The notes under the pieces: model-generated
Database searches by the model: none
Told to the model about the DNA's origin: nothing
What the model saw: only the letters and a program-made list of their open reading frames with translations
Origin: a virus
Lineage: Duplodnaviria; Heunggongvirae; Uroviricota; Caudoviricetes
DNA: 64,000 nucleotides
Strand: one strand, 5' to 3'
IMG/VR virus record: IMGVR_UViG_3300042922_000270
In this document: positions 1-64,000 of the stretch, one piece after another
Position numbering within the stretch: the first letter of the stretch is position 1
How the letters are laid out: every line of letters begins with the position of its first letter
Made by a program: the position numbers and the translations under genes

Positions 1-1
1 T

Positions 2-631
2 CAGTTCTTAGTTGATACCTTTGACTTTGATGTAGCCATCTACGAGCCGTGGAGAGATCTAGATTGGAGAAGTCAGAACCAAGGACTTACCTTACCTAAT
101 GGAACTAATAGGAAGGCCGGCAGGTCTGGTAGCACCAGAAGGTCTAGCTTGTACTACACAGCAGGTGTAATCGACGTAGTGACAGGTGACTACAGCAGAG
201 ACCTACCTAAGATCGTTAATGCTCTAAAGGCAGCTAACGTTAAGGTATACTACACTCCCTCTATCAAGGCCGATAAGGTAGAGATGGGGGATAACCTGTT
301 AGTAGCTAGTCAGACTACTCGACACATAATCTCATACACTACCCCATACAATAATCTTCCGGAATACGTAGGCTATGGTCAGAGACGTTCAGGTAAGAGA
401 ATTATTAATAGCGCCTACTGCTATGCATATAAGATTAAGTCCACAGGGGCTACAACGCAAAGACTATGGGATGACCCCTTCCAGAACCACGGTAGCTTTA
501 GATACACGTCTTTGACTTGGGATACAGTCGGAGACATGACCTGGAATGAATTGCTAGAAGGCCATGAGAGGCAAGTTATGTCTCGCACTCAACAGTACAG
601 TATAACTACTGACACAACCACAGAAGTTTAA
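2..631 (+). CDS. Baseplate/tail wedge protein, 5'-truncated at the window edge
   Basis: The frame is open from base 2 (QFLVDTFDFDVAIYEPWRDL...SSLYYTAGVIDVV), so the listed TTG at 149 is not the true start. The IYEPW...YYxAxVIDV pattern resembles Herelleviridae-type baseplate proteins, and the gene lies upstream of fibre and baseplate genes. Confidence 0.55.
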   Translation, partial: QFLVDTFDFDVAIYEPWRDLDWRSQNQGLTLPNGTNRKAGRSGSTRRSSLYYTAGVIDVVTGDYSRDLPKIVNALKAANVKVYYTPSIKADKVEMGDNLLVASQTTRHIISYTTPYNNLPEYVGYGQRRSGKRIINSAYCYAYKIKSTGATTQRLWDDPFQNHGSFRYTSLTWDTVGDMTWNELLEGHERQVMSRTQQYSITTDTTTEV

Positions 632-644
632 GGAGAATATTTAA

Positions 645-3032
645 ATGGCTTATGGAGATGGAAGAGTTCATATCATTCCGTGGAAGCGTGTAGAAGGCTT
701 CCCAGCGGAAGAGATTCAAGATACTTCTGGGTCTAACGTTCAGGAGTATCTGAACACTCGTAGACGCTTTAGAGGTACCGTAGCTGACACCACTGCAAGA
801 GATGCTCTAGCTAGCACGGTTACTAGTGACTTTGTATATGTGGAATCTGTTAAGCAGTTTCACTATTACAATGGCTCAGCATGGGCTACTGTTGATTCTG
901 CTACGCTAGGTGGAGCTGCTCCTGCTACATCAGCAACAGCAGATACCATTGTTAAAAGAGATGCTTCAGGTAATATCATCGCTGCTGGGTTTACTGGTAG
1001 TGGTGCTAGCATTACCGGCATCAGTGCTGCAAACATCACAGCAGGTACACTACCGCTAGCTAGACTAGTTGGTATCACTAACACTGAGATCTCAGCCTCA
1101 GCCGCTATCGACTGGACTAAGATTAATAAGTCTGGATCAAGTCTTGGTGACCTAACTACTAGGTCTGCTGCTGATCTAAGTTCAGGTACTCTAGCTGATG
1201 GTCGTCTGTCATCTAACGTACCCCTTAAGAACACAGCCAATGACTATACCCAACCTACGAGCATTACCTATGGTGCTACTCAATATAAGTTTGGTACTGC
1301 TGCTGGTCAGGGTTCTATTACTGCTGACAATGCTTCAACTACTCTTGCTTGGGGCGCTGACTGGTCAGGCACTAATTGGGTAGCTCGTCAGACCACTTCA
1401 GCTCAGATGGCTATCTCCGGAGCTGATGTCAAGTTCTACGTCAATGCCGGCCTCACTGCAAGCTCTAACTTTACACCAACCCTAGTTGGTACAATCAACT
1501 CTAGTGGTTTCAACGGTGTCGGTACTGGTCTAACAGCTCTTAATGCTTCTAACTTAGGTTCAGGTACTGTACCCCTAGCTAGGCTCTCAGGCATCACTAA
1601 TACAGAAATCGCTGCTGGTGCCGCTATTGCAGATACCAAGCTCGGTACTATTTCTACTGCCCTAAAGGTATCTAACTCAGCTACTACTGCTACCTCTGCC
1701 CAGACAGCCAATGCTATCGTTGCTCGTGATGCTAACGGAGACTTCTCTGCTAGATATATTACCCTTAGTGGCGATCCGGTAAATGCTCTCCACGCTGCCA
1801 CTAAGCAGTATGTGGATAACATGGCTACTGGTTTAGATATTAAGGGTTCTGTGCGTGCAGCAACTACTGCTGTACTACCTACTAACACCAGATCAACCAA
1901 TACTCTTACTGCATCGGTTAACGGCGCTCTGCCTGCTATCGACGGTATCACTATGGTTGTTGGAGATAGGGTCCTCGTTAAGAACGAAGCTACCAGTGCT
2001 AACAATGGTATCTATACAATCACGTCTCTAGGTGCTGTCGGCGCTCCATGGACCATGCTCAGAGCTACTGATGCTGACGGTTCACCTGCTTCAGAAGTTA
2101 CTTCTGGTATGTTTACCTTCGTAGAAGAAGGAACTACTAATGCTGATACTGGTTGGGTACTAACTACTAACAACCCTATCACGCTAAATACTTCAAGCTT
2201 GGTATTCACTCAGTTTGCTGGTGTTGGTACGTTCACTGCTGGTTCTGGTCTAACCAACACTGGTACTACGTTTGATGTGAACGTAGATAACTCAACTCTA
2301 GAAGTTAACAGTGACCAGGTACGAGTAAAAGCTCTAGGTATCACTAACTCACACATTAGTGCTACTGCTGCTATTGCAGATACTAAACTAGGTACCATCT
2401 CTACTGCTGGTAAGGTTTCAGACTCAGCTCTATCTTCAAACATCCCGTTGAAGAATGGTTCTAACATCTTTACCGTAGGCCAGTCTATCAAGTTTGGTAC
2501 TGCAGGATCTACCGCACTAGGTATCGGTGTATCAGGAGATACAACCAATAAGTTCCAGATTACTAACGACGGAATAATCTCGTTTGGTGCTGGCGGATCT
2601 ACAGCAGTAGACACTAACCTGTACAGATCAGCAGCCAATACACTCAAAACTGACGATGACTTCATTGTTGGTACCAACCTATCAGTAACTGGTACATCTA
2701 CTCTAACTGGTAACACCACGATGGGTGTCGGTGCTACGCTTACTCTTGCAGTTGCTCCCTCTGTGGATATGCACGCTGCTACCAAGAAGTATGTAGACGA
2801 TAAGCAAGCTGCAACTTATGTAGACAAAGAGATTCCTACAGGAACTATTAATGGTTCTAACACAGTATTCACCCTAGCCAACACCCCAATAACAGGTTCA
2901 GATCATGTATATGTTTCAGGCATGCTATTCCTAGCAGGCACTCACTACAACATCTCTGGAGCTACTATTACCTTTGTTTCTGGTTACCAGCCTCAGACTG
3001 GTGAGTGGATCAGAGTATCTTACAGAAAGTAA
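645..3032 (+). CDS. Tail fibre-like protein (795 aa)
   Basis: Ser/Thr/Ala-rich. Repeats such as GTLPLARLxGITNTEI and IADTKLGTIST, HAATKxYVD fibre motifs, and a C-terminal GTINGSNTVFTL module. RBS GGAG upstream. Confidence 0.8.
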   Translation: MAYGDGRVHIIPWKRVEGFPAEEIQDTSGSNVQEYLNTRRRFRGTVADTTARDALASTVTSDFVYVESVKQFHYYNGSAWATVDSATLGGAAPATSATADTIVKRDASGNIIAAGFTGSGASITGISAANITAGTLPLARLVGITNTEISASAAIDWTKINKSGSSLGDLTTRSAADLSSGTLADGRLSSNVPLKNTANDYTQPTSITYGATQYKFGTAAGQGSITADNASTTLAWGADWSGTNWVARQTTSAQMAISGADVKFYVNAGLTASSNFTPTLVGTINSSGFNGVGTGLTALNASNLGSGTVPLARLSGITNTEIAAGAAIADTKLGTISTALKVSNSATTATSAQTANAIVARDANGDFSARYITLSGDPVNALHAATKQYVDNMATGLDIKGSVRAATTAVLPTNTRSTNTLTASVNGALPAIDGITMVVGDRVLVKNEATSANNGIYTITSLGAVGAPWTMLRATDADGSPASEVTSGMFTFVEEGTTNADTGWVLTTNNPITLNTSSLVFTQFAGVGTFTAGSGLTNTGTTFDVNVDNSTLEVNSDQVRVKALGITNSHISATAAIADTKLGTISTAGKVSDSALSSNIPLKNGSNIFTVGQSIKFGTAGSTALGIGVSGDTTNKFQITNDGIISFGAGGSTAVDTNLYRSAANTLKTDDDFIVGTNLSVTGTSTLTGNTTMGVGATLTLAVAPSVDMHAATKKYVDDKQAATYVDKEIPTGTINGSNTVFTLANTPITGSDHVYVSGMLFLAGTHYNISGATITFVSGYQPQTGEWIRVSYRK

Positions 3033-3049
3033 TTGCCCAGAATAGTCCG

Positions 3050-3078
3050 TTGCACTATTACTAGAATAGCTATATAAT
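3050..3078 (+). promoter_or_regulatory. sigma70-type promoter
   Basis: TTGCAC (3050-3055), 17-nt spacer, TATAAT (3073-3078), in the intergenic gap before 3114. Confidence 0.7.
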
Positions 3079-3113
3079 GTTTAATCATATGACCCACAAT
3101 AGAGGAACCACAA

Positions 3114-3899
3114 ATGCCTAATGCTACCGCTACACTTTTAGCTCATGTACGTAGAGCTGTTCAGTTCTACAACGAGACTGACGTTTATGTAGGCTTCGGT
3201 AAGTCCGATCCCTGGAGTAACGAAAGTGCTCCTCCGAATCCTGATCCTGCATCTAGAAATATAGGTATGGTAATCAACGAGACTTACACTGGTAGTAGCC
3301 TAACTTCAACAACTGCACAAGCTAAGATCAATAGAGATCTCTTTGTAGGCGGAGTTAAGGTATATAGAGTAACCGCATTAACCTCGAACACCTATGAAGT
3401 AAGAGAGGTTGGAGGAGCTGGTGCTCTACAAGGTAATGCTTCTTATGCAGTACAAGAAGCTGCTAGGGCCGACATTATCGTGGGTGTAGACATTAAGGTT
3501 AATGGAACCCTAACTCCCGCCGATACATACACCTTTACGGTAGATGGAGCTGTGGGCTTTAAGAAGGTCTCTGAGAAGCACATCATTGCTCAGGATCCAG
3601 ATGGAACCATCGTGTTTGGTTCTGAGAAGTACTCTATTGTTGATCCAGCTCTAGCTTATGATAATAACGCTAGGTGGGTGTATATTAAGACCACTTTTGA
3701 GTATGACGAACTACCAGCTACTGACTACAGACAGTTAGGTATATTCGTAGGTCTAGTTAAGAAGGATGGAGTGGTCGCTGAAGCTCTACTGCCTTCAGAT
3801 ATTGAGTCTACCGGTATCATGGTTCTCACAGAGAACAGAAGGGTAGTTTACAGAGACGAGACTACTAAAGAAATAGTAGAGTTTATTGTGGAGCACTAA
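3114..3899 (+). CDS. Baseplate wedge/virion structural protein (Herelleviridae-like, T4 gp8-like)
   Basis: YVGFGKSDPWSNESAPPNPDP and ARWVYI...DELPATDYRQLG motifs; directly upstream of the DUF4815 gene. Confidence 0.7.
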   Translation: MPNATATLLAHVRRAVQFYNETDVYVGFGKSDPWSNESAPPNPDPASRNIGMVINETYTGSSLTSTTAQAKINRDLFVGGVKVYRVTALTSNTYEVREVGGAGALQGNASYAVQEAARADIIVGVDIKVNGTLTPADTYTFTVDGAVGFKKVSEKHIIAQDPDGTIVFGSEKYSIVDPALAYDNNARWVYIKTTFEYDELPATDYRQLGIFVGLVKKDGVVAEALLPSDIESTGIMVLTENRRVVYRDETTKEIVEFIVEH

Positions 3900-3905
3900 T
3901 AAGAA

Positions 3906-6900
3906 ATGGCTAACGAGAACGGATATTACAATAATTTCGACCCTAACGATAACTACTACGAAGTAAGAGCCATCGCCGGACGCGTAGAGCAGTCCAGGGA
4001 AGATAATGAGCTACAGGCCATTGCCAAGCATATCTCAAAGGGTATTGCGGATAACCTGTGGAAGAACGGCCAGAAGCTTCGTGGCGGGGAACTAGCACCA
4101 GACATTGCTAACCCAAAGAGTATCACCGTTAAGAGCGCTGAGGTGTACTATAACGGTGTTGTACATACTGTGCCTTCAAGCACGGTCACTATTGCTGGTG
4201 TTGGCAATGAAACCATTGGGGTCCTCTTTACTGAAGAGGTAGTAACCTACATTACTGATGAGAGGCTAAAAGATCCCGCTCTAGGTGAAGATAACGTAGG
4301 CCAGCCCGGCGCTAATCGTCTAAAGATTACCAAGCAGTGGACTGTAAACAATCCTAATGCCGTAGTGGTATATAACTTCATCGATGGTAAGCTAGCTCGC
4401 CTACCAGATGATGGTATTGATGCTGTCAATCAAACTCTAGCACGCCGTACTTATGATGAGTCAGGTAACTACACTGTTAACGGTTTCGACGTAAGCGTAG
4501 AGACTAAAGATAGCGATAGCTTTTATGCTGTGGTTGGTAACAACTCAGTTACTGGTTCTTCAAGTAAGGCCTATGTGCAGGGTCGAGAGATTGTTAAGCT
4601 TATTCCTGAGCGTATCTCAATTCAGAAGGCTAACGACCCTAGACTATACGAGCTAGACCAGGTTATTTACACAGGCGTAGCCCAGTCACTAGTTATCAAC
4701 GGTACCACTGTAAATTCTTCAGACCTACTACGTGTAGCTGAGGATCGTGTGCGTGATTTTACAGAAGTCTTTGCAGAGTTCAGAGTTGAGAACAAGGCTG
4801 TAACTCATGGTGGTACAGACTCAGTAGATAGTTTCATTAACTCTGGAGAGTCTCTTCGTGAGATCTATGCAGTTAAGAACACCTCTGGTGGGGCCACTGC
4901 ATACTCAGCGGGCACTGATTACCTGAAGACTGGTAATACTATTAACTGGGCACCCGTAGGTGCAGAGCCTGCTTCTGGTGCTACCTACTACGTTGACTAC
5001 AGATACAAGCGCAAGCTTAATCCATCAGAGTACTCTCTAGTTGTGGATGAGGCTACTGGTGCTTCTTACCTAGACCTAACTAACTGCAACCCTAAGCCTG
5101 AGGCTAACTATGGTGTAGATGTAAGCTACAACTACTACCTATCTCGCATCGACGTTCTATACGTTAAGCCTGATGGTGTTATCGAAGTAGCTCGTGGCGA
5201 GTCTGAGCGTAATGCTTCTGCCAAGCCTGTTCCCCCTGGTATGCTCGGTCTCTGTGAGATCGCTATTCCTGCAGGCCGTGGTGCCGAGAGTGCTGTTGTA
5301 ACTCAATACAACACACGCAGATTCACCATGGAAGATTTCCACAGGATCCTAACTCGTCTAGAGCGTGCTGAGTATAATCAAGCCGTTAAGGATCTAGACT
5401 CAAGCGCTATTCAGTACGCTGGTTCTAGCTCAACAACTCTGTCAGGTATCCTAACCGAAGGATTCGTATATACTGCCGACGACATCATCTATGATGGCGT
5501 AAATGGTATTAGCCGTATCAAGTTCGATAAGGCTCTAACTAACAATCGTATTATTGACGTACCCGCTCAGGAGCTAGTTCTCCCCGAGATTCAGAGCACC
5601 ACACTGCTAACTATTCTAGAAGGTGATACAACAGCTCGTAAATTCGCTAACACTGTAACAATGGCTACCCTATCTGAAACCAATGCTCTTGTGTCTCAGC
5701 TAGTAGCTAGCAGTGCGCTAAAAATCAACCCTTATGGTACTTCACAGAGTTCTCCAACTATCTTTATCACCCCGAGTGTAGATAGCGAGACTGAGTCTGA
5801 TGCGGTTATTACATCTAACTCAAATGTACTACTAACTCCTCTAGTTCAGACCAGAGAGCAGTTCCCTAGCACAACTCAGACCGCAGCAAAGGATAATAAC
5901 CTAAGACAGTTCACTAACAGCATCAAGACTTATATCAAGTCTGGTAAGGTTGTTCACGTGAGAGGCTTTGGTTATCCTGCTGATGCTATTGTTCAGGCTT
6001 CATTCGATAACCAGACTGTAGTTCTAACCCCTGTAACAAGTACTGTTGGCCTACCTGCTGGAATGACTCTACCTGCTGGCGCTGCAACTATTGCAGGTGT
6101 TGACGGTAAGGTTCAGTGTAACTCTAATGGCGAGTTCCTAGCTAAGTTTAACGTTCCTGTTGGTGTCACTACAGGCATCAAGGGTGTAGTAGTTTCAGAT
6201 GCTCAGGGTAACTCAGGGTCTGCTGCCTTTGACGGTAGAGGTCTTCAGAAGGCTGCTCTAGCTCCTACTCTCAAGAGAGTATCTGAAGTTGTAGCAGCAC
6301 CTGTTCCTAAGATTGTTACTTTCAACGCACCTTCCAATATGGTAGGTGGTTCTGGAACTGTGACCTTCACTGGTTCACTAACTGGACTAGCTACTAAGGG
6401 TATCGTCAGACTAGGCACCGGTGTACTAGAAGAGTTCACTATCTCTCCTACATCTACCAACTTCTCCTTCACTACTACTGCTACAGTAGCTACTGCAACC
6501 CACTATGAGGTGTTCTTAATTGGTCCTTCAGGTAGGTCAGAAGTTAAGGCTGGTGTTATCCAGTTTGGTGGTCTAGACCCAATTGGGACCGCTCCTGTTG
6601 TTGATATCTTCAGTGTTCCTACAGATAGTTCTAACATTGGTTATTCAACAGCTACTGTTGCATGGAAGTTCTCAGGTCAAGTAGAGAAGGTGACTCTAAA
6701 CTTCTCTAATGATTCATACACCAACCGCAGCACCCACGTCCTAACTAACCTACCCACCTCAGGTACTCTAAAGTTAGATGTGTTTGAGTCTGGTACTGTT
6801 ACCATCTCAGCTTCTGGTCCTGGTGGTATCGTAAGTAAGACCGCTCAGGTCAATGTTCGTAGGTTCGTAGCCAAGTCAGCTCTAGTTAAGCGTGATCCTA

Positions 6901-7994
6901 TTGGTCAGACGTTCTTCCTCAAAGAGGGTACTCTTGCTACTGAGGTAGAGGTGTTCTTCAAGGCTAAATCAGCTACTGTACCTGTCACTCTAGAGATCCG
7001 TAACGTTGTGAACGGCTACCCCGGTGCAGAGATCCTAGCATCTAAACAGCTAAGCCCTCTAGTGGACACCATTGCAGTATCTACTGATGGTTCAGCAGCA
7101 ACTAGGTTTATCTTTGCTAACCCTGTGTGGCTAGATACTGATGGCTCGACTGGTACTAAGGAGTATGCCATTGTTCTGCAGACAGATAGTCCTGACTATG
7201 ACGTCTTCGTAGCTAAGATTGGTGAGAATACTCTAGGTGCAACCCCTAAGCTAATCCAGTCACAGGCCTACCTAGATGGTGTTCTATTCTCATCAAGCAA
7301 CAACCTAACCTGGTCACCGATTCAGGATAGTGATCTTAAGTTTGCCCTTAAGACTGCTACCTTCAATCAGACTACCACTAACATCCTAGCCTTCCAGTCG
7401 ATCATTACTTCTAACTGTACCGGTATGTTTGTGAAGACTGACATTGCTAACCAGGATGCTCAGAACATAGTAGCCTTCCAGTATAAGCTCAACAACACAG
7501 GTGCTTGGGTATCTATGGCTCCTGGAACTTATGTAGACTTCGATGTTCCTGCCAGTCAGATCGACATCAGAGCACTACTATCTGGATCGACTACAACTTC
7601 ACCTGTAGTGGACTTCAGCACAGTAACTGCTAAGCTTCTGTTCAGACAGTCATCAGGTGAATACATCTCAAAGAGAGCTACCTTTGCTCAGGCCTACAAC
7701 AAGGTAAGAATGGTCACCAGATCACTAGTACCTGCTCAGGGTACAGTTAAGGTCTACTTCACGGATGAGACCCCTGGTGCAGGTCCTGGAGGCTTCCAGT
7801 GGACGGAGGTTACTAACTTCGGTGCTTCTGTACTCCTACCAGATGGTAAGTACATCGAGAAGGATAACAAGCCTGGTACAACTCTAGGTACTAACTCTAA
7901 CCGTAAATTCTTCAGATTCAGGGTAAGACTAGAGACCACCGACATTACTGTAACTCCTAGAGTTCGTAATGTCATGGGTATCGTAAATGCATAG
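3906..7994 (+). CDS. DUF4815-domain adsorption-associated tail protein (1362 aa)
   Basis: YYNNFDP...GRVEQSREDNELQ, GADR-like GANRLKI, LARRTYDESGNY and DPIGQTFF motifs typical of this family in large myoviruses. Confidence 0.85.
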   Translation: MANENGYYNNFDPNDNYYEVRAIAGRVEQSREDNELQAIAKHISKGIADNLWKNGQKLRGGELAPDIANPKSITVKSAEVYYNGVVHTVPSSTVTIAGVGNETIGVLFTEEVVTYITDERLKDPALGEDNVGQPGANRLKITKQWTVNNPNAVVVYNFIDGKLARLPDDGIDAVNQTLARRTYDESGNYTVNGFDVSVETKDSDSFYAVVGNNSVTGSSSKAYVQGREIVKLIPERISIQKANDPRLYELDQVIYTGVAQSLVINGTTVNSSDLLRVAEDRVRDFTEVFAEFRVENKAVTHGGTDSVDSFINSGESLREIYAVKNTSGGATAYSAGTDYLKTGNTINWAPVGAEPASGATYYVDYRYKRKLNPSEYSLVVDEATGASYLDLTNCNPKPEANYGVDVSYNYYLSRIDVLYVKPDGVIEVARGESERNASAKPVPPGMLGLCEIAIPAGRGAESAVVTQYNTRRFTMEDFHRILTRLERAEYNQAVKDLDSSAIQYAGSSSTTLSGILTEGFVYTADDIIYDGVNGISRIKFDKALTNNRIIDVPAQELVLPEIQSTTLLTILEGDTTARKFANTVTMATLSETNALVSQLVASSALKINPYGTSQSSPTIFITPSVDSETESDAVITSNSNVLLTPLVQTREQFPSTTQTAAKDNNLRQFTNSIKTYIKSGKVVHVRGFGYPADAIVQASFDNQTVVLTPVTSTVGLPAGMTLPAGAATIAGVDGKVQCNSNGEFLAKFNVPVGVTTGIKGVVVSDAQGNSGSAAFDGRGLQKAALAPTLKRVSEVVAAPVPKIVTFNAPSNMVGGSGTVTFTGSLTGLATKGIVRLGTGVLEEFTISPTSTNFSFTTTATVATATHYEVFLIGPSGRSEVKAGVIQFGGLDPIGTAPVVDIFSVPTDSSNIGYSTATVAWKFSGQVEKVTLNFSNDSYTNRSTHVLTNLPTSGTLKLDVFESGTVTISASGPGGIVSKTAQVNVRRFVAKSALVKRDPIGQTFFLKEGTLATEVEVFFKAKSATVPVTLEIRNVVNGYPGAEILASKQLSPLVDTIAVSTDGSAATRFIFANPVWLDTDGSTGTKEYAIVLQTDSPDYDVFVAKIGENTLGATPKLIQSQAYLDGVLFSSSNNLTWSPIQDSDLKFALKTATFNQTTTNILAFQSIITSNCTGMFVKTDIANQDAQNIVAFQYKLNNTGAWVSMAPGTYVDFDVPASQIDIRALLSGSTTTSPVVDFSTVTAKLLFRQSSGEYISKRATFAQAYNKVRMVTRSLVPAQGTVKVYFTDETPGAGPGGFQWTEVTNFGASVLLPDGKYIEKDNKPGTTLGTNSNRKFFRFRVRLETTDITVTPRVRNVMGIVNA

Positions 7995-8130
7995 TTATAT
8001 TGATAATGGTTCAGGAGCGGTGGTATTCGTACCATCGCCCGAACAACAACAAATCAACGAACTGAAAGAGCGCGTAGCCCAGCTAGAGCAACTAGTCTAT
8101 GGGCTTAGCCTCATGGTGAGGAAAGACTAA
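7987..8130 (+). CDS. Small coiled-coil virion-associated protein (47 aa), absent from the ORF track
   Basis: Hand translation: MHSYIDNGSGAVVFVPSPEQQQINELKERVAQLEQLVYGLSLMVRKD. It overlaps the DUF4815 stop and is coupled to the next gene by TAATG. Confidence 0.7.
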   Translation: MHSYIDNGSGAVVFVPSPEQQQINELKERVAQLEQLVYGLSLMVRKD

Positions 8131-8792
8131 TGGCATCGTTTAACTTTAATCCCATTACCCGTGATCAGACTATCGACCAGTCGTTCCAAGGTATCAACGA
8201 TAACTTCGATAACCTAAATGATGCGTTCATTAACGTTGACTCTACTGTTTCTAACTTAGGTGGTGCAATCCAGACCATCGATGAGAACTCAGTTAGAATC
8301 AAGGTATTCCAGGCCATCATTTCTACGCCCAACCAGACCGTCTATTACACGCCTGAACCTTATCAGACTGGTAGACTCATGGTTTACTCTGGAGGCCTAC
8401 TCATGGCCCCAGGAGTGCACTATACTGAGACCAATGATACTACCATCACATTTGTTGAAGGTCGTGAGGCTACAGAAGTAGTTCAGATTATTGAGTTCCA
8501 GGTAGGTGACGGAGACAATCTACCATTCCCGATCGGCACCATTACTATTTTCACCAGTACAGAGACTGCTGCAGGTACTATCGATGGTACGGACGGTACA
8601 GATGGTAACGGCACGTTCACCCTTACTCACGACATCCATACTGGTTCTACACCTGCTGTAAGAATCTCAGGTATCGTCGAGCTAGTCCCCGAAGAAGACT
8701 TCACTTGGGTTGGTAACACAATTACTATCCTAGCCCCTAACAAGCCCATTGTGGGAGAGACTGTAGTAGTACAGTACCAGTGGAGTAGCTAA
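8130..8792 (+). CDS. Virion/fibre accessory protein
   Basis: N-terminal INDNFDNL helix plus two copies of the G-x-x-Y-T-x-x-x-x-T-I-T-F beta module shared with neighbouring fibres. Confidence 0.6.
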   Translation: MASFNFNPITRDQTIDQSFQGINDNFDNLNDAFINVDSTVSNLGGAIQTIDENSVRIKVFQAIISTPNQTVYYTPEPYQTGRLMVYSGGLLMAPGVHYTETNDTTITFVEGREATEVVQIIEFQVGDGDNLPFPIGTITIFTSTETAAGTIDGTDGTDGNGTFTLTHDIHTGSTPAVRISGIVELVPEEDFTWVGNTITILAPNKPIVGETVVVQYQWSS

Positions 8793-9568
8793 TGGCGGGA
8801 GGGCTTGGTGGACACAGAGTTATTGATAACTCAATCCCTGCGGGTAAACTCAAACAGGACGCCATAGCTCAAGTCATCAATGCTGTAGCCCTTATCTTTC
8901 CTCTAGAAGTAGAGAACGTAACAGTAGTATCTGGTCAAACTAGCTTTACTGTTACGGTCTCTACAGGGCCCAGCAGCGGATTAAAAGACTATGGAATCGT
9001 GGTAGCTAGTAACTCTTTTGAGTTGGTAAAAGAATACGGTAACGTTATTCTATTAAACGAGTTTGATGAGGAGATGACTGTCTGGGGCCGTGTAACCATG
9101 GCTTCCGGTAGCTCTGGTTCTTACACTTACACAGTTACTACCTACCAAGGCAATAAGGGTGTAGAGAATCCTTCTATTGCTACGTTGCCTGGGAGTAGTA
9201 TAGCTACAGTTGTATTACCTCTTCGTAAGCAATTATCTAACGTGTCTCAGACTGAGTTAACCAACGCTAGACTTATAAGTGGAGGCACTGCCACTTCGGA
9301 AGAGGTAAATGATTTGTTAACTAGAGTGGCTCAAATCGAAGCTCAGGGAGTAGAGCTATATAATGAAACTCCAACAGGGGTTGTTAGCCTTGGTAATCAT
9401 GCCTTTAGCTTAACCCATTCACCTATTGCAGGAAGTACGCAGCTTATTGCTTATGGGTTGTGTTTGACCCCTGGAGTACATTATAATATTTCAGGTAGCA
9501 CGCTCACGTATGTAGATGGATTCGAACCTGCTTCTGGCGACACCCACAGAATAAGTTATCGTTATTAA
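8792..9568 (+). CDS. Virion/fibre accessory protein
   Basis: C-terminal module ETPTGVV...PGVHYNISGSTLTY...YRY is paralogous to the C-terminus of 645..3032. Confidence 0.55.
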   Translation: MAGGLGGHRVIDNSIPAGKLKQDAIAQVINAVALIFPLEVENVTVVSGQTSFTVTVSTGPSSGLKDYGIVVASNSFELVKEYGNVILLNEFDEEMTVWGRVTMASGSSGSYTYTVTTYQGNKGVENPSIATLPGSSIATVVLPLRKQLSNVSQTELTNARLISGGTATSEEVNDLLTRVAQIEAQGVELYNETPTGVVSLGNHAFSLTHSPIAGSTQLIAYGLCLTPGVHYNISGSTLTYVDGFEPASGDTHRISYRY

Positions 9569-9581
9569 CGGAGAATATTAA

Positions 9582-11279
9582 ATGCCTTTTGGAGATGGAA
9601 GAGCCTGGGTTACGCCCTGGAAGAGAATCCAACCTATCCCTGCCAACGAGATTGGTGATACAACCGCTGGATCTACGTCTAATGCCCAGACCATTCTGGA
9701 CAACGTTAGGCGCTATCGTGGTAACGTAGCTAACGAAGCTGCTCGTGATGCCCTAGCTAATAAAGTAGACGGTGATTGGGTACTCGTTCGTAACGATTCT
9801 GGTGGTAACGCTGCTATTCAGGTATACGACTCTGGCGCAGGTTCATGGGAGTCTATCTCAGGTTCCGGTGGCGGCGGAGGTGGTGGCAATAACAATGGCC
9901 ACGGCGTACCCATTCAAATCGGTACTGGTGATGGTGTAGATACCACGTTCACGTTACCGTATACGGGTGCTAACGAGTTCGTATGGATGGACGGAGCCCT
10001 AATGATCCGTACCATGGACTACACGGTAGCTGCTGGTGTTATCACCTTCTTGACTGCTCCTCCTACCGGAGCAATTATCATTGCTACTGCTGTAGAGCTA
10101 ACTCCTGCAGAAGATGTAGCCACCACTCAGTTCAAGGGTGACTTCCCTACAGAGGCTGAGAGACCTTCCAGTGGCCTTATCGATGGTGACTGGTGCTTCG
10201 TAGCTACTGCTGCTTCTGGTGTCCCTGAGATTCAGTACTACACTGTCGCTGATGGTTGGGTACAGATCGGTCAGGGTGGCTTTGCTGTACTTGGTACTCC
10301 CGAGATCATCGGTACCGGTAATGGTTCTACCACTGTATTTACCCTACCCGGAACCAAGACCAATGAGATCGTCTGGAAAGGTGGCGCTATTCAGCTACCT
10401 GGCGTAGACTACACTAAAGCTGGCGGTAACATTACTTTCTTAACCGCTCCTGCTACAGGTGCTCAGATCCTAGCATCATGCCCGACTGTAATGCCTACCG
10501 AGAATGCTGCCACTGCCGGGGGTGCTACTGGTACTCCCGTAGTGATTGGCACAGGTGACGGTACTACTGCAACGTTTACTCTCCCGTATTCTCAGACTAA
10601 CGAGACTGTTTGGAAAGGTGGCGCCGTACAGGTAGCTACTACAGACTACACTAAGTCTGGAGCTACGATTACATTTGTAGCCGGTAACATACCTGCTGTA
10701 GGCGAAGAGGTAGTAGCTACTGCTGCTGTTAATCCTCTGCTGGGTACTGATGCTCTAACTCTTAACGGAGCCACTGCAACTAACCTAGCTACTGCTAACA
10801 TGATTGTTCAGCGTCGTAACGATGGCACCATTGCTGGTGTCTGTGACGAGGCTCTAACTCTATCTGGTTCTGGTGCAGCTGACTTCGAGCTACTAGCCAA
10901 TAAGGGTGAAGCTAATGGCTACGCTGAACTGGATGCTACCGGTAAGGTTCCCCTAGCTCAGCTACCCCCAATCAGTAACGGCTACACGGTCGTTAACTAC
11001 ACTTCAGGTACTTCAGCTACTCTAGCAGCTACCACTACGTTTGCTACCCTTAAGCTAGCTTCATCAGCCTTCTTTACATTTACTCTACCTACCGCTGCCT
11101 CTATTGAGAGTGGTCATTCAGTGGTCATTAAAGATAAGAAGGGCGATGCAGACGTCTATGCAATCACGGTAGCTTCACCTGACTCAGCACTTATCGATGG
11201 CTACTCAACATTCGCCATGACAGGTGACTTTGCTGCTGCTACGTTCGTCTTTGATGGAACCGACTGGAACGTGATCTAA
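9582..11279 (+). CDS. Tail fibre-like protein (565 aa), N-terminal paralog of 645..3032
   Basis: MPFGDGR...PWKR N-terminus, three IGTGDGxxxxFTLP repeats, NKGEANGYAELDATGKVPLAQLP, and a C-terminal TLP...IDG...DGTDW fibre-tip domain. Confidence 0.75.
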   Translation: MPFGDGRAWVTPWKRIQPIPANEIGDTTAGSTSNAQTILDNVRRYRGNVANEAARDALANKVDGDWVLVRNDSGGNAAIQVYDSGAGSWESISGSGGGGGGGNNNGHGVPIQIGTGDGVDTTFTLPYTGANEFVWMDGALMIRTMDYTVAAGVITFLTAPPTGAIIIATAVELTPAEDVATTQFKGDFPTEAERPSSGLIDGDWCFVATAASGVPEIQYYTVADGWVQIGQGGFAVLGTPEIIGTGNGSTTVFTLPGTKTNEIVWKGGAIQLPGVDYTKAGGNITFLTAPATGAQILASCPTVMPTENAATAGGATGTPVVIGTGDGTTATFTLPYSQTNETVWKGGAVQVATTDYTKSGATITFVAGNIPAVGEEVVATAAVNPLLGTDALTLNGATATNLATANMIVQRRNDGTIAGVCDEALTLSGSGAADFELLANKGEANGYAELDATGKVPLAQLPPISNGYTVVNYTSGTSATLAATTTFATLKLASSAFFTFTLPTAASIESGHSVVIKDKKGDADVYAITVASPDSALIDGYSTFAMTGDFAAATFVFDGTDWNVI

Positions 11280-12268
11280 TGGCTCACAATCTTATTCACC
11301 CTAATCAACTTACTCGTGATCAGCTGGCTGCTATACTCTCGCAGTCTGGCGGCAAAGCCTTTGTGTTTGGTGGTTCTATTACGGGTGGCTGGCGAAGCAC
11401 GGTAGAGCAATACTTCTTTGCTACTCCCGGAACTAAGGGAGCCGCACCTATAGTATTAGCCGAAGTGTTAAACGGTAGAAAGGCATCTTCAAATGCTACC
11501 AATGCTTTTGTCTTTGGTGGTGATGATGGCGCTGCTACCCCTGTTATGAGAACTACTGTAGAGAATTATATTTTCTCTACTCCTGCAACCAAAGGTACCA
11601 CCCCTGCTGCACTAAACGAAGGTAAGAGTTTGTGTATTACTGCAGCCAGTGCTACTAATGCTTTTCTTTTTGGAGGACGTACCTCCTCTACTACATATTT
11701 GGACACAGTAGAGAATTACCAGTTTAGTGTGCCGGGTACAAAGGGCACCACTCCAGCTAATTTAACCACTGCTATGGGACGAACAGAAGCCTCAAGTAAT
11801 GGTACCAATGCGTTTATATTTGGGGGGAGTCCGTCATCAAACGCATCAGCCACTAGTACAGTTGAGAACTATATCTTTGCTACACCGGCAAGCAAGGGAA
11901 CCAGTGCGGCTGCACTAGCTGTGGCATGCAGTAAGTTAGGAGCTGCAGGTAATGCGATTAATGCGCTTAAAATGGGTGGTTCCAATACTTCAGATACTGA
12001 CCTAACAACAGTAGAGAATTACATCTACGCCACCCCCGGCACTAAAGGTACTGCAGGTGCTGCACTTAGTGGAGGCTATAGTTGGATTACCTGTTCTGCG
12101 TCTGCTACTAATGTATTCAAATTTGGAGGCAACGGTGGCGGAGCCATTCAAGCTGGCGTTGAGAACTATCAACTTAGTGTACCCGGAACCAAAGGTACTG
12201 CACCTGCTTCCCTATCTGCAGCTGTAAATAATGCTACTTCAGCGTCAAGCCGTTACTTCATCTCATAG
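11279..12268 (+). CDS. Six-repeat kelch-like beta-propeller protein A
   Basis: Six repeats of about 50 aa: AFxFGG...TVENYxFxxPGTKGxxPAxL...ASNATN. Confidence 0.7.
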   Translation: MAHNLIHPNQLTRDQLAAILSQSGGKAFVFGGSITGGWRSTVEQYFFATPGTKGAAPIVLAEVLNGRKASSNATNAFVFGGDDGAATPVMRTTVENYIFSTPATKGTTPAALNEGKSLCITAASATNAFLFGGRTSSTTYLDTVENYQFSVPGTKGTTPANLTTAMGRTEASSNGTNAFIFGGSPSSNASATSTVENYIFATPASKGTSAAALAVACSKLGAAGNAINALKMGGSNTSDTDLTTVENYIYATPGTKGTAGAALSGGYSWITCSASATNVFKFGGNGGGAIQAGVENYQLSVPGTKGTAPASLSAAVNNATSASSRYFIS

Positions 12269-12276
12269 GTGTAACC

Positions 12277-13254
12277 ATGTCTTATAACTTAACCAGAATC
12301 AAAGATGTAACATCTGAAGTTGCAGCTAACACCTTCGCTAACTGGGGTGGTGGTGTAGCGTTTGTAATCGGTGGTATTATCCACCCAGAGTGGACCGAGA
12401 TAGATACCTGTGAACAATATGTATTTGCTACACCAGGTACTAAAGGTGTAGCCCCTATCAACCTTAGTGCAGCGCTGGGAGGATACCTATGCACAGGGTC
12501 TAACGCTACTGATGCCCTTGTGTTCTCAGTATGGATGGATCACTATATATTTGCTCAGCCTGGAAGCAAAGGAGCTATGCCAGCAGCACCCTATGAGAAC
12601 GTTTATGGTTCCAGTGCTGCTAGTAACTCTACTAACATGTTTATGTTTGGAGGTATAAGAGGATCAGGGGTTAACGCTGGCGTTAATAGTACTTATGTTG
12701 ATAATTATATTTTTGCTACCCCAGCTAGTAAGGGTATAACTCCAGCGGTACTATCTATGGCCAGATTCATATCTGCTGCTGCATCTAACAGTTCTGTAGC
12801 ATTTGTATTTGGAGGCGACACCACTGCGTCAGGTAATGGAAGTTCTCTCACTAATACAGTAGAACAGTACGTGTTTACTACGCCAACATCTAAGGGAACA
12901 GCTCCAATCAATCTGGCTTCAAATAAGTATATTATGGGTGCCAGCGGGAACGCTACCAATGCTTTCGTATTTGGAGGGGCTCCAACTACCACCTCAGTAG
13001 AAAACTATCAGTTTAATGTTCCGGCTACTAAGGGTACAACACCTGCGGTACTTAGCGCTGCTCGCGCCCATATGAGTGCAGCTGGAAACGCAACTAATGC
13101 CTTTACCTTTGGAGGCCTGGATGCAACTACTGATGTGACTACCTGTGAGAACTATCAGTACAATGTTCCTGGTACTAAGGGTACAGCTCCTGCTGCGCTA
13201 GCCGTAGCTAAGTATTCAAGTGCTGCAGCATCTTCAAGATACTTCATCAACTAA
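12277..13254 (+). CDS. Six-repeat kelch-like beta-propeller protein B
   Basis: Same repeat, six copies; ends SSRYFIN. Confidence 0.7.
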   Translation: MSYNLTRIKDVTSEVAANTFANWGGGVAFVIGGIIHPEWTEIDTCEQYVFATPGTKGVAPINLSAALGGYLCTGSNATDALVFSVWMDHYIFAQPGSKGAMPAAPYENVYGSSAASNSTNMFMFGGIRGSGVNAGVNSTYVDNYIFATPASKGITPAVLSMARFISAAASNSSVAFVFGGDTTASGNGSSLTNTVEQYVFTTPTSKGTAPINLASNKYIMGASGNATNAFVFGGAPTTTSVENYQFNVPATKGTTPAVLSAARAHMSAAGNATNAFTFGGLDATTDVTTCENYQYNVPGTKGTAPAALAVAKYSSAAASSRYFIN

Positions 13255-13262
13255 GAGCATGC

Positions 13263-13292
13263 TTGAAATTTACCCGCTAAGGGGAGTATAAT
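13263..13292 (+). promoter_or_regulatory. sigma70-type promoter, probably leaderless
   Basis: TTGAAA (13263-13268), 18-nt spacer, TATAAT (13287-13292); the ATG follows at 13299. Confidence 0.55.
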
Positions 13293-13298
13293 AATACA

Positions 13299-14285
13299 AT
13301 GGCTTTCGGACTACACAAACCAACTATATTTGATACAGATGCTATCTCAAATGCTCTCCAGAGTACTAACGCTGGAGTGGCCTTTGTCTTTGGTGGTGAA
13401 GATGGAGTAGTTGCAACCGACTACACCACTGTAGAACAGTACATCTTTGCTACACCTGCCACTAAGGGTGCTATGCCTATCAGTTTAGCATATGGTTTGG
13501 CAGCCGCTAGTGCTGCTTCTAACGCTACTGTGGCTTTTATCTTTTGTGGGCAAAAGGATAACGTTTCTGGTGATTTTAATCATCAATATATCTTTGCTAG
13601 TCCCGGTACCAGAGGTGCCACCCCCGTAGCTACAGCTACTGGTAAATCTAAGACCTGTGCTGCTTCTAATGCTACAGATGCTTTCTTATTTGGCGGCCAC
13701 CAGGGTGCAGGTGCAGACCTAGACACAGTAGAGAACTATATATTTGCTGTCCCTAGTAGTAAGGGAGCTAGTCCAACTTCATTAACTCAACCAAGAACTA
13801 GAGCATCAGCTTGCGGTAACTCTACCATGGCATTTATGTTTGGTGGAGAGTTCATGACTGCAGGTGCTATGCCTATAGGTGCAACGGCTGACTGTGATAT
13901 ATACTTATTCACTAAACCCGGTACACGTGGATCAGGCGCAGCAGCTTTAAATAGTGCTAGAAGGTTAACCTCAGCTGCCAGTAACGCTACCAATGCATTC
14001 GTGTTTGGAGGTGGTGCTACTGCTTCAGCCACTTATTACACCACTGTAGAGAACTATTTATATGCTACACCCGGAACCAAGGGTACTGTACCTGCATCAC
14101 TAAGTAGCGCCGATAGAGCAGATTCTGCTGCTTCTAGTGCCACCAATGCATTTACATTTGGTACTGCCAGCATTTGTGAGAACTATCAATTTAATGTACC
14201 AGGTACTAAGGGTGCTGCCCCGGCTAACCTATCAAACAACAGATCTAACCACTGTGCTGCCTCTTCTCGTTATTACATTTCGTAA
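13299..14285 (+). CDS. Six-repeat kelch-like beta-propeller protein C
   Basis: Same repeat, six copies; ends SSRYYIS. Confidence 0.7.
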   Translation: MAFGLHKPTIFDTDAISNALQSTNAGVAFVFGGEDGVVATDYTTVEQYIFATPATKGAMPISLAYGLAAASAASNATVAFIFCGQKDNVSGDFNHQYIFASPGTRGATPVATATGKSKTCAASNATDAFLFGGHQGAGADLDTVENYIFAVPSSKGASPTSLTQPRTRASACGNSTMAFMFGGEFMTAGAMPIGATADCDIYLFTKPGTRGSGAAALNSARRLTSAASNATNAFVFGGGATASATYYTTVENYLYATPGTKGTVPASLSSADRADSAASSATNAFTFGTASICENYQFNVPGTKGAAPANLSNNRSNHCAASSRYYIS

Positions 14286-14302
14286 GGACAACTAATTAAT
14301 TT

Positions 14303-15004
14303 ATGATGCATGTCAAGAATTCCGCCTTTCATATCCTAACCATCATGGTCGGGACTCGTAACACTCCTGACGAAGCCTACAGAGTTCTGTACTTCGAACT
14401 AGAAGATCGTAAGCGTGCATACGATGCTGCTATGGCTGGTCGTCTACGCACTAAGGCTAAGCGCATGAAGCTTGAGGCTAAACTCAACACAGCTATAGAT
14501 GAAATCGAGCGCCTAGAGATCGAAGCAGACCTCATGGAGCTAGAGTCAGGAGAGAAGACCACTGAGAACGCTATCCTAGGCTGTGAGCAGGAGATGATGT
14601 TTATCCGCCAGATCATGGATAAGCTAGAGCCACAGCGCAAGTATGGTCACTTAGAGCTTGGTGCAGCGTTTCAAGCATGCCAAGCCGAAGAGTGGGCTCA
14701 TGAGTACGTCAAGCGTGCTAAGCACTTCCAGTTGACCACAGGCACGATTCCTACGGATCACCTAGACGTAATGGTTGCTCACCCCATGTTTGAATCTTTT
14801 ATTGCTCCTGCTATCGAAGACTTCAGAATGGAGCTTGTAGACCGTAAGGCTGGCCTCCACGCTATGCCCGAACTAGCTCCACCACCGTTCATGCAACAGC
14901 TCATGGTGGACTTCGCTCCACTACTACCTGCCAGTCCAGAGCAGGCCCAGCTCCAGCTAGAAGCCACTAAACTAAACCTACTAAAAGAGAACAACGATGC
15001 CTAA
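14303..15004 (+). CDS. Helical/coiled-coil protein, possible fibre assembly chaperone
   Basis: Charged all-alpha composition unlike the neighbouring Ser/Thr-rich structural genes; heptad segment KRMKLEAKLNTAIDEIERLEIEADLMELE. Function inferred from position only. Confidence 0.4.
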   Translation: MMHVKNSAFHILTIMVGTRNTPDEAYRVLYFELEDRKRAYDAAMAGRLRTKAKRMKLEAKLNTAIDEIERLEIEADLMELESGEKTTENAILGCEQEMMFIRQIMDKLEPQRKYGHLELGAAFQACQAEEWAHEYVKRAKHFQLTTGTIPTDHLDVMVAHPMFESFIAPAIEDFRMELVDRKAGLHAMPELAPPPFMQQLMVDFAPLLPASPEQAQLQLEATKLNLLKENNDA

Positions 15005-17150
15005 GATTCATGAAAATGCAGTAAACATCCCAGACCTAGGTTTGGGCACTAGAATGGTAGCTAACGTAGCTAGCCAGGCTGACCTCAGGGTTACTGGTGG
15101 TGTTGAGCGCGTAACTCTAGACGGTGAAGTAGATTCGCTTACCGGTGCTTATGTACCTAAAGACAAGCGCATTACTCTTAGCAGAGGTTGGATAGATACA
15201 TATGGTGCCTCTACAGCTTATGGGCTCCCCTATGATAACCCCATGGTGTCCAGCACGACCAGCCCTGTTCGCTTGTATAGCAATGTAGCTAATACCACTA
15301 TGACGATCAACTGGCGTGGTACTGGCCTTGTCGCTTCTCTTGCTCGTATTGAGACTGGTGGAACGTTCACCGTTAGTAATGATGGTGGCGGGACCACAAC
15401 TCACGATACATACAACCCAGGAGCTAACAGTAGCTTTGGTAATAGCATGGTTGTTGCGTCGGGGTTAACTTATGGTGACCACACTACTGTTATTACAGTT
15501 ACAGGCACTAAGGGGGGATCGGGAGCTTCAAGTGGTGCTACAGTTTATGTTAATGGCTTTGACATCCTAACCTCCACGGATGCCACAGTTAAGTACACTA
15601 CCGGTAGTGCTTTCCCTAGCGGAGAGAAGGCCACGGTAGCTACTGCTGGGTCACTTAGTCTGACGGCTATCAGCACTGCTACTGGCCGCAAGGACCTAGT
15701 AGTCATGCGTGCTGGCGAGACTATCCCTGAGGTGATTACTGGTACTGCTAGTAATTCTGGTGATAACCTAGCTACGTTCAAGTCTAAGAATGAGATTGCC
15801 TATACTGTTGGGGTTACTGACCAATCAGGTAAGTTAGCTAATATCTGGCAGACTTCTGGTGTAGTAACGTATAACTCAACTATGGTGACTATCGGAAGTA
15901 GTGGGACTGGCGGAACAACTGATTATGTTATGATCGGCTTTATTGGTACGGGCATCAGCGCTGTATTCGAAACCGGTCTAGATCGTGGCGAGTTTGGTTG
16001 GAGCATAGATGGCGGAGCAGAGACACTGCACGACCTTTACAGTAATCCTCGTAGTACAAAAGCATTTGATACAGGTAAGAATCTAACCTACGGCTATCAT
16101 CAGTTAAAAATTAGAAAGGCAGGAAGCAAGAACCTCAGTGCAAGTGATTACTGGGTAATTCTAAGCCACTTTGATATCTACCACCCCAAGGCTCCTGCAT
16201 GCCCTGCAGACGCCATGCCCCTTGCTGAGGTCATCCCTACCCCTGCTAATGGTTGGGTGAGGTACGATGATGCTGCTGGTTGGGTGTACACTGGAACTAA
16301 CTGGACTACTGTTAGTGCAGGCGCAGCTACTGGCGGGATTGTTCGTCAAAACGCTAATACAAACACAACGGATAAGGCCGAGTTCACATTTGTAGGTACA
16401 CAGTGCCGAATCATCACGACCAACAATACAGCAAACGGTAAATACAATATCTCTATTGACGGGGGAGCTAATACATTAGTTGACTGTTATGGTAGCAATA
16501 ACTATGCTGCAACCTATACCTCAGCTACACTAACTCCAGGAGTCCATACAGTTACCATTACAATGGCTAACGCTAAGCACGCTAGTTCTAGTAGTAACGT
16601 TGTTAACCTAGACTCTATCGAAGTATTACCCCTACCTGCTCAGGTTCGTGATGTTCGTAACTTCAGTGTGGTTGGTGACGATGTTCTTGAGAAGTTAGAA
16701 GAGAAGATTGAGATAGTTAAGGCTGGAGTTGAAGCTATTAAGTCTAGAGTTTATGTAACTTCAACGGCTGGCATCGCATTCCCCATCAACAACTCTACTT
16801 TGAAAATTCCTTATGGTAATCCAACAGTAGATACCAAGGGAGAGTGGGATAATGCTACCAATAGGTGGACAGCCAAAGAAACTTGCACTATTCATCTAAC
16901 TGCTGCGTACACCCCCAGTACGTGGGTTAGCAATATGTTAAGTGAACTGCTAGTCTACAAAAACGGTGTACATGAAATCAGCATCAGCAAGGGTTCTTAC
17001 TCTTCAACTAACTCTGGTTGGTTCGGGTCTACTTACATAGATGTCAATGCAGGGGACTATATTGAACTTTACATGTATAAGTCTGGCGGCACAAACGTTA
17101 CCCCTACAACTGAAGGTAAGACCACTTGGGTGCGTCTAAGAGAAGTATAA
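14997..17150 (+). CDS. Tail fibre/receptor-binding protein with three carbohydrate-binding-like beta-sandwich repeats and a C1q-like C-terminus
   Basis: Three copies of FxGTxI...G.F.xSxDGG...D.Y...L.xG.H.x.I; C-terminal DTKGEWDNATNRWTAK...DVNAGDYIELY. Confidence 0.65.
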   Translation: MPKIHENAVNIPDLGLGTRMVANVASQADLRVTGGVERVTLDGEVDSLTGAYVPKDKRITLSRGWIDTYGASTAYGLPYDNPMVSSTTSPVRLYSNVANTTMTINWRGTGLVASLARIETGGTFTVSNDGGGTTTHDTYNPGANSSFGNSMVVASGLTYGDHTTVITVTGTKGGSGASSGATVYVNGFDILTSTDATVKYTTGSAFPSGEKATVATAGSLSLTAISTATGRKDLVVMRAGETIPEVITGTASNSGDNLATFKSKNEIAYTVGVTDQSGKLANIWQTSGVVTYNSTMVTIGSSGTGGTTDYVMIGFIGTGISAVFETGLDRGEFGWSIDGGAETLHDLYSNPRSTKAFDTGKNLTYGYHQLKIRKAGSKNLSASDYWVILSHFDIYHPKAPACPADAMPLAEVIPTPANGWVRYDDAAGWVYTGTNWTTVSAGAATGGIVRQNANTNTTDKAEFTFVGTQCRIITTNNTANGKYNISIDGGANTLVDCYGSNNYAATYTSATLTPGVHTVTITMANAKHASSSSNVVNLDSIEVLPLPAQVRDVRNFSVVGDDVLEKLEEKIEIVKAGVEAIKSRVYVTSTAGIAFPINNSTLKIPYGNPTVDTKGEWDNATNRWTAKETCTIHLTAAYTPSTWVSNMLSELLVYKNGVHEISISKGSYSSTNSGWFGSTYIDVNAGDYIELYMYKSGGTNVTPTTEGKTTWVRLREV

Positions 17151-17154
17151 AATT

Positions 17155-18024
17155 ATGCTAGAAGCAACAATCACAAATACATTCCCATCAGGACTCAAGC
17201 TAGTCCGCCACTATGACTCACATGAGGTCGGTAGCTACTCTATCGACACTCAGTGTGGCACTGTGAGCTACTACTCAGCTATGGTGGACCAACTGATCTA
17301 CCAGTCACTTGAGTACTACAACAAGCCTGACGGTAAGAATAAGTTCTTGGAGAAGGTAGAGCTACACGTCTATTCATTCTTCATCCCTAACATGCCTAAC
17401 TCCACTGCTCAGGCTTACTGTATCGATCTAGGTAACTATCGTTCACGTATTGATATTAGGTTTTACGATACGCCTAGCTTCGGATCTTATAAGATGCTAG
17501 CCGCTGTCTCACATGAGATGGGCCACGCATACCATAACTGGATCAGATGCTTCTCACACGCTAACATCAACGGTGAGTTCTCTCAGTTCTGGGAGAAGCA
17601 GGTGTCTAGCAACCATACCGTCTGGAACCCCAACATGAAGCCTTGGGATCAGCCCTGGGGTACTGGGTCACGTGACGAGGATAAGTTCGAGCAGTTCGCT
17701 AATGCATTCAGATACTTCAAGGGAGTCCTAGCTACTCGTGGCGTCTCCGGTGCTGGTACTACTGATCCGGTGGTCCCTGGTTTCGAAGACCCTGCAGCCC
17801 ATGCTGAGTGGGGTAAGCAGCTTAAGATCCTTCCCGAGACCTGTGCCTTCTGGGAGACATATGGCCTAAAACCTGCATCACTTGTATGGTATGGTGGTAC
17901 TACAGGTTACTGGCAGTTCCAGCAATCAGATGGTACTTGGATTGCTCAGACGGACTATAACACTTGGTTCAAGTGGCAGAACAACGCTTGGGTACAGTAC
18001 TGGCCCACATACAATAGGACTTAA
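17155..18024 (+). CDS. Zincin-type metallopeptidase (HEXXH)
   Basis: AVSHEMGHAYH plus a downstream EQFANAF third-ligand-like segment; Trp-rich C-terminus. Confidence 0.65.
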   Translation: MLEATITNTFPSGLKLVRHYDSHEVGSYSIDTQCGTVSYYSAMVDQLIYQSLEYYNKPDGKNKFLEKVELHVYSFFIPNMPNSTAQAYCIDLGNYRSRIDIRFYDTPSFGSYKMLAAVSHEMGHAYHNWIRCFSHANINGEFSQFWEKQVSSNHTVWNPNMKPWDQPWGTGSRDEDKFEQFANAFRYFKGVLATRGVSGAGTTDPVVPGFEDPAAHAEWGKQLKILPETCAFWETYGLKPASLVWYGGTTGYWQFQQSDGTWIAQTDYNTWFKWQNNAWVQYWPTYNRT

Positions 18025-18028
18025 TTAG

Positions 18029-18529
18029 ATGCCTGATATTCATCCTTCAGTGTTCGATGCGGCGGCCATCGATCTATCAACTAACCCTCTAGCCACTGAT
18101 GTAGCTGAAGCAGTCGCAGACGCGGACAGTGCTCTTGCTGCTGCAGGCTCAGCCCAGACTGCTGCTAACACTGCTAACACTACGGCTAACAATCTCAAGT
18201 TCTATGATATCGGTGCAGGCTGTATGGGTAAGCCTGCTGCTAGCGCTATCATACTTATTTACAAGCTCCCCAGAGCAGTTAACTTTGGTGCCAACATGGC
18301 AGGCAGTTATGCTGTTGCTGCTACGGCTGCTACTGCTTCGACCGTGTTCACAGTCTACAAAAACGCTGTCCAGGTAGCTACTATTACCTTTGCTGCTTCA
18401 GCCACCACTGGTACGTATTCAGGTACGGCTAACTTCGCTGCTGGCGACAACATTGGTATCGTAGCTCCTGGTACCCAAGACAGTACCTTAGCTGACATTG
18501 GCTTTAGTCTCGCAGGAGTAATTCCCTAA
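18029..18529 (+). CDS. Small fibre-associated beta-sandwich protein 1
   Basis: Short helical stalk followed by FYDIG...KP.A...A..A.TAST.FTV...G.I.F; paralog of 19468..19959. Confidence 0.55.
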   Translation: MPDIHPSVFDAAAIDLSTNPLATDVAEAVADADSALAAAGSAQTAANTANTTANNLKFYDIGAGCMGKPAASAIILIYKLPRAVNFGANMAGSYAVAATAATASTVFTVYKNAVQVATITFAASATTGTYSGTANFAAGDNIGIVAPGTQDSTLADIGFSLAGVIP

Positions 18530-19455
18530 TGCCACCTATGGTTAGCGTCTTCAATAGAGCGCGTCCAAATCTAGATACTGCAATGGGGTTTCTGTTTGGT
18601 GGTATCATCACAGGCAACTCCAGTGCGGTTGTAGATACATACCAGTTTGCTAACCTCAGTACTAGAGGCGCTGCGGCTGCTAACCTTAGCGCTGGTAGAT
18701 ACAACTTCAGAGCTGCGGGTAATAATACTAACGCGTTTACATTCGGTGGCTGGACCAATACGACAGTGTCTACTGTAGAGAACTACCTGTTTGCTACTCC
18801 AACTACTAAAGGCACTACACCCAGCGCATTAAGTGGTATCCGTCACGGTACTGCAGCATCTAGTAACAACACCAATGCCTTTACGTACGGCGGTAGAACC
18901 AGTAGTGACTCTAATGCTGTAGAGAATTATGTCTTTGCTACTCCGACCAGTAAGGGCACATCCCCTTCAACCCTATCTACTGCTAGAGCCCACCTAAGAG
19001 CAACTGGAAATAATACTGTTGCATTTGTATTCGGAGGAAGCACTGGCGAAGGTTCTGCCTTTGTGAGTACCGTAGAGCAGTACCAGTACGCTAGTCCCGG
19101 TACCAAGGGCACTACCCCCTCGGTCTTGGCACAAGCTAAAGATGGTATGGGTGTAGGGGCTAATGCCACTATTGCCCTAGTTATGGGTGGTAGAACTACT
19201 TCTGGTGGAACCAACATTGCTACCGGCGAGCAGTATATTTTCGCTACACCCACTACTAAGGGCGCTGCTCCAGCAAACCTAGCGTCAGCTAATGCTAGTG
19301 CTGGTGACCTCTGTAGTGGAATATCTTTACTGTTAGTTTATGGCTCATATGCCGAGCACTATATCCTAGCCACTCCTAGCAGCAAGGGTGCATCCCCCGC
19401 AACCTGTACCGTGGAGTGGGGCGGCGCTGGTGCAACCAACTATACAAAGTCATAA
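18529..19455 (+). CDS. Six-repeat kelch-like beta-propeller protein D
   Basis: Same FGG...VENY.FATP.TKGT.P..LS repeat, six copies; TAATG-coupled to the upstream gene. Confidence 0.7.
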   Translation: MPPMVSVFNRARPNLDTAMGFLFGGIITGNSSAVVDTYQFANLSTRGAAAANLSAGRYNFRAAGNNTNAFTFGGWTNTTVSTVENYLFATPTTKGTTPSALSGIRHGTAASSNNTNAFTYGGRTSSDSNAVENYVFATPTSKGTSPSTLSTARAHLRATGNNTVAFVFGGSTGEGSAFVSTVEQYQYASPGTKGTTPSVLAQAKDGMGVGANATIALVMGGRTTSGGTNIATGEQYIFATPTTKGAAPANLASANASAGDLCSGISLLLVYGSYAEHYILATPSSKGASPATCTVEWGGAGATNYTKS

Positions 19456-19467
19456 TGGAGAATAACA

Positions 19468-19959
19468 ATGCCTAAGATTGGTAAAGCTGGAGTGCACAGC
19501 GACATTGCACTAGACTCGGAAGTAACAGCAGCTCTAGCCAGTAAGGCTGACACATCAGCACTAACGTCTAAGGCCGATACCACTACAGTTACTGCTCTTC
19601 AGTTCTATGATGTGGGTGGCGGTTTTGGAATCAAGCCTTCTGCTAACGAAGTCATCTTGGTTTACAGGACTGCTAGAGCCCTAAGCTTTGCAGCTAACTT
19701 TACTGGATCAGTAGGCTATGCTAACGTAGCCCCGACTGCTAGTACTACCTTCACTGTACATACTAAGACTACCCCTACCGGTTCTGAGACCCAGATCGGT
19801 ACCATCGTGTTTGGTACCAACAAGTCTGCTACCTTCACCACCACCAGCGGTACAGCTAAGTCCATGGCAGTAGGTGATATCCTCATCGTTAAGGCTCCCG
19901 CATCCCCCGATGCTACTCTAGCTGAGGGATGCTTCACTCTTATTGCGACCTTAGTCTAA
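19468..19959 (+). CDS. Small fibre-associated beta-sandwich protein 2
   Basis: FYDVGGGFGIKPSANEVIL...APTASTTFTV...GTIVF; paralog of 18029..18529. Confidence 0.55.
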   Translation: MPKIGKAGVHSDIALDSEVTAALASKADTSALTSKADTTTVTALQFYDVGGGFGIKPSANEVILVYRTARALSFAANFTGSVGYANVAPTASTTFTVHTKTTPTGSETQIGTIVFGTNKSATFTTTSGTAKSMAVGDILIVKAPASPDATLAEGCFTLIATLV

Positions 19960-21107
19960 TGCCTTTTATTCAGAATAGGACAGGAGGTCGAGGAGGCTTC
20001 GGCTTCTTTAAAAATAGTGGAATAGAGTTCACCTATAACTTAGGTGGAGCATCTGCGCTTGCTCAGCCAACCGATGATAGAAACGAGATAGGTTTTGCTA
20101 CCGACGGGAATAAGTTATTCTTCTTCGGAGGTAAGAACTCAGCGGCCTCGGCTCTCTACAACACTGTACAGATTTACGACATCGCCTCTAATCAGTGGAG
20201 TACAGGACCCACGATGGCGGCATCCAGAACCTCTTCTGCATGTATATACTATCCACCTACTAACAAGATTTATGTCTTTGGAGGCGGTAATACATCGGAT
20301 GGTGGTGGTGGCAGTAGCACTGTTTACATATACAATGTTGCAACTAATTCATGGGATGTTAACGGTGCTCTCGCTCCAGCAATTAACTCAGATGACCAGT
20401 GCTTCTTGGTAGGAAGTGATGTCTATGTAGGTAGAGGTACTGCGGTGGGTGCAACTAACACCACCTGGTACAAGTACAGTATTACCAATAATACTTGGTC
20501 TAGTACTGTGGCCGCGTACCCTATTGGTAACTGTTCAGGTGCAGCAGCCACCGTTCTAGGCAAGGGCTACGTATTTGGTGGTCAGGGCTCAACAGCAGGC
20601 CAGGCCGTATATATGTACGAGAACTCTAACAACACTTGGGTAGGTAAAGCTAGCATGCCCGGACTTGTTATGGAACCAGTAGCAACCACCCTTCCAGATA
20701 ATTCTGTATATGTCATAGGTGGTATGGATGGTTCAAGCGTAGCACAGAACTACATTCAGATTTATAATCCGGTAAGTAATACATGGGACAACACACATAC
20801 GTTAACTACCGCTAGGACCAGACATGCTGCTCTATCAGTTAAAGGACGAGTATACGTTGCTTACGGTTCAAACACTACGTCTATGGAAGCTTTCGATACA
20901 ATGGCCTACATTGGAACAGCAAATACCGAGGGTACAGTTACCTGCACAACTAACGGCTACCAGGTGACTAACGTAACCTCTGGCGTGACCGCAGATTCAG
21001 TAAGCTTTACTATAGGTGATGTTCTAGTAGTTAAGACAGCCCCTATTAAGGTTGGAACCCAACAGTTAGAAATAAAGGTTCGCATAGTCGGAACCGTAAC
21101 CCCCTAA
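19959..21107 (+). CDS. Canonical kelch-repeat beta-propeller protein (probable start at ATG 19959)
   Basis: Repeated (L/I)YxxGG...V..YD...N.W...xM motifs; a TAATG overlap supports the 19959 start over 19929. Confidence 0.85.
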   Translation: MPFIQNRTGGRGGFGFFKNSGIEFTYNLGGASALAQPTDDRNEIGFATDGNKLFFFGGKNSAASALYNTVQIYDIASNQWSTGPTMAASRTSSACIYYPPTNKIYVFGGGNTSDGGGGSSTVYIYNVATNSWDVNGALAPAINSDDQCFLVGSDVYVGRGTAVGATNTTWYKYSITNNTWSSTVAAYPIGNCSGAAATVLGKGYVFGGQGSTAGQAVYMYENSNNTWVGKASMPGLVMEPVATTLPDNSVYVIGGMDGSSVAQNYIQIYNPVSNTWDNTHTLTTARTRHAALSVKGRVYVAYGSNTTSMEAFDTMAYIGTANTEGTVTCTTNGYQVTNVTSGVTADSVSFTIGDVLVVKTAPIKVGTQQLEIKVRIVGTVTP

Positions 21108-21118
21108 GGAGAAAACAA

Positions 21119-21394
21119 ATGACTAACATTCTAATCAAACTGGTCCAGGTGGTAATCGCCATGGTGACCGAAGCTATCCTACGTAAGGGTAATGCTGCCG
21201 GTGCAGATGCTAACGAAGCCCTTATTATCGAAGCTATCGTGACTGCTGCAAAGCTAGCCATTGAAGCTGCTAAACTACCCATCTACGTTAGGATGTTTAT
21301 TAATGATGCCATGCTGTATGCTGTTGCTAAGGCTGCAGCTGACCTAGTAGAAGAGCTTATCGCCAAAGGTCTCGATCTAGTCAACAAGAAGTAG
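21119..21394 (+). CDS. Small amphipathic helical protein, possibly lysis-associated
   Basis: GGAG RBS; Ala/Ile/Leu-rich helices; immediately upstream of the holin and amidase. Confidence 0.4.
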   Translation: MTNILIKLVQVVIAMVTEAILRKGNAAGADANEALIIEAIVTAAKLAIEAAKLPIYVRMFINDAMLYAVAKAAADLVEELIAKGLDLVNKK

Positions 21395-21397
21395 TAA

Positions 21398-21475
21398 CAC
21401 CTTAATATTGCTCAGATATCACCCCGCCGTATCAACTATGATTAGATGTTACAGTGGGGTAATATCTTTAAGGTG
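21398..21475 (+). other. Long imperfect RNA/DNA hairpin upstream of the holin
   Basis: CACCTTAA/TTAAGGTG, AGATAT/ATATCT, ACCCC/GGGGT, GTA/TAC, CA/TG and CTA/TAG pair in nested order around a TGAT loop. Confidence 0.65.
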
Positions 21476-21515
21476 CCGAAGCTTGAGCTAGGATGAACAC
21501 CAAAGGAACATCAAA

Positions 21516-22022
21516 ATGGATAAACTATTAGAGTCAGTCATGGCTGCACTACCCGCATGGAAGATGTTACTAGCAGGAGCCCTAGCAAGCCCTCTACTAG
21601 CCTTCTTCAACGTGCCCGCCCTCCACATGTTATTCCTCATCCTAGTAGTTGATTTCATTACCGGACTATATAAGGCCAGAGCACTTAAGCGTCTGACCAG
21701 TAATAAGTTCTCAGGAGCACTAGAAAGAGCATTTGGCTATGCTATGATCTTTACCGTCATGCATGCCCTAACCGTTATCTCCCCGCTACTGTTCGTTGTA
21801 GAGCAGGCTATCCTAGCAGGCTGTGCCCTCAGAGAAGCCATCTCAGTAGTAGAGAACATCAAGACTGTAGAGTTGTACAAGGGTAGAGAGAACAAGGTCC
21901 TAGATAAACTAGTAGAGTTACTAGGCCTAAACCTAGACAAGCTTCTTGCTGACGCCGATAAGGGTGCTAAGAGCAAGACCCACAAAGAGGAAACTAAAGA
22001 TGAAACTAACGAAGGTCAATAA
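21516..22022 (+). CDS. Phage holin (holin family 4_1-like)
   Basis: Hydrophobic segments with LVVDFITGLYKA...S.KF...L.R...Y...E.ISVVENI, the pattern of this holin family; overlaps the endolysin. Confidence 0.8.
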   Translation: MDKLLESVMAALPAWKMLLAGALASPLLAFFNVPALHMLFLILVVDFITGLYKARALKRLTSNKFSGALERAFGYAMIFTVMHALTVISPLLFVVEQAILAGCALREAISVVENIKTVELYKGRENKVLDKLVELLGLNLDKLLADADKGAKSKTHKEETKDETNEGQ

Positions 22023-22425
22023 CATTGTTCTTCACCACTCAGCCAGTGGTCGTGACACAACTACTAAAGCTATGATCGAGCAGTGGCACCTTGGTAAGGG
22101 CTACGCTGGTATCGGCTACCACTATATCATCACTGGTGATGGTAAGCTCCACACTGGCCGTCCTGCCACTGAGGTAGGCGCACATGCATATGGACGTAAC
22201 TCTGATACCCTAGGTATCTGCCTAACAGGTAACTTCGATAAGGAGAAGCCTTCAGATGCCCAGATGAAGACTCTAATTCAGCTCCTAGCTACTCTATGTC
22301 AGAGACACAAGCTAAGAACTGCAGCTATTATTGGTCACAGAGATACCATTGCTACCTCCTGCCCTGGAGCCAACGTCTACAACAAGCTAAGCTACATCAA
22401 GACTGAAGTAGCCAAGTACCTATAA
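22000..22425 (+). CDS. Endolysin, N-acetylmuramoyl-L-alanine amidase (Amidase_2, T7 lysozyme-like); probable start 22000
   Basis: IVLHHSA, IGYHYII, GAHA.G.NS..LGICL.GNF and GHRD...TSCPG zinc-amidase motifs; no cell-wall-binding domain. Confidence 0.92.
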   Translation: MKLTKVNNIVLHHSASGRDTTTKAMIEQWHLGKGYAGIGYHYIITGDGKLHTGRPATEVGAHAYGRNSDTLGICLTGNFDKEKPSDAQMKTLIQLLATLCQRHKLRTAAIIGHRDTIATSCPGANVYNKLSYIKTEVAKYL

Positions 22426-22437
22426 GGTAATCAAGTC

Positions 22438-24246
22438 ATGGGCTACGAATTCAACCTGGATATGCTTAATCCTGTCCAGAGGAAGATAACCAAACAACTT
22501 CAAGGTGTCTACAAGGTCACCGAAACAGCAGAACCTGGCGAGCAGGTGAAACCAGCTAGACCGCTAGGTGATAGTGAGTATCCTCACGGGGATGTCTCAC
22601 TTACGTCCTTTGCTGCAACTGAGAAAGGGTTTGCAGAAGCAGGTGCTAAAGTAGGCTATGACAAGATAACTGAAGAGGACTTTCGTAAGAAGACGGGTGT
22701 TGGTGGTCGTGCTGAGTTCTGGCTAAGACCCCTAGATGGTAAGAAGAAGGGTTATGGACCTGGAGCACGTATCGAACTGATGCCTGCTCGTAAGTCCATG
22801 ACCCCTAACCAAGGACAAGCAGTACCTGGTGCTGGTGCAGGACTAGAGATCAGAACTAAGTCTAGTATGGCTAAGCTTCTAATCCCTGGCAGCTACCCTA
22901 TCTGGCAGTACATGGGTACAGCCGAAGAGACTATCACCCTTGTAGGAGCATTTGCAGGGTTCGATATTCCATCTAGTATGGATGAGAACCCCGCTATCTC
23001 CCAAATGTCATACGACCGTAGACGTCTAGGTAATGCTTGGGACGAGGCCATCAACGTTCTAGAGCAAGTCAAAGCTGGCTACGAACTAGAGCTAGTGATG
23101 CGTTGGAACAGCGACAGTGATAGTCTCCCTGAGGACCTATCTCTTGAGTTCCTGCCCGGTCTCAAGTACACAGGTTATGTACGAAACTTCAGACAAGAAA
23201 GAGCCACAGCTCAGAGAGTATATTACTTTATCGAGTTCGTGGTTACTAATCGTGACCATTCAATTCTTAACGAGAAGGCAGATGCTCCTAGCCTAGCCCC
23301 TAAGACTGTAAGAGCTGATAAGCTTGTCACGGCTTCTGGTTCTGGAGCCACTCCTGCTGAGATCAAAGCCGCTGAAGAGCGTCAGAAGAAGGAGCAGGAA
23401 GAGCGTAGAGGCGACACTACCCTAGAAGTAAGCAAACAAGATCACAATGCTAAGGGCGTGCCTATCTATGTTGATGACAAGCCCAAGGGCCACATATACG
23501 TTAAGTACACAGAAGAGAAGGTTCACACTTTCAAGACCTGGCCTATGCACTATACCACCAAGGGCCTACCTATAGCTCTACAGTCAGCTAGCTTCGATCC
23601 AGTAAATGGTAGAGCTACTCTTGTTGCAGCGCCTGGAGAAGAGTCCAAAGGAGTAGGAACAGTCTTTTACATTGAGGCTGCTCCTAGAAGCATTGAAGGT
23701 GCTAGGGAGAATTTTATTCAGACCTACATTGATCCAGTGTTCAAAGCTAAGGGTAAAGCTTATAAGCCTACCTATACTAAGATCTCCCCACCTAAGGCCA
23801 AGGCTACTGCGTCTAATCCTAACGCTCCTGCTACACCTGTTCCTGCTAAGGCTCCTAAGGCTCCTGTGAAACCTAAGACTCCTACACCAACAGCAACATC
23901 AACGAGTAGAGAACTACATGCACCTGGGACAATGGTGAACCTAGAAGGTGGAAGAATTATAGTACCTGCTCCTGACACCTATGCAGTTGATAGGAGTACT
24001 GATGTAGTACCTGATCCGGCATTACTAGCCCTCATCGGTGGTAAGGGAACCACAGTCAACGTTTGGTGGGTCTTACCCATAATAGGTAAGACCTTGCCGG
24101 GCACTAGTCAATACTGTTACTATATTGAAACTGAAACTCTATATAGACGACTTCCAGATAATGTAACGTGGATTCCTCATAAAAATGTTTCTATGAATGA
24201 GTTCTTAAGAATATTTAGTATTAAAGTGAAAGCAGTAAATGAGTAA
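22438..24246 (+). CDS. Hypothetical structural protein with a GpU-like (tail tube initiator-like) segment and a Pro/Lys/Ala linker
   Basis: IPGSYPIWQYMGTAEETITLVGAF resembles the P2 GpU G..P..Q..G...ETITL.G pattern; low-complexity PAKAPKAPVKPKTP linker. Confidence 0.35.
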   Translation: MGYEFNLDMLNPVQRKITKQLQGVYKVTETAEPGEQVKPARPLGDSEYPHGDVSLTSFAATEKGFAEAGAKVGYDKITEEDFRKKTGVGGRAEFWLRPLDGKKKGYGPGARIELMPARKSMTPNQGQAVPGAGAGLEIRTKSSMAKLLIPGSYPIWQYMGTAEETITLVGAFAGFDIPSSMDENPAISQMSYDRRRLGNAWDEAINVLEQVKAGYELELVMRWNSDSDSLPEDLSLEFLPGLKYTGYVRNFRQERATAQRVYYFIEFVVTNRDHSILNEKADAPSLAPKTVRADKLVTASGSGATPAEIKAAEERQKKEQEERRGDTTLEVSKQDHNAKGVPIYVDDKPKGHIYVKYTEEKVHTFKTWPMHYTTKGLPIALQSASFDPVNGRATLVAAPGEESKGVGTVFYIEAAPRSIEGARENFIQTYIDPVFKAKGKAYKPTYTKISPPKAKATASNPNAPATPVPAKAPKAPVKPKTPTPTATSTSRELHAPGTMVNLEGGRIIVPAPDTYAVDRSTDVVPDPALLALIGGKGTTVNVWWVLPIIGKTLPGTSQYCYYIETETLYRRLPDNVTWIPHKNVSMNEFLRIFSIKVKAVNE

Positions 24247-24601
24247 ACTAGTACCAGAGGACTACAAGCCTCGCCTATTGAACTTAGCACGAACTCTTGG
24301 TAGTATGGATGCTGTGGGTAATCTACCTGAAGCAACCATACTACAGGCGGTCGCCCATCCGGAAGACGTTATTGGCGTAACGTTAAAGAAGTGGGTATTT
24401 AACCTCACCGGCATCACTGCCGACTATGAGGTGTTTGACAAGAACCTAACGTACCTATACGCAGCAGATGCTATCGATGGTACGTGGGGCATGGACGAGA
24501 AGGACCAGCTATTATTAGCTCAAGTGCCATCAGGTCACTGGTTCTATATCGGCTACGAGACAGAGGAAGAAGACCGTTTCATAATGGTCATAAAACAATA
24601 A
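24239..24601 (+). CDS. Hypothetical protein
   Basis: Clean ORF coupled to both neighbours; no recognised motif. Confidence 0.5.
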   Translation: MSKLVPEDYKPRLLNLARTLGSMDAVGNLPEATILQAVAHPEDVIGVTLKKWVFNLTGITADYEVFDKNLTYLYAADAIDGTWGMDEKDQLLLAQVPSGHWFYIGYETEEEDRFIMVIKQ

Positions 24602-26508
24602 TGACACCAAACCATGAAGATGAAAGTAATAACGAATTCCAGAAACTAATCAAACATAGTACGTTCGACCTCGATCTGTTCTCTGCTCTTGAGCAGGGCA
24701 TCAAGGGTCAGGAACAAAGAGATCTCAACATCATTGAGTTTGCAAACGAAGTGGTGACAGGATTCGACAAGGGACTATTCTTGTCCCAGAAAGTAATTCT
24801 AAAGTCCATCTACTCAATTCCACTAGATGATACCATCGTGGACGAGAAGTTCGAGATGACTGAAAAGCAGCTCATGGATAGTTGGGTTGCTGACCGTAAG
24901 ACTAACTGGGTCGACCCAGAGACACTGCTGGTCAAAAAGAATCAACAGATAGCTGAGCTTAACTTAAGCCTAGATCCTAAGAAACAGCTAGCACCGCTAG
25001 AAGCATGGCGCTTCCAAGAGTTGATTATCGAAGCAGGAATGAGAAGCTCAAAGACAACCATGGCTGCTCTCATGACCGCTTATGAGTTCTATAGGTTGAT
25101 CAAGACAGACAACCCTCAAGAGTTGTTCGGACTACCTAAGACCTCACTACTGTTCTTCACCGTAATGGCTACCACTGCTGGTCAGGGTGAAAACACGGTA
25201 TACGGTAACGTTAAGTCTATGATTCAGAACTCTAACTTCTTCAAGGAAGAGGAGAAGGCTGGAAGGCTTATCGTTGGTGCCGAATCAATGAAGTACCCTA
25301 GCAAGAATATTATTATCTCCCTAGGTCACTCAAGAGCTGCATCTATTGTAGGTAGATCAGCACCCATTGTGGTATTCGACGAGATCGCCATGTTCGGCCT
25401 AGACGATACTGCTGCCGTTAACGTATCTGAGATCTACGCCCGAGTGGGCCGTTCAGCAGCTACGTTCGGAGACAAAGCTAAGCGCATCACCATTTCATCT
25501 GCCAAGGTGAAGGGCGATTTCATGGAGGTCCTAGTACGTGATAACTGGGACCGCATCGAGCAGGGTACCTTAGTGTTCTCACTGTCCACGTTTGACGTGA
25601 ACCCTATGATGAACATGCAGAACCCCATCATTTCAGGTGACTATCACCGAGACATTGAACAAGCACAGCGCGACTATGAGAACCTACGTCCAGGCTCTAT
25701 CTCAGGCTTCCTGAACCCTACAGTTATTAAGCAGTGCATTTCTCACGAGCCTATGAAGTACTGTCAGTACGAGACTGAGCAAGAAACCGTAACAGTAGAT
25801 GGAGAAGACAGGACTTACATCAACTTAGTGCTTAACGGTATTAAGCGTCCAGACAGCGCTGCAGTCATGTATGCCCACGCTGACCCTGGAGTACGTAAAG
25901 ATAGCTTCGGACTTGTTATAGGACATCCAGAGTACTCTAAAGATGGTGTCGTAACAGTCATCGACTTAGTACTAGAATGGATCCCACAGAAGGCCGGTAA
26001 GGGTATCGTATACGAAGTTAACCTAGACGACGTAGAGTCACGCATCGTAGAGCTGAATAAAGAATTCAGATTCGTACACTTGACCTTTGACCAATGGGAG
26101 TCTCACGGTGCTATCCAGAGACTGTTCAGAGCAGGCATCCCTACATTCAAGCAGCAGTTCGCTAAGAACAATCAGCTACAGATGTACAAGGCTCTCAGGC
26201 AGCGTATGAAGGATGGTCTGGTTAAGATACCTAACCACCCAACCCTAATCGAAGAACTAGAGAATCTAGAGCTTCGTAATGGTTCAAGGGTAGACCACCC
26301 TAAGAACAAAGATAGTCAGGTTGTAGGTCGTGGTAAGATCTCAAAGGACCTTGCTGACGGACTGGCCATGGTCAATTGGATCATCTCCATTAAGGAGAGA
26401 GGCTATGACCGTGACTCAGGATTCGCTAACACCCCTGACCAGTCAGGTAACTTTATTAAGACCATTGGTCGTACTAGAGCTGCTGATCTAGGCCAAGGGT
26501 GGCGCTAA
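24601..26508 (+). CDS. terL: Terminase large subunit (probable start at ATG 24601)
   Basis: EAGMRSSKTT Walker A variant, VVFDEIA Walker B, and a C-terminal nuclease with HADPG..KD, TFDQWES, RVDHP and SKDLADGLA. Confidence 0.88.
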   Translation: MTPNHEDESNNEFQKLIKHSTFDLDLFSALEQGIKGQEQRDLNIIEFANEVVTGFDKGLFLSQKVILKSIYSIPLDDTIVDEKFEMTEKQLMDSWVADRKTNWVDPETLLVKKNQQIAELNLSLDPKKQLAPLEAWRFQELIIEAGMRSSKTTMAALMTAYEFYRLIKTDNPQELFGLPKTSLLFFTVMATTAGQGENTVYGNVKSMIQNSNFFKEEEKAGRLIVGAESMKYPSKNIIISLGHSRAASIVGRSAPIVVFDEIAMFGLDDTAAVNVSEIYARVGRSAATFGDKAKRITISSAKVKGDFMEVLVRDNWDRIEQGTLVFSLSTFDVNPMMNMQNPIISGDYHRDIEQAQRDYENLRPGSISGFLNPTVIKQCISHEPMKYCQYETEQETVTVDGEDRTYINLVLNGIKRPDSAAVMYAHADPGVRKDSFGLVIGHPEYSKDGVVTVIDLVLEWIPQKAGKGIVYEVNLDDVESRIVELNKEFRFVHLTFDQWESHGAIQRLFRAGIPTFKQQFAKNNQLQMYKALRQRMKDGLVKIPNHPTLIEELENLELRNGSRVDHPKNKDSQVVGRGKISKDLADGLAMVNWIISIKERGYDRDSGFANTPDQSGNFIKTIGRTRAADLGQGWR

Positions 26509-26681
26509 CAAGTAAACACCACTTCATAGTCTTTATGGAAGACTGTCATCTTATGAGCTATACCTGGAATCTCACATCGGATAGCTGCTTCCTTAACTTC
26601 TAAAACTTCACCAAGATACCCTGCGGCTTTACTAAACCAATGGGTATCTTTTATTATGACAATATCTCCTGGCTGGATCAT
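26505..26681 (-). CDS. SH3/KOW-like family member 1 (58 aa), absent from the ORF track
   Basis: Hand translation: MIQPGDIVIIKDTHWFSKAAGYLGEVLEVKEAAIRCEIPGIAHKMTVFHKDYEVVFTC. ATGA overlap with the upstream paralog; its stop overlaps the terL stop. Confidence 0.75.
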   Translation of the reverse strand: MIQPGDIVIIKDTHWFSKAAGYLGEVLEVKEAAIRCEIPGIAHKMTVFHKDYEVVFTC

Positions 26682-26884
26682 ACAGTAAACATCACAGTCA
26701 GATCAGCAGGCTTACAGTAGTAGGCATGACCATTATCGAATGTAACACAGACTGTATAGGGATCCCCCGATGCAGGTGTAACCCATTCGTGGACCTCTAC
26801 CCTACCGATACTGCCATCAGGTACGATACAACTATGAGGCTCACACTTACAATTAAAGACTACTAGATCATCTATTCCAAACAT
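26678..26884 (-). CDS. SH3/KOW-like family member 2
   Basis: FGIDDLVVF...GRVE...Y.V...DLTVMFTV. Confidence 0.65.
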   Translation of the reverse strand: MFGIDDLVVFNCKCEPHSCIVPDGSIGRVEVHEWVTPASGDPYTVCVTFDNGHAYYCKPADLTVMFTV

Positions 26885-26899
26885 TACTTATATACCTAC

Positions 26900-26926
26900 A
26901 AAAAGAGAGCCCCCGAAGGGGCTCTC
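26900..26926 (-). terminator. Rho-independent terminator
   Basis: GAGAGCCCC-TTCG-GGGGCTCTC followed by a T run on the - strand, downstream of nrdJ. Confidence 0.85.
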
Positions 26927-26937
26927 ATTTATTATGT

Positions 26938-29214
26938 TTACCTTACAGGACAAGCACCAGTGGCACAAGCTGCATCAAGATCGTCATCAGCAGAGTTAGA
27001 ACCATTCTCGATAGCGTTGAGTAGAGCAATATCGATAGCCTGCTGGCCAGCAATACGTTCGTTGTACTCGTCTTCCTCGATAGCCTCATAAGGGGCTAGG
27101 TCATACTTATCATTAGATTTGTTCTGGAAAGAAACACCAATGTAGTCATCCCAGTTATCGTGTAGCTTCTTGAAGAGAGGGAGCCACTCATCATCACCAA
27201 CCTGAATGGTTGCTGAAGTGTTGTGGTCAGTCCAGTTCTTCTGAGCAGCTAGATACCTATCAAACTGATCAATGGCTGACTCATCAGCAGCCTTACTCTT
27301 AGCAGCGGTCTTCACTACGAACTCCACTACCCAGGTGTCGGCTAGATCAAGAATCATGTCCTTGGTGTAGTCGTCTAGCATATCAAAGTGCTTAGAGGTC
27401 ATGGTGTAGAGATTATCGTTACCGGTTACCTTAAATACGTGATCGTGGAACTCTGCAGGGAGCTTAGTCCATCCCTTTCCAAACTCAGGATACACCTTGT
27501 AGCCTTGCTGCCTTACAGTTCTCGCAAGAGCATCGAAACTGTTAATACGAACGCGACGAATAAAATAAGGGGCAAAAGAACGGTGGAAACCACTGGAACA
27601 AGCAACCAACTGAGAAAGAGTACCAGAGGGCTGAACAGTAGTAACCAGAAGAGGACGGGGAATTCCCATCTCGACAGAGTACGTATCAGCTTCCTCATTA
27701 GCAGCCTCCCTTAGGTCAGCAAGTAGTTGATCAGCGTGGACAGTCTTGATATTACCATCTTCGTCAACGGTGTGGACCATACGACCACCAGCAGTAGCTG
27801 CATCGAATGCATCCTCGATACCAGTTAGATTCACACCTAGTAGGCGGTCACGCTTCTGTACAGCATCCCACTTAGGTAGCTCGATGTCTACGTTAGTAAT
27901 ACGCATACAGTGACGAGTAGCCTGACGCACTAGTCTCTTAAGCATACCTACATCAAGCATGCCCCCAGTAATAGCTGTAGTCATGAAGACAGTAGCTAGG
28001 TTACAGAAGCCACGGTTGGCTAGTAGGATCTCAGCACAAGGGTTCACACCAGCGAAGTTAGGACGACGCTTAGCAGCAGCCTGAGCATTGATGAAACCAG
28101 GCTCGTAGCTATTCTTGATGCTATCAACCAACTTGTTAAGGTAAGAGCGCTTAGGCTTGCCCCAGAACATGATTGAGTTGTTAGACATGTTACGGTGTTG
28201 GGTCCTAGGGTCAGCCCAGAACTCATCCTTAGCATGTAGCATCTGATCATCTTCAGCATCAAACAGAGCAATCTGAGCAGTCCTACGGACGCCGCCAGCT
28301 ACTACATTCTTACCGATAATGTTGCTAATATCTAGTACGTCAATAGGACGTAGGCGAGCCATACCGCCATAGATCTCTTCGTGCTGCTTACGGGTCAAAG
28401 TATCCCAACCAGTAATCCTACGGTTGATATCTAATTCATCTGGACCAATAAAAGGCTCTTCGGGAGCTTCTACAATCACCTGATGAATGAGTTTGAGCAT
28501 ATCTACGTATGACTCAGGACCAGAGGACTTACCACCAAAACGCTTTAGACGCTCACCTTGAGGTCTGATGCTATCTACGTTTACAGTAATCTTAGTAACA
28601 GTTTTCTCAGCTAGAAGCTCAAAGAACTTCTGCACACCCTTAGCCCAGCCCTCACGTGAGTCACCAACATAGATGACCTTAGCGGTAGGGTTAAACATCT
28701 CATCTTGAACGATAGTCTCATCTGCGTAAGACTGATTCCAGTTGTAAGGTTGAACTACTAGTTCGATGTTCTTGTTAAATAGGGGTAGCTTCTTTACATG
28801 CTCCCACTCTGTTGAGAAGCCTACTCCACAGCCTACCATTAGGAGGTAGAACATGTCATGGAAAGACTCAATACTGTCAACAGCAGTAAAGCTACAGTTG
28901 TAGTTAGCGGTAGGAATCATATCAATGATGTCCGTTCCACCAACCCACATAGTACGGCCTGAGGGTAGCTGCCTCAGATAAAACATATCATCAAGAGACT
29001 GGATAGCCTCCTGCATTAAAACTTCTTGTGCTTTAGGGCCTCTGTAAAGGCTGTAACTGTACCTGACACACCTTAGACAGGTCTCTAACCATGTCTCTCG
29101 GCGACCCTCGTTCTCTAGCCATCTTGAGTATGTTCGTAGGTAAACGAACTCACTAAATGCATTGGGGAACGGGTTAATACCAGTGTACTGTTCTAAAGCT
29201 TCTTGACTAAACAT
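26938..29214 (-). CDS. nrdJ: Class II (adenosylcobalamin-dependent) ribonucleotide reductase
   Basis: RTYSR...RETW.E.C.R, LPSGRTMW.GG, NCSF, GGVRRTAQI, GVNPCAEILL (catalytic NPCxE), VQPSGTLS, WTDHNTSAT and a terminal CATGACPVR. Confidence 0.93.
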   Translation of the reverse strand: MFSQEALEQYTGINPFPNAFSEFVYLRTYSRWLENEGRRETWLETCLRCVRYSYSLYRGPKAQEVLMQEAIQSLDDMFYLRQLPSGRTMWVGGTDIIDMIPTANYNCSFTAVDSIESFHDMFYLLMVGCGVGFSTEWEHVKKLPLFNKNIELVVQPYNWNQSYADETIVQDEMFNPTAKVIYVGDSREGWAKGVQKFFELLAEKTVTKITVNVDSIRPQGERLKRFGGKSSGPESYVDMLKLIHQVIVEAPEEPFIGPDELDINRRITGWDTLTRKQHEEIYGGMARLRPIDVLDISNIIGKNVVAGGVRRTAQIALFDAEDDQMLHAKDEFWADPRTQHRNMSNNSIMFWGKPKRSYLNKLVDSIKNSYEPGFINAQAAAKRRPNFAGVNPCAEILLANRGFCNLATVFMTTAITGGMLDVGMLKRLVRQATRHCMRITNVDIELPKWDAVQKRDRLLGVNLTGIEDAFDAATAGGRMVHTVDEDGNIKTVHADQLLADLREAANEEADTYSVEMGIPRPLLVTTVQPSGTLSQLVACSSGFHRSFAPYFIRRVRINSFDALARTVRQQGYKVYPEFGKGWTKLPAEFHDHVFKVTGNDNLYTMTSKHFDMLDDYTKDMILDLADTWVVEFVVKTAAKSKAADESAIDQFDRYLAAQKNWTDHNTSATIQVGDDEWLPLFKKLHDNWDDYIGVSFQNKSNDKYDLAPYEAIEEDEYNERIAGQQAIDIALLNAIENGSNSADDDLDAACATGACPVR

Positions 29215-29313
29215 TTATCTACTTTTCTCCGACTTCTCTAATTCTCTGAGACAATAAAGCCCAACCACTAGAGTAGCTGGGTGAAGTATATTTAATAACA
29301 ACTAATGGTGTAT

Positions 29314-29877
29314 TTACTTAGCAAATCCATGCTTGCTAAGTCCTGCTTCAAGCTGGGTATACTTAGTACCAAGCCATAATGCCATGTCAGGCAGGTTTAC
29401 AAAGGACGTACTGGGCTCTACTTTAAGTAGTAAATGTCTTCCGTCTAGTCTGATACGAGACTTGTCCTGTTCGATTCGGTGGGACTGGTTTAATTTATTT
29501 ACTCGGAGAACCTTGGTGAGCTGCTGGGCTAGAAGTCTAGAACCAGTAGTTCCCATAGGCGAGCCTACCATACTGTTTAATTGTTTAAAGGTCGCTTCAC
29601 CAAACTGTGACAGAATGTGAGAAGCGATGGTGTCTATGTTTCCGATAGCCAACCGACCATTAGTGTAGTTAGTTTTAAGATACGATATATCTCTAGCTAA
29701 GTCAACTAGTAGTACTGATCCAATAGCTACTGGAGTGGGGTCTCCCTTAAACACGGGTGAGACTCTGAGAAGGGTCTCTTGATAGTAAACTCCAACCCAA
29801 TCAACTAGATCGGGTACGGAGTGAATGATTTCGATCTTCTGATCAGACAGTAAAGGCGAGTTCAAGGTCATCCTCAT
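29314..29877 (-). CDS. Hypothetical protein (start uncertain)
   Basis: Clean ORF within the operon; no recognised motif. Confidence 0.5.
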   Translation of the reverse strand: MRMTLNSPLLSDQKIEIIHSVPDLVDWVGVYYQETLLRVSPVFKGDPTPVAIGSVLLVDLARDISYLKTNYTNGRLAIGNIDTIASHILSQFGEATFKQLNSMVGSPMGTTGSRLLAQQLTKVLRVNKLNQSHRIEQDKSRIRLDGRHLLLKVEPSTSFVNLPDMALWLGTKYTQLEAGLSKHGFAK

Positions 29878-30424
29878 AAACTAGAATAGGGTAAGGGGCA
29901 GGGCTATGAGCACTACTACCGACATAAGTACTAGCAGTGGTAACCGATTTCTTAATAGCCTCACGGTCCTCGTCTGTGGTGAAGTCCACCCGGTAACCAG
30001 AAATAAGCTTAGGTCTGGTAAGAGTCTTGTTATCATCATCCAGCTCCAGCACTAATCGAGCACTACTTCGCTGAATGATCTTACCGATCTTCTTGTAGTA
30101 GGGAGAAGACTTATCCATACAGATGACTAGGTCATTGACAGCAAAGTTGAAGGCTGCTGACACGAAGCCAGCGACATCTACTTCTACGTCTCCCACTTTA
30201 ACCTTAATAGAGGGAGCACCAAGATAAGCTGAGTCTATGTACATATTGGAGGGTCCATTGCCTAATCCAATAGGCTGAGCTTGAATTACGATACTGTTAT
30301 TGGCATTAAGGCTAGCAAGAGTATTAGCCGCTTGCTGTGCAATAGTTGTACCCTGAGTAGTAACGCCATTAGGTACAATGGCAGCTACCTGCGGTGTCCC
30401 ATAATTATTATTGGGTATATTCAT
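29843..30424 (-). CDS. SH3/KOW-like family member 3, with an Asn/Gln/Ala-rich N-terminal extension
   Basis: FAVNDLVIC...YKKIGKI...YRVDF...EDDLELAFTV. Confidence 0.65.
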   Translation of the reverse strand: MNIPNNNYGTPQVAAIVPNGVTTQGTTIAQQAANTLASLNANNSIVIQAQPIGLGNGPSNMYIDSAYLGAPSIKVKVGDVEVDVAGFVSAAFNFAVNDLVICMDKSSPYYKKIGKIIQRSSARLVLELDDDNKTLTRPKLISGYRVDFTTDEDREAIKKSVTTASTYVGSSAHSPAPYPILVYEDDLELAFTV

Positions 30425-30782
30425 ACGTGATTATTAGTTCTTTGCCAAGCTTCTTGGCGATGTTGATAGACCCTTCGGTCCCTCTAGATAGACCGTCCCA
30501 GTATGCTAGTACTAGATCGGCATCTTTTATAATTAGCTCATTACGGACATGACCGGCAGCCTTACCATACTTCTTCCAATCAGGCAGATGTATCTCTATG
30601 CTCCAGCCTAGATGGTCAGCTGCTTTAGCCCCCATGCTATCTGCACCAGAGGCTCCTCCACTCACAAGTGTAAAGTCTACTGTACCGAAGTAATGTTCCT
30701 GTATGCAGGACAAGTGCCGGAAGATAATAAACTTATCTTTCCAGCTCCTGCTTCCTACTACGGCCACCCTTAGTTGATTCAT
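30408..30782 (-). CDS. SLOG/YspA-like (DUF2493) protein
   Basis: RVAVVGSRSW, LVSGGASGAD, DWKKYGKAAGHVRN and AYWDG.SRGT motifs. Confidence 0.85.
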   Translation of the reverse strand: MNQLRVAVVGSRSWKDKFIIFRHLSCIQEHYFGTVDFTLVSGGASGADSMGAKAADHLGWSIEIHLPDWKKYGKAAGHVRNELIIKDADLVLAYWDGLSRGTEGSINIAKKLGKELIITYEYTQ

Positions 30783-31150
30783 ATTGAAAAGACCATCTCT
30801 ATGTCGTTCTCAGATACGAATCCATGGTTCCACATAACTATGGGAGTCTGAGGATCATGAGAGTTAAAGATCTCGTGCTTACTACAATCGAACACATGGT
30901 GATAGTGTAGGTAGGCTTCGTCCTCTTCACAGAGAGCCCACTCATCTGAGCCATCAACCCAGAAACAAGCACAAGAGATCAGTTCAAATATAAGGCCAGA
31001 AGGCTTATGTAGGACTAGGTCCCCCGGCTGGTAAGTGTGCGCCGACTTATAGTCCTGCGGACATTCTGGTTGCTCTGGGTACATGAACCAATGATCGTCG
31101 GTATCGTAATGAGTATTTAGTTCTTCTACTGTGTAGAGAGGTCTGTGCAC
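30779..31150 (-). CDS. SH3/KOW-like family member 4
   Basis: YQPGDLVLHK...ENDIEMVFSI. Confidence 0.6.
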   Translation of the reverse strand: MHRPLYTVEELNTHYDTDDHWFMYPEQPECPQDYKSAHTYQPGDLVLHKPSGLIFELISCACFWVDGSDEWALCEEDEAYLHYHHVFDCSKHEIFNSHDPQTPIVMWNHGFVSENDIEMVFSI

Positions 31151-31500
31151 TTGTGAGCCTCTATAAGAGCTTGTACTTTCTCAAGGTCTCGTAGTGCATC
31201 TAGTACAGTCGAGGCCTCTTCTAGGCCATCCTGGACCATCAATTCATGCACCCACTTGAGTGCTGATTGAGTATTAGGATGGAAGGGGCGGGGAGCCTGA
31301 ACCCAAGGTCCATAGTCCCCAGCCTTCACAAAGTCATACTGAGTGACCCCATCTACCTTTTTGGGTATCTGAGCATCCTCTACATAACGCTTGCGCTTAT
31401 GCACAACCACATTGAGTCTACCTGACTCTACACCTAGACCGTAGTACCCGTCTTCCCAGACAGGCTTTACGATAGTCTTCTCTTGTTCTTTCTTCGACAT
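31126..31500 (-). CDS. Hypothetical protein
   Basis: Clean ORF coupled to the ligA stop. Confidence 0.5.
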   Translation of the reverse strand: MSKKEQEKTIVKPVWEDGYYGLGVESGRLNVVVHKRKRYVEDAQIPKKVDGVTQYDFVKAGDYGPWVQAPRPFHPNTQSALKWVHELMVQDGLEEASTVLDALRDLEKVQALIEAHKCTDLSTQ

Positions 31501-33581
31501 TAGTTAGCACCGTTGTTAGATATAATAGCTGTGAGTTGGTGCTCATCAATAATAGTCACTACCCTAAGCTTCTCAGCCTTCTCAAGCTTACTACCTGCTG
31601 CCTCACCGGCTACAAGATAGTCCAGCTTCTTACTGACTGAGCTAGTCACAGTACCACCATTCTCAATGATCTGCTTCTCAAGAACACCCCTAGGAACAGA
31701 GTGAGTACCAGTGATGCAGAAGGTCTTACCAACTAGACTACCAGAGGCCACTACAGTCTCATCTTTATCGGTGTAAACCTCAGACCACTCAAGGTCATGT
31801 AGCCAGCCAGAGTTATCGTCTAGCCAGTTAACAAAACTATTGGCTGTCTCTTTACCGATACCCTTGAGAGATATTAATTGTTTAGTAAGCTCTTCGTGTT
31901 CTTCGTTCATGATTGTGTTTAGAAGTTCTTCTAGTGACCAATTCTGAGCAATAGCCTTACACTCAGGCTCACCTAAACCAGGACAGCCCATAGCATGAAG
32001 AGTCCTGAACCATGGTAGCGTCTTAGCCTTCTCAATCTGCTCTACGAGCTTCTTAGTACGACTAGCCCCAAAGGTAATGCCATCAATCTTAGTCTTAGCA
32101 ATCTGAGACGCCATAGACTTAAGCTTAAGCAGGTCAGGAATAAACTTAACGAAGCCTTCAGTTACCAGCATCTCTGCTACTGATTCGCCTAGGCCATCAA
32201 TATCCCAATTCTTCTTGATACCTGCATTATATACAGCACCACTAAGTCTTGGACCACAGTGGAGATTACCACAGATCAAGTCTACACCGGTCTCGTTCCA
32301 TTCAGTCTTGTCCCCACAAGAAGGACATTCTTTAGGGAGTAATGGGCCACGCTCAGCGGGCATAGTGCAACCCACAGGGTATTCAAACTTCTCAATAACC
32401 TTAGCTACCTGTGGGATGATCATGTTGGCCTTAAAGACCTCTACAATATCACCAACCTCAATATCTAACTCTTTGACATTCTTGGCGTTGTGTAGTGTAG
32501 CTCTCTCAACGGTGGTCCCGTCTAGCTCCACAGGTTCGAACACAGCAGTAGGAACAATTCTACCAGTTCTAGTGGCAACCCAATCAATCTCTTTAATAGT
32601 TGTTTCAGCTGTTTCAGTTTTGAACTTAATAGCGATACCATATTTAGGGAACCTCGTGGATAGGCCCATAGACCTCTGGATGTTCATGTCATCAATCATG
32701 ACGACTACACCATCGTTAGGATCGTCTACGTTACCTAAGAACTCTTCTTCTAGATACCAGAAGGGCGTACCGCCGTCGGATAGCTGGAAGATGTCTGACT
32801 CATCAAACTCACCTTCAAGACCACCCAGCGTAACAGACCCTCCACCCTGAGTGGACATATCAGCTATAACCTCAGGTGTGTGGAACATCTGATCTCGTAG
32901 CCACCAGATCTTATCCTGGAACCTATCAAACCACAGATCTTCGTGATGCTGCTTACTTTGGTCAAAGACCTCATAGGCAGTGAATCTCAAGAACTGTACG
33001 AACTCTTTATCAGACTCTTTACGTAGGATGCCTGAGGCAGCGTTACGAGTGTTCTTGAACTGATCCTTCTTACGCTCTGCACGTAGGAGATTGGCCTCAT
33101 ACAAGTCCTCTTCAGACATATACACCTCACCACGGATTTCTACTGGGTGGCCCATAGCAGGAATGTGTTTGGGCAGGTAGTAACTGTCCATGGCCAAGAC
33201 CTGTGAAGTGACGTCCTCACCATAGGACACACCACCCACAAGCTTACCTCGGGTGATGGCCTTAACAAGCTTACCTGTGGGGTCATACCAGAGAGACAGA
33301 GAGCTTCCGTCAATCTTTGGCATGATAAAAATAGCTAGGTCTTTACGGTCACCGAAGAACTTAAGAACCTCCTCAGGGGTGTGGGCCTTCTCAAGTGAAA
33401 GCATGGGACGCTTATGCTGTACAGTTCCAGAGTTACCGAACTGCATCCACTTCTCTCCCGTGAGCGAGAAGTACTGCTCAACTAGAGCGTTATACTCATA
33501 GTCTTCCATGATTGGATTACTAAGGTCGTAGTAGGCTACATCAGCCTCTTGTAGTTTCTTTGTTAGTTCTTCTAGATTCAT
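31500..33581 (-). CDS. ligA: NAD-dependent DNA ligase
   Basis: PMLSLEK, KIDG adenylation motif, EIRGEV, RNAASG, OB-fold RTGRIVP, CPSC...C...C zinc finger, HhH repeats and a C-terminal BRCT. Confidence 0.95.
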   Translation of the reverse strand: MNLEELTKKLQEADVAYYDLSNPIMEDYEYNALVEQYFSLTGEKWMQFGNSGTVQHKRPMLSLEKAHTPEEVLKFFGDRKDLAIFIMPKIDGSSLSLWYDPTGKLVKAITRGKLVGGVSYGEDVTSQVLAMDSYYLPKHIPAMGHPVEIRGEVYMSEEDLYEANLLRAERKKDQFKNTRNAASGILRKESDKEFVQFLRFTAYEVFDQSKQHHEDLWFDRFQDKIWWLRDQMFHTPEVIADMSTQGGGSVTLGGLEGEFDESDIFQLSDGGTPFWYLEEEFLGNVDDPNDGVVVMIDDMNIQRSMGLSTRFPKYGIAIKFKTETAETTIKEIDWVATRTGRIVPTAVFEPVELDGTTVERATLHNAKNVKELDIEVGDIVEVFKANMIIPQVAKVIEKFEYPVGCTMPAERGPLLPKECPSCGDKTEWNETGVDLICGNLHCGPRLSGAVYNAGIKKNWDIDGLGESVAEMLVTEGFVKFIPDLLKLKSMASQIAKTKIDGITFGASRTKKLVEQIEKAKTLPWFRTLHAMGCPGLGEPECKAIAQNWSLEELLNTIMNEEHEELTKQLISLKGIGKETANSFVNWLDDNSGWLHDLEWSEVYTDKDETVVASGSLVGKTFCITGTHSVPRGVLEKQIIENGGTVTSSVSKKLDYLVAGEAAGSKLEKAEKLRVVTIIDEHQLTAIISNNGAN

Positions 33582-33587
33582 ACAGAT

Positions 33588-33614
33588 AAAAAGAGAGGAG
33601 GCTTACGCCTCCTC
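33588..33614 (-). terminator. Rho-independent terminator 7 nt upstream of the ligA start
   Basis: GAGGAGGC-GTAA-GCCTCCTC then TCTTTTT on the - strand. Confidence 0.75.
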
Positions 33615-33728
33615 ATCCTCGGTAGTAGTTGGGGGAGCTTCGGTAGGAGCAGAGCCTTCGATCATATACTGAACGTCGGCTCCCTCAAAATCTACCAGAG
33701 GCTCAGGTTTCTGAGTCTCTTCTGACAT
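33603..33728 (-). CDS. Small acidic peptide (41 aa), absent from the ORF track
   Basis: MSEETQKPEPLVDFEGADVQYMIEGSAPTEAPPTTTEDEEA; TAATG-coupled to the upstream ORF. Confidence 0.55.
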   Translation of the reverse strand: MSEETQKPEPLVDFEGADVQYMIEGSAPTEAPPTTTEDEEA

Positions 33729-34012
33729 TAGATACCCTGTAGGTGCTCTAGCTCAGTGCGCTTCTTAGCGGTCTTGGGCTGGTCGGCCTCTACAACAGGA
33801 GTCTCCTCACCATCACGAGCACCACCTAGAGCAGCGACTAGGTCGACTGATACTGAGCGCTTCATACCCTTTAGGCGGAGTGATACCTTACCATCAGCTA
33901 GTAGTTCGGCTACTACTGCTCTCTCATCACCGTTCTTATCAATTAGAGTCACATCTAGCTCGCGAACTACTGACTCAACCTTCTCTGCCGTTACGTTTAG
34001 CTTTGCTGCCAT
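33728..34012 (-). CDS. Hypothetical protein
   Basis: Clean ORF; basic/acidic, no motif recognised. Confidence 0.55.
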   Translation of the reverse strand: MAAKLNVTAEKVESVVRELDVTLIDKNGDERAVVAELLADGKVSLRLKGMKRSVSVDLVAALGGARDGEETPVVEADQPKTAKKRTELEHLQGI

Positions 34013-34013
34013 T

Positions 34014-34328
34014 TTAATTGTTTCCTTCGGTCAACTCTGTGACCTTATCGATAATAAATTCTTTAGTGCGCATACCTAGGAAGAACCCCTTGCTCTCTCC
34101 GTTTTGGAATACCACTGTTGTTGGGACTGTCTTGACCTTATACTCTCTAGCTAGGTCCTGGTTCTCTGCCAGGTTTACCGTATAGATGTTGTACTGGTCG
34201 TCTAACTGCTCTAGGGTGGCGTCAAGAATCTTACAAGGGCCACAAGTAGTTAGATAAAACTTTACGAGGCTCACGCCTGCTGATTTGGTTACCAGCTCAT
34301 CGAACTGGTCATGTTGAATGTCTTGCAT
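34014..34328 (-). CDS. trxA: Thioredoxin
   Basis: CGPC active site, VN..EN.DLA.EY.V..VPT cis-Pro loop. Confidence 0.93.
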   Translation of the reverse strand: MQDIQHDQFDELVTKSAGVSLVKFYLTTCGPCKILDATLEQLDDQYNIYTVNLAENQDLAREYKVKTVPTTVVFQNGESKGFFLGMRTKEFIIDKVTELTEGNN

Positions 34329-35002
34329 TACTTCTTAAAGATCCCGCTAATACCGATGTTCCAGGTATTAACATAGTTAGCTCCCTTAGGGTGACTAGTT
34401 TGTAGGTTGGCAGGAGGCTTAGATCCGTTAACCTTATTGAGAACATCATCAGCCATCTTGTGAAGAATGGGAGGAGCACCTACACCAGTAGAACCGTAAC
34501 CGCCTGTGCGATTAGAGTCTTCGTCCTTCTCAGGAACGACACCCTCTACTGCTTCCATCTGGTAGTATCTCTCTACACAACCCTGAGCAATACGGTCACC
34601 TGCAGTGACCACAAAGTCTACATCACTATGGTTGTATAGGATGATACCAATCTCTTGTCTGTAGTCCTCATCAATAAGACCTGCACCGACTTCGATACCG
34701 TGCTTAAGGGATAGACCAGACCTAGAGTGTAGCCTAATTCTAAACCCTTGAGGGATTACCATCTTTAGGCCAGTCTTGATGAGTAGTCTGCCACGAGCAG
34801 GGACCACAGCATCAACAGGAGAGACGAAATCACAACCAGCAGCCTTCATAGACCCATAGATGGGCAGAGCAGCATTGGGGTGAGTCTTCTCTACTATAAA
34901 CTTAGGGTTATCGAATTGGGGATAGCCCTGTTGATTTAAATAATACTTGTTAGACAAGTTTAAATATCCTTGTGAATTTGGTATAATGCTTACTATAAGC
35001 AC
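34328..35002 (-). CDS. dut: Trimeric dUTPase
   Basis: AAGCD, RSGLSLK, GLIDEDYR, GDRIAQ and RTGGYGSTG (motifs I-V). Confidence 0.95.
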   Translation of the reverse strand: MLIVSIIPNSQGYLNLSNKYYLNQQGYPQFDNPKFIVEKTHPNAALPIYGSMKAAGCDFVSPVDAVVPARGRLLIKTGLKMVIPQGFRIRLHSRSGLSLKHGIEVGAGLIDEDYRQEIGIILYNHSDVDFVVTAGDRIAQGCVERYYQMEAVEGVVPEKDEDSNRTGGYGSTGVGAPPILHKMADDVLNKVNGSKPPANLQTSHPKGANYVNTWNIGISGIFKK

Positions 35003-35026
35003 TTGTTTGCTCGTTAGAATAGTATA

Positions 35027-35055
35027 ATTATACTCTAAACGAACGAGGTTGTAAA
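35027..35055 (-). promoter_or_regulatory. sigma70-type promoter for the dut-trxA operon
   Basis: On the - strand: TTTACA (35055-35050), 17-nt spacer, TATAAT (35032-35027). Confidence 0.7.
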
Positions 35056-35064
35056 TAACTAATT

Positions 35065-38000
35065 ATGGCCGAGACGCCACTTAACGGTAACGTACCCAAC
35101 AACTCCCTAGAGAGTAACTATAGAATGGTGTACCCTGCAGACCTTAGTTCTGACAGGATGCTCAAGTATGGGCAGGATACTGTACAGTCCCGTATGGACT
35201 TGGTTAACAGGTCCAACAAGTATGAAGTTACCTCTTACGATGTAAGGTTCGGTAACGAGTTTACTGATCAGGTCTTTACTAACCCTAACTTCACACTATA
35301 CGGATCTAACCGCTCTACTAGTGAGAACAATGCCTATGCTTATGGTAACTATGCTAAGGCTGCTAGATGGGGAGCCGCTAAAGGTACCCTAGTAGAACTA
35401 CCTACAGAGCCCTTCGGCAGGCAGATGCACATTAAGGCAGCCATAGCTGAACTTAAGACCGGAGAAACTGTAGGATTTGTTGGGACAGCTAACGCCACGG
35501 ATAGTGGGCTAGGTGAGGGCAGTAGAGCCCAGTTCAACTATGGAGTAGAGTTCTCAGACAAAGAGCTAGTAAGCCAGCTAAGAACCGTTATGAACCAGAT
35601 TGCTACTGGTGAGTCCCCTACTTCAACTAAGAACTTTATTGTTCAGTCTCCTAAAGATCCTGACGCAGGTTTAGCTGCTGTAGTTGGGTTTATCAATAAT
35701 GAAAAGAATCATAGTGATCTATACATCTCATCTGCTTCACTGACCAATAAAGATGTCATAGGGGCCTTAGTGGCTAAGGCTGGTCGTGGAGAAGATGTAT
35801 ACGTAGGGTTCGGTGGATTAAGCCAAGACGACGATTGGCGTAGTCAGGGTGCTTATGAGATGCTCATGAGTGACCCGGAGACCGCTAAGCACATCCATGC
35901 GGGTATGCGTAGAGGTGGACGTCACGAGAACATGATAGCTATGGGCGACGAAGCCATAGTTGGTTCTATGCGTTTCTCTAAGTCAACCCTAGACGGAGTT
36001 ATGGATAGAGAGACTGGTAAGAGAACACACGGTACAGAGCTTCTACTCTATGCTAAGAACAAGCATCTAGCTAAAGACGTACAGAATAAAATTGCTGAAG
36101 GTTACGACTACAAAGCTACAGAAGCATGGGCTAACAGATTTGAGTCTAAGTATAGCTGGCTAGCTAACCAGTTCATGCCCCTTAACTCGGCCACAGGTAG
36201 AACCAAGTATCTTATTGATCCCACAGTGCCGACCTTTGCTAAAGAGTATGCCATTGAGTCAGGAACTATAGATAGGTTCGAACAGAGTGCATCACTCGGT
36301 ACGTCTATTTATGCTTCACTCTTTAACGAAACATACAACCGTCTTCCAACCGCTGGCGAGATGCCTGAAGAGGTCAAAGCTTTTGATCGACTAGCCGCTA
36401 AGCGCACCTGGGGTCAAGAGTCATTCGGACTAGAGAAGGTTCCTGTAATTGGAGACCTTATAAAGAACTGGGGTGGACTAAGACAGCTAGGTACCAGAGG
36501 CCCCATCGATTCTATGTTGATCCGTGGAGCCATGTGGGCTGATGATCATGTCTTTACCAGCGCACTACGTGAGCGTAATCCTTATACAGGAGAGTATCAG
36601 AAAGAAACTCCTATGCAGGCTCTTGCAAGATTCACCTATGATTCCACTTCAGGTATCGTAGGTAACATCGCTGGGTACTACTGGGTGACTCTACCTGGTC
36701 TACGTGTAATGATTCACGCTAGGTCAGCCATCCAAGATCAACTTAACACTTGGGCAGCTAAAGAGAGAAGCCCTGGTGTTGGTCGTGCTGCTAAGTTCCT
36801 ATTCGGACGTAACTACGATCTAATCGGCCACCGTATTGCGGGTGAAGTAACCGGTACTGTACTCAAGCCAGTAGCCCAGATGCTAGAACCAATTCTAGGG
36901 TTTACCCGAGGCATCAACGAAATTGAACAGATGTACCTTAATGGTGGCGACTGGGATGATGACGTTAAAGCCAGAGGTAGTGCACCTGCTCGTCTACAGA
37001 CAGAGATCAGTCACCCTCAAGGTAAAGAAAGAGCATTCAGGATAGCTGACAGAACGCTAGCTAACCACCCTCTACTTAGAGCTGTATCTGGTATGGGTAT
37101 CGCTAGGTACTTTGCTGAGTATAGCCCCTACATGCTGTACAAGACAGCTATGGATGGTATAGATGTAGTAAAGGCTGGACTAGATGTCTACAGAACAGAA
37201 GGTACTCACTCGACCGAACTACGTAAGGCTATGAGGGATGTAACCACAGGTAAGGTCCTAAACAAGTTCTCATTCGGATTGCTTGGTCAGGATATCTATC
37301 AGCGTGGTTATGAAGTCTGGGACAAGATCTATGGGGAGAACAGCAAAGCTGTAGGTAAGACCTCAGCTAGGGGTCCTGCGGTAAATCGCTTTGGTAGGCC
37401 TACAGGTAACGCTAAAAAGGGATATACCCTCAAGAGCGGTAAGTTAGAGTTCGCTGGAAGAACTATTACAGTCAACACTGCTAACGTACTTCTTGACGAT
37501 AAGATGACCAGAGTACACCAGAGTATCAACAGCGCTACTGCTGACTTTGATACACGCTGGAACAAAGCCCTGGGTATCGATAATCAACTTAAGAAGGCTG
37601 TGCAGAACACTGACGGTATGTGGGCGCGTAAAGCTCTAGCAGTGGCCATTCCTCTTATCTTCTTGAATAAGTGGGCTGGTGATGTTGGTGCTGCCTCTCG
37701 TGTAGACGTAGCTGCACAAGCTGCCTTCAGAGATAGGGTTAATGATCTCAACTCAGTTAAGGGTTTCAGAAGAGACATAGACATTAACTGGACTGGAGGT
37801 ATATCTGATTGGGGTGGACTTGGTATCCTAAACCCAATTACCTTACCTCTACAAGCCATGGCTTATAAGTTCGATCAACTAAAAGCTTCTTGGTATAACT
37901 ACACCACTACATCAAAGGCCCTAGATAAAGTACAGGTAGCTTCTGGTGGTGTATACGGTCAGGCAGCTCTACAGCTAGCTGGAATGGCCATTGCTAACCC

Positions 38001-41000
38001 AGGTAAGGTGTACACCGGCACCGGTAACGACTCGGCTGCTATGAAGCAGAGAGCTGCTCAGTTTGCTGCATCAGGTAATTACAGTCTAGCTAACAGTCTA
38101 CTTCTAGAATCTAGATTAGGTCCTGGAGCTAACACACAAGCCTTCTCAACCAGGAATGGCCTATCACTAGCTCTACAGATTGACGCTGTACCCCTACTCT
38201 TCACCCCTACTGCTGCTGTAAGCTTTATGGGCGACCAGGGTGTATTCTCATTCTCACTACAGGGTCCTGTTATGTTCCCTGTAGGTTTCACCATTGGTTC
38301 ACCCCTAGGACTTAAGAAGCACGACGGAGCACCTGAAGACGCTCACCTAGGATTCCTAAAGGGTATGGGCCTTCTTGAGCACATCTCAGGTTACAACGTA
38401 GACTACGTATCAGGTACCTCAGGTGAGAAGCTATTCAGGCTAGGCATGACTGCTTATGGTGCAGCTTCAGTAGCTAGAGCCCTTACCATGGATTATGAGT
38501 TCAGAGGTAAGACTTACGATAACAAGCTCAAGTTCCTAAAGGAGATGAACACCTATAAGACCCTGAGCAATGCTAATAAAGTAATTAAGTTTGCTTCAGC
38601 CACTGCACCTATGTCACTAGTGAACCTAGGACTAGCAGGGCTCAATCTAGCTGGGGATGCTTGGCACTATGTAAACCTACAAGAGACTGGAGGATTTTCT
38701 AGAGACGCAGTTAACAACATTCTACGTCATAGTGATAAAGACCTAAGAGCCCAAACCATCAAGGAAGAGATCTGGCACGCCAAAGCTGGTAAGGTTGATG
38801 TTAAGATCGGGTCACACTTAGATAGTGTTCTTGAAAGGATAGCCACTGAAGAAAGAAGACTAGGAGTAACTGGACTACCTAACAATCACCAGTTCTATAA
38901 TGATCTGGTACAGGATGAATATAAGCACCTTCTAAAGGGTAAGTATTCAGATAGATTCTGGAATGGGCGTCTATCTCAAGGTATCGCCCTTGCAGGTGGT
39001 GTACTAGCTGGTGCTTACTTCCTAGCGGACCTAGGTCTCTCAATGTATGGCCAAGCATTTGCTAGTGGTCCTGGTGGTTCTGCAGATTGGTACAAGCGTA
39101 TCAATGAAGGCATCATGAGAACCACAGGAGCGCTATCTGAGGGCATAGACAATACTGTAGGTAAGCTACCTGGAGTATTCGGTCTACCTGGACATACTGC
39201 TGCTGCAGCTGTAAATGTTATAGGCGGTCTGTTTGCATCACTATTTGATGTAGGCTACTCTACTGCCATGAGCAAGGACATGATGGCCATAGCTGCCTTC
39301 AAGAAGCGCATTGGAGATAGAGAAGGCTTCGAAGAGTACAGTGGGGATATGAATGGTTACTTCATTCGTATGGGTAACAGATTCAAGGATGCCTTTGCAG
39401 GTACCTATGGTGGCGTGGCTCCTAGATTCCTAGGTACCAGTAACCTCGGTGCTGTGTTCGGGCAGGTAGGTCTAGACTCAACAACATTTAGTAAGGTCTA
39501 CGTACAGGGCGGTATTCTTGGTATCACAGGTACTGTGGCTACTGGAGCTATCAACACCCAAGAGGACACCAACACCTCTAGGATGATGGCTGCTTACATT
39601 GAAAGAGCCTTTGTTGATCCTGGTCGCGACGAACGTACATCTAATCGTAGAAAGTCTGGTGTGATTGGTGAGATGTTCCACAACGAAAGTGGAACTCGTA
39701 GCCAGAGCGGTATTGTACAGATGCAGATCCGTAACCGCACACAGATGACTAACTGGATCCTAAGCACTGACACGGTAGACGTGGCCAGACACTTCTTCAT
39801 GCCTACAGAGCAGTCTAATAAGGGAGCTGGTCTTCTAGATGGACTGAAGGCTATCCTGGGTCCTAACGTAGACAGGAGAGTTAAGCAGTGGGGTACAGGT
39901 ATTGCTGACTTCGGCTATATGTTCGGGTCATCTAAGTCTAAGAGCTTCTTTGAACTATTCGAGTCTACCCGAGACTACGCAACCCAGACAGGCGAACTAG
40001 GAGAACTAGACTTCTTTGCTCACGACTACCAAGGAGAGAGTAACAGAATAGCTTTCGACAACCCTAAGGGTATGTCCCCAGAAGATTTCCATAGAGAAGT
40101 CTTCCAGACCAACCCGGCAGCTAAGGCCGGTCTAGTTATCGGTACCTTAGGTACTATTGGTATTGGTATCCTGGCAGCTAGGAACGTCCTTCGTGGAAAG
40201 GGTGTTGGTCAGATCAAGCCTGATATGATTGGCGATGTATTAGGCGAATCAGGTAGAGCAGCTAGAATCGGTGTAGTGGGAATCAGTCCTACTGGATCAC
40301 ATGCTATGCAATCTACTTCAGCTTTCAAGCCTGGCTCTAAGCCATTCACGGGTGCTCAGGTAGCTGGTAAGTTCTACGATAGATACGCATTTGTTATTGG
40401 TTCAGGAACTAACCAAGGCCTATACTCATTCGGTCTGTTTGGCAATATCGAAGATGAATACGGTAATCCTTACATGCAGAAGGGCCGTGTTATGGGAGCT
40501 GTCAACCACAGAACCTTTAAAGAAACCCTAGTACAAGCTAAGACTCTTGCTGGTGGTAAGGGTGTTAAGGACCTAGCCGTATCCCTAGAACTCATGAGAG
40601 AGACAAAGGGAATCAATATTGCTGGACACCAGTTCCCCAAGCTTGCTGTTGCTGAGAAACTAGAGAAGTTAGTATCACAGATTGATGACCTAGACGATGC
40701 TCTACGTACTCAGCGCAAGATGCTACAGACTAGTCTCCAGGACATTAAGGAGCTAACCACCAAGGGTAAGCTAATGGCTGATGGAACCCGTCAAGCACTA
40801 GACACTACAGAACAGGCTGTTATGGCTCGTCGTAGGGACACCCGCAAGGTAGCGATGAGGGGCACAGATCACTTACTAGCTAACCTAAACTACAAGACAG
40901 ACCTAACAGACTTCGTACAGGACCTACGTGGAGGTCGTGGTGCTGCATGGACTGGAAGTAAGGTTCAGGTAGATGGTCGTAAAGCACTAACCCAAATGAG

Positions 41001-44000
41001 TGATGAGCTAAGTAAGAGACTCACAGCTGCTCAGAAGGGCGGAAGACTACTAGCTACTCAGAGGGTAGATCTAACAAGAGAATTCCTAGAGGAAGCTTAC
41101 CTACATAACGGTAAGGCTATCGATGTCGGCGGACGTAACCTAACTAAGGGTGAAGTCCTAGGTCGTCTATCTGCTGTTGTAGATAGCGTTACTAACGCAG
41201 CCTACACAGAGTCAGAAGTAGTTAAGAACTTCGCTATGAGTGCTCTTAAAGAGGGTAGGATTCAGCAGTACGCTGGCAAGACTATGCTACGCCGTAACGC
41301 CAGAGAGGGTATGCAGATCACTCTAGGTCAACTCTTAAGAGGAGAACTAAAGGACTACATCAACTCTAGCTGGGAGCAGATGCGTGAAGTAGCTATTGAA
41401 AAGAATAGACAGGGATACATCAAGAGTCTAGCCCTAGCTTATGAGAAGACTCATGGAGGTATCGTTGGAGCAGGTAGCACTGATCTACTAACCGAACTAC
41501 ACCAGCACCTAGCCAAGAAGGCTCTAGCTGGTGAGCAGGTTGCTGATGATATGCTACACACTGTGTTTAGCACAATGATGAACGCTAAGGGTGAAGCTGC
41601 AAGACTATCTCCCGCAGGAGAATCAGCATTCCTAGCTGAGCAAGCTCGTCTATACGCCAAGTATGATATGGCTGGAACCGGAGGACTAACCACAAGAGGC
41701 GCTCTAGCCCTAGCTGCAGACACTGCTCTAGGTAAGACTGTCGGTGGTGCCTTCTGGGCCGCAAAGGGTGCAGCAGTACATGGTGTAGCTCTAGCCCCTA
41801 TCATGGGTAACATGGCTTCCATCTACTCACTAGGTCAAGCAGCTAACGATACCAACCCATATAGACTAGAAGATGCTCAGAGAGGCGGAGAAGGTCTCAA
41901 ATACATGGCTAAGGTCCCTATGAACATAGCCTTTACGTCCATGCTCTTAGCTGGCCACAACGCTAATAAAGCTGCTGGTCTAACCTATGGAGCTGCCTTC
42001 AAATCAGCTAAGGTGGCTAGACAGTCATTCAGTACAGCCGTAGCTGGAATGAGATTTACTAGGGCTATGTGGGCAGTTGGAGCCTTAGCTATTGCGGGTA
42101 CCGGCGGTGCGGCTATGCTACCGGTGGTAGGTGGTTTGCTAGCTACAGAACTTGTATTTGCAGGACTACAGTACTTCACGCCTATGGACGAAATGATCGA
42201 CAAGTGGGCTGAAGAGAATAAGGAAGGTATAGCTCACACAGCAAGCTTGCCGGTCATTAGCCAGATGCTTCAAGCTGGTGGTCATATCTTCAGAGCACTA
42301 CAAGCAGCTAATGATTACACCTTTGGTAACCTAGCAGGTTGGTCACGCGATCCCAACAAGGCAGGATGGCAGCAAGCCCTGGGATCAGGTTTCGATATTG
42401 TACATAATATTCTAAGCGTAATCCCTGAATGGCATCCAGCTAACGAAAGCTATAAGCCCTTCAAGGGAGGTCCCAGTCCATCAGTAACTGATAGAGTACT
42501 GGCCAGATCACCAATCTGGTATGGTAGCTATGAGGACTTCTTTGGAGTCCAGCATGGTCGCCAAGAACGCATGATGATGGGTAACCCTACATCACTAATC
42601 TATGACTGGTTCCATGAGAGTTCATTTGGTGGAAGTAGCGTAGCCAGTAACTTCAACTCAGGCAGACATGCAGGAGGAGATACGGCTGATATGATGAGAG
42701 GTCCTTCACTGTTCTCAGAACCTGTAATGACCATCCTCAAGAGCAGAGCAATAGACACTCAGTTCCTAATGGCAGGTCTATCTGATAGATCGCTAGCTTA
42801 TGGTGGCTCCGATAAGGACGTAAGGTCAGTAGACAGCGGTTACTTCAAGGATCCCTACATAGTTGCTAAAGGGTCTATGACGTTCTGGAGTAAAGGCTGG
42901 GGAGAGAACTTCATCGAGGGTGTTCAGAGCAAGCTTGTTGAAGGGTTCTCTGGTTCAAGTGTCAACTATGACATGCTACCAAGTGCTAAGAACCTTAAAC
43001 AGTGGGAGCCTCTAATCCAGAAGGCTGCTAAACAGTTCAACCTGGACGCTAACGTTATGCGCGCTGTTATGATGCAAGAGTCTGGAGGCGACAAGAAGGC
43101 AACCTCATGGGCAGGCGCTGGGGGACTAATGCAGTTCACACCAGAGACATTTGCTATGTTCAAGGCTAAGTACCCTCACCTAATCAAGGGTGATAGGTAT
43201 GATCCTGAATCATCACTAATGGCTTCTGCAGCTTACCTATCAGATCTCAACAGACAGTTCAAGGGAGACATCAAACTCATTGCTGCTGGCTATAATGCTG
43301 GTACAGGTAATGCTCGTAAGGCTCTATTACAAACTAGAGCTGAAGCTGAAGCTGCTGTAATAAGATCTAAGAAAGGTCCTAGACCGATCGAGATGAAGGA
43401 TACCTGGTGGGGCCAGACTCAACCATACGCTAAGATCATCGAGAGTAACTTCAAGAAGCTCCAAGAGGCCAGTGGCGCTCTAGTAACCCCATCACTAGAC
43501 AAGCTAACTATCACAAGTCGTCACGGAGTAAGAAAGCACCCTGTAACTGGTAAGGTATCTAAACACGAGGGCACTGACTTCAATGCTCCTCCTGGAACCC
43601 GCCAGTATGCTGTTACTGCTGGTACGGTACTTCAAGTTGGCTGGAACGATGCTGGAGGTCAGATTGTATCTTATGGCTGGACCGACCCTCAGGGCAAGGA
43701 ACATGTCATTAAGCTTATGCACAACTCTACTGTCCACGTTAAGGCAGGAGATAAGGTTAAGGCAGGAACCCTATTAGCTAGCTCAGGTGCTTCTGGTAAA
43801 GTGAGTGGTGCACACATCCACATCGAACACTGGGTTGATAAGGTCGACCAAGGACTAGAAGAAGATAGTGACATCGCTCGTAGAACAGTCGGTATGGACT
43901 TCGGACCTATCCCAGCTCACAATCATGACCACGATCATAAACCTAAAGCTAAGCCCAAGCCTAAGAAGAAGGTGGTCGCTGCTCAGGAGAAGCCCAAGAC

Positions 44001-44181
44001 TGTCAGAGTAGATAACAAGACTAAGCCTCTACCTAAGAGAACTAACGTCAAGGTATCAGTCAAAGATGGTATGCCACCAACCTTCTCGTTGGGCTGGTTC
44101 GAAGGTCAAGAGTTCGGAGCTGCTATGGACAATAACTACAGGCCGTACTGTGGACCAGTTAGAATCGATAACTGGGGTTAA
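35065..44181 (+). CDS. Giant (3038 aa) virion/tape-measure-like protein with N-terminal PLD-like, C-terminal SLT and M23 domains
   Basis: MHIK....E...GTAN and LYISSASLT..DVIGALVAKAGRGEDV (PLD fold); AVMMQESGG...GAGGLMQF...AAGYNAG (lytic transglycosylase); HEGTDF...Y.H...HIHIE (M23 peptidase). Confidence 0.75.
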   Translation: MAETPLNGNVPNNSLESNYRMVYPADLSSDRMLKYGQDTVQSRMDLVNRSNKYEVTSYDVRFGNEFTDQVFTNPNFTLYGSNRSTSENNAYAYGNYAKAARWGAAKGTLVELPTEPFGRQMHIKAAIAELKTGETVGFVGTANATDSGLGEGSRAQFNYGVEFSDKELVSQLRTVMNQIATGESPTSTKNFIVQSPKDPDAGLAAVVGFINNEKNHSDLYISSASLTNKDVIGALVAKAGRGEDVYVGFGGLSQDDDWRSQGAYEMLMSDPETAKHIHAGMRRGGRHENMIAMGDEAIVGSMRFSKSTLDGVMDRETGKRTHGTELLLYAKNKHLAKDVQNKIAEGYDYKATEAWANRFESKYSWLANQFMPLNSATGRTKYLIDPTVPTFAKEYAIESGTIDRFEQSASLGTSIYASLFNETYNRLPTAGEMPEEVKAFDRLAAKRTWGQESFGLEKVPVIGDLIKNWGGLRQLGTRGPIDSMLIRGAMWADDHVFTSALRERNPYTGEYQKETPMQALARFTYDSTSGIVGNIAGYYWVTLPGLRVMIHARSAIQDQLNTWAAKERSPGVGRAAKFLFGRNYDLIGHRIAGEVTGTVLKPVAQMLEPILGFTRGINEIEQMYLNGGDWDDDVKARGSAPARLQTEISHPQGKERAFRIADRTLANHPLLRAVSGMGIARYFAEYSPYMLYKTAMDGIDVVKAGLDVYRTEGTHSTELRKAMRDVTTGKVLNKFSFGLLGQDIYQRGYEVWDKIYGENSKAVGKTSARGPAVNRFGRPTGNAKKGYTLKSGKLEFAGRTITVNTANVLLDDKMTRVHQSINSATADFDTRWNKALGIDNQLKKAVQNTDGMWARKALAVAIPLIFLNKWAGDVGAASRVDVAAQAAFRDRVNDLNSVKGFRRDIDINWTGGISDWGGLGILNPITLPLQAMAYKFDQLKASWYNYTTTSKALDKVQVASGGVYGQAALQLAGMAIANPGKVYTGTGNDSAAMKQRAAQFAASGNYSLANSLLLESRLGPGANTQAFSTRNGLSLALQIDAVPLLFTPTAAVSFMGDQGVFSFSLQGPVMFPVGFTIGSPLGLKKHDGAPEDAHLGFLKGMGLLEHISGYNVDYVSGTSGEKLFRLGMTAYGAASVARALTMDYEFRGKTYDNKLKFLKEMNTYKTLSNANKVIKFASATAPMSLVNLGLAGLNLAGDAWHYVNLQETGGFSRDAVNNILRHSDKDLRAQTIKEEIWHAKAGKVDVKIGSHLDSVLERIATEERRLGVTGLPNNHQFYNDLVQDEYKHLLKGKYSDRFWNGRLSQGIALAGGVLAGAYFLADLGLSMYGQAFASGPGGSADWYKRINEGIMRTTGALSEGIDNTVGKLPGVFGLPGHTAAAAVNVIGGLFASLFDVGYSTAMSKDMMAIAAFKKRIGDREGFEEYSGDMNGYFIRMGNRFKDAFAGTYGGVAPRFLGTSNLGAVFGQVGLDSTTFSKVYVQGGILGITGTVATGAINTQEDTNTSRMMAAYIERAFVDPGRDERTSNRRKSGVIGEMFHNESGTRSQSGIVQMQIRNRTQMTNWILSTDTVDVARHFFMPTEQSNKGAGLLDGLKAILGPNVDRRVKQWGTGIADFGYMFGSSKSKSFFELFESTRDYATQTGELGELDFFAHDYQGESNRIAFDNPKGMSPEDFHREVFQTNPAAKAGLVIGTLGTIGIGILAARNVLRGKGVGQIKPDMIGDVLGESGRAARIGVVGISPTGSHAMQSTSAFKPGSKPFTGAQVAGKFYDRYAFVIGSGTNQGLYSFGLFGNIEDEYGNPYMQKGRVMGAVNHRTFKETLVQAKTLAGGKGVKDLAVSLELMRETKGINIAGHQFPKLAVAEKLEKLVSQIDDLDDALRTQRKMLQTSLQDIKELTTKGKLMADGTRQALDTTEQAVMARRRDTRKVAMRGTDHLLANLNYKTDLTDFVQDLRGGRGAAWTGSKVQVDGRKALTQMSDELSKRLTAAQKGGRLLATQRVDLTREFLEEAYLHNGKAIDVGGRNLTKGEVLGRLSAVVDSVTNAAYTESEVVKNFAMSALKEGRIQQYAGKTMLRRNAREGMQITLGQLLRGELKDYINSSWEQMREVAIEKNRQGYIKSLALAYEKTHGGIVGAGSTDLLTELHQHLAKKALAGEQVADDMLHTVFSTMMNAKGEAARLSPAGESAFLAEQARLYAKYDMAGTGGLTTRGALALAADTALGKTVGGAFWAAKGAAVHGVALAPIMGNMASIYSLGQAANDTNPYRLEDAQRGGEGLKYMAKVPMNIAFTSMLLAGHNANKAAGLTYGAAFKSAKVARQSFSTAVAGMRFTRAMWAVGALAIAGTGGAAMLPVVGGLLATELVFAGLQYFTPMDEMIDKWAEENKEGIAHTASLPVISQMLQAGGHIFRALQAANDYTFGNLAGWSRDPNKAGWQQALGSGFDIVHNILSVIPEWHPANESYKPFKGGPSPSVTDRVLARSPIWYGSYEDFFGVQHGRQERMMMGNPTSLIYDWFHESSFGGSSVASNFNSGRHAGGDTADMMRGPSLFSEPVMTILKSRAIDTQFLMAGLSDRSLAYGGSDKDVRSVDSGYFKDPYIVAKGSMTFWSKGWGENFIEGVQSKLVEGFSGSSVNYDMLPSAKNLKQWEPLIQKAAKQFNLDANVMRAVMMQESGGDKKATSWAGAGGLMQFTPETFAMFKAKYPHLIKGDRYDPESSLMASAAYLSDLNRQFKGDIKLIAAGYNAGTGNARKALLQTRAEAEAAVIRSKKGPRPIEMKDTWWGQTQPYAKIIESNFKKLQEASGALVTPSLDKLTITSRHGVRKHPVTGKVSKHEGTDFNAPPGTRQYAVTAGTVLQVGWNDAGGQIVSYGWTDPQGKEHVIKLMHNSTVHVKAGDKVKAGTLLASSGASGKVSGAHIHIEHWVDKVDQGLEEDSDIARRTVGMDFGPIPAHNHDHDHKPKAKPKPKKKVVAAQEKPKTVRVDNKTKPLPKRTNVKVSVKDGMPPTFSLGWFEGQEFGAAMDNNYRPYCGPVRIDNWG

Positions 44182-44185
44182 ACAT

Positions 44186-44219
44186 AAAAAAGGAGAGACC
44201 CTAATTAGGGTCTCTCTTT
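44186..44219. terminator. Bidirectional terminator between convergent genes
   Basis: Perfect 24-bp palindrome GAGAGACCCTAATTAGGGTCTCTC (44193-44216) with an A run on the left and TTT on the right. Confidence 0.85.
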
Positions 44220-44374
44220 ATGCTTAGAATAAACTTCTTAGCTGCTTGTATTGATTTGTCTGGATAGTCGCTGACTAGCTCGTCAATTAAGTCAGGGTCT
44301 CCTTCAAGGTCTGAGTGACCGTTGTTAACCTCTTTCCATTTGCGCTTCTCTTCTTCGAACTCATTATCTTTCAT
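44201..44374 (-). CDS. Small hypothetical protein (57 aa), absent from the ORF track
   Basis: MKDNEFEEEKRKWKEVNNGHSDLEGDPDLIDELVSDYPDKSIQAAKKFILSIKRDPN; TAATG-coupled. Confidence 0.5.
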   Translation of the reverse strand: MKDNEFEEEKRKWKEVNNGHSDLEGDPDLIDELVSDYPDKSIQAAKKFILSIKRDPN

Positions 44375-44916
44375 TATCCGATAAGACCTCTGAGTTCTTT
44401 GACTGCCCCTAGCTCGTCCATAATCTGCTTACGTAGTTCAGGGGATACTCGTCTGATGCACTCTAGGATGACTTCGATAGTATGCTTCTGAGTCTCCATA
44501 CGTTGTACCTTCTCCAGGATCTCTGAAGCTAGCTTAAGTTGCATACGCTGCTCGGCTAGGTACTTAGCGTACATCTCAGGATTGTTCTCGACCAACTTAG
44601 TCATCTGCTGCGTCTGCGTGTAGATCTTCTCTAGCTGGTCTTTAAGGTTAAATACTGAATTCTCTTCCATTAGTTTAAGCTGGTCCTTTTGTTGTTTAGG
44701 GCTCAGCGCATTAAAGTTACGGATGAACCTCTGTGTTGTGTCTTTGTTGAGGCCGAGTATTTGAGCAATCTTAGAAGCACTATACCCTAGCTTCTTCATC
44801 TTGATGATCTCTGGACCTAGGCCAAGCCTGGTAATCTTGTCAGCCTTGAGGTTAGCAAAGGACCTCTTCTCAGGGTCCATATCCTCAATCCAGGTAAAGT
44901 CATCTCTTCTTGGCAT
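44374..44916 (-). CDS. HTH plus coiled-coil protein (possible regulator or small terminase)
   Basis: KKLGYSASKIAQILGLNKDTTQRFI helix-turn-helix followed by heptad helices. Confidence 0.5.
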   Translation of the reverse strand: MPRRDDFTWIEDMDPEKRSFANLKADKITRLGLGPEIIKMKKLGYSASKIAQILGLNKDTTQRFIRNFNALSPKQQKDQLKLMEENSVFNLKDQLEKIYTQTQQMTKLVENNPEMYAKYLAEQRMQLKLASEILEKVQRMETQKHTIEVILECIRRVSPELRKQIMDELGAVKELRGLIG

Positions 44917-45299
44917 TAACCATCTCCGTAAGTTACAGGTGTATCTCTTTCCTCTATTGTACCATCTGGCTTACGGATTGAAAATAGACCCTTAGGCCAC
45001 ATTCTCTGGTGCTCAACAAACTGCATAATGACGTCACAAACAACATCGAGCTTACGCTTAACTGTGGTCGGATCCATGAACAACTGCTCTGCTGCTCTGG
45101 TTCTCTTCAGTCTGGTATGCATGTGATACCATAGTACCCTCAGTAGTTGAGGGTCGTTATCCTTTAACTTCTCTATACACTCTTTTATGCGAGCATAAGT
45201 GTATACTTTCCCGTCAGGATCTGTGTAGTCGTATTTGTAAGGGAATGACTCTCTTAAGTACTTAAGGAAAGCTGCCCTTTTAGGATTAGGTGCTGGCAT
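44916..45299 (-). CDS. ArpU/RinA-like (sigma region 4-type HTH) transcription regulator; probable start 45299
   Basis: RTRAAEQLFMDPTTVKRKLD HTH at the C-terminus; GGAG RBS 7 nt upstream of ATG 45299. Confidence 0.55.
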   Translation of the reverse strand: MPAPNPKRAAFLKYLRESFPYKYDYTDPDGKVYTYARIKECIEKLKDNDPQLLRVLWYHMHTRLKRTRAAEQLFMDPTTVKRKLDVVCDVIMQFVEHQRMWPKGLFSIRKPDGTIEERDTPVTYGDG

Positions 45300-45343
45300 A
45301 ATAATGTGTACTCCAATAATATACACATTAAGATTAGCATAAT

Positions 45344-45374
45344 TATAAGGGAGAGATCAAGTCTCTCCCTTATA
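45344..45374. terminator. Hairpin/terminator
   Basis: TATAAGGGAGAGA-TCAAG-TCTCTCCCTTATA, immediately downstream of the Cas4-like gene. Confidence 0.7.
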
Positions 45375-45377
45375 TAA

Positions 45378-46625
45378 TTACATATTAGGTAGTAAATCTT
45401 TATGGCAAAGACTGAAGTAAGGACAATAGGTGGGTCCTTTACTACTCTGAGTAATACACATCGAACCATAACCATTAGGATCTTGTTTGATAAAGACCTT
45501 AGCGTTGATGCCCTTAATAGTACCCATCTTGTTCTTGACCACATCTATGGCCAGATCAAGATTAAACTTCGCTAGAACCAGCTTATTGGTTCGTAGGTGA
45601 TTGACTCCAATAAAGTCAGGAACCTCTCCTGTTAGCCTCCACACGGCCCACCCGTACATGAGCAACTGATTATGTCTTGCAACTTCCGACATAGCAGGTG
45701 CATCACCTTTAGATGTCTTGTGGTCAATAATAGCCAGCTTACCATCGGATGTTCTACAGATAAGGTCAATAAAACCATTGAACATAACATTGTCATCGGG
45801 ATACTCTACCTCCCCCTCACTACCAACTACCAGTTCATCATTCTCATCAACCAGCGGGAAGGTAACCTTATTATCTACACCTAAGACTTCAGGCTGACGC
45901 TTATCGTCATACCACGGTCTAAACTTACCACGACCCCTAAGAGTCTTGATATAATTACCATCTTCATCTTTTAGCTTGATGGTCGGATCGTTGGGATCTG
46001 CAGCCACTACGTTAACGCTAGAGATAGGCATCTCTACCAGCAGGACCTCAGCAATATCTTTAGGGTTCTTATACCCGAACATGATAGAGCAGGAGTGAGC
46101 AAACGTATCAGCTAGCGAGATAGCAATCCACTTGCGTGGCTGTACCTGAGCAGCTAACCTATCAATACGTCCTGCACGTTCGTCTAGCTTAAGTTCACGT
46201 ACAGCCTTCTTCCACTCAGCAGTCATCTCAGGTGACTTAGGTACTGTACCAGTACTAGTCCTAATTGCGTCCTTGCCTCCGTAAGATGAGGAAGCCCTAT
46301 GAGACAACCTACTAATATCAGATGCATAATGGTTAAGATCAGTGTAAAGTGCTTCAAGACCATCCTCTTCTAGTTCCCTCTTCCAGTTGGCCAGGAGAGC
46401 GTCATAGGGACTAGGACAATCAGGATTGAGATAAAATACTTCTAATGCTTCGTGACACTTGGATCCGATAACGGTGGCCAGACTTGAAGTATCTACCCCT
46501 GAGACCTTATCTACGTACTGATGCTTATACTGCATCGAGCACCTGTTATAGGTCTCTAGTTTGGAGTAGCTATATACAGCTACGTCCTTTATAGTTGTTT
46601 GTTTAGCCTTCTTTCTTGGCGGCAT
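45378..46625 (-). CDS. PD-(D/E)XK exonuclease, Cas4/RecB-like (probable start MPPRKK at 46625)
   Basis: SYSKL..Y..C, IG..CH..LE, GFIDLI...IIDHKT, QL..Y and C-terminal C..CPY...C motifs. Confidence 0.85.
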   Translation of the reverse strand: MPPRKKAKQTTIKDVAVYSYSKLETYNRCSMQYKHQYVDKVSGVDTSSLATVIGSKCHEALEVFYLNPDCPSPYDALLANWKRELEEDGLEALYTDLNHYASDISRLSHRASSSYGGKDAIRTSTGTVPKSPEMTAEWKKAVRELKLDERAGRIDRLAAQVQPRKWIAISLADTFAHSCSIMFGYKNPKDIAEVLLVEMPISSVNVVAADPNDPTIKLKDEDGNYIKTLRGRGKFRPWYDDKRQPEVLGVDNKVTFPLVDENDELVVGSEGEVEYPDDNVMFNGFIDLICRTSDGKLAIIDHKTSKGDAPAMSEVARHNQLLMYGWAVWRLTGEVPDFIGVNHLRTNKLVLAKFNLDLAIDVVKNKMGTIKGINAKVFIKQDPNGYGSMCITQSSKGPTYCPYFSLCHKDLLPNM

Positions 46626-47130
46626 TATTACTCTCTGAATTGAGTCTCTTGGATATAAACTCAAAGTTGCAATCCGGACAGTTGTGCTGTTCCAGATCCA
46701 TGGCTATAGTCTTACTAGAGACTACGGCACTACACGCTGGGCAAGACAGCTCTGCGCTGCTCTTCTTATCACCTAGGTAAGCCTTAGCTAGAATCTTAGC
46801 AAAGACATCCCCTCTCAGCGTTACCAGAAACCCTTGCTCTCCCCCACTCTTGGTGGGCAGAACTAAGAAGTCACTCTTATTCTTTACGTACTTGGCTTCA
46901 CACTCTTTAAAGATGGTATGGAAAGACCATCCTCCGTTCTTGTATTTACAGTCTGACTTCATGTTAGGTATCTCAGGCAGGTTCACATCATGGTCTGAAC
47001 GACCGATGTCCCCTGCACGAGAGATACGCTTAGCTTTCTTAAAGCCAACTGTCTCCAGAGTCTTGGCCCAAGCCTTCTCTAGATTCTTCCAAGCATCAGA
47101 TGTTTTACCTGATTTAGTTTTGTGTGCCAT
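46603..47130 (-). CDS. Holliday-junction-resolvase-like nuclease with a C-terminal zinc ribbon
   Basis: WKNLEKAWAK.L...D....DCK PD-(D/E)XK-like core; CPAC...CPDC. Confidence 0.6.
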   Translation of the reverse strand: MAHKTKSGKTSDAWKNLEKAWAKTLETVGFKKAKRISRAGDIGRSDHDVNLPEIPNMKSDCKYKNGGWSFHTIFKECEAKYVKNKSDFLVLPTKSGGEQGFLVTLRGDVFAKILAKAYLGDKKSSAELSCPACSAVVSSKTIAMDLEQHNCPDCNFEFISKRLNSESNNAAKKEG

Positions 47131-47434
47131 TCAGTACTTGTTCCCATATAGATTGTCTGGCTGACCGGAACCTATCATAGCCTGGCCCCCAGAAGGTGGC
47201 ATCATTACAGGTCTCTAGATAAGGGTAAGCCTTACTTAACTTCTCAGACTCTACAAAGCTGGCACACCCCAATAGACTGATCTTCTGGTCGATGTACTTA
47301 AACGCTTGGATAAGAGTTACTCTATCTTTATAATCCTTACTGGCCCAAGTGTCAATAGTCTCGTACAAAATGTCTTCGTACTGCTTAGCTAACTTAAGGC
47401 TGTCGGGGAAGGTACTGTCTATGTATCGCTTCAC
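47114..47434 (-). CDS. Hypothetical protein
   Basis: Clean GTG-start ORF coupled on both sides. Confidence 0.5.
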   Translation of the reverse strand: MKRYIDSTFPDSLKLAKQYEDILYETIDTWASKDYKDRVTLIQAFKYIDQKISLLGCASFVESEKLSKAYPYLETCNDATFWGPGYDRFRSARQSIWEQVLNGTQN

Positions 47435-48315
47435 TATTTAATCTTAATTACAGATACTCTGTTAGGATGCTTTAAGAAGGGAATACCGGCACAGCCCACC
47501 TGATAGGTATGGCTAGCAGGCCCCATTACATCTCTAATCCAGATACCAGGAACTTTACTAGGGTTCTCTCCGGGGGTTAGATATGTATACCCGACGGGCT
47601 CCGCATAGTCAGAAGCCACCACAGAGACTGTATTAGGGTCCCAGACATATCTTCTGATAAGCTTGCCATCCTTCTGCTCATCATAAAGCATTGATGTAGC
47701 TAGCACAGGAGCACCGAAGATCTCAGTTACCTTACCATCCACGACAACCATATCTTCAGTGGGATTCTCAGCTAACTGGTATGCTAAGTTAACATTCATA
47801 ATAATCTTAGCACTAGCCGGAACGTGTAGCGCAGCTAGTCTATCTAGCTCAGCCCTGATGACTGTGGGTAGGTCGTCCCTAACAACATCAAATTTGTTCC
47901 TGATGCCTGAAGCAACATATACGTTTATACCGGTCTCAGGGTCTGTATAGTCGATGTCCCCCTGGAGTAGGGTACCCCGTAGAACATCAAACATCATAGC
48001 CACATCCTCAGCTAGATGCTTGTGTGACTTGGTACCTGCACTATCCCCTTTACGGAAGTAGGCTGGGGAGATAAGCATAGTCCTAGTAACAGGAGTGCTA
48101 GATAGTTTGTTAGCCATGCCAGGTTTGATAACTCCGGTGAGCCTTAAATTGCTCTCTACCCATTCAACCTTAATGTCGTACTCTTCAATATTCTTAGTAG
48201 GAAGAATGTCCTTGAATAAAGAATACTTGTTGGCCTTGACCATAGCTTCTTCCATCTCTGCTAGAAGCTTGGGGTCGTTAATAATTTCAATATAGTCTTC
48301 GTTGTTTTGAAACAT
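47434..48315 (-). CDS. Major-capsid-protein E-like (lambda gpE/HK97-fold) homolog, shortened
   Basis: LF.DILP.K...EYDIKVE...L.G.I.PG..., ISPAYFRK, TLLQGDIDY.D...G..V...G, and C-terminal GIWI...AGIPFLKHPN.V.VIKI match the Phage_cap_E pattern as recognised by eye. Confidence 0.65.
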   Translation of the reverse strand: MFQNNEDYIEIINDPKLLAEMEEAMVKANKYSLFKDILPTKNIEEYDIKVEWVESNLRLTGVIKPGMANKLSSTPVTRTMLISPAYFRKGDSAGTKSHKHLAEDVAMMFDVLRGTLLQGDIDYTDPETGINVYVASGIRNKFDVVRDDLPTVIRAELDRLAALHVPASAKIIMNVNLAYQLAENPTEDMVVVDGKVTEIFGAPVLATSMLYDEQKDGKLIRRYVWDPNTVSVVASDYAEPVGYTYLTPGENPSKVPGIWIRDVMGPASHTYQVGCAGIPFLKHPNRVSVIKIK

Positions 48316-48329
48316 AATTAATATCTCTG

Positions 48330-48356
48330 AAAGAGGGGAGAGCCGAAGCTCTCCCC
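48330..48356 (-). terminator. Rho-independent terminator
   Basis: GGGGAGAGC-TTCG-GCTCTCCCC then TCTTT on the - strand. Confidence 0.75.
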
Positions 48357-48363
48357 AGAATAG

Positions 48364-48798
48364 TTATACGGTCTCTTCAACCTGTGAGCCTAGGTTGCTG
48401 ACAGTCTCTAGGGCCGCTAGGACCTCTACTGAAGGGCCAGGTGAAACAGCATCCTTAGGACGGATGAGTAGACCCTCTTCGGTAGCTACGACCTCTACCT
48501 CTAGCGCAGAGGCTAGAACATCAACTGAGTTGATCTTGGAGGCTGAGATGGTGATACCCTTGGTGGTGTCCTTACGGCTTAGGACGTCACCCGCCTTACG
48601 GCCCTTGCCGCGTGAAGGCTTGTCTAGCATAACCACTAGCGCAGGGTTGGCTAGCTGGTTACGGGCAGCGTATAGACAGATGTCCATATACAGAGTAGTA
48701 CGGTGCTTGTTGTACTTCTGAGCGAACTCACCTAGCCAGGTCTGGCCATTGTCGTTCATGATCTCGGTGTAGATGGACTCGATGTTGTAAGTAGTCAA
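48364..48798 (-). CDS. Hypothetical protein, possibly DNA-binding
   Basis: TTG-start ORF with core-like codon usage; basic SRGKGRKAG patch. Confidence 0.5.
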   Translation of the reverse strand: MTTYNIESIYTEIMNDNGQTWLGEFAQKYNKHRTTLYMDICLYAARNQLANPALVVMLDKPSRGKGRKAGDVLSRKDTTKGITISASKINSVDVLASALEVEVVATEEGLLIRPKDAVSPGPSVEVLAALETVSNLGSQVEETV

Positions 48799-48824
48799 AA
48801 TTTATTAAACCTGTTGTGTGAAGC

Positions 48825-49610
48825 CTATAAGAGGCTAAGTACCATTTGATAATTATCTCTGAGTGTTTCGTAGCCCATCTTATTGAGCCTACCTTCCATG
48901 ACCACTGGTACGTCCGGACGGGACTGTAGCATGTTCCAGAAGTAGCTCTGACGAGTTACGGGTGTATGATGGTCGTGTACGCCATCGTTCTCTGATATAT
49001 GAATCTCTAACAGATTCGGTAAATCTAACATATATTGGATAAGCTTGGGAGTGGCCGTACCCTGCTGTATCATGATCTGTAGGTGAGCGAAGTCCAAGAT
49101 AAATGGAATATCAGGGAACATCTGGTTAAAGATCTTCACCTCAGTCTCACTGGATAGAACAAACTTAGCTCCAGTGCGTGTAGGGTACATAGTCTCAACA
49201 GCTACCTTAGTACCGTACTGAGCAGCCATCTGGTTGACCTTGTTTATGTTCAAGATAAACTTACCAAAGGCAACCTGTCTCTTCTCATCTGAAGAGAAAC
49301 TCCCTCCATGCACCGAGTAATGAGGTGATCCTGCGCTAATACAGAACTCAAACACATTATGAAGGTATGCTTCCGGAACATCCTTACAGAGGTCTATAGG
49401 ATGACTACGGCCATCAATAGGGGCATTGTGATGAGGGATGAACTTAAAGCCCTTCTCGATGTACTTATCTAGAAGAGTAGCCGTATTCTTATCCCCAGGA
49501 GCACCTACAGATAGCTCCACGTTAGTTATGCCTGCCATCTCGAAGTCCCTGAGGGCTTCTCTAAGGGGCACACCCCCATAGCCGCTGGTGGACATGTATA
49601 GTTTAGACAC
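48825..49610 (-). CDS. TIM-barrel protein, xylose isomerase-like/AP endonuclease 2 family
   Basis: VEL, HHNAP, YSVHGG, AVETM, ILDFAH, EIHISEN...DHH and VVMEG metal-ligand strands. Confidence 0.75.
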   Translation of the reverse strand: MSKLYMSTSGYGGVPLREALRDFEMAGITNVELSVGAPGDKNTATLLDKYIEKGFKFIPHHNAPIDGRSHPIDLCKDVPEAYLHNVFEFCISAGSPHYSVHGGSFSSDEKRQVAFGKFILNINKVNQMAAQYGTKVAVETMYPTRTGAKFVLSSETEVKIFNQMFPDIPFILDFAHLQIMIQQGTATPKLIQYMLDLPNLLEIHISENDGVHDHHTPVTRQSYFWNMLQSRPDVPVVMEGRLNKMGYETLRDNYQMVLSLL

Positions 49611-49960
49611 TAGTCTATCTTTCTTTCAAACCTCAGCACGTGGCTACTGTACTGACCAATACCTAATATAATAGCCATAAGATCGCAGTCTAGATCCAAG
49701 TAGTCAATAAAGGCTTCCATATGTTCCCACTGGTCGTCTTCATCCTCTGGACCACTATCAAGTAGATACCTAATGCTGTGCTGTCTAACTCTATAAGAGT
49801 AGTCTTGATCATCGTACTCGTGAATGATAGCAATAGAGATATGAGTAACGGTAAGGTTCTCAGATAAGTTTAACCAAGTCTGAGCTTCTTTCTCGACCTC
49901 TGCCATAATAGCTTTACCAGCAGGCTTAAGGATCTTCTGGATACGCTGGTTAAGCGACAT
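49610..49960 (-). CDS. Acidic paralog array member 4 (probable start 49960)
   Basis: QTWL...V..ISI.I.HEYDDQDY...FERK. Confidence 0.55.
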   Translation of the reverse strand: MSLNQRIQKILKPAGKAIMAEVEKEAQTWLNLSENLTVTHISIAIIHEYDDQDYSYRVRQHSIRYLLDSGPEDEDDQWEHMEAFIDYLDLDCDLMAIILGIGQYSSHVLRFERKID

Positions 49961-50339
49961 CCTTAGGCTCCAAAGCATAAGGGTTGTCGAAGGTGTTACT
50001 ATACCACTCGTCTAAGAACACAGCAATGTAGTTAGCATTAGGGAGAACATAATCAATATGCTCTTTGTAGTACTCTTCAACGTCTACTTTGATCTTATCC
50101 CCACGCCAGTTCTTAGTCTCTACTTCTTCGTTTTCGTAGCCAGGGACCATATCAACAGAAACTCTGCTAACCCAGTCATAGCCACTATCGTTATATTCAC
50201 TCTCTAACTCTAGAGAGAAGGACTTTACCTTAGGACATTCTTTTAGAAGGTTATTAACACCTTCATTGAAAGCTTCCTTGAAGTCATTGGTCCACTTTAC
50301 CATTACCTTATCTAAGGTATCAAATGCATTACTTTTCAT
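49950..50339 (-). CDS. Acidic paralog array member 3 (probable start 50339)
   Basis: NLLKECPKVKSFSLELESEYNDSGY...FDNPY. Confidence 0.6.
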   Translation of the reverse strand: MKSNAFDTLDKVMVKWTNDFKEAFNEGVNNLLKECPKVKSFSLELESEYNDSGYDWVSRVSVDMVPGYENEEVETKNWRGDKIKVDVEEYYKEHIDYVLPNANYIAVFLDEWYSNTFDNPYALEPKDVA

Positions 50340-50688
50340 AAATCTTATTCTCGAAACGCCAGCTGTCCGTCTCACAGTAGTTCATAGCTACAGCTAGGGT
50401 TCCATATGTTTCCATGTGTTCGATAAAGCTCTCAGCTAGGCTCTCTAGCTCGAACTCGGATGCTCCGTCCTGGAAGGTAACGACTGACTCAGTTAGGTCA
50501 TATGGGTCTATCTGGAAGTACCCACTATAGCCCTCATCGTCATATTCTAACCGAGTATAACAATCGACACTAACTACAACAGGGTTCTTATCGAACCACT
50601 CTTGAGCATGCTCTTGTAGGAGAGCATCAATATTAGCCGACTGAACCAGATCGTTATACTTCTTATTTAGTTTCTCTATTGATTTCAT
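50329..50688 (-). CDS. Acidic paralog array member 2
   Basis: QEWFDKNPVVVSVDCYTRLEYDDEGY...FENKIY. Confidence 0.6.
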   Translation of the reverse strand: MKSIEKLNKKYNDLVQSANIDALLQEHAQEWFDKNPVVVSVDCYTRLEYDDEGYSGYFQIDPYDLTESVVTFQDGASEFELESLAESFIEHMETYGTLAVAMNYCETDSWRFENKIYEK

Positions 50689-51037
50689 TTATTGTTTCGT
50701 AGATAGGGTTCTTCAGCTGATACTCGCCAGACCAGTCACAACAAGGTCTAAGGATCTCCTCGTAGTTATAACTAAGGTACTGCTCAAGGTCATCGTCAAG
50801 CTCTTGCCACTTCTCTTTGGTCATAGGTTGATCGAGAATAGTAAAGTAATGCTTAAAGGTTGGCCTAGGCCAATACTGGAGAGAGCCTTCACTACTAAAA
50901 TCTATGTCAACACAGATTTCAGTCACATGAGGGTTCTCACGTAACCACTGTAATAGAATCTCTCTCATGAGATCTCTAGTTAGTGCATTGGCCCGATCCC
51001 GTAATGCTTCAATCTGAGCGGTGATCTCTTTAATCAT
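50663..51037 (-). CDS. Acidic paralog array member 1
   Basis: LQWLRENPHVTEICVDIDFSSEG...LKNPIY. Confidence 0.55.
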   Translation of the reverse strand: MIKEITAQIEALRDRANALTRDLMREILLQWLRENPHVTEICVDIDFSSEGSLQYWPRPTFKHYFTILDQPMTKEKWQELDDDLEQYLSYNYEEILRPCCDWSGEYQLKNPIYETINEINRETK

Positions 51038-51620
51038 GAGAGCTTCTAAAGTTGTTATTCTTGTGTGCGTCGTAGATAGCCAGTAGATCTCTATAGGCTT
51101 GTCGGTACAGACTATTAGGCTCTAGCCTAGTGTGCTGGTTACGAAGCAAGTAAGATGGATGATAGATAGGCATGACCTTTGAGTCCTGATAGTCATACCA
51201 GCGTCCTCTGAGGCGTGTAATGCCCGTACGTCCGGTAAAGTGTTGAAGAGCAAAGTTACCCACTGCAACAATGATAGTAGGCTTAATCAAATCTATCTGT
51301 TGGTCTAGGTAGGGTCTGCACTCATCTAGTTCAGCAGGCTCGGGGTTACGATTACCCGGAGGCCTACACTTAACGACGTTAGTAATATAACAGTCATGAT
51401 TGGTATCTAAGCTAACAGCCTGGAACATCTTATCTAGAAGTTGACCAGCCTTACCCATAAAGGGTTTACCTGATTCATCTTCGTCGGCTCCTGGAGCTTC
51501 ACCAACAATCATAAGTTTACTTTGGGGGTTCCCCCGGTAAAAGACTGTATTGGTCCTAGTCTTAGCTAGGTCACATTTCTGACAGGAAGCGCAAGCGCTC
51601 TCCATTTGTTCTAAGTTCAT
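51030..51620 (-). CDS. udg: Uracil-DNA glycosylase family 4 (probable start MNLEQ at 51620)
   Basis: C..C.L...RT..V...G, VGEAPG..ED..G.PF.G.AG, TNVVKCRPPGNR.P...E...C and YHPSYLLR. Confidence 0.93.
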   Translation of the reverse strand: MNLEQMESACASCQKCDLAKTRTNTVFYRGNPQSKLMIVGEAPGADEDESGKPFMGKAGQLLDKMFQAVSLDTNHDCYITNVVKCRPPGNRNPEPAELDECRPYLDQQIDLIKPTIIVAVGNFALQHFTGRTGITRLRGRWYDYQDSKVMPIYHPSYLLRNQHTRLEPNSLYRQAYRDLLAIYDAHKNNNFRSSHD

Positions 51621-51859
51621 ATTGTAAATAGTATCTCTAGGTGCTTTTCCCAAGCATAACAAGTTGTGGAATCATGTAGTTTTAGTTCGTATCTCCAACC
51701 ACACTTTTTATCATCCACGCTCAGAGGATGGATGTAGCCAGCAAATACAACCTTCCCAATAACTTCAATAGTGGTAACTTCAAAGTCGTTGGGAAGGTTA
51801 TATGCTTTTGCTAGAACTAGATCCCCATCATTAAACAGACGGGAGGTGTTCGAGGACAT
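51617..51859 (-). CDS. SH3/KOW-like family member 5
   Basis: FNDGDLVLAK...GKV...WRYEL...WEKHLEILFTI. Confidence 0.65.
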   Translation of the reverse strand: MSSNTSRLFNDGDLVLAKAYNLPNDFEVTTIEVIGKVVFAGYIHPLSVDDKKCGWRYELKLHDSTTCYAWEKHLEILFTI

Positions 51860-52526
51860 CGTGAATCTTACTGACTACAATAACGCCCGCCAGTAGGGGC
51901 TCAATCTCTGCAGACCAGGTAGTCTTGTGAGGAATGTAGATAGCACTCATGCCAGCTCTATAGGCAGGGTTAACATCTGACTTGGGGCTATTACCAATAA
52001 AGAAGCTATCACGAGCACTAGACTTGGTAGTCTTGAGTACGTCATACATCTCAAGGGTAGTCTTATGATCAAACACAAACCACCCATCTACCAGCTTATC
52101 CAGCTTGGTATCGAAGATCTTCTTCTCCTGGAACTCTACATTACCTTTGGTAACGATATACTGTTTATAGCCAAGCTTAGTCACAGCCTTGATAGTCCTA
52201 GTAGCTGAGGTAATCAACTGCACAGGCTTGGTCATAGCTGCTAGGCCAATCTGTTTGGCTTGCTCTTTAACCTTAAAGTCTGGAGTAGAGCCTACATCAA
52301 AGCATAGAGCTGTGTAGGCCTCCACCATAGAGTTACTAAACCTGAACTTATCACCAAACCCATGAGTAGCCACTGCAGTCGAGTCGATGGTCTCCATCAT
52401 AGCGTCTGCGTGGTCATAGTCAAAGCCATGATTGTTCATCAACTGGGCAAACTCTCGACGAGCATCCACGAAGGCATTATTATATGTTAGGGTCTCATCG
52501 AGATCCCAAAAGACTGTCTTATTCAT
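51831..52526 (-). CDS. HAD-superfamily hydrolase
   Basis: FWDLDETL, VTKG...Q..K and FIGNSPKSDV.PA...G. Confidence 0.9.
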   Translation of the reverse strand: MNKTVFWDLDETLTYNNAFVDARREFAQLMNNHGFDYDHADAMMETIDSTAVATHGFGDKFRFSNSMVEAYTALCFDVGSTPDFKVKEQAKQIGLAAMTKPVQLITSATRTIKAVTKLGYKQYIVTKGNVEFQEKKIFDTKLDKLVDGWFVFDHKTTLEMYDVLKTTKSSARDSFFIGNSPKSDVNPAYRAGMSAIYIPHKTTWSAEIEPLLAGVIVVSKIHDVLEHLPSV

Positions 52527-53073
52527 TTCTGTGTGCTTTAATTATGTGTGTAGCTTCAGCAAGTACTTCAGCAGGATTACCAGGAGCTAGCGTAAAGTCA
52601 GCCATATGAAGATAATCCATAAAGTGATTATAAGTCTCCATACGCTTGACGATAGACTCTTCCGAGTCACCCCTAGCTTTCATGCGATCTACCAGTTCTT
52701 GCCCATCTGTGGGCCTTAGGAACAGTGATAGAGCCTCAGGATAGATTTCCTGTAGCTGCTTAACACCCTCAGGCTCAACCACAGCAAAGGCGTCGCCCTG
52801 AGCAAGCTTATTATTAATCTCACCCTTTAGTAGCCCGTAATAGTTACCTGAGTAGCTAACATACTGAAGTAACATATCTTGGTTGATAAACGAGATAAAG
52901 TCCTCTGTAGACCTATAGTAATAGTGAACCCCCTCCTGTTCTCCAGGGCGGGGGTCTCTAGTAGTTACAGATACTGCAGGAAAGGTTTTAGGGACCGTAG
53001 CTAGAATGTTCTCAAGTAAAGTATTCTTACCCACACCAGAGGGTCCAACAATAAGGTATAGTTTATTCTTCAT
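52519..53073 (-). CDS. gmk: Guanylate kinase
   Basis: GPSGVGKNT, SVTTR.PRPGE..G.HYYY, YSGNYYG and L..R...RG.SEE.I..R. Confidence 0.93.
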   Translation of the reverse strand: MKNKLYLIVGPSGVGKNTLLENILATVPKTFPAVSVTTRDPRPGEQEGVHYYYRSTEDFISFINQDMLLQYVSYSGNYYGLLKGEINNKLAQGDAFAVVEPEGVKQLQEIYPEALSLFLRPTDGQELVDRMKARGDSEESIVKRMETYNHFMDYLHMADFTLAPGNPAEVLAEATHIIKAHRNE

Positions 53074-53386
53074 CGTCTTCTAAGTAAAACTCCGGATGTA
53101 GGAAAGCTAGTAAGGTTACCTCATCGACGTCTTCCGGATAGTTAATCATAAACTCAGCCAAAGCGCTGAGATGATCATCTGTCCATTTATTATCTAACTT
53201 TAGAGTTAGAAGGACTCGAACATAGAGCTTATAGACATGACCAGTCATAGTAACCGGTGGGCTCAGATGCTCAACGTCGTCCTCATCAATGTAAGGTAGT
53301 TGGATCTCTCTGACCTCTGTATCGTTCACCCTAAAGGTGTAAAACGTATACATTAGCCAAAAGAATAGTTTCTGTATTAAATTCAA
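53063..53386 (-). CDS. Hypothetical protein
   Basis: Clean ORF; acidic C-terminus. Confidence 0.5.
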   Translation of the reverse strand: MNLIQKLFFWLMYTFYTFRVNDTEVREIQLPYIDEDDVEHLSPPVTMTGHVYKLYVRVLLTLKLDNKWTDDHLSALAEFMINYPEDVDEVTLLAFLHPEFYLEDDEE

Positions 53387-55213
53387 TTATATCTCTTTAT
53401 TTAAATGACGAAGAAGAGTAGAAGCTCTGTCTAGCTCAGTTACACCAATAAGTGCCAGATGGTCTTGTGCTCTAGTAACAGACACGTACAGGAGCCTAAG
53501 CTCTTCATCATGTTCACCACTACTTAGAGGGAACATTCCATCCTTAAGACCCCAGACACCCACACAGGGCCATTCTTTACCTTTGGAGCTGTGCACAGTG
53601 TTGACCTGAACTACGTTCTGATCATCTGTCTTACCCGCAGCTCTCATCTCAATGGTCTGGACAACTCTAAAGCCATCAGCACCATACTTAGCTACCCACT
53701 CACAGAACACTTTAGCAATGTCTAAGTGATAATCCAAAGTCTGTAGGTTGTCCCCAAACAAGTATGCCCAACGATCATATAGATCCTCAGAGATACGAGT
53801 AGCAAGCTTACCGGGATCACCAGCAAGAGACTCATACTTGCTAAGAGTGGACATAAACTTATTCCAGGCACTGCGCCTGTCGGATCTAATGGTCTTAGGA
53901 AGATCAGCAGGGTCCCATGTTAGGGGCCTACCCTTAGTATCTTTCCACATGATCTCAGCAGTGGTGGGACCAATGCCAAAGAAGTGGTTAGTGATATGTC
54001 TGAAGTAACCGTACTCAGCCTTGGGGTGGTACATCAGATAAAAGTAAGCTAGGATGTCTTGGACTACAGTCTGCTCAAAGAACGAGTTACTGTCTACTGT
54101 GAATGGTATTCCAGCTTCTGCTAAAGCAATCTCTAGGTCTGGGGTGTGCGCTCTAGCTCTATACAAGATAGCAATGTCAGAGTAAGCAGAACCACCAGCA
54201 ACCCTAGTTTTAATCCAGTCAACCAACTGGGAAGCGCCATACCTAACGTCTGGTATAGATTGAGAACGATTAGTACCAACCAACAAGTTGCTAGCCTTGA
54301 TATCATTCTTAAGAACCTTGTTAGCAACTTCGAGGATCTCATCAGAACACCTATAGTTAGTAGTAAGTGGATATAAGATAGCCTGAGGGTACTGTTCTTT
54401 GATGGTCTCAAAGATACGAGCATCACAGCCCTGGAAGCTGTAGATGGACTGATGAGGATCGCCTACACCGGTAAACTGCTTAGCATGAGGAATGAACTTA
54501 TAGATAAGCTGCCTCTGCTGATGGTTCAGGTCCTGTAGTTCGTCCACTAGAACATCTTCAAAGCCCATAGACTTGTAACACTCGTCAGGTAACTTGTTAG
54601 CTAGAACCAATAGGTCGGTAAAGACTAAGTTGCCCGTCTCATACCTAAACTTCTTAAGAACATCACAGTAGTACTCTATCTCACCAATCTTCATGTTCAG
54701 CCTCATGGCTGTCCTAGAGTCTTCGGCATAGACCTGCAGGATGGTCTTGTTCAGCATGTTGCTCTTCTCTTCAAGAGCTATGAGCATCTTAATATTAGAA
54801 GCCTTAAGCTTCTTGATTCCGTTGGCATCCATCCAGTCAGAAGCCATAGTGACTAAGTGACTAGAATTACTTTGGATACCTGGCTTAGCCTTAAGCTCAG
54901 GCAAGTGGTCCTTGTAGAACCTAAGAACCAACATATAAGAGATCCCGTGGAACGTCTTAACTAAGGTTCTCTTGAAGTCAATAACTGATAAGTCTTCTTC
55001 TAGCTTTTCCTCTAGAGTCTGCTGTACACCTTTATTGTAGGCCATGATAAGTATCTTACTACAGTACTCACCTTCAGCATCTCTAGCTCTAAGTAGATAC
55101 TTGGTACGGTATCTTAGAAGAGTAGTCTTACCGGATCCGGCTAAGGCTTGAACTAGGTGAATGCCAGTGTGAGGTGCAGTAACAGCAGCCTTCTGCTGTG
55201 GATTTAGTTGCAT
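53387..55213 (-). CDS. uvrD: UvrD/PcrA-like SF1 helicase
   Basis: LNPQQ..AV, ALAGSGKTT, TFH, VDELQD, GDPHQSIYSFQG, LTTNYRC, IAILYR, TVHSSKGKEW and LLYVSVTRA. Confidence 0.93.
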   Translation of the reverse strand: MQLNPQQKAAVTAPHTGIHLVQALAGSGKTTLLRYRTKYLLRARDAEGEYCSKILIMAYNKGVQQTLEEKLEEDLSVIDFKRTLVKTFHGISYMLVLRFYKDHLPELKAKPGIQSNSSHLVTMASDWMDANGIKKLKASNIKMLIALEEKSNMLNKTILQVYAEDSRTAMRLNMKIGEIEYYCDVLKKFRYETGNLVFTDLLVLANKLPDECYKSMGFEDVLVDELQDLNHQQRQLIYKFIPHAKQFTGVGDPHQSIYSFQGCDARIFETIKEQYPQAILYPLTTNYRCSDEILEVANKVLKNDIKASNLLVGTNRSQSIPDVRYGASQLVDWIKTRVAGGSAYSDIAILYRARAHTPDLEIALAEAGIPFTVDSNSFFEQTVVQDILAYFYLMYHPKAEYGYFRHITNHFFGIGPTTAEIMWKDTKGRPLTWDPADLPKTIRSDRRSAWNKFMSTLSKYESLAGDPGKLATRISEDLYDRWAYLFGDNLQTLDYHLDIAKVFCEWVAKYGADGFRVVQTIEMRAAGKTDDQNVVQVNTVHSSKGKEWPCVGVWGLKDGMFPLSSGEHDEELRLLYVSVTRAQDHLALIGVTELDRASTLLRHLNKEI

Positions 55214-55866
55214 AGTATCTTTTTAAGTTTGTCCTTTGATTGGGCCCACCTAGGGATACCCATACTATTTTTCTTACAGTAGTTTTGTATAGCCGTAAAG
55301 GTAGGGTGTAGCTTATGTACTCCAGGTAATGGCTTCTTCTTGATAATCATTGCAACATGGTCTGGAATCGGATAACCACGATGGGTCTTAAAATCCCAAT
55401 CAGGATATAGACTATCTAACTTGGCCATCTCGATATCATGACTAAACTTAGCTACTATGCTAGCAGCCGCAATCATCGGATGTATAAGGTCACCATTAGT
55501 AATATAGGTGGCTTTAGTTCCCATCTCTTTAATACCATCGATGACCCTCAAGCCATCCACGAATATCTCAAGGTCAGTAGGATCGTGATCCTTGATAAAG
55601 TCTCTAACCTTTATATCCAGTGCCTGGTTGTGCTTGTTCCTATTGATCTCCTCCACCGAAATGATAATGGAGTGGGTCTCAGCTATCTTACCAATACTGT
55701 TGACTAAGGTTCTCCTTAGATCTTCAGTGGTAAGCTTACTGTCACACACTCCAATATCCCATAGGCCTTCTTGATAGAAGTCGTGGGGGGCTTTAATTAA
55801 ACCAATGGTCATAGGCCCAGCAATAGACCCATGACCAGACTCATCTAGAGCCAATAGATTATGCAC
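55204..55866 (-). CDS. rnhB: Ribonuclease HII (probable GTG start at 55866)
   Basis: ALDESG.G..AGPM, DSK, VDG, GD......AAASIVAK..HD and RGY motifs. Confidence 0.85.
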   Translation of the reverse strand: MHNLLALDESGHGSIAGPMTIGLIKAPHDFYQEGLWDIGVCDSKLTTEDLRRTLVNSIGKIAETHSIIISVEEINRNKHNQALDIKVRDFIKDHDPTDLEIFVDGLRVIDGIKEMGTKATYITNGDLIHPMIAAASIVAKFSHDIEMAKLDSLYPDWDFKTHRGYPIPDHVAMIIKKKPLPGVHKLHPTFTAIQNYCKKNSMGIPRWAQSKDKLKKILCN

Positions 55867-57085
55867 TGGTATCTGCTGCAAACCCTAACATGTCTGTAGG
55901 TATACCGGTTATGTTAGATAGGTAAGCCAGCATAGATTCTCGTCTATCAGGAATAGACCTGATCAGACTATAGATCTTACTACTGTAGGTTCTATCTTCC
56001 TTAAAGAAGGGTGCCCACTCATCCAGGATAATATTAACAGCCTCAGGACTCTTAAGAGCTAGTTCTCCAAAGTCCTTCTTGGTCTTACTGTACTTGGCCT
56101 TATAGTCGTTTACATCTACCTTGTTGCCCTCACCAGCAAGATCTGGAAGAGTAACATTAATGATAGTGCTATTAGGCAACTTAACCTGTAGGTTGTATAG
56201 TTCGTTGACTATCTGCTTCTGACTATTAACATCGTTGTCTAGGACAAAGTAGATACGCTTAAACTTCTTGAGCTTATGAGCATGCTTAGCTATGCCTGTG
56301 TTGGTCATAACGCCTACAGCATTGATGCCCCATGACCTAAGTGTTAGAGTATCAGGCTCCCCCTCACAGATGAAGACATAATCACTATAACTTCTTAGCT
56401 GTTCTTCTAGGTACAGACAATCCATATGGCTATGTCTACCCCAAGGACCCTCAGCTTTAAGGGGAAGGGACTTCCTACGAGAGTCTAGATTAGGAAGGTC
56501 ACCAGGATTGGCTCTACCTTTTAGACTGATTAGGTTACCGTTAACGTCCCTCACTGGAAATATAAATCTTCCACCAAGGTGGTTGGTGATGCCAAACGTA
56601 GAAGGATAGGATAAACCTAGACCCAACATCTGTTCAGCTGTTAGGCCAGAGCTATCTAGGACATCACCTAGGACATCACAATAACCTACCTCGTGCTTCT
56701 CTAGGGTCTTGAGGTCTAAGCCTCTACCCACAAGATACTCTAACTTAGAAGGATTCTCTCTTAAATATTGTTGGCTAGACTGCAAGAATCTCTCTAAGAG
56801 CATAGTTCTCTCAGGGTGAGGCTCTAGAGCTACTCCAGCATGATCAGCTAGAGTTCTCAAGGCAGTGCCAAAGTTACATGATTGAGTTAACATTACCCAA
56901 CTGAAAATGTCCCCACGGGACTTACACATAAAGCAGTACCAGCTATCCTCGTAGGGCTGACAGTCTGCTTTTCTTCCTTTACCATCACACAGAGGTTCAG
57001 GACAGTCAGTACGCCTGTTAGAGCCTATGTACTGACTGACCTTAACGATCTGTTTGATCTCGTCTTTTATAACGGAGAGATCCAT
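55859..57085 (-). CDS. dnaG: DnaG-type DNA primase
   Basis: N-terminal Cys zinc domain (WYCFMC...GDIF), RFIFP, and TOPRIM ICEGEPD...LDND...DVND. Confidence 0.88.
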   Translation of the reverse strand: MDLSVIKDEIKQIVKVSQYIGSNRRTDCPEPLCDGKGRKADCQPYEDSWYCFMCKSRGDIFSWVMLTQSCNFGTALRTLADHAGVALEPHPERTMLLERFLQSSQQYLRENPSKLEYLVGRGLDLKTLEKHEVGYCDVLGDVLDSSGLTAEQMLGLGLSYPSTFGITNHLGGRFIFPVRDVNGNLISLKGRANPGDLPNLDSRRKSLPLKAEGPWGRHSHMDCLYLEEQLRSYSDYVFICEGEPDTLTLRSWGINAVGVMTNTGIAKHAHKLKKFKRIYFVLDNDVNSQKQIVNELYNLQVKLPNSTIINVTLPDLAGEGNKVDVNDYKAKYSKTKKDFGELALKSPEAVNIILDEWAPFFKEDRTYSSKIYSLIRSIPDRRESMLAYLSNITGIPTDMLGFAADTSA

Positions 57086-57717
57086 TAGAGCGACCTTAGT
57101 TTATCCTTCAAATCTTTGAGTTCTTCTCGGGTACGGATAACTTGTTTAGCTAAACTCATAATAGCTTTATCTGGATTGCTAGCATAGAAGTTCTTAAATG
57201 AACTCATACCCTGAGCTATCCTGCTCTCCAAGTCACTAATCTCTTGGATAGCGATACTAACTACTTCTGGCCCTTCATCTACCACAACCTGTTCAGGGAT
57301 ATTATAGATGTTCTCCGTTAGAGTAACTTCTTTACGCCTGACGTTGATGGCTGGGTTAGGAGGAGCATGTTTAACATTTACCTTAGGGATAATCTTATCA
57401 GGTTCGTCGTTACTTTCCTGAGCAGTATCAAATACTCTTAGTACTGGCATAGTGAGGGGTTTGTGGAACTCTCCCACTAACTTACGACCCTTGGGGGTTA
57501 GCCAGTATCTTGTCCGGGTATGCCCTTTAGGTTTATAGCTTCTAAGTATACCATCATACACCAGGTCACCGACAGTATGACGAATCTTACGTTTACCGAG
57601 CTTATCGTTATACGATTGCTTACCTAGAAGCGTAGCTACTTCTTCAGCAGTGATAGAGCCCTCTGCACCTGCAAAGACTCTCAACATCTTCTTGTTCTTC
57701 TCTGAATACTTAGACAT
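57085..57717 (-). CDS. Winged-helix protein
   Basis: ITAEEVA.LL...IRH.V.DL...GIL...YWLTPKG; located between the helicase and primase. Confidence 0.55.
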   Translation of the reverse strand: MSKYSEKNKKMLRVFAGAEGSITAEEVATLLGKQSYNDKLGKRKIRHTVGDLVYDGILRSYKPKGHTRTRYWLTPKGRKLVGEFHKPLTMPVLRVFDTAQESNDEPDKIIPKVNVKHAPPNPAINVRRKEVTLTENIYNIPEQVVVDEGPEVVSIAIQEISDLESRIAQGMSSFKNFYASNPDKAIMSLAKQVIRTREELKDLKDKLRSL

Positions 57718-59132
57718 TATCGTAGTGGCTCAATTGTTATTTCTTTTACGTTACTGAAATACTTCGTATAGAAGAACTTACGGGTGTTAGCGTGGTCTTC
57801 TATATGTAGGGGCTGGTGGTCTATGTAATCCACAAACGTTACTTCAGTCTTACTAGGGTGAATACGTAAGGCTCTACCGATACGCTGTAGGAGTAGGATT
57901 AGGCTCTTACCAGAGGCTGCATTAATCATAGACTTGATTGTAGGAACGTCAACACCTACGTTCATAACTGAAGAGCCGATCAGCACAGGAGTCTTACCTG
58001 ATTCAAAGTCATCAAGCATAGCCTGACGCTTCTCTCGTGACTTCTCTTGACCAGAAATGAAAGGGGCCCCTAGTAGTTTACTAAGTCTCTTACCGTGCTC
58101 AATCTCATTAACAATAACCAAACAAGGTGTCTTACCGGCTGTAATCAGATCAGCTACATCCATAGCAACAACTAGGTCTGACCTTAGATCGTTCTCAGTA
58201 ATGGCAGTCTTGTAGACCTGCTTATACGTAGGCTTCTTATCCCCTTTGGGGATGGGCTTATGATCTACGTGTCTGAGCATGATGTTCACAGGACATAGGT
58301 ATCCATCAGCCATAGCCTGTTTAAGGCTGTACTCATAGATGACCCTACCTAAGATGCCTTGCATTAGCATCTCTTTACCGTCTTCACGCATCCAGGTAGC
58401 TGTTACACCAAACCTGATATTACAGTTGACCAGTAGTTTAGATAGGTCTGTATAGCTGTCAGCAGCGGTGCCGTGACACTCGTCAGCAACCCATACAGTA
58501 GTGCCCTTTAGAAAGGAAGCCACTACAGGCTCTGAGTGCTTACTAACCAGTGACTGAATAGTAGCAACAGTTATACGTCTGATGTCGGTTTGGTTATCAC
58601 CTAAGATACCGATGGGAATCCCCATCATCTTCTCCAACTCGTCACGAGACTGGTTAAGGAGATTCAGGTTGGGTACTGTAATTAGAATATTCTGGTCGGG
58701 CCAGCTCGAAGCTAACTTAGCACAGAGTAGTGTCTTACCTGTACCTGTAGGTAAGATAATAACACCTCTGTTATGGGCCTTGGCAGCCTCATGAGCCTCA
58801 CTCTGATAGTACCTAGGTGTTCTGCTAAGTTCTATCTCTTCTCGTGTCTCAGGGTATTCAGGATAGCTTACTTGAGCATCGGGAATAACCTGGAGTACAA
58901 GGTCTATCAATCCTGCCGGAAACTTACGAGTACGCTTATCGTACAAGTACTTGCGAGTGTCTGCCATGTATCGGGGGTTATACTTAACCTTGCCGTTTAC
59001 ACGAGTAAACTTACTTCCAGCAAACTCTGCCCCAGGCAGCTCATAACTTAGCTTGTTTCTTAACTTGGTCTCCAGGGCACTGTCTGGAGTATCCAGAAGC
59101 TTACCGTAGTGGGGACCGATTTCAATTCTCAT
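57717..59132 (-). CDS. SF2 DExH helicase (UvsW/XPB-like)
   Basis: PRYYQ.EA, LPTGTGKT, ADECH, GVTAT..R.DG, GVDVP and QRIGRALR. Confidence 0.92.
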   Translation of the reverse strand: MRIEIGPHYGKLLDTPDSALETKLRNKLSYELPGAEFAGSKFTRVNGKVKYNPRYMADTRKYLYDKRTRKFPAGLIDLVLQVIPDAQVSYPEYPETREEIELSRTPRYYQSEAHEAAKAHNRGVIILPTGTGKTLLCAKLASSWPDQNILITVPNLNLLNQSRDELEKMMGIPIGILGDNQTDIRRITVATIQSLVSKHSEPVVASFLKGTTVWVADECHGTAADSYTDLSKLLVNCNIRFGVTATWMREDGKEMLMQGILGRVIYEYSLKQAMADGYLCPVNIMLRHVDHKPIPKGDKKPTYKQVYKTAITENDLRSDLVVAMDVADLITAGKTPCLVIVNEIEHGKRLSKLLGAPFISGQEKSREKRQAMLDDFESGKTPVLIGSSVMNVGVDVPTIKSMINAASGKSLILLLQRIGRALRIHPSKTEVTFVDYIDHQPLHIEDHANTRKFFYTKYFSNVKEITIEPLR

Positions 59133-59407
59133 ATTGTAAAGTATATCTCTAAGAATTCCCCAGAGAAATATACTCCCTCGGGGTTGACTTCACTATCAAT
59201 AATATCAGTACCGTAAAGAGGCTCATCAGAATTATAAAATCCCTCATCCTCTTCGTCAGCCGTAGTGATGTAAGTAATCTTAGCTAGTTTGTTCTCAAAC
59301 TTCTCATACTGTTCATAACTAATACTGATACGTCTCTTGGTGTCTCTACGGCCCCTAGGCTGAATCATGACAATGTCGCCGATTTGTGGTGTTCTCTTAC
59401 TACTCAT
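59129..59407 (-). CDS. SH3/KOW-like family member 6
   Basis: PQIGDIVMI...KLAKI...YGTD...FSGEFLEIYFTI. Confidence 0.7.
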   Translation of the reverse strand: MSSKRTPQIGDIVMIQPRGRRDTKRRISISYEQYEKFENKLAKITYITTADEEDEGFYNSDEPLYGTDIIDSEVNPEGVYFSGEFLEIYFTI

Positions 59408-59655
59408 TTTGTAAACATAACCTCTAAGAAGTCAGCTGTAAAGAAGACGCCATCAAAGTTCAATCCGTTTACAATATCGGTGTGATAGAAGACTGGGTCT
59501 GTATCTAGGGATACGGACTTTATAGTTGCCAACTTGTTAGCCAACTCAAAGGTCTCATAATGATTGGGTTTAATGTGCATCTCTCGGGGAGAGGCATCAG
59601 TTTCTTCCAATGCCAGTACTCTGACAATATCCCCTACTTGTGGTTTCTGTTTCAT
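59404..59655 (-). CDS. SH3/KOW-like family member 7
   Basis: PQVGDIVRV...KLATI...YHTD...FTADFLEVMFTK; close paralog of member 6. Confidence 0.7.
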   Translation of the reverse strand: MKQKPQVGDIVRVLALEETDASPREMHIKPNHYETFELANKLATIKSVSLDTDPVFYHTDIVNGLNFDGVFFTADFLEVMFTK

Positions 59656-59664
59656 GTTAAGCCT

Positions 59665-59690
59665 AAAAAGGGAGAGCCGAAGCTCTCCCT
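59665..59690 (-). terminator. Rho-independent terminator
   Basis: AGGGAGAGC-TTCG-GCTCTCCCT then TTTT on the - strand, after the SSB-like gene. Confidence 0.85.
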
Positions 59691-59705
59691 CAAATTAATC
59701 AAGAT

Positions 59706-60584
59706 TTAGAAAGGAATCTCGTCGTCACCAGCGGCTGAACCACCAGAACCACCCTTAGGAGGGTTCTTGGCCTTCCAAGCCTCGAAGTCCTTAGCGCGCT
59801 TCTCTTCGATGCGCTTTAGCTCGACTTCTAGAATTCTCTTAGCCACGTCGGGAGTGGAGTAGTGATCCCCGATATCTACCTTAAGCATCTTAACAGGAGC
59901 CTTAGGGTTCTCCTGGCTGGAGAAGATAGCCTCAACCTCAGTGGGATTGGACCTAGCCTTGTTCACCTGGAATAGGAAGTTAGCGTACTGGAACGCTGAC
60001 ATACCAGAAGTAGAGATGTGGGCTACGAAAGGCTCACAGTCTACCATACCGATGAAGTCGTCGTTCTCGTCAACATCACCGTGGTCTAGACCAGTAACCA
60101 CAATGTAGATGGCACCAGTCTGCTTGCAGCCTTCGTTCTCGTTAGCGGCAATACAGTCGCCACAAGACATGCCCTTGAAACCCTGAGGGTTAAGGTTGTT
60201 AACTAGCTTCTCACGGCCAACAGGAATCTGCCATAGGCCGTTACCAGCTGAACCGTCAGGCTTAGTGTGGCCAATGCTTGAGCACACGACCTTAGCCTTA
60301 CCATCAGGCTTACCCCACTGCTGCATTAGGAATACAGAGTCTAGTACAATGGCTCTGACCTGGATTGCAGTCTTGGGAACCATTACGCCCTTCTTGTTGG
60401 GCTTGGAGTAGTTAAGACCACCCTGAGGACCGTTGTTAACGGCAAACTTAATGCCGGGGTGCTCTAGATAGTGCTGACGAGGCTTCTTAGCACCACCGCC
60501 ACCGCTGTTATTGTTGTTCTTTGATGAAGAAGACGCTAGCTCTAGCTCTTGGGCGAATAGATCAGCATCAAAACCGAATGTCAT
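59706..60584 (-). CDS. Single-stranded DNA-binding protein-like
   Basis: Gly-rich linker and acidic terminal GDDEIPF (SSB-type tail); C..C....C putative zinc site; replication context. Confidence 0.65.
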   Translation of the reverse strand: MTFGFDADLFAQELELASSSSKNNNNSGGGGAKKPRQHYLEHPGIKFAVNNGPQGGLNYSKPNKKGVMVPKTAIQVRAIVLDSVFLMQQWGKPDGKAKVVCSSIGHTKPDGSAGNGLWQIPVGREKLVNNLNPQGFKGMSCGDCIAANENEGCKQTGAIYIVVTGLDHGDVDENDDFIGMVDCEPFVAHISTSGMSAFQYANFLFQVNKARSNPTEVEAIFSSQENPKAPVKMLKVDIGDHYSTPDVAKRILEVELKRIEEKRAKDFEAWKAKNPPKGGSGGSAAGDDEIPF

Positions 60585-60595
60585 AAGTTAAAAGT

Positions 60596-60895
60596 TTATC
60601 CTTGTTTTATTGTTTGAAGCACGTCACGTACCCCAAATCTGTTTCTTAAATGTGGTTTGAGAACCATGCCAGCCCCACCCGGTACTGGAAAGTAAATGTA
60701 CTCAGCTTTAGTAAAGTGTAGTACGTCTTCGTACAGATAATAAGCTATCTTGTTATTACAGTACGGTAACTTGTCAGTGGTCCAGACAGCGAGTATGAGT
60801 TTATCTTTAACAACTAGTGTCTTAATCAAGTCGTACTCTAGGTCTGGGTGATTCTCTGTCTTAAATGTAATTGTCTTATCAGTCAGTTCAAACAC
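60596..60895 (-). CDS. Hypothetical protein
   Basis: GTG-start ORF overlapping the stop of SH3 member 8. Confidence 0.5.
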   Translation of the reverse strand: MFELTDKTITFKTENHPDLEYDLIKTLVVKDKLILAVWTTDKLPYCNNKIAYYLYEDVLHFTKAEYIYFPVPGGAGMVLKPHLRNRFGVRDVLQTIKQG

Positions 60896-61139
60896 TGAAC
60901 ATCAACTCTAAATCTTCTTCGATGACATTAGTACGACCATAGTCATCAGCCATGACTACATACCACCAAGTCATAAAGCCCTCAGGAGAGCCCTTGCTAT
61001 CAAACTTATCGTAGTAGTCTATAGTCTCTATTTTAGCAATCTTACCTATTAGATTTGTAGGCACAGGTTCGTAGGGTTCCGGGCACTTAACAATAGTTAC
61101 CAGGTCATTGACCGAATATTTCGGTAGCGGTTGATTCAT
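60888..61139 (-). CDS. SH3/KOW-like family member 8
   Basis: KYSVNDLVTI...GKIAKI...WWYVV...IEEDLELMFSV. Confidence 0.7.
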   Translation of the reverse strand: MNQPLPKYSVNDLVTIVKCPEPYEPVPTNLIGKIAKIETIDYYDKFDSKGSPEGFMTWWYVVMADDYGRTNVIEEDLELMFSV

Positions 61140-61869
61140 GTAGGCATGCCATAGTGAATAGTATCAGGGCCATCTTAGGGGACCATCTCTTAGAGACAAT
61201 ACCTTGTTTGGCCAGGTCTAAGTACTCTAGGTATAGAGGATTCTTGATCATCTTCTCTAAAATAAATAGACCTCCCCAAGCTTTCTTGGGTTGAGTCTTA
61301 TAGGCCAGAATACAGGCTCTAGTAGTTCCGATGGACAGTTTAATATCATGAGCGTCCACCTCATCTCTAATAGGCCAATGACCCATCATATCGTCCAAGG
61401 TAATTGGTTGAGGTAAGTTCATATCTATTAGCTGCTGTACCGGCCAGTATAGACTCTGTAGGTTACGCCCCCTAAGCTCTAGCATCATATCAGCCGCTTT
61501 GGGGTGAAAGGTCAGACCCAGCTTACCAGAAACTAGTAGGCTCCTCATCTGACCTTTTGTCAGGGCCACAGACTTAAAAGTATTCACCTTAGGCTTCTTA
61601 GACCACTTGGTCAGATTAGCTGTCAGGGTCTCTTTATCTAGCTGAGCTATGTGTCTGTCGGCTCTTGGTACCAGAGTACTAAGGTCCCACGTAGCAGGTA
61701 CATCTATAAAGACTATATGTTGAGGTGGCATAAGTGGAGTAGTCCACTGCCTAAAGAAGTCAGCCTCAGACTCAAGGTTGCCCTTTTCAAGTCTCACTAA
61801 CTTAGCATTAGGAATCTTAGCCACATCAGCCATTACCTGCTGACGAGGACCATAGTAAATATTACTCAT
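61105..61869 (-). CDS. holA: DNA polymerase III delta (HolA)-like clamp loader subunit
   Basis: N-terminal IYYG, a degenerate AAA+ layout, L..G..F...AAD.L.EL.G.NL..L...VQQL, and proximity to dnaX. Confidence 0.55.
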   Translation of the reverse strand: MSNIYYGPRQQVMADVAKIPNAKLVRLEKGNLESEADFFRQWTTPLMPPQHIVFIDVPATWDLSTLVPRADRHIAQLDKETLTANLTKWSKKPKVNTFKSVALTKGQMRSLLVSGKLGLTFHPKAADMMLELRGRNLQSLYWPVQQLIDMNLPQPITLDDMMGHWPIRDEVDAHDIKLSIGTTRACILAYKTQPKKAWGGLFILEKMIKNPLYLEYLDLAKQGIVSKRWSPKMALILFTMACLHESTATEIFGQ

Positions 61870-62032
61870 TCAGAAGGCCGAGGTGCCCAGCAATAAATGC
61901 GGTAGCTCCGGCCCCTAGTACAAACAATACAGCTCCAGTAATCACACCGAAGGCTGCACAGAGAACGGTCAGAGCGATAAACACCGCTACACCGATACCA
62001 CCAGTAACAACCATCTTATCTTCTTTTTTCAT
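61862..62032 (-). CDS. Small membrane protein (56 aa), absent from the ORF track
   Basis: MKKEDKMVVTGGIGVAVFIALTVLCAAFGVITGAVLFVLGAGATAFIAGHLGLLNE: a basic N-terminus and about 45 hydrophobic residues. Confidence 0.65.
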   Translation of the reverse strand: MKKEDKMVVTGGIGVAVFIALTVLCAAFGVITGAVLFVLGAGATAFIAGHLGLLNE

Positions 62033-62309
62033 TACTCATTTTACCTTTGAAACTATTCCATGAACCGTCGTCACAAGCTATACAATCTTCTTTATGCGTA
62101 TGACTACCAAACCCTACAGGTATCCAGCCATACCAAATTAGACCTTTAGTCTTAACTACTACTTCTCGGTAACCTTCACACAAAGGACATACTTGGCTAA
62201 TCATACACGCTTGGGCAAACTCACCAAGCTTCTTAAACAACATAAAAGCGGCACCGGTGACCACAGCACCGAGTAGCATTACATTAGTAAAGATTCCGAT
62301 ATCAATCAC
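62016..62309 (-). CDS. Membrane-anchored zinc-ribbon protein
   Basis: N-terminal TM helix followed by CPLC...CIAC. Confidence 0.55.
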   Translation of the reverse strand: MIDIGIFTNVMLLGAVVTGAAFMLFKKLGEFAQACMISQVCPLCEGYREVVVKTKGLIWYGWIPVGFGSHTHKEDCIACDDGSWNSFKGKMSNEKRR

Positions 62310-63357
62310 TGAATATCCCCTTATACATCTGTTCTGGCGTGGGTAGCGTTACATCAACCTTAACTGGTTTATCTTCAGGAAGCATCAATAGAGACCTCCT
62401 GAACATCTCAGGCTTACCTAGTACAGCAGCTTGGGACAGGATCTTCAAACCCTTTGTGTACTGAATATTGTTGGGGCTCTTGATAGACAGTTTACAGAGA
62501 TCCTCTAGTAACTGTTCACCAATGCCAGTGACGTCGTGACCTTTCTTAAGCCAACTAGACCAGATTCTATCAACTCTAGCAAAGTCTCTTTTAAAAGCAC
62601 TATGTAGAATATCAAGTCTCTCAGACTCGTCACACCCACCAATAACCGCATTAAGGGTCTCTTTACTGAAGTCCCCGTCAAGCCTATCAATCATAGACCA
62701 AAGTCTACGTTGAGTTCCCCCAGAGTTCTTAGCTAAGAAGGTTATCTCTTCAAGATAGTCTTCTAGCTCTGGTTCGAATTTTAATACACCCTTGACCTGA
62801 TCCTCGACAGGGATAGGTCCGAAGTCGATCTCATAAGCTCTATCTCTAAGAGCTTCATGAATAGACTTCACGTCGGTGGTCGTACAGATAATAACAGATC
62901 TACTAGATAACTCTTCAAAGATAACTAGTAGAGCACTCTTAGCGGCTCCGCTGAATGCTTGAAACTCATCAATGATGCAGGCTTTATACCTGGACCCCAT
63001 AGCTGGAGCGTACTCCATAGTTGTTTTAAGATCGTTTCTAACCAGGTCTGCTAAGTCACCCATACCACCGTCCATAAACATAAAGTTCATACCAGAACCG
63101 TCGTCTACAGATCTACACCCATCACAGGCATTACAGGGGTTGTGCTCACCATTCTGTCTGACCATACACACTAGACTCTTAGCTACAATCTTAGCTGTAG
63201 TAGTTTTACCTGTGCCGGAGGGCCCTCCAATAATAATTACACTAGGTAGTCTATCTTCAGCTATGCGTTTAGCTAGCTTCGGAACCCATATAGACTGCCC
63301 TAGGACATCCTCAAAGACTTGAGGACGATAAATGTTTGCTTTGGTCTGACTAGACAC
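62302..63357 (-). CDS. dnaX: DNA polymerase III gamma/tau clamp loader
   Basis: IYRPQ.F.DV.GQ, GPSGTGKTT.A...AK.L.C, PCNACDGC zinc module, IIDEFQ, LL...EE. Confidence 0.92.
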   Translation of the reverse strand: MSSQTKANIYRPQVFEDVLGQSIWVPKLAKRIAEDRLPSVIIIGGPSGTGKTTTAKIVAKSLVCMVRQNGEHNPCNACDGCRSVDDGSGMNFMFMDGGMGDLADLVRNDLKTTMEYAPAMGSRYKACIIDEFQAFSGAAKSALLVIFEELSSRSVIICTTTDVKSIHEALRDRAYEIDFGPIPVEDQVKGVLKFEPELEDYLEEITFLAKNSGGTQRRLWSMIDRLDGDFSKETLNAVIGGCDESERLDILHSAFKRDFARVDRIWSSWLKKGHDVTGIGEQLLEDLCKLSIKSPNNIQYTKGLKILSQAAVLGKPEMFRRSLLMLPEDKPVKVDVTLPTPEQMYKGIFSD

Positions 63358-63562
63358 TAAACGCTAACTCCAGCTCTTCCTCAGTAAACCAGTCAGTAAG
63401 AGAATCATCTATATCAACCTTATACCATTGAAGTTTATCAGGCATAGCTAAAGCTATTACTTTACCTAATTTACCTACCCTTTGTCTGGCGTAGGCTTCA
63501 TGAAGACCATTGAGGACTACATTGACAGATTTAATAATTACAATATCACCAACCTGGATCAT
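63350..63562 (-). CDS. SH3/KOW-like family member 9
   Basis: MIQVGDIVIIK...GKLGKV...WYKVD...WFTEEELELAFSV. Confidence 0.72.
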   Translation of the reverse strand: MIQVGDIVIIKSVNVVLNGLHEAYARQRVGKLGKVIALAMPDKLQWYKVDIDDSLTDWFTEEELELAFSV

Positions 63563-63828
63563 AGAGTGAACATGACCTGTAATTCGTCATCCCAGAAGGT
63601 CTCCCGATCAGAGGTACCGTCCAGAGTGACCTTGTACCAGTGATACTTGTTCTCGTCCATACCTGAATAGGTAATGGTTCCAGTCTTGTTATAGTACTTA
63701 CCAGGTTTAGTCACCGAGACAATGTCGTTGACATTTAGTGGGGGCTTAGGGGGTAGCAGTCTCGTAGAGATAGCCTGAGGGGCTAGAAAGTACACAGCTC
63801 GCTTTAGATAATACTTAAACTTATACAC
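63559..63828 (-). CDS. SH3/KOW-like family member 10
   Basis: LNVNDIVSV..PGKYYNKTGTI...WYKVT...FWDDELQVMFTL. Confidence 0.72.
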   Translation of the reverse strand: MYKFKYYLKRAVYFLAPQAISTRLLPPKPPLNVNDIVSVTKPGKYYNKTGTITYSGMDENKYHWYKVTLDGTSDRETFWDDELQVMFTL

Positions 63829-64000
63829 TGAACATTAATTCCAATTCTTCTTCATAGAACCAGTCACCACCAGTTACACGACCAAACCTATCTCTAGCTA
63901 GGGGATTAGTATCTAGCTTGTAGTTAAACGAACCGTTCGGTTGAAGGGACACCCTAACAATCGAGAATAGTCCATTAACATACCTACGTAGGTTCCTATC
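63821..64000 (-). CDS. SH3/KOW-like family member 11, truncated at the window edge and absent from the ORF track
   Basis: Hand translation: ...DRNLRRYVNGLFSIVRVSLQPNGSFNYKLDTNPLARDRFGRVTGGDWFYEEELELMFSV-stop (TAA at 63821-63823). Confidence 0.72.
   Translation of the reverse strand, partial: DRNLRRYVNGLFSIVRVSLQPNGSFNYKLDTNPLARDRFGRVTGGDWFYEEELELMFSV

Follow-up and report, generated by a model that had tools for sequence, protein, structure and literature searches.

PsaE (subunit IV of photosystem I) and PetP (a subunit of the cytochrome b6f complex) are cyanobacterial mini-subunits with an SH3-like fold. Each is a five-stranded barrel of about 65–75 residues, with an N-terminal strand carrying G-D-x-V and a 3-10 turn that leads into a last strand, E-L-E-L-V, at or near the C-terminus. 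The same barrel with the same two framework motifs occurs in the Mind bomb REP domain (SH3_15) and in repeat proteins built from KFKVGD...ELELV units, and the KOW domains of NusG and Spt5 are likewise SH3-like barrels with G-D-x-V, often at the protein C-terminus. The phage proteins described here share these features. Two further systems invite comparison on other grounds. Poxvirus ankyrin/PRANC proteins combine a variable body with a shared C-terminal docking module; PRANC folds independently as an F-box-like domain, and its partner is Skp1. Bacillus phage G carries about 35 copies of a zinc ribbon, an expansion called unprecedented in a review of jumbo phages (PMC7824862); as in the present case, one large phage genome holds many copies of one small domain.

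The stretch of DNA analysed (the window, 64,000 nucleotides) belongs to the 200,185-bp genome of a soil phage. A preliminary description had listed eleven minus-strand ORFs with a common C-terminal ending and, in the ten with an intact N-terminus, an N-terminal [VIPD]-[GND]-D-[IL]-V, and had taken them for an expanded, homologous SH3/KOW-like family. Translation reproduces every ending and the N-terminal motif (Table 1). A family HMM, built from paralogs in the phage genome itself, recovers ten of the eleven at E ≤ 2e-8; the remaining ORF is marginal, yet its AlphaFold2 model shows the same order of strands. The HMM finds no further members in the window, and 73 in the genome as a whole, about a quarter of its approximately 300 ORFs. 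All 73 lie on the minus strand, in the non-structural minus-strand arms of the genome. Members with this ending also occur on two further metagenomic phage contigs, 14 on one and 13 on the other. The proteins are mostly acidic (median pI 4.8), and although pairwise identity falls to about 30%, the motif is kept. Because [FY]-[ST]-x-stop closes 70 of the 73 family ORFs and only 21 of 1165 other ORFs, the pattern is not due to chance.

Table 1. Family members in the window: position, length, C-terminal residues and HMM score
Coordinates	Strand	Product	Ending	HMM E	Remarks
26505..26681	-	58 aa	YEVVFTC	1e-10	closes its minus-strand run; no downstream gene overlap
26678..26884	-	68 aa	LTVMFTV	3e-15	ATGA overlap with next member
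29843..30424	-	193 aa	LELAFTV	2e-8	long low-complexity N-terminal extension, then barrel at residues ~94-193
30779..31150	-	123 aa	IEMVFSI	0.029	divergent/marginal member; long loop insertions; S codon TCA; ATGA overlap with next gene
51617..51859	-	80 aa	LEILFTI	4e-14	ATGA overlap with DNA-polymerase-like ORF downstream
59129..59407	-	92 aa	LEIYFTI	1e-12	ATGA overlap with SNF2/DEAD helicase gene downstream
59404..59655	-	83 aa	LEVMFTK	2e-12	ATGA overlap with next member
60888..61139	-	83 aa	LELMFSV	2e-16	S codon AGT
63350..63562	-	70 aa	LELAFSV	2e-17	modelled reference; immediately upstream of clamp-loader gene
63559..63828	-	89 aa by first GTG	LQVMFTL	3e-12	ATGA overlap with next member
63821..64000	-	cut at window end	LELMFSV	2e-16	in full 89 aa, to window coordinate 64090, start ...KYNVGDIV

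In structural terms, the members are predicted to be small SH3-like beta-barrels of the PsaE/PetP/KOW/MIB-REP type. The AlphaFold2 model of the reference product (63350..63562) has a pLDDT of 94.5, with a mean of 96 over the last ten residues. Its strands span residues 7-10, 32-39, 46-52 and 55-60, followed by a 3-10 turn (61-63) and beta5 (64-68, LELAF); the five strands thus follow the SH3 order, with the 3-10 turn ahead of beta5 and the first and last strands side by side. The divergent product of 30779..31150 is modelled with a framework pLDDT of about 90 and a beta5 that stops at the F. Across the two models the last block scores 91-96, the tail is ordered, and the F sits inside beta5, in phase with two core leucines. 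VIA-align over residues 1-67/70 gives PetP as the best structural match (Z 9.7; 63 of 64 residues, rmsd 2.0), followed by MIB1 REP (8.8), Spt5 KOW (8.8), PsaE (8.7) and Thermotoga maritima NusG (8.2).

Profile comparisons point in the same direction. Against the PDB, the family profile matches thiocyanate hydrolase alpha (E 2e-4) and PsaE (E 0.005), and the PsaE segment ...NNFAENELELV corresponds column for column to ...eeelElv in the family. Among 1.8 billion proteins there are 780 matches; the best (E down to 8.5e-21) are proteins of three to eight KFKVGD...ELELV repeats, each followed by a linker; a cluster look-up gives neither a name nor a taxon for them. No window member matches SH3_15 (PF18346; gathering cut-off 24 bits) at E ≤ 1, and this cut-off is reached by multi-repeat relatives only, as summed scores. 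None reaches the gathering cut-off of KOW (PF00467), PetP (PF11061) or DUF3104 (PF11302), the sole match being DUF3104 on 26505-26681 (15.8 bits; cut-off 27), and Pfam and PHROGs give nothing significant for family members. GenBank phages yield no megablast match to the replication block and no tblastn match to a family member. The phage helicase shares no more than 29% identity with those of Bacillus phages, and no relatives of it were found in IMG/VR. A word-indexed protein search with the family alignment returned only the genome's own proteins; the exact DNA pattern for E-L-E-L-V-F-T-[IV]-stop has three matches in IMG/VR, with no family member among them. The contig flanks contain phage DNA only and no host sequence. 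No RNA sequencing runs are listed; there is one soil-metagenome DNA run, possibly from the source sample.

The phage family also differs from each described system. Cells have PsaE and PetP in single copy, as subunits of photosynthetic complexes, in contrast to the 73 copies in the phage. The Mind bomb and metagenomic repeats are internal and joined by polar linkers, whereas the phage proteins are single domains that end one residue past F-[ST]. Unlike NusG and Spt5, the family is mostly acidic and has neither a link to the transcription/translation machinery nor a KOW Pfam match; a general role in nucleic-acid binding (KOW/Sm-like) was considered and rejected, 60 of the 73 members having a pI below 7. 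Compared with the zinc ribbons of phage G, the copy number is about twice as high and the fold is different (PMC7824862).

The shared ending has two parts. Most of it is the ordinary last strand of the barrel rather than a demonstrated docking tag, and the novelty is confined to the final F-[T/S]-x. E-L-E-L-V, five of the eight residues, is the canonical beta5 of PsaE/PetP/KOW/MIB-type barrels, and in the metagenomic tandem-repeat proteins it is also internal, with a linker behind it. There, F-[ST] follows in none of 119 repeat units, E/K/S/T/D linker residues occupying the equivalent positions; PsaE, too, is without F-[ST]-x and continues or ends otherwise. F-[ST]-x-COOH is thus specific to the stand-alone phage clade, and it is strictly terminal and selected at the protein level. 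Of the strict terminality suggested earlier for the whole ending, this part stands, while E-L-E-L-V does not share it. In 70 of 73 members, and in all 27 on the other contigs, the chain stops exactly one residue after T/S. Position -2 is exclusively aromatic (F 100, Y 10; n = 110) and position -1 exclusively hydroxylated (T 92, S 16; n = 108). Among the last six positions, conservation is lowest at the final residue (V 19, I 19, K 14, L 8, T 7, Q 3, M 1, C 1 and R 1 in the 73 members). Information per column is highest for D (4.3 bits), F (3.9), T and V (3.7 each), G and L (3.6 each); the loops, at 0.3-0.6 bits, bear out the highly variable middles noted before. Residue counts in the tail show a hydrophobic i/i+2 stripe of L, L, F and [IVL]. 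Covariation between tail positions and the rest, in 114 sequences, is weak and too low in strength to fix contacts (column 66 with column 3, z 7.7).

These data are best explained, with a probability of roughly 60%, if the 73 proteins, the eleven in the window among them, are stand-alone SH3-like mini-barrels in which the ending is the last strand and acts as a structural clasp for hypervariable loops, the family as a whole being a binder repertoire. The 3-10 turn ([ED][ED][EDQ]) leads into beta5 (L-E-L-V-F), with L(-6), L(-4) and F(-2) forming an inward stripe and E(-5), V/M(-3) and T/S(-1) an outward one; the F is probably buried. E-L-E-L-V would be inherited from the wider barrel superfamily, and F-[ST]-x would be a clade-specific extension of the strand by three residues. 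The extension lies beside the N-terminal G-D-L-V strand, the other most conserved block, possibly through cross-strand contacts with G-D, so that the two chain ends together may form a rigid framework. A clasp of this kind with hypervariable loops would most likely make the family a set of small protein binders, most of them acidic, with their specificity in the loops, perhaps for host targets. The genes would be co-translated with replication and early-middle genes.

This picture is complicated by several properties of the last three residues. Relatives fold without F-[ST]-x, as PsaE and the repeat units demonstrate. A purely structural strand should tolerate L/I/M at -2 and V/I at -1, and neither is found in 110 sequences. 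Moreover, the single residue past T/S is maintained despite N-terminal overhangs that vary from 3 to 96 aa, which suggests that where the chain ends is itself under constraint. These same properties, together with retention of the motif down to about 30% identity, favour a shared docking element: F-[ST]-x-COOH, possibly with the adjacent N-terminal G-D face, would be an exposed hot spot common to the paralogs, recognised by one phage or host partner (an adaptor, a protease or an assembly hub), with different cargo recruited by the variable loops. We consider this unlikely, though a serious competitor to the clasp, as the tail is ordered with the F in the beta-ladder in both models and is found on no other phage protein. 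The free docking or degradation tag of eight residues proposed in the preliminary description is not borne out, since five of the eight are standard beta5 and the F is modelled within that strand; as such, a docking tag is unsupported. The PDZ/Tsp-type ligand suggested there fits poorly: in ligands of PDZ domains or tail-specific proteases the final residue should be hydrophobic and the most constrained, yet 26 of 73 members (36%) have K, T, Q, R or C there. A search of the phage genome for a reader domain found no PDZ_2 and no Peptidase_S41. PRANC resembles that proposal in having many paralogs with one common C-terminal element, but in the phage family this element lies within the barrel. 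A more specific version, in which the F-[ST]-x-COOH end is a common handle by which some 70 loop-diversified mini-binders attach to a single hub (an adaptor, protease or clamp of phage or host, or an enzyme modifying the penultimate hydroxyl), is more doubtful still.

The ending might instead serve the next gene at the nucleotide level, through overlapping starts, a coupling signal or dual coding. Overlaps are indeed enriched: 34 of 73 family genes end in NNA-TGA with an overlapping ATG, against 7 of 114 other minus-strand ORFs, and the final codon has A as its third base in 50 of 73 members. In the tandem array at 25022-26745 of the genome, the L-V codons provide the TTG start of the next gene, and L-V-F-T-[IV]-stop is dual-coded with (M)SSQFK. 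(Frameshift fusion within this array was rejected; each gene has its own start codon, and a canonical slippery site in the right frame is absent.) Nevertheless, family-wide counts show both F codons (TTT, TTC), all four T codons (ACN) and both blocks of S codons (AGT/AGC, TCN), and the L and V codons of the ending vary widely. This synonymous variation implies selection on the protein, as had been proposed, and largely refutes gene organisation as the main cause. The motif is also intact at every junction type and where no gene follows (26505-26681). Nucleotide-level effects would account at most for the choice of last codon and the nucleotide identity of the array, and as a general explanation they are very improbable. 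Equally improbable is mimicry of the beta-clamp-binding hexapeptide (Q-L-x-L-x-L type, also QL[SD]LF), by which the mini-proteins would dock on the phage's DnaN-like clamp. Most members match [EDQ]-L-x-L-x-F at -7 to -2, as a pattern only; the DnaN-like protein (383 aa; PF00712, 31.6 bits) is flanked by family genes on both sides, a clamp-loader gene lies beside family genes in the window, and another ORF nearby looks like a delta subunit, on a language-model lead only. Known clamp-binding motifs are flexible peptides, however, whereas these residues form a folded beta5 with inward leucines in both models, homologous to beta5 of PsaE; Q at -7 occurs in a minority (8 of 73), and the phage ligase, helicases and other likely clamp clients are without the tail.

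About one gene in four of this 200-kb phage encodes the same uncatalogued mini-domain. Once the inherited strand in its ending is set apart from the clade-specific, strictly terminal F-[T/S]-x, the question comes down to three residues. If the framework with variable loops is correct, the family would be a natural library of small host-aimed binders and might serve as a scaffold for engineering new ones. If, instead, one common partner holds the paralogs by the terminal triplet, the phage would carry a modular adaptor library that brings many host targets to a single effector machine, which would represent a new adaptor logic in phage-host conflict.

The virus record spans 200,185 bp and is rated complete; the window corresponds to its bases 80481-144480, and a soil metagenome was the sole sequencing run found to contain the virus sequence. 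Translation of the eleven minus-strand ORFs singled out in the preliminary description reproduced all of their endings, as well as the N-terminal [VIPD]-[GND]-D-[IL]-V. When the complete genome was scanned in six frames, the same ending appeared in far more ORFs, and an HMM built from these converged on 73 members genome-wide, all on the minus strand, with a median length of 78 aa. The family accounts for about a quarter of the ~300 non-overlapping genome ORFs. Its genes are concentrated at genome 0-30 kb and 100-200 kb, and the HMM found none in the structural block on the plus strand. In the window, the matches are exactly the eleven ORFs, in keeping with the proposal that these are homologous: ten are linked at E <= 2e-8, and 30779-31150 is marginal (E 0.029). 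The latter is counted as a divergent member because its AlphaFold2 model (alignment A2) shows the family strand order and a high-confidence framework. Sequence divergence is extreme, the best paralog being 34% identical in the median, and comparison of identities found no clear orthologs between genomes. Two adjacent proteins of 175-176 aa each combine a normal C-terminal family barrel with a degenerate N-terminal copy, in which an internal strand without a clean F-[ST] is followed by a linker.

Coordinates of features in the phage genome and in the reference model (window coordinates unless stated otherwise)
Feature	Position	Strand	Remarks
3038-aa ORF	35065-44181	+	opposite strand; breaks up the minus-strand block
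ATGA stop/start overlaps in the window	26678, 30779, 51617, 59129, 59404, 63559	-	
Tandem array of 8-9 family genes	genome 25022-26745 (stretch L003:6022-7745)	-	outside the window
Two adjacent proteins with degenerate N-terminal copies	genome 161547-162601 (stretch L007:17547-18601)		
Clamp-loader protein	62302-63357	-	ends in ...GIFSD
Candidate DNA polymerase III delta, 254 aa	61105-61869	-	ESM Atlas features and structure, TM up to 0.61; lead only; no Pfam or PHROG match
DnaN-like sliding clamp, 383 aa	genome 150191-151342 (stretch L018:649-1800)	-	PF00712 N-domain, 31.6 bits; other two domains not detected
Strand, 63350-63562 product	residues 7-10		AlphaFold2; followed by a helical loop
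Strands, 63350-63562 product	residues 32-39, 46-52, 55-60		AlphaFold2
3-10 turn, 63350-63562 product	residues 61-63		AlphaFold2
Strand (β5), 63350-63562 product	residues 64-68		AlphaFold2

Neither Pfam nor PHROG gave a significant family match for the members, and nothing similar was found among GenBank phages. The reference structure is an AlphaFold2 model of the 63350-63562 product, based on a 64-row paralog alignment (A1; pLDDT 94.5, pTM 0.81). As modelled, this protein has the fold of a small SH3-like barrel. Among solved structures, PetP matches best (Z 9.7; rmsd 2.0 over 63/64 residues), followed by MIB1 REP and Spt5 KOW (Z 8.8 each) and PsaE (Z 8.7). Matches in BFVD comprise many small, uncharacterised proteins of phages, including one that bears the name PsaE-like; the ESM Atlas points the same way, its matches being PetP and viral clusters of hypothetical proteins. 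Neither the fold nor the E-L-E-L-V strand is new; the family is uncatalogued.

The common ending, E-L-E-L-V followed by F-[ST]-x-COOH (with F at -2 and T/S at -1), consists of two parts with different histories. When the family profile was run against PDB sequences, it matched thiocyanate hydrolase alpha (E 2e-4) and PsaE (E 0.005), whose C-terminal ...NNFAENELELV aligns column for column with the family's ...eeelElv. A search of 1.8 billion representative proteins found 780 proteins, the best being long metagenomic proteins of 3-8 tandem units; each unit runs from KFKVGD to ELELV, and a short polar linker connects it to the next. At the three positions beyond ...ELELV, the residue is mostly E, K, S, T, D or P, and [FY][ST] occurs there in 0/119 repeat units from 73 proteins. 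Judged from these alignments, the acidic turn and E-L-E-L-V are the last strand common to a broad class of barrels and were inherited from it, since PsaE aligns there and the tandem units carry E-L-E-L-V internally. The tandem proteins (P0001-P0150 from the profile search; 135-3157 aa, with short acidic linkers between 3-8 SH3-like units) constitute a large uncatalogued class with no names or taxa on record, and give weak, mixed matches to the SH3_15, DUF1918, NHase_beta_C, KOW and PsaE models.

F-[ST]-x, by comparison of sequences, is a derived, clade-specific feature of stand-alone phage proteins, because all single-domain proteins among the matches listed end in F/Y-T/S-x and none of the repeat units has [FY][ST]. 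These single-domain proteins include ~19 from other samples, one with one extra residue. On two other metagenomic phage contigs, one with 14 members within 14 kb and the other with 13 within 16 kb, the motif is strictly terminal throughout; a ribosomal protein L7/L12-like gene (PF00542) lies at the end of the contig with 13 members (stretch L012:1-75). In the phage itself, 70/73 members end in [FY][ST]x-stop, compared with 21/1165 other ORFs. The clamp-loader protein ends likewise (F-S-x-COOH); this is probably coincidence, as about 2% of other ORFs do so.

Information content was calculated for 114 sequences, whose identity to the nearest relative is typically ~30%. The invariant D of G-D-L-V reaches 4.3 bits, F(-2) 3.9 bits (F 100, Y 10, nothing else) and T/S(-1) 3.7 bits (T 92, S 16). 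These are followed by V (3.7), G and L (3.6 each) and E(-5) (3.3), with loop columns at 0.3-0.6 bits. The last residue is only loosely constrained (V19, I19, K14, L8, T7, Q3, M1, C1, R1 in the 73 members). Between 3 and 96 residues precede G-D, and exactly one follows [FY][ST] in 70/73 members.

Codon usage in the tails confirms that the constraint acts on the protein, since F is encoded by TTT or TTC, T by all four ACN codons, and S by both AGY and TCN (TCA in 30779-31150). Some tail constraint also reflects gene packing. An NNA-TGA end with an overlapping next ATG is found in 34/73 family genes versus 7/114 other minus-strand ORFs, and the last codon ends in A in 50/73 members. Downstream partners of these overlaps include core replication genes (helicase, polymerase-like ORF). 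In the tandem array, consecutive genes overlap, with the downstream start codon (TTG or ATG) located 17-20 nt within the preceding gene; the TTG comes from the L-V codons of the tail, so that L-V-F-T-[IV]-stop and the first residues of the following gene, (M)SSQFK, are read from the same nucleotides in two frames. Packing as the cause of F and T/S is ruled out, because codons vary synonymously elsewhere and the motif is intact at 26505-26681, where no gene follows.

The preliminary description had regarded the eight-residue ending as a docking tag. For the five residues E-L-E-L-V this does not hold: they form an ordinary last strand and are internal in homologs, an outcome that the description had itself listed as refuting. 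What stands is the ending itself, and strict terminality for F-[ST]-x only. In both AlphaFold2 models (63350-63562 and 30779-31150), F is the final residue of the β5 ladder, and the final residue block has a pLDDT of 96 and 91, respectively; the tail is thus predicted to be ordered. One face of β5 carries L(-6), L(-4), F(-2) and a mostly aliphatic last residue, which puts F in phase with two core leucines; the other carries E(-5), V/M(-3) and T/S(-1). In SH3-like barrels, β5 pairs antiparallel with β1, so that F-[ST]-x faces the beginning of the conserved G-D-L-V. The two chain ends would then form a clasp, in which the aromatic may cover the conserved glycine and the hydroxyl may bond to the invariant aspartate. 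Such a structural role for the common ends is the favoured reading, with a probability of roughly 0.6.

That F-[ST]-x serves instead as a functional handle is considerably less probable. In its favour, relatives fold without it and have exposed linker residues at the equivalent positions; only aromatics are found at -2 and only hydroxyls at -1, and the number of residues after T/S is constant. A PDZ- or Tsp-type tag is not borne out: no tail position is less conserved than the C-terminal residue, which is not V/I/L/M in 36% of members, and neither a PDZ_2 domain nor an S41 peptidase was found in the phage genome. The tail also fits the β-clamp-binding pattern [EDQ]-L-x-L-x-F, which would make the phage clamp a candidate hub. 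The DnaN-like protein, outside the window with family genes on both sides, together with the clamp-loader subunit within it and the possible delta-like ORF, suggests that the phage encodes a bacterial-type clamp system. However, the motif residues are part of folded β5, Q is rare at -7, and the tail is absent from the phage's other replication proteins, so that clamp binding is highly improbable.

What is new here is the whole-genome family count, the recognition that the 'tag' combines an inherited strand with a terminal triplet specific to the clade, and a set of tests that lent a docking tag no support. A jumbo-phage review (PMC7824862) described as unprecedented the expansion of a zinc ribbon to ~35 copies in Bacillus phage G; the SH3-like family has 73 copies. 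Most members are acidic proteins (median pI 4.8; pI < 7 in 60/73), and their genes lie among those for replication and nucleotide metabolism (RNR, ligase, helicases, primase, clamp loader) and are often coupled to them in translation. The loops are hypervariable in sequence and variable in length, and the framework is fixed. The best-supported reading is that the family would supply a set of small protein binders whose specificity resides in the loops, with the ends common to members acting as the framework.
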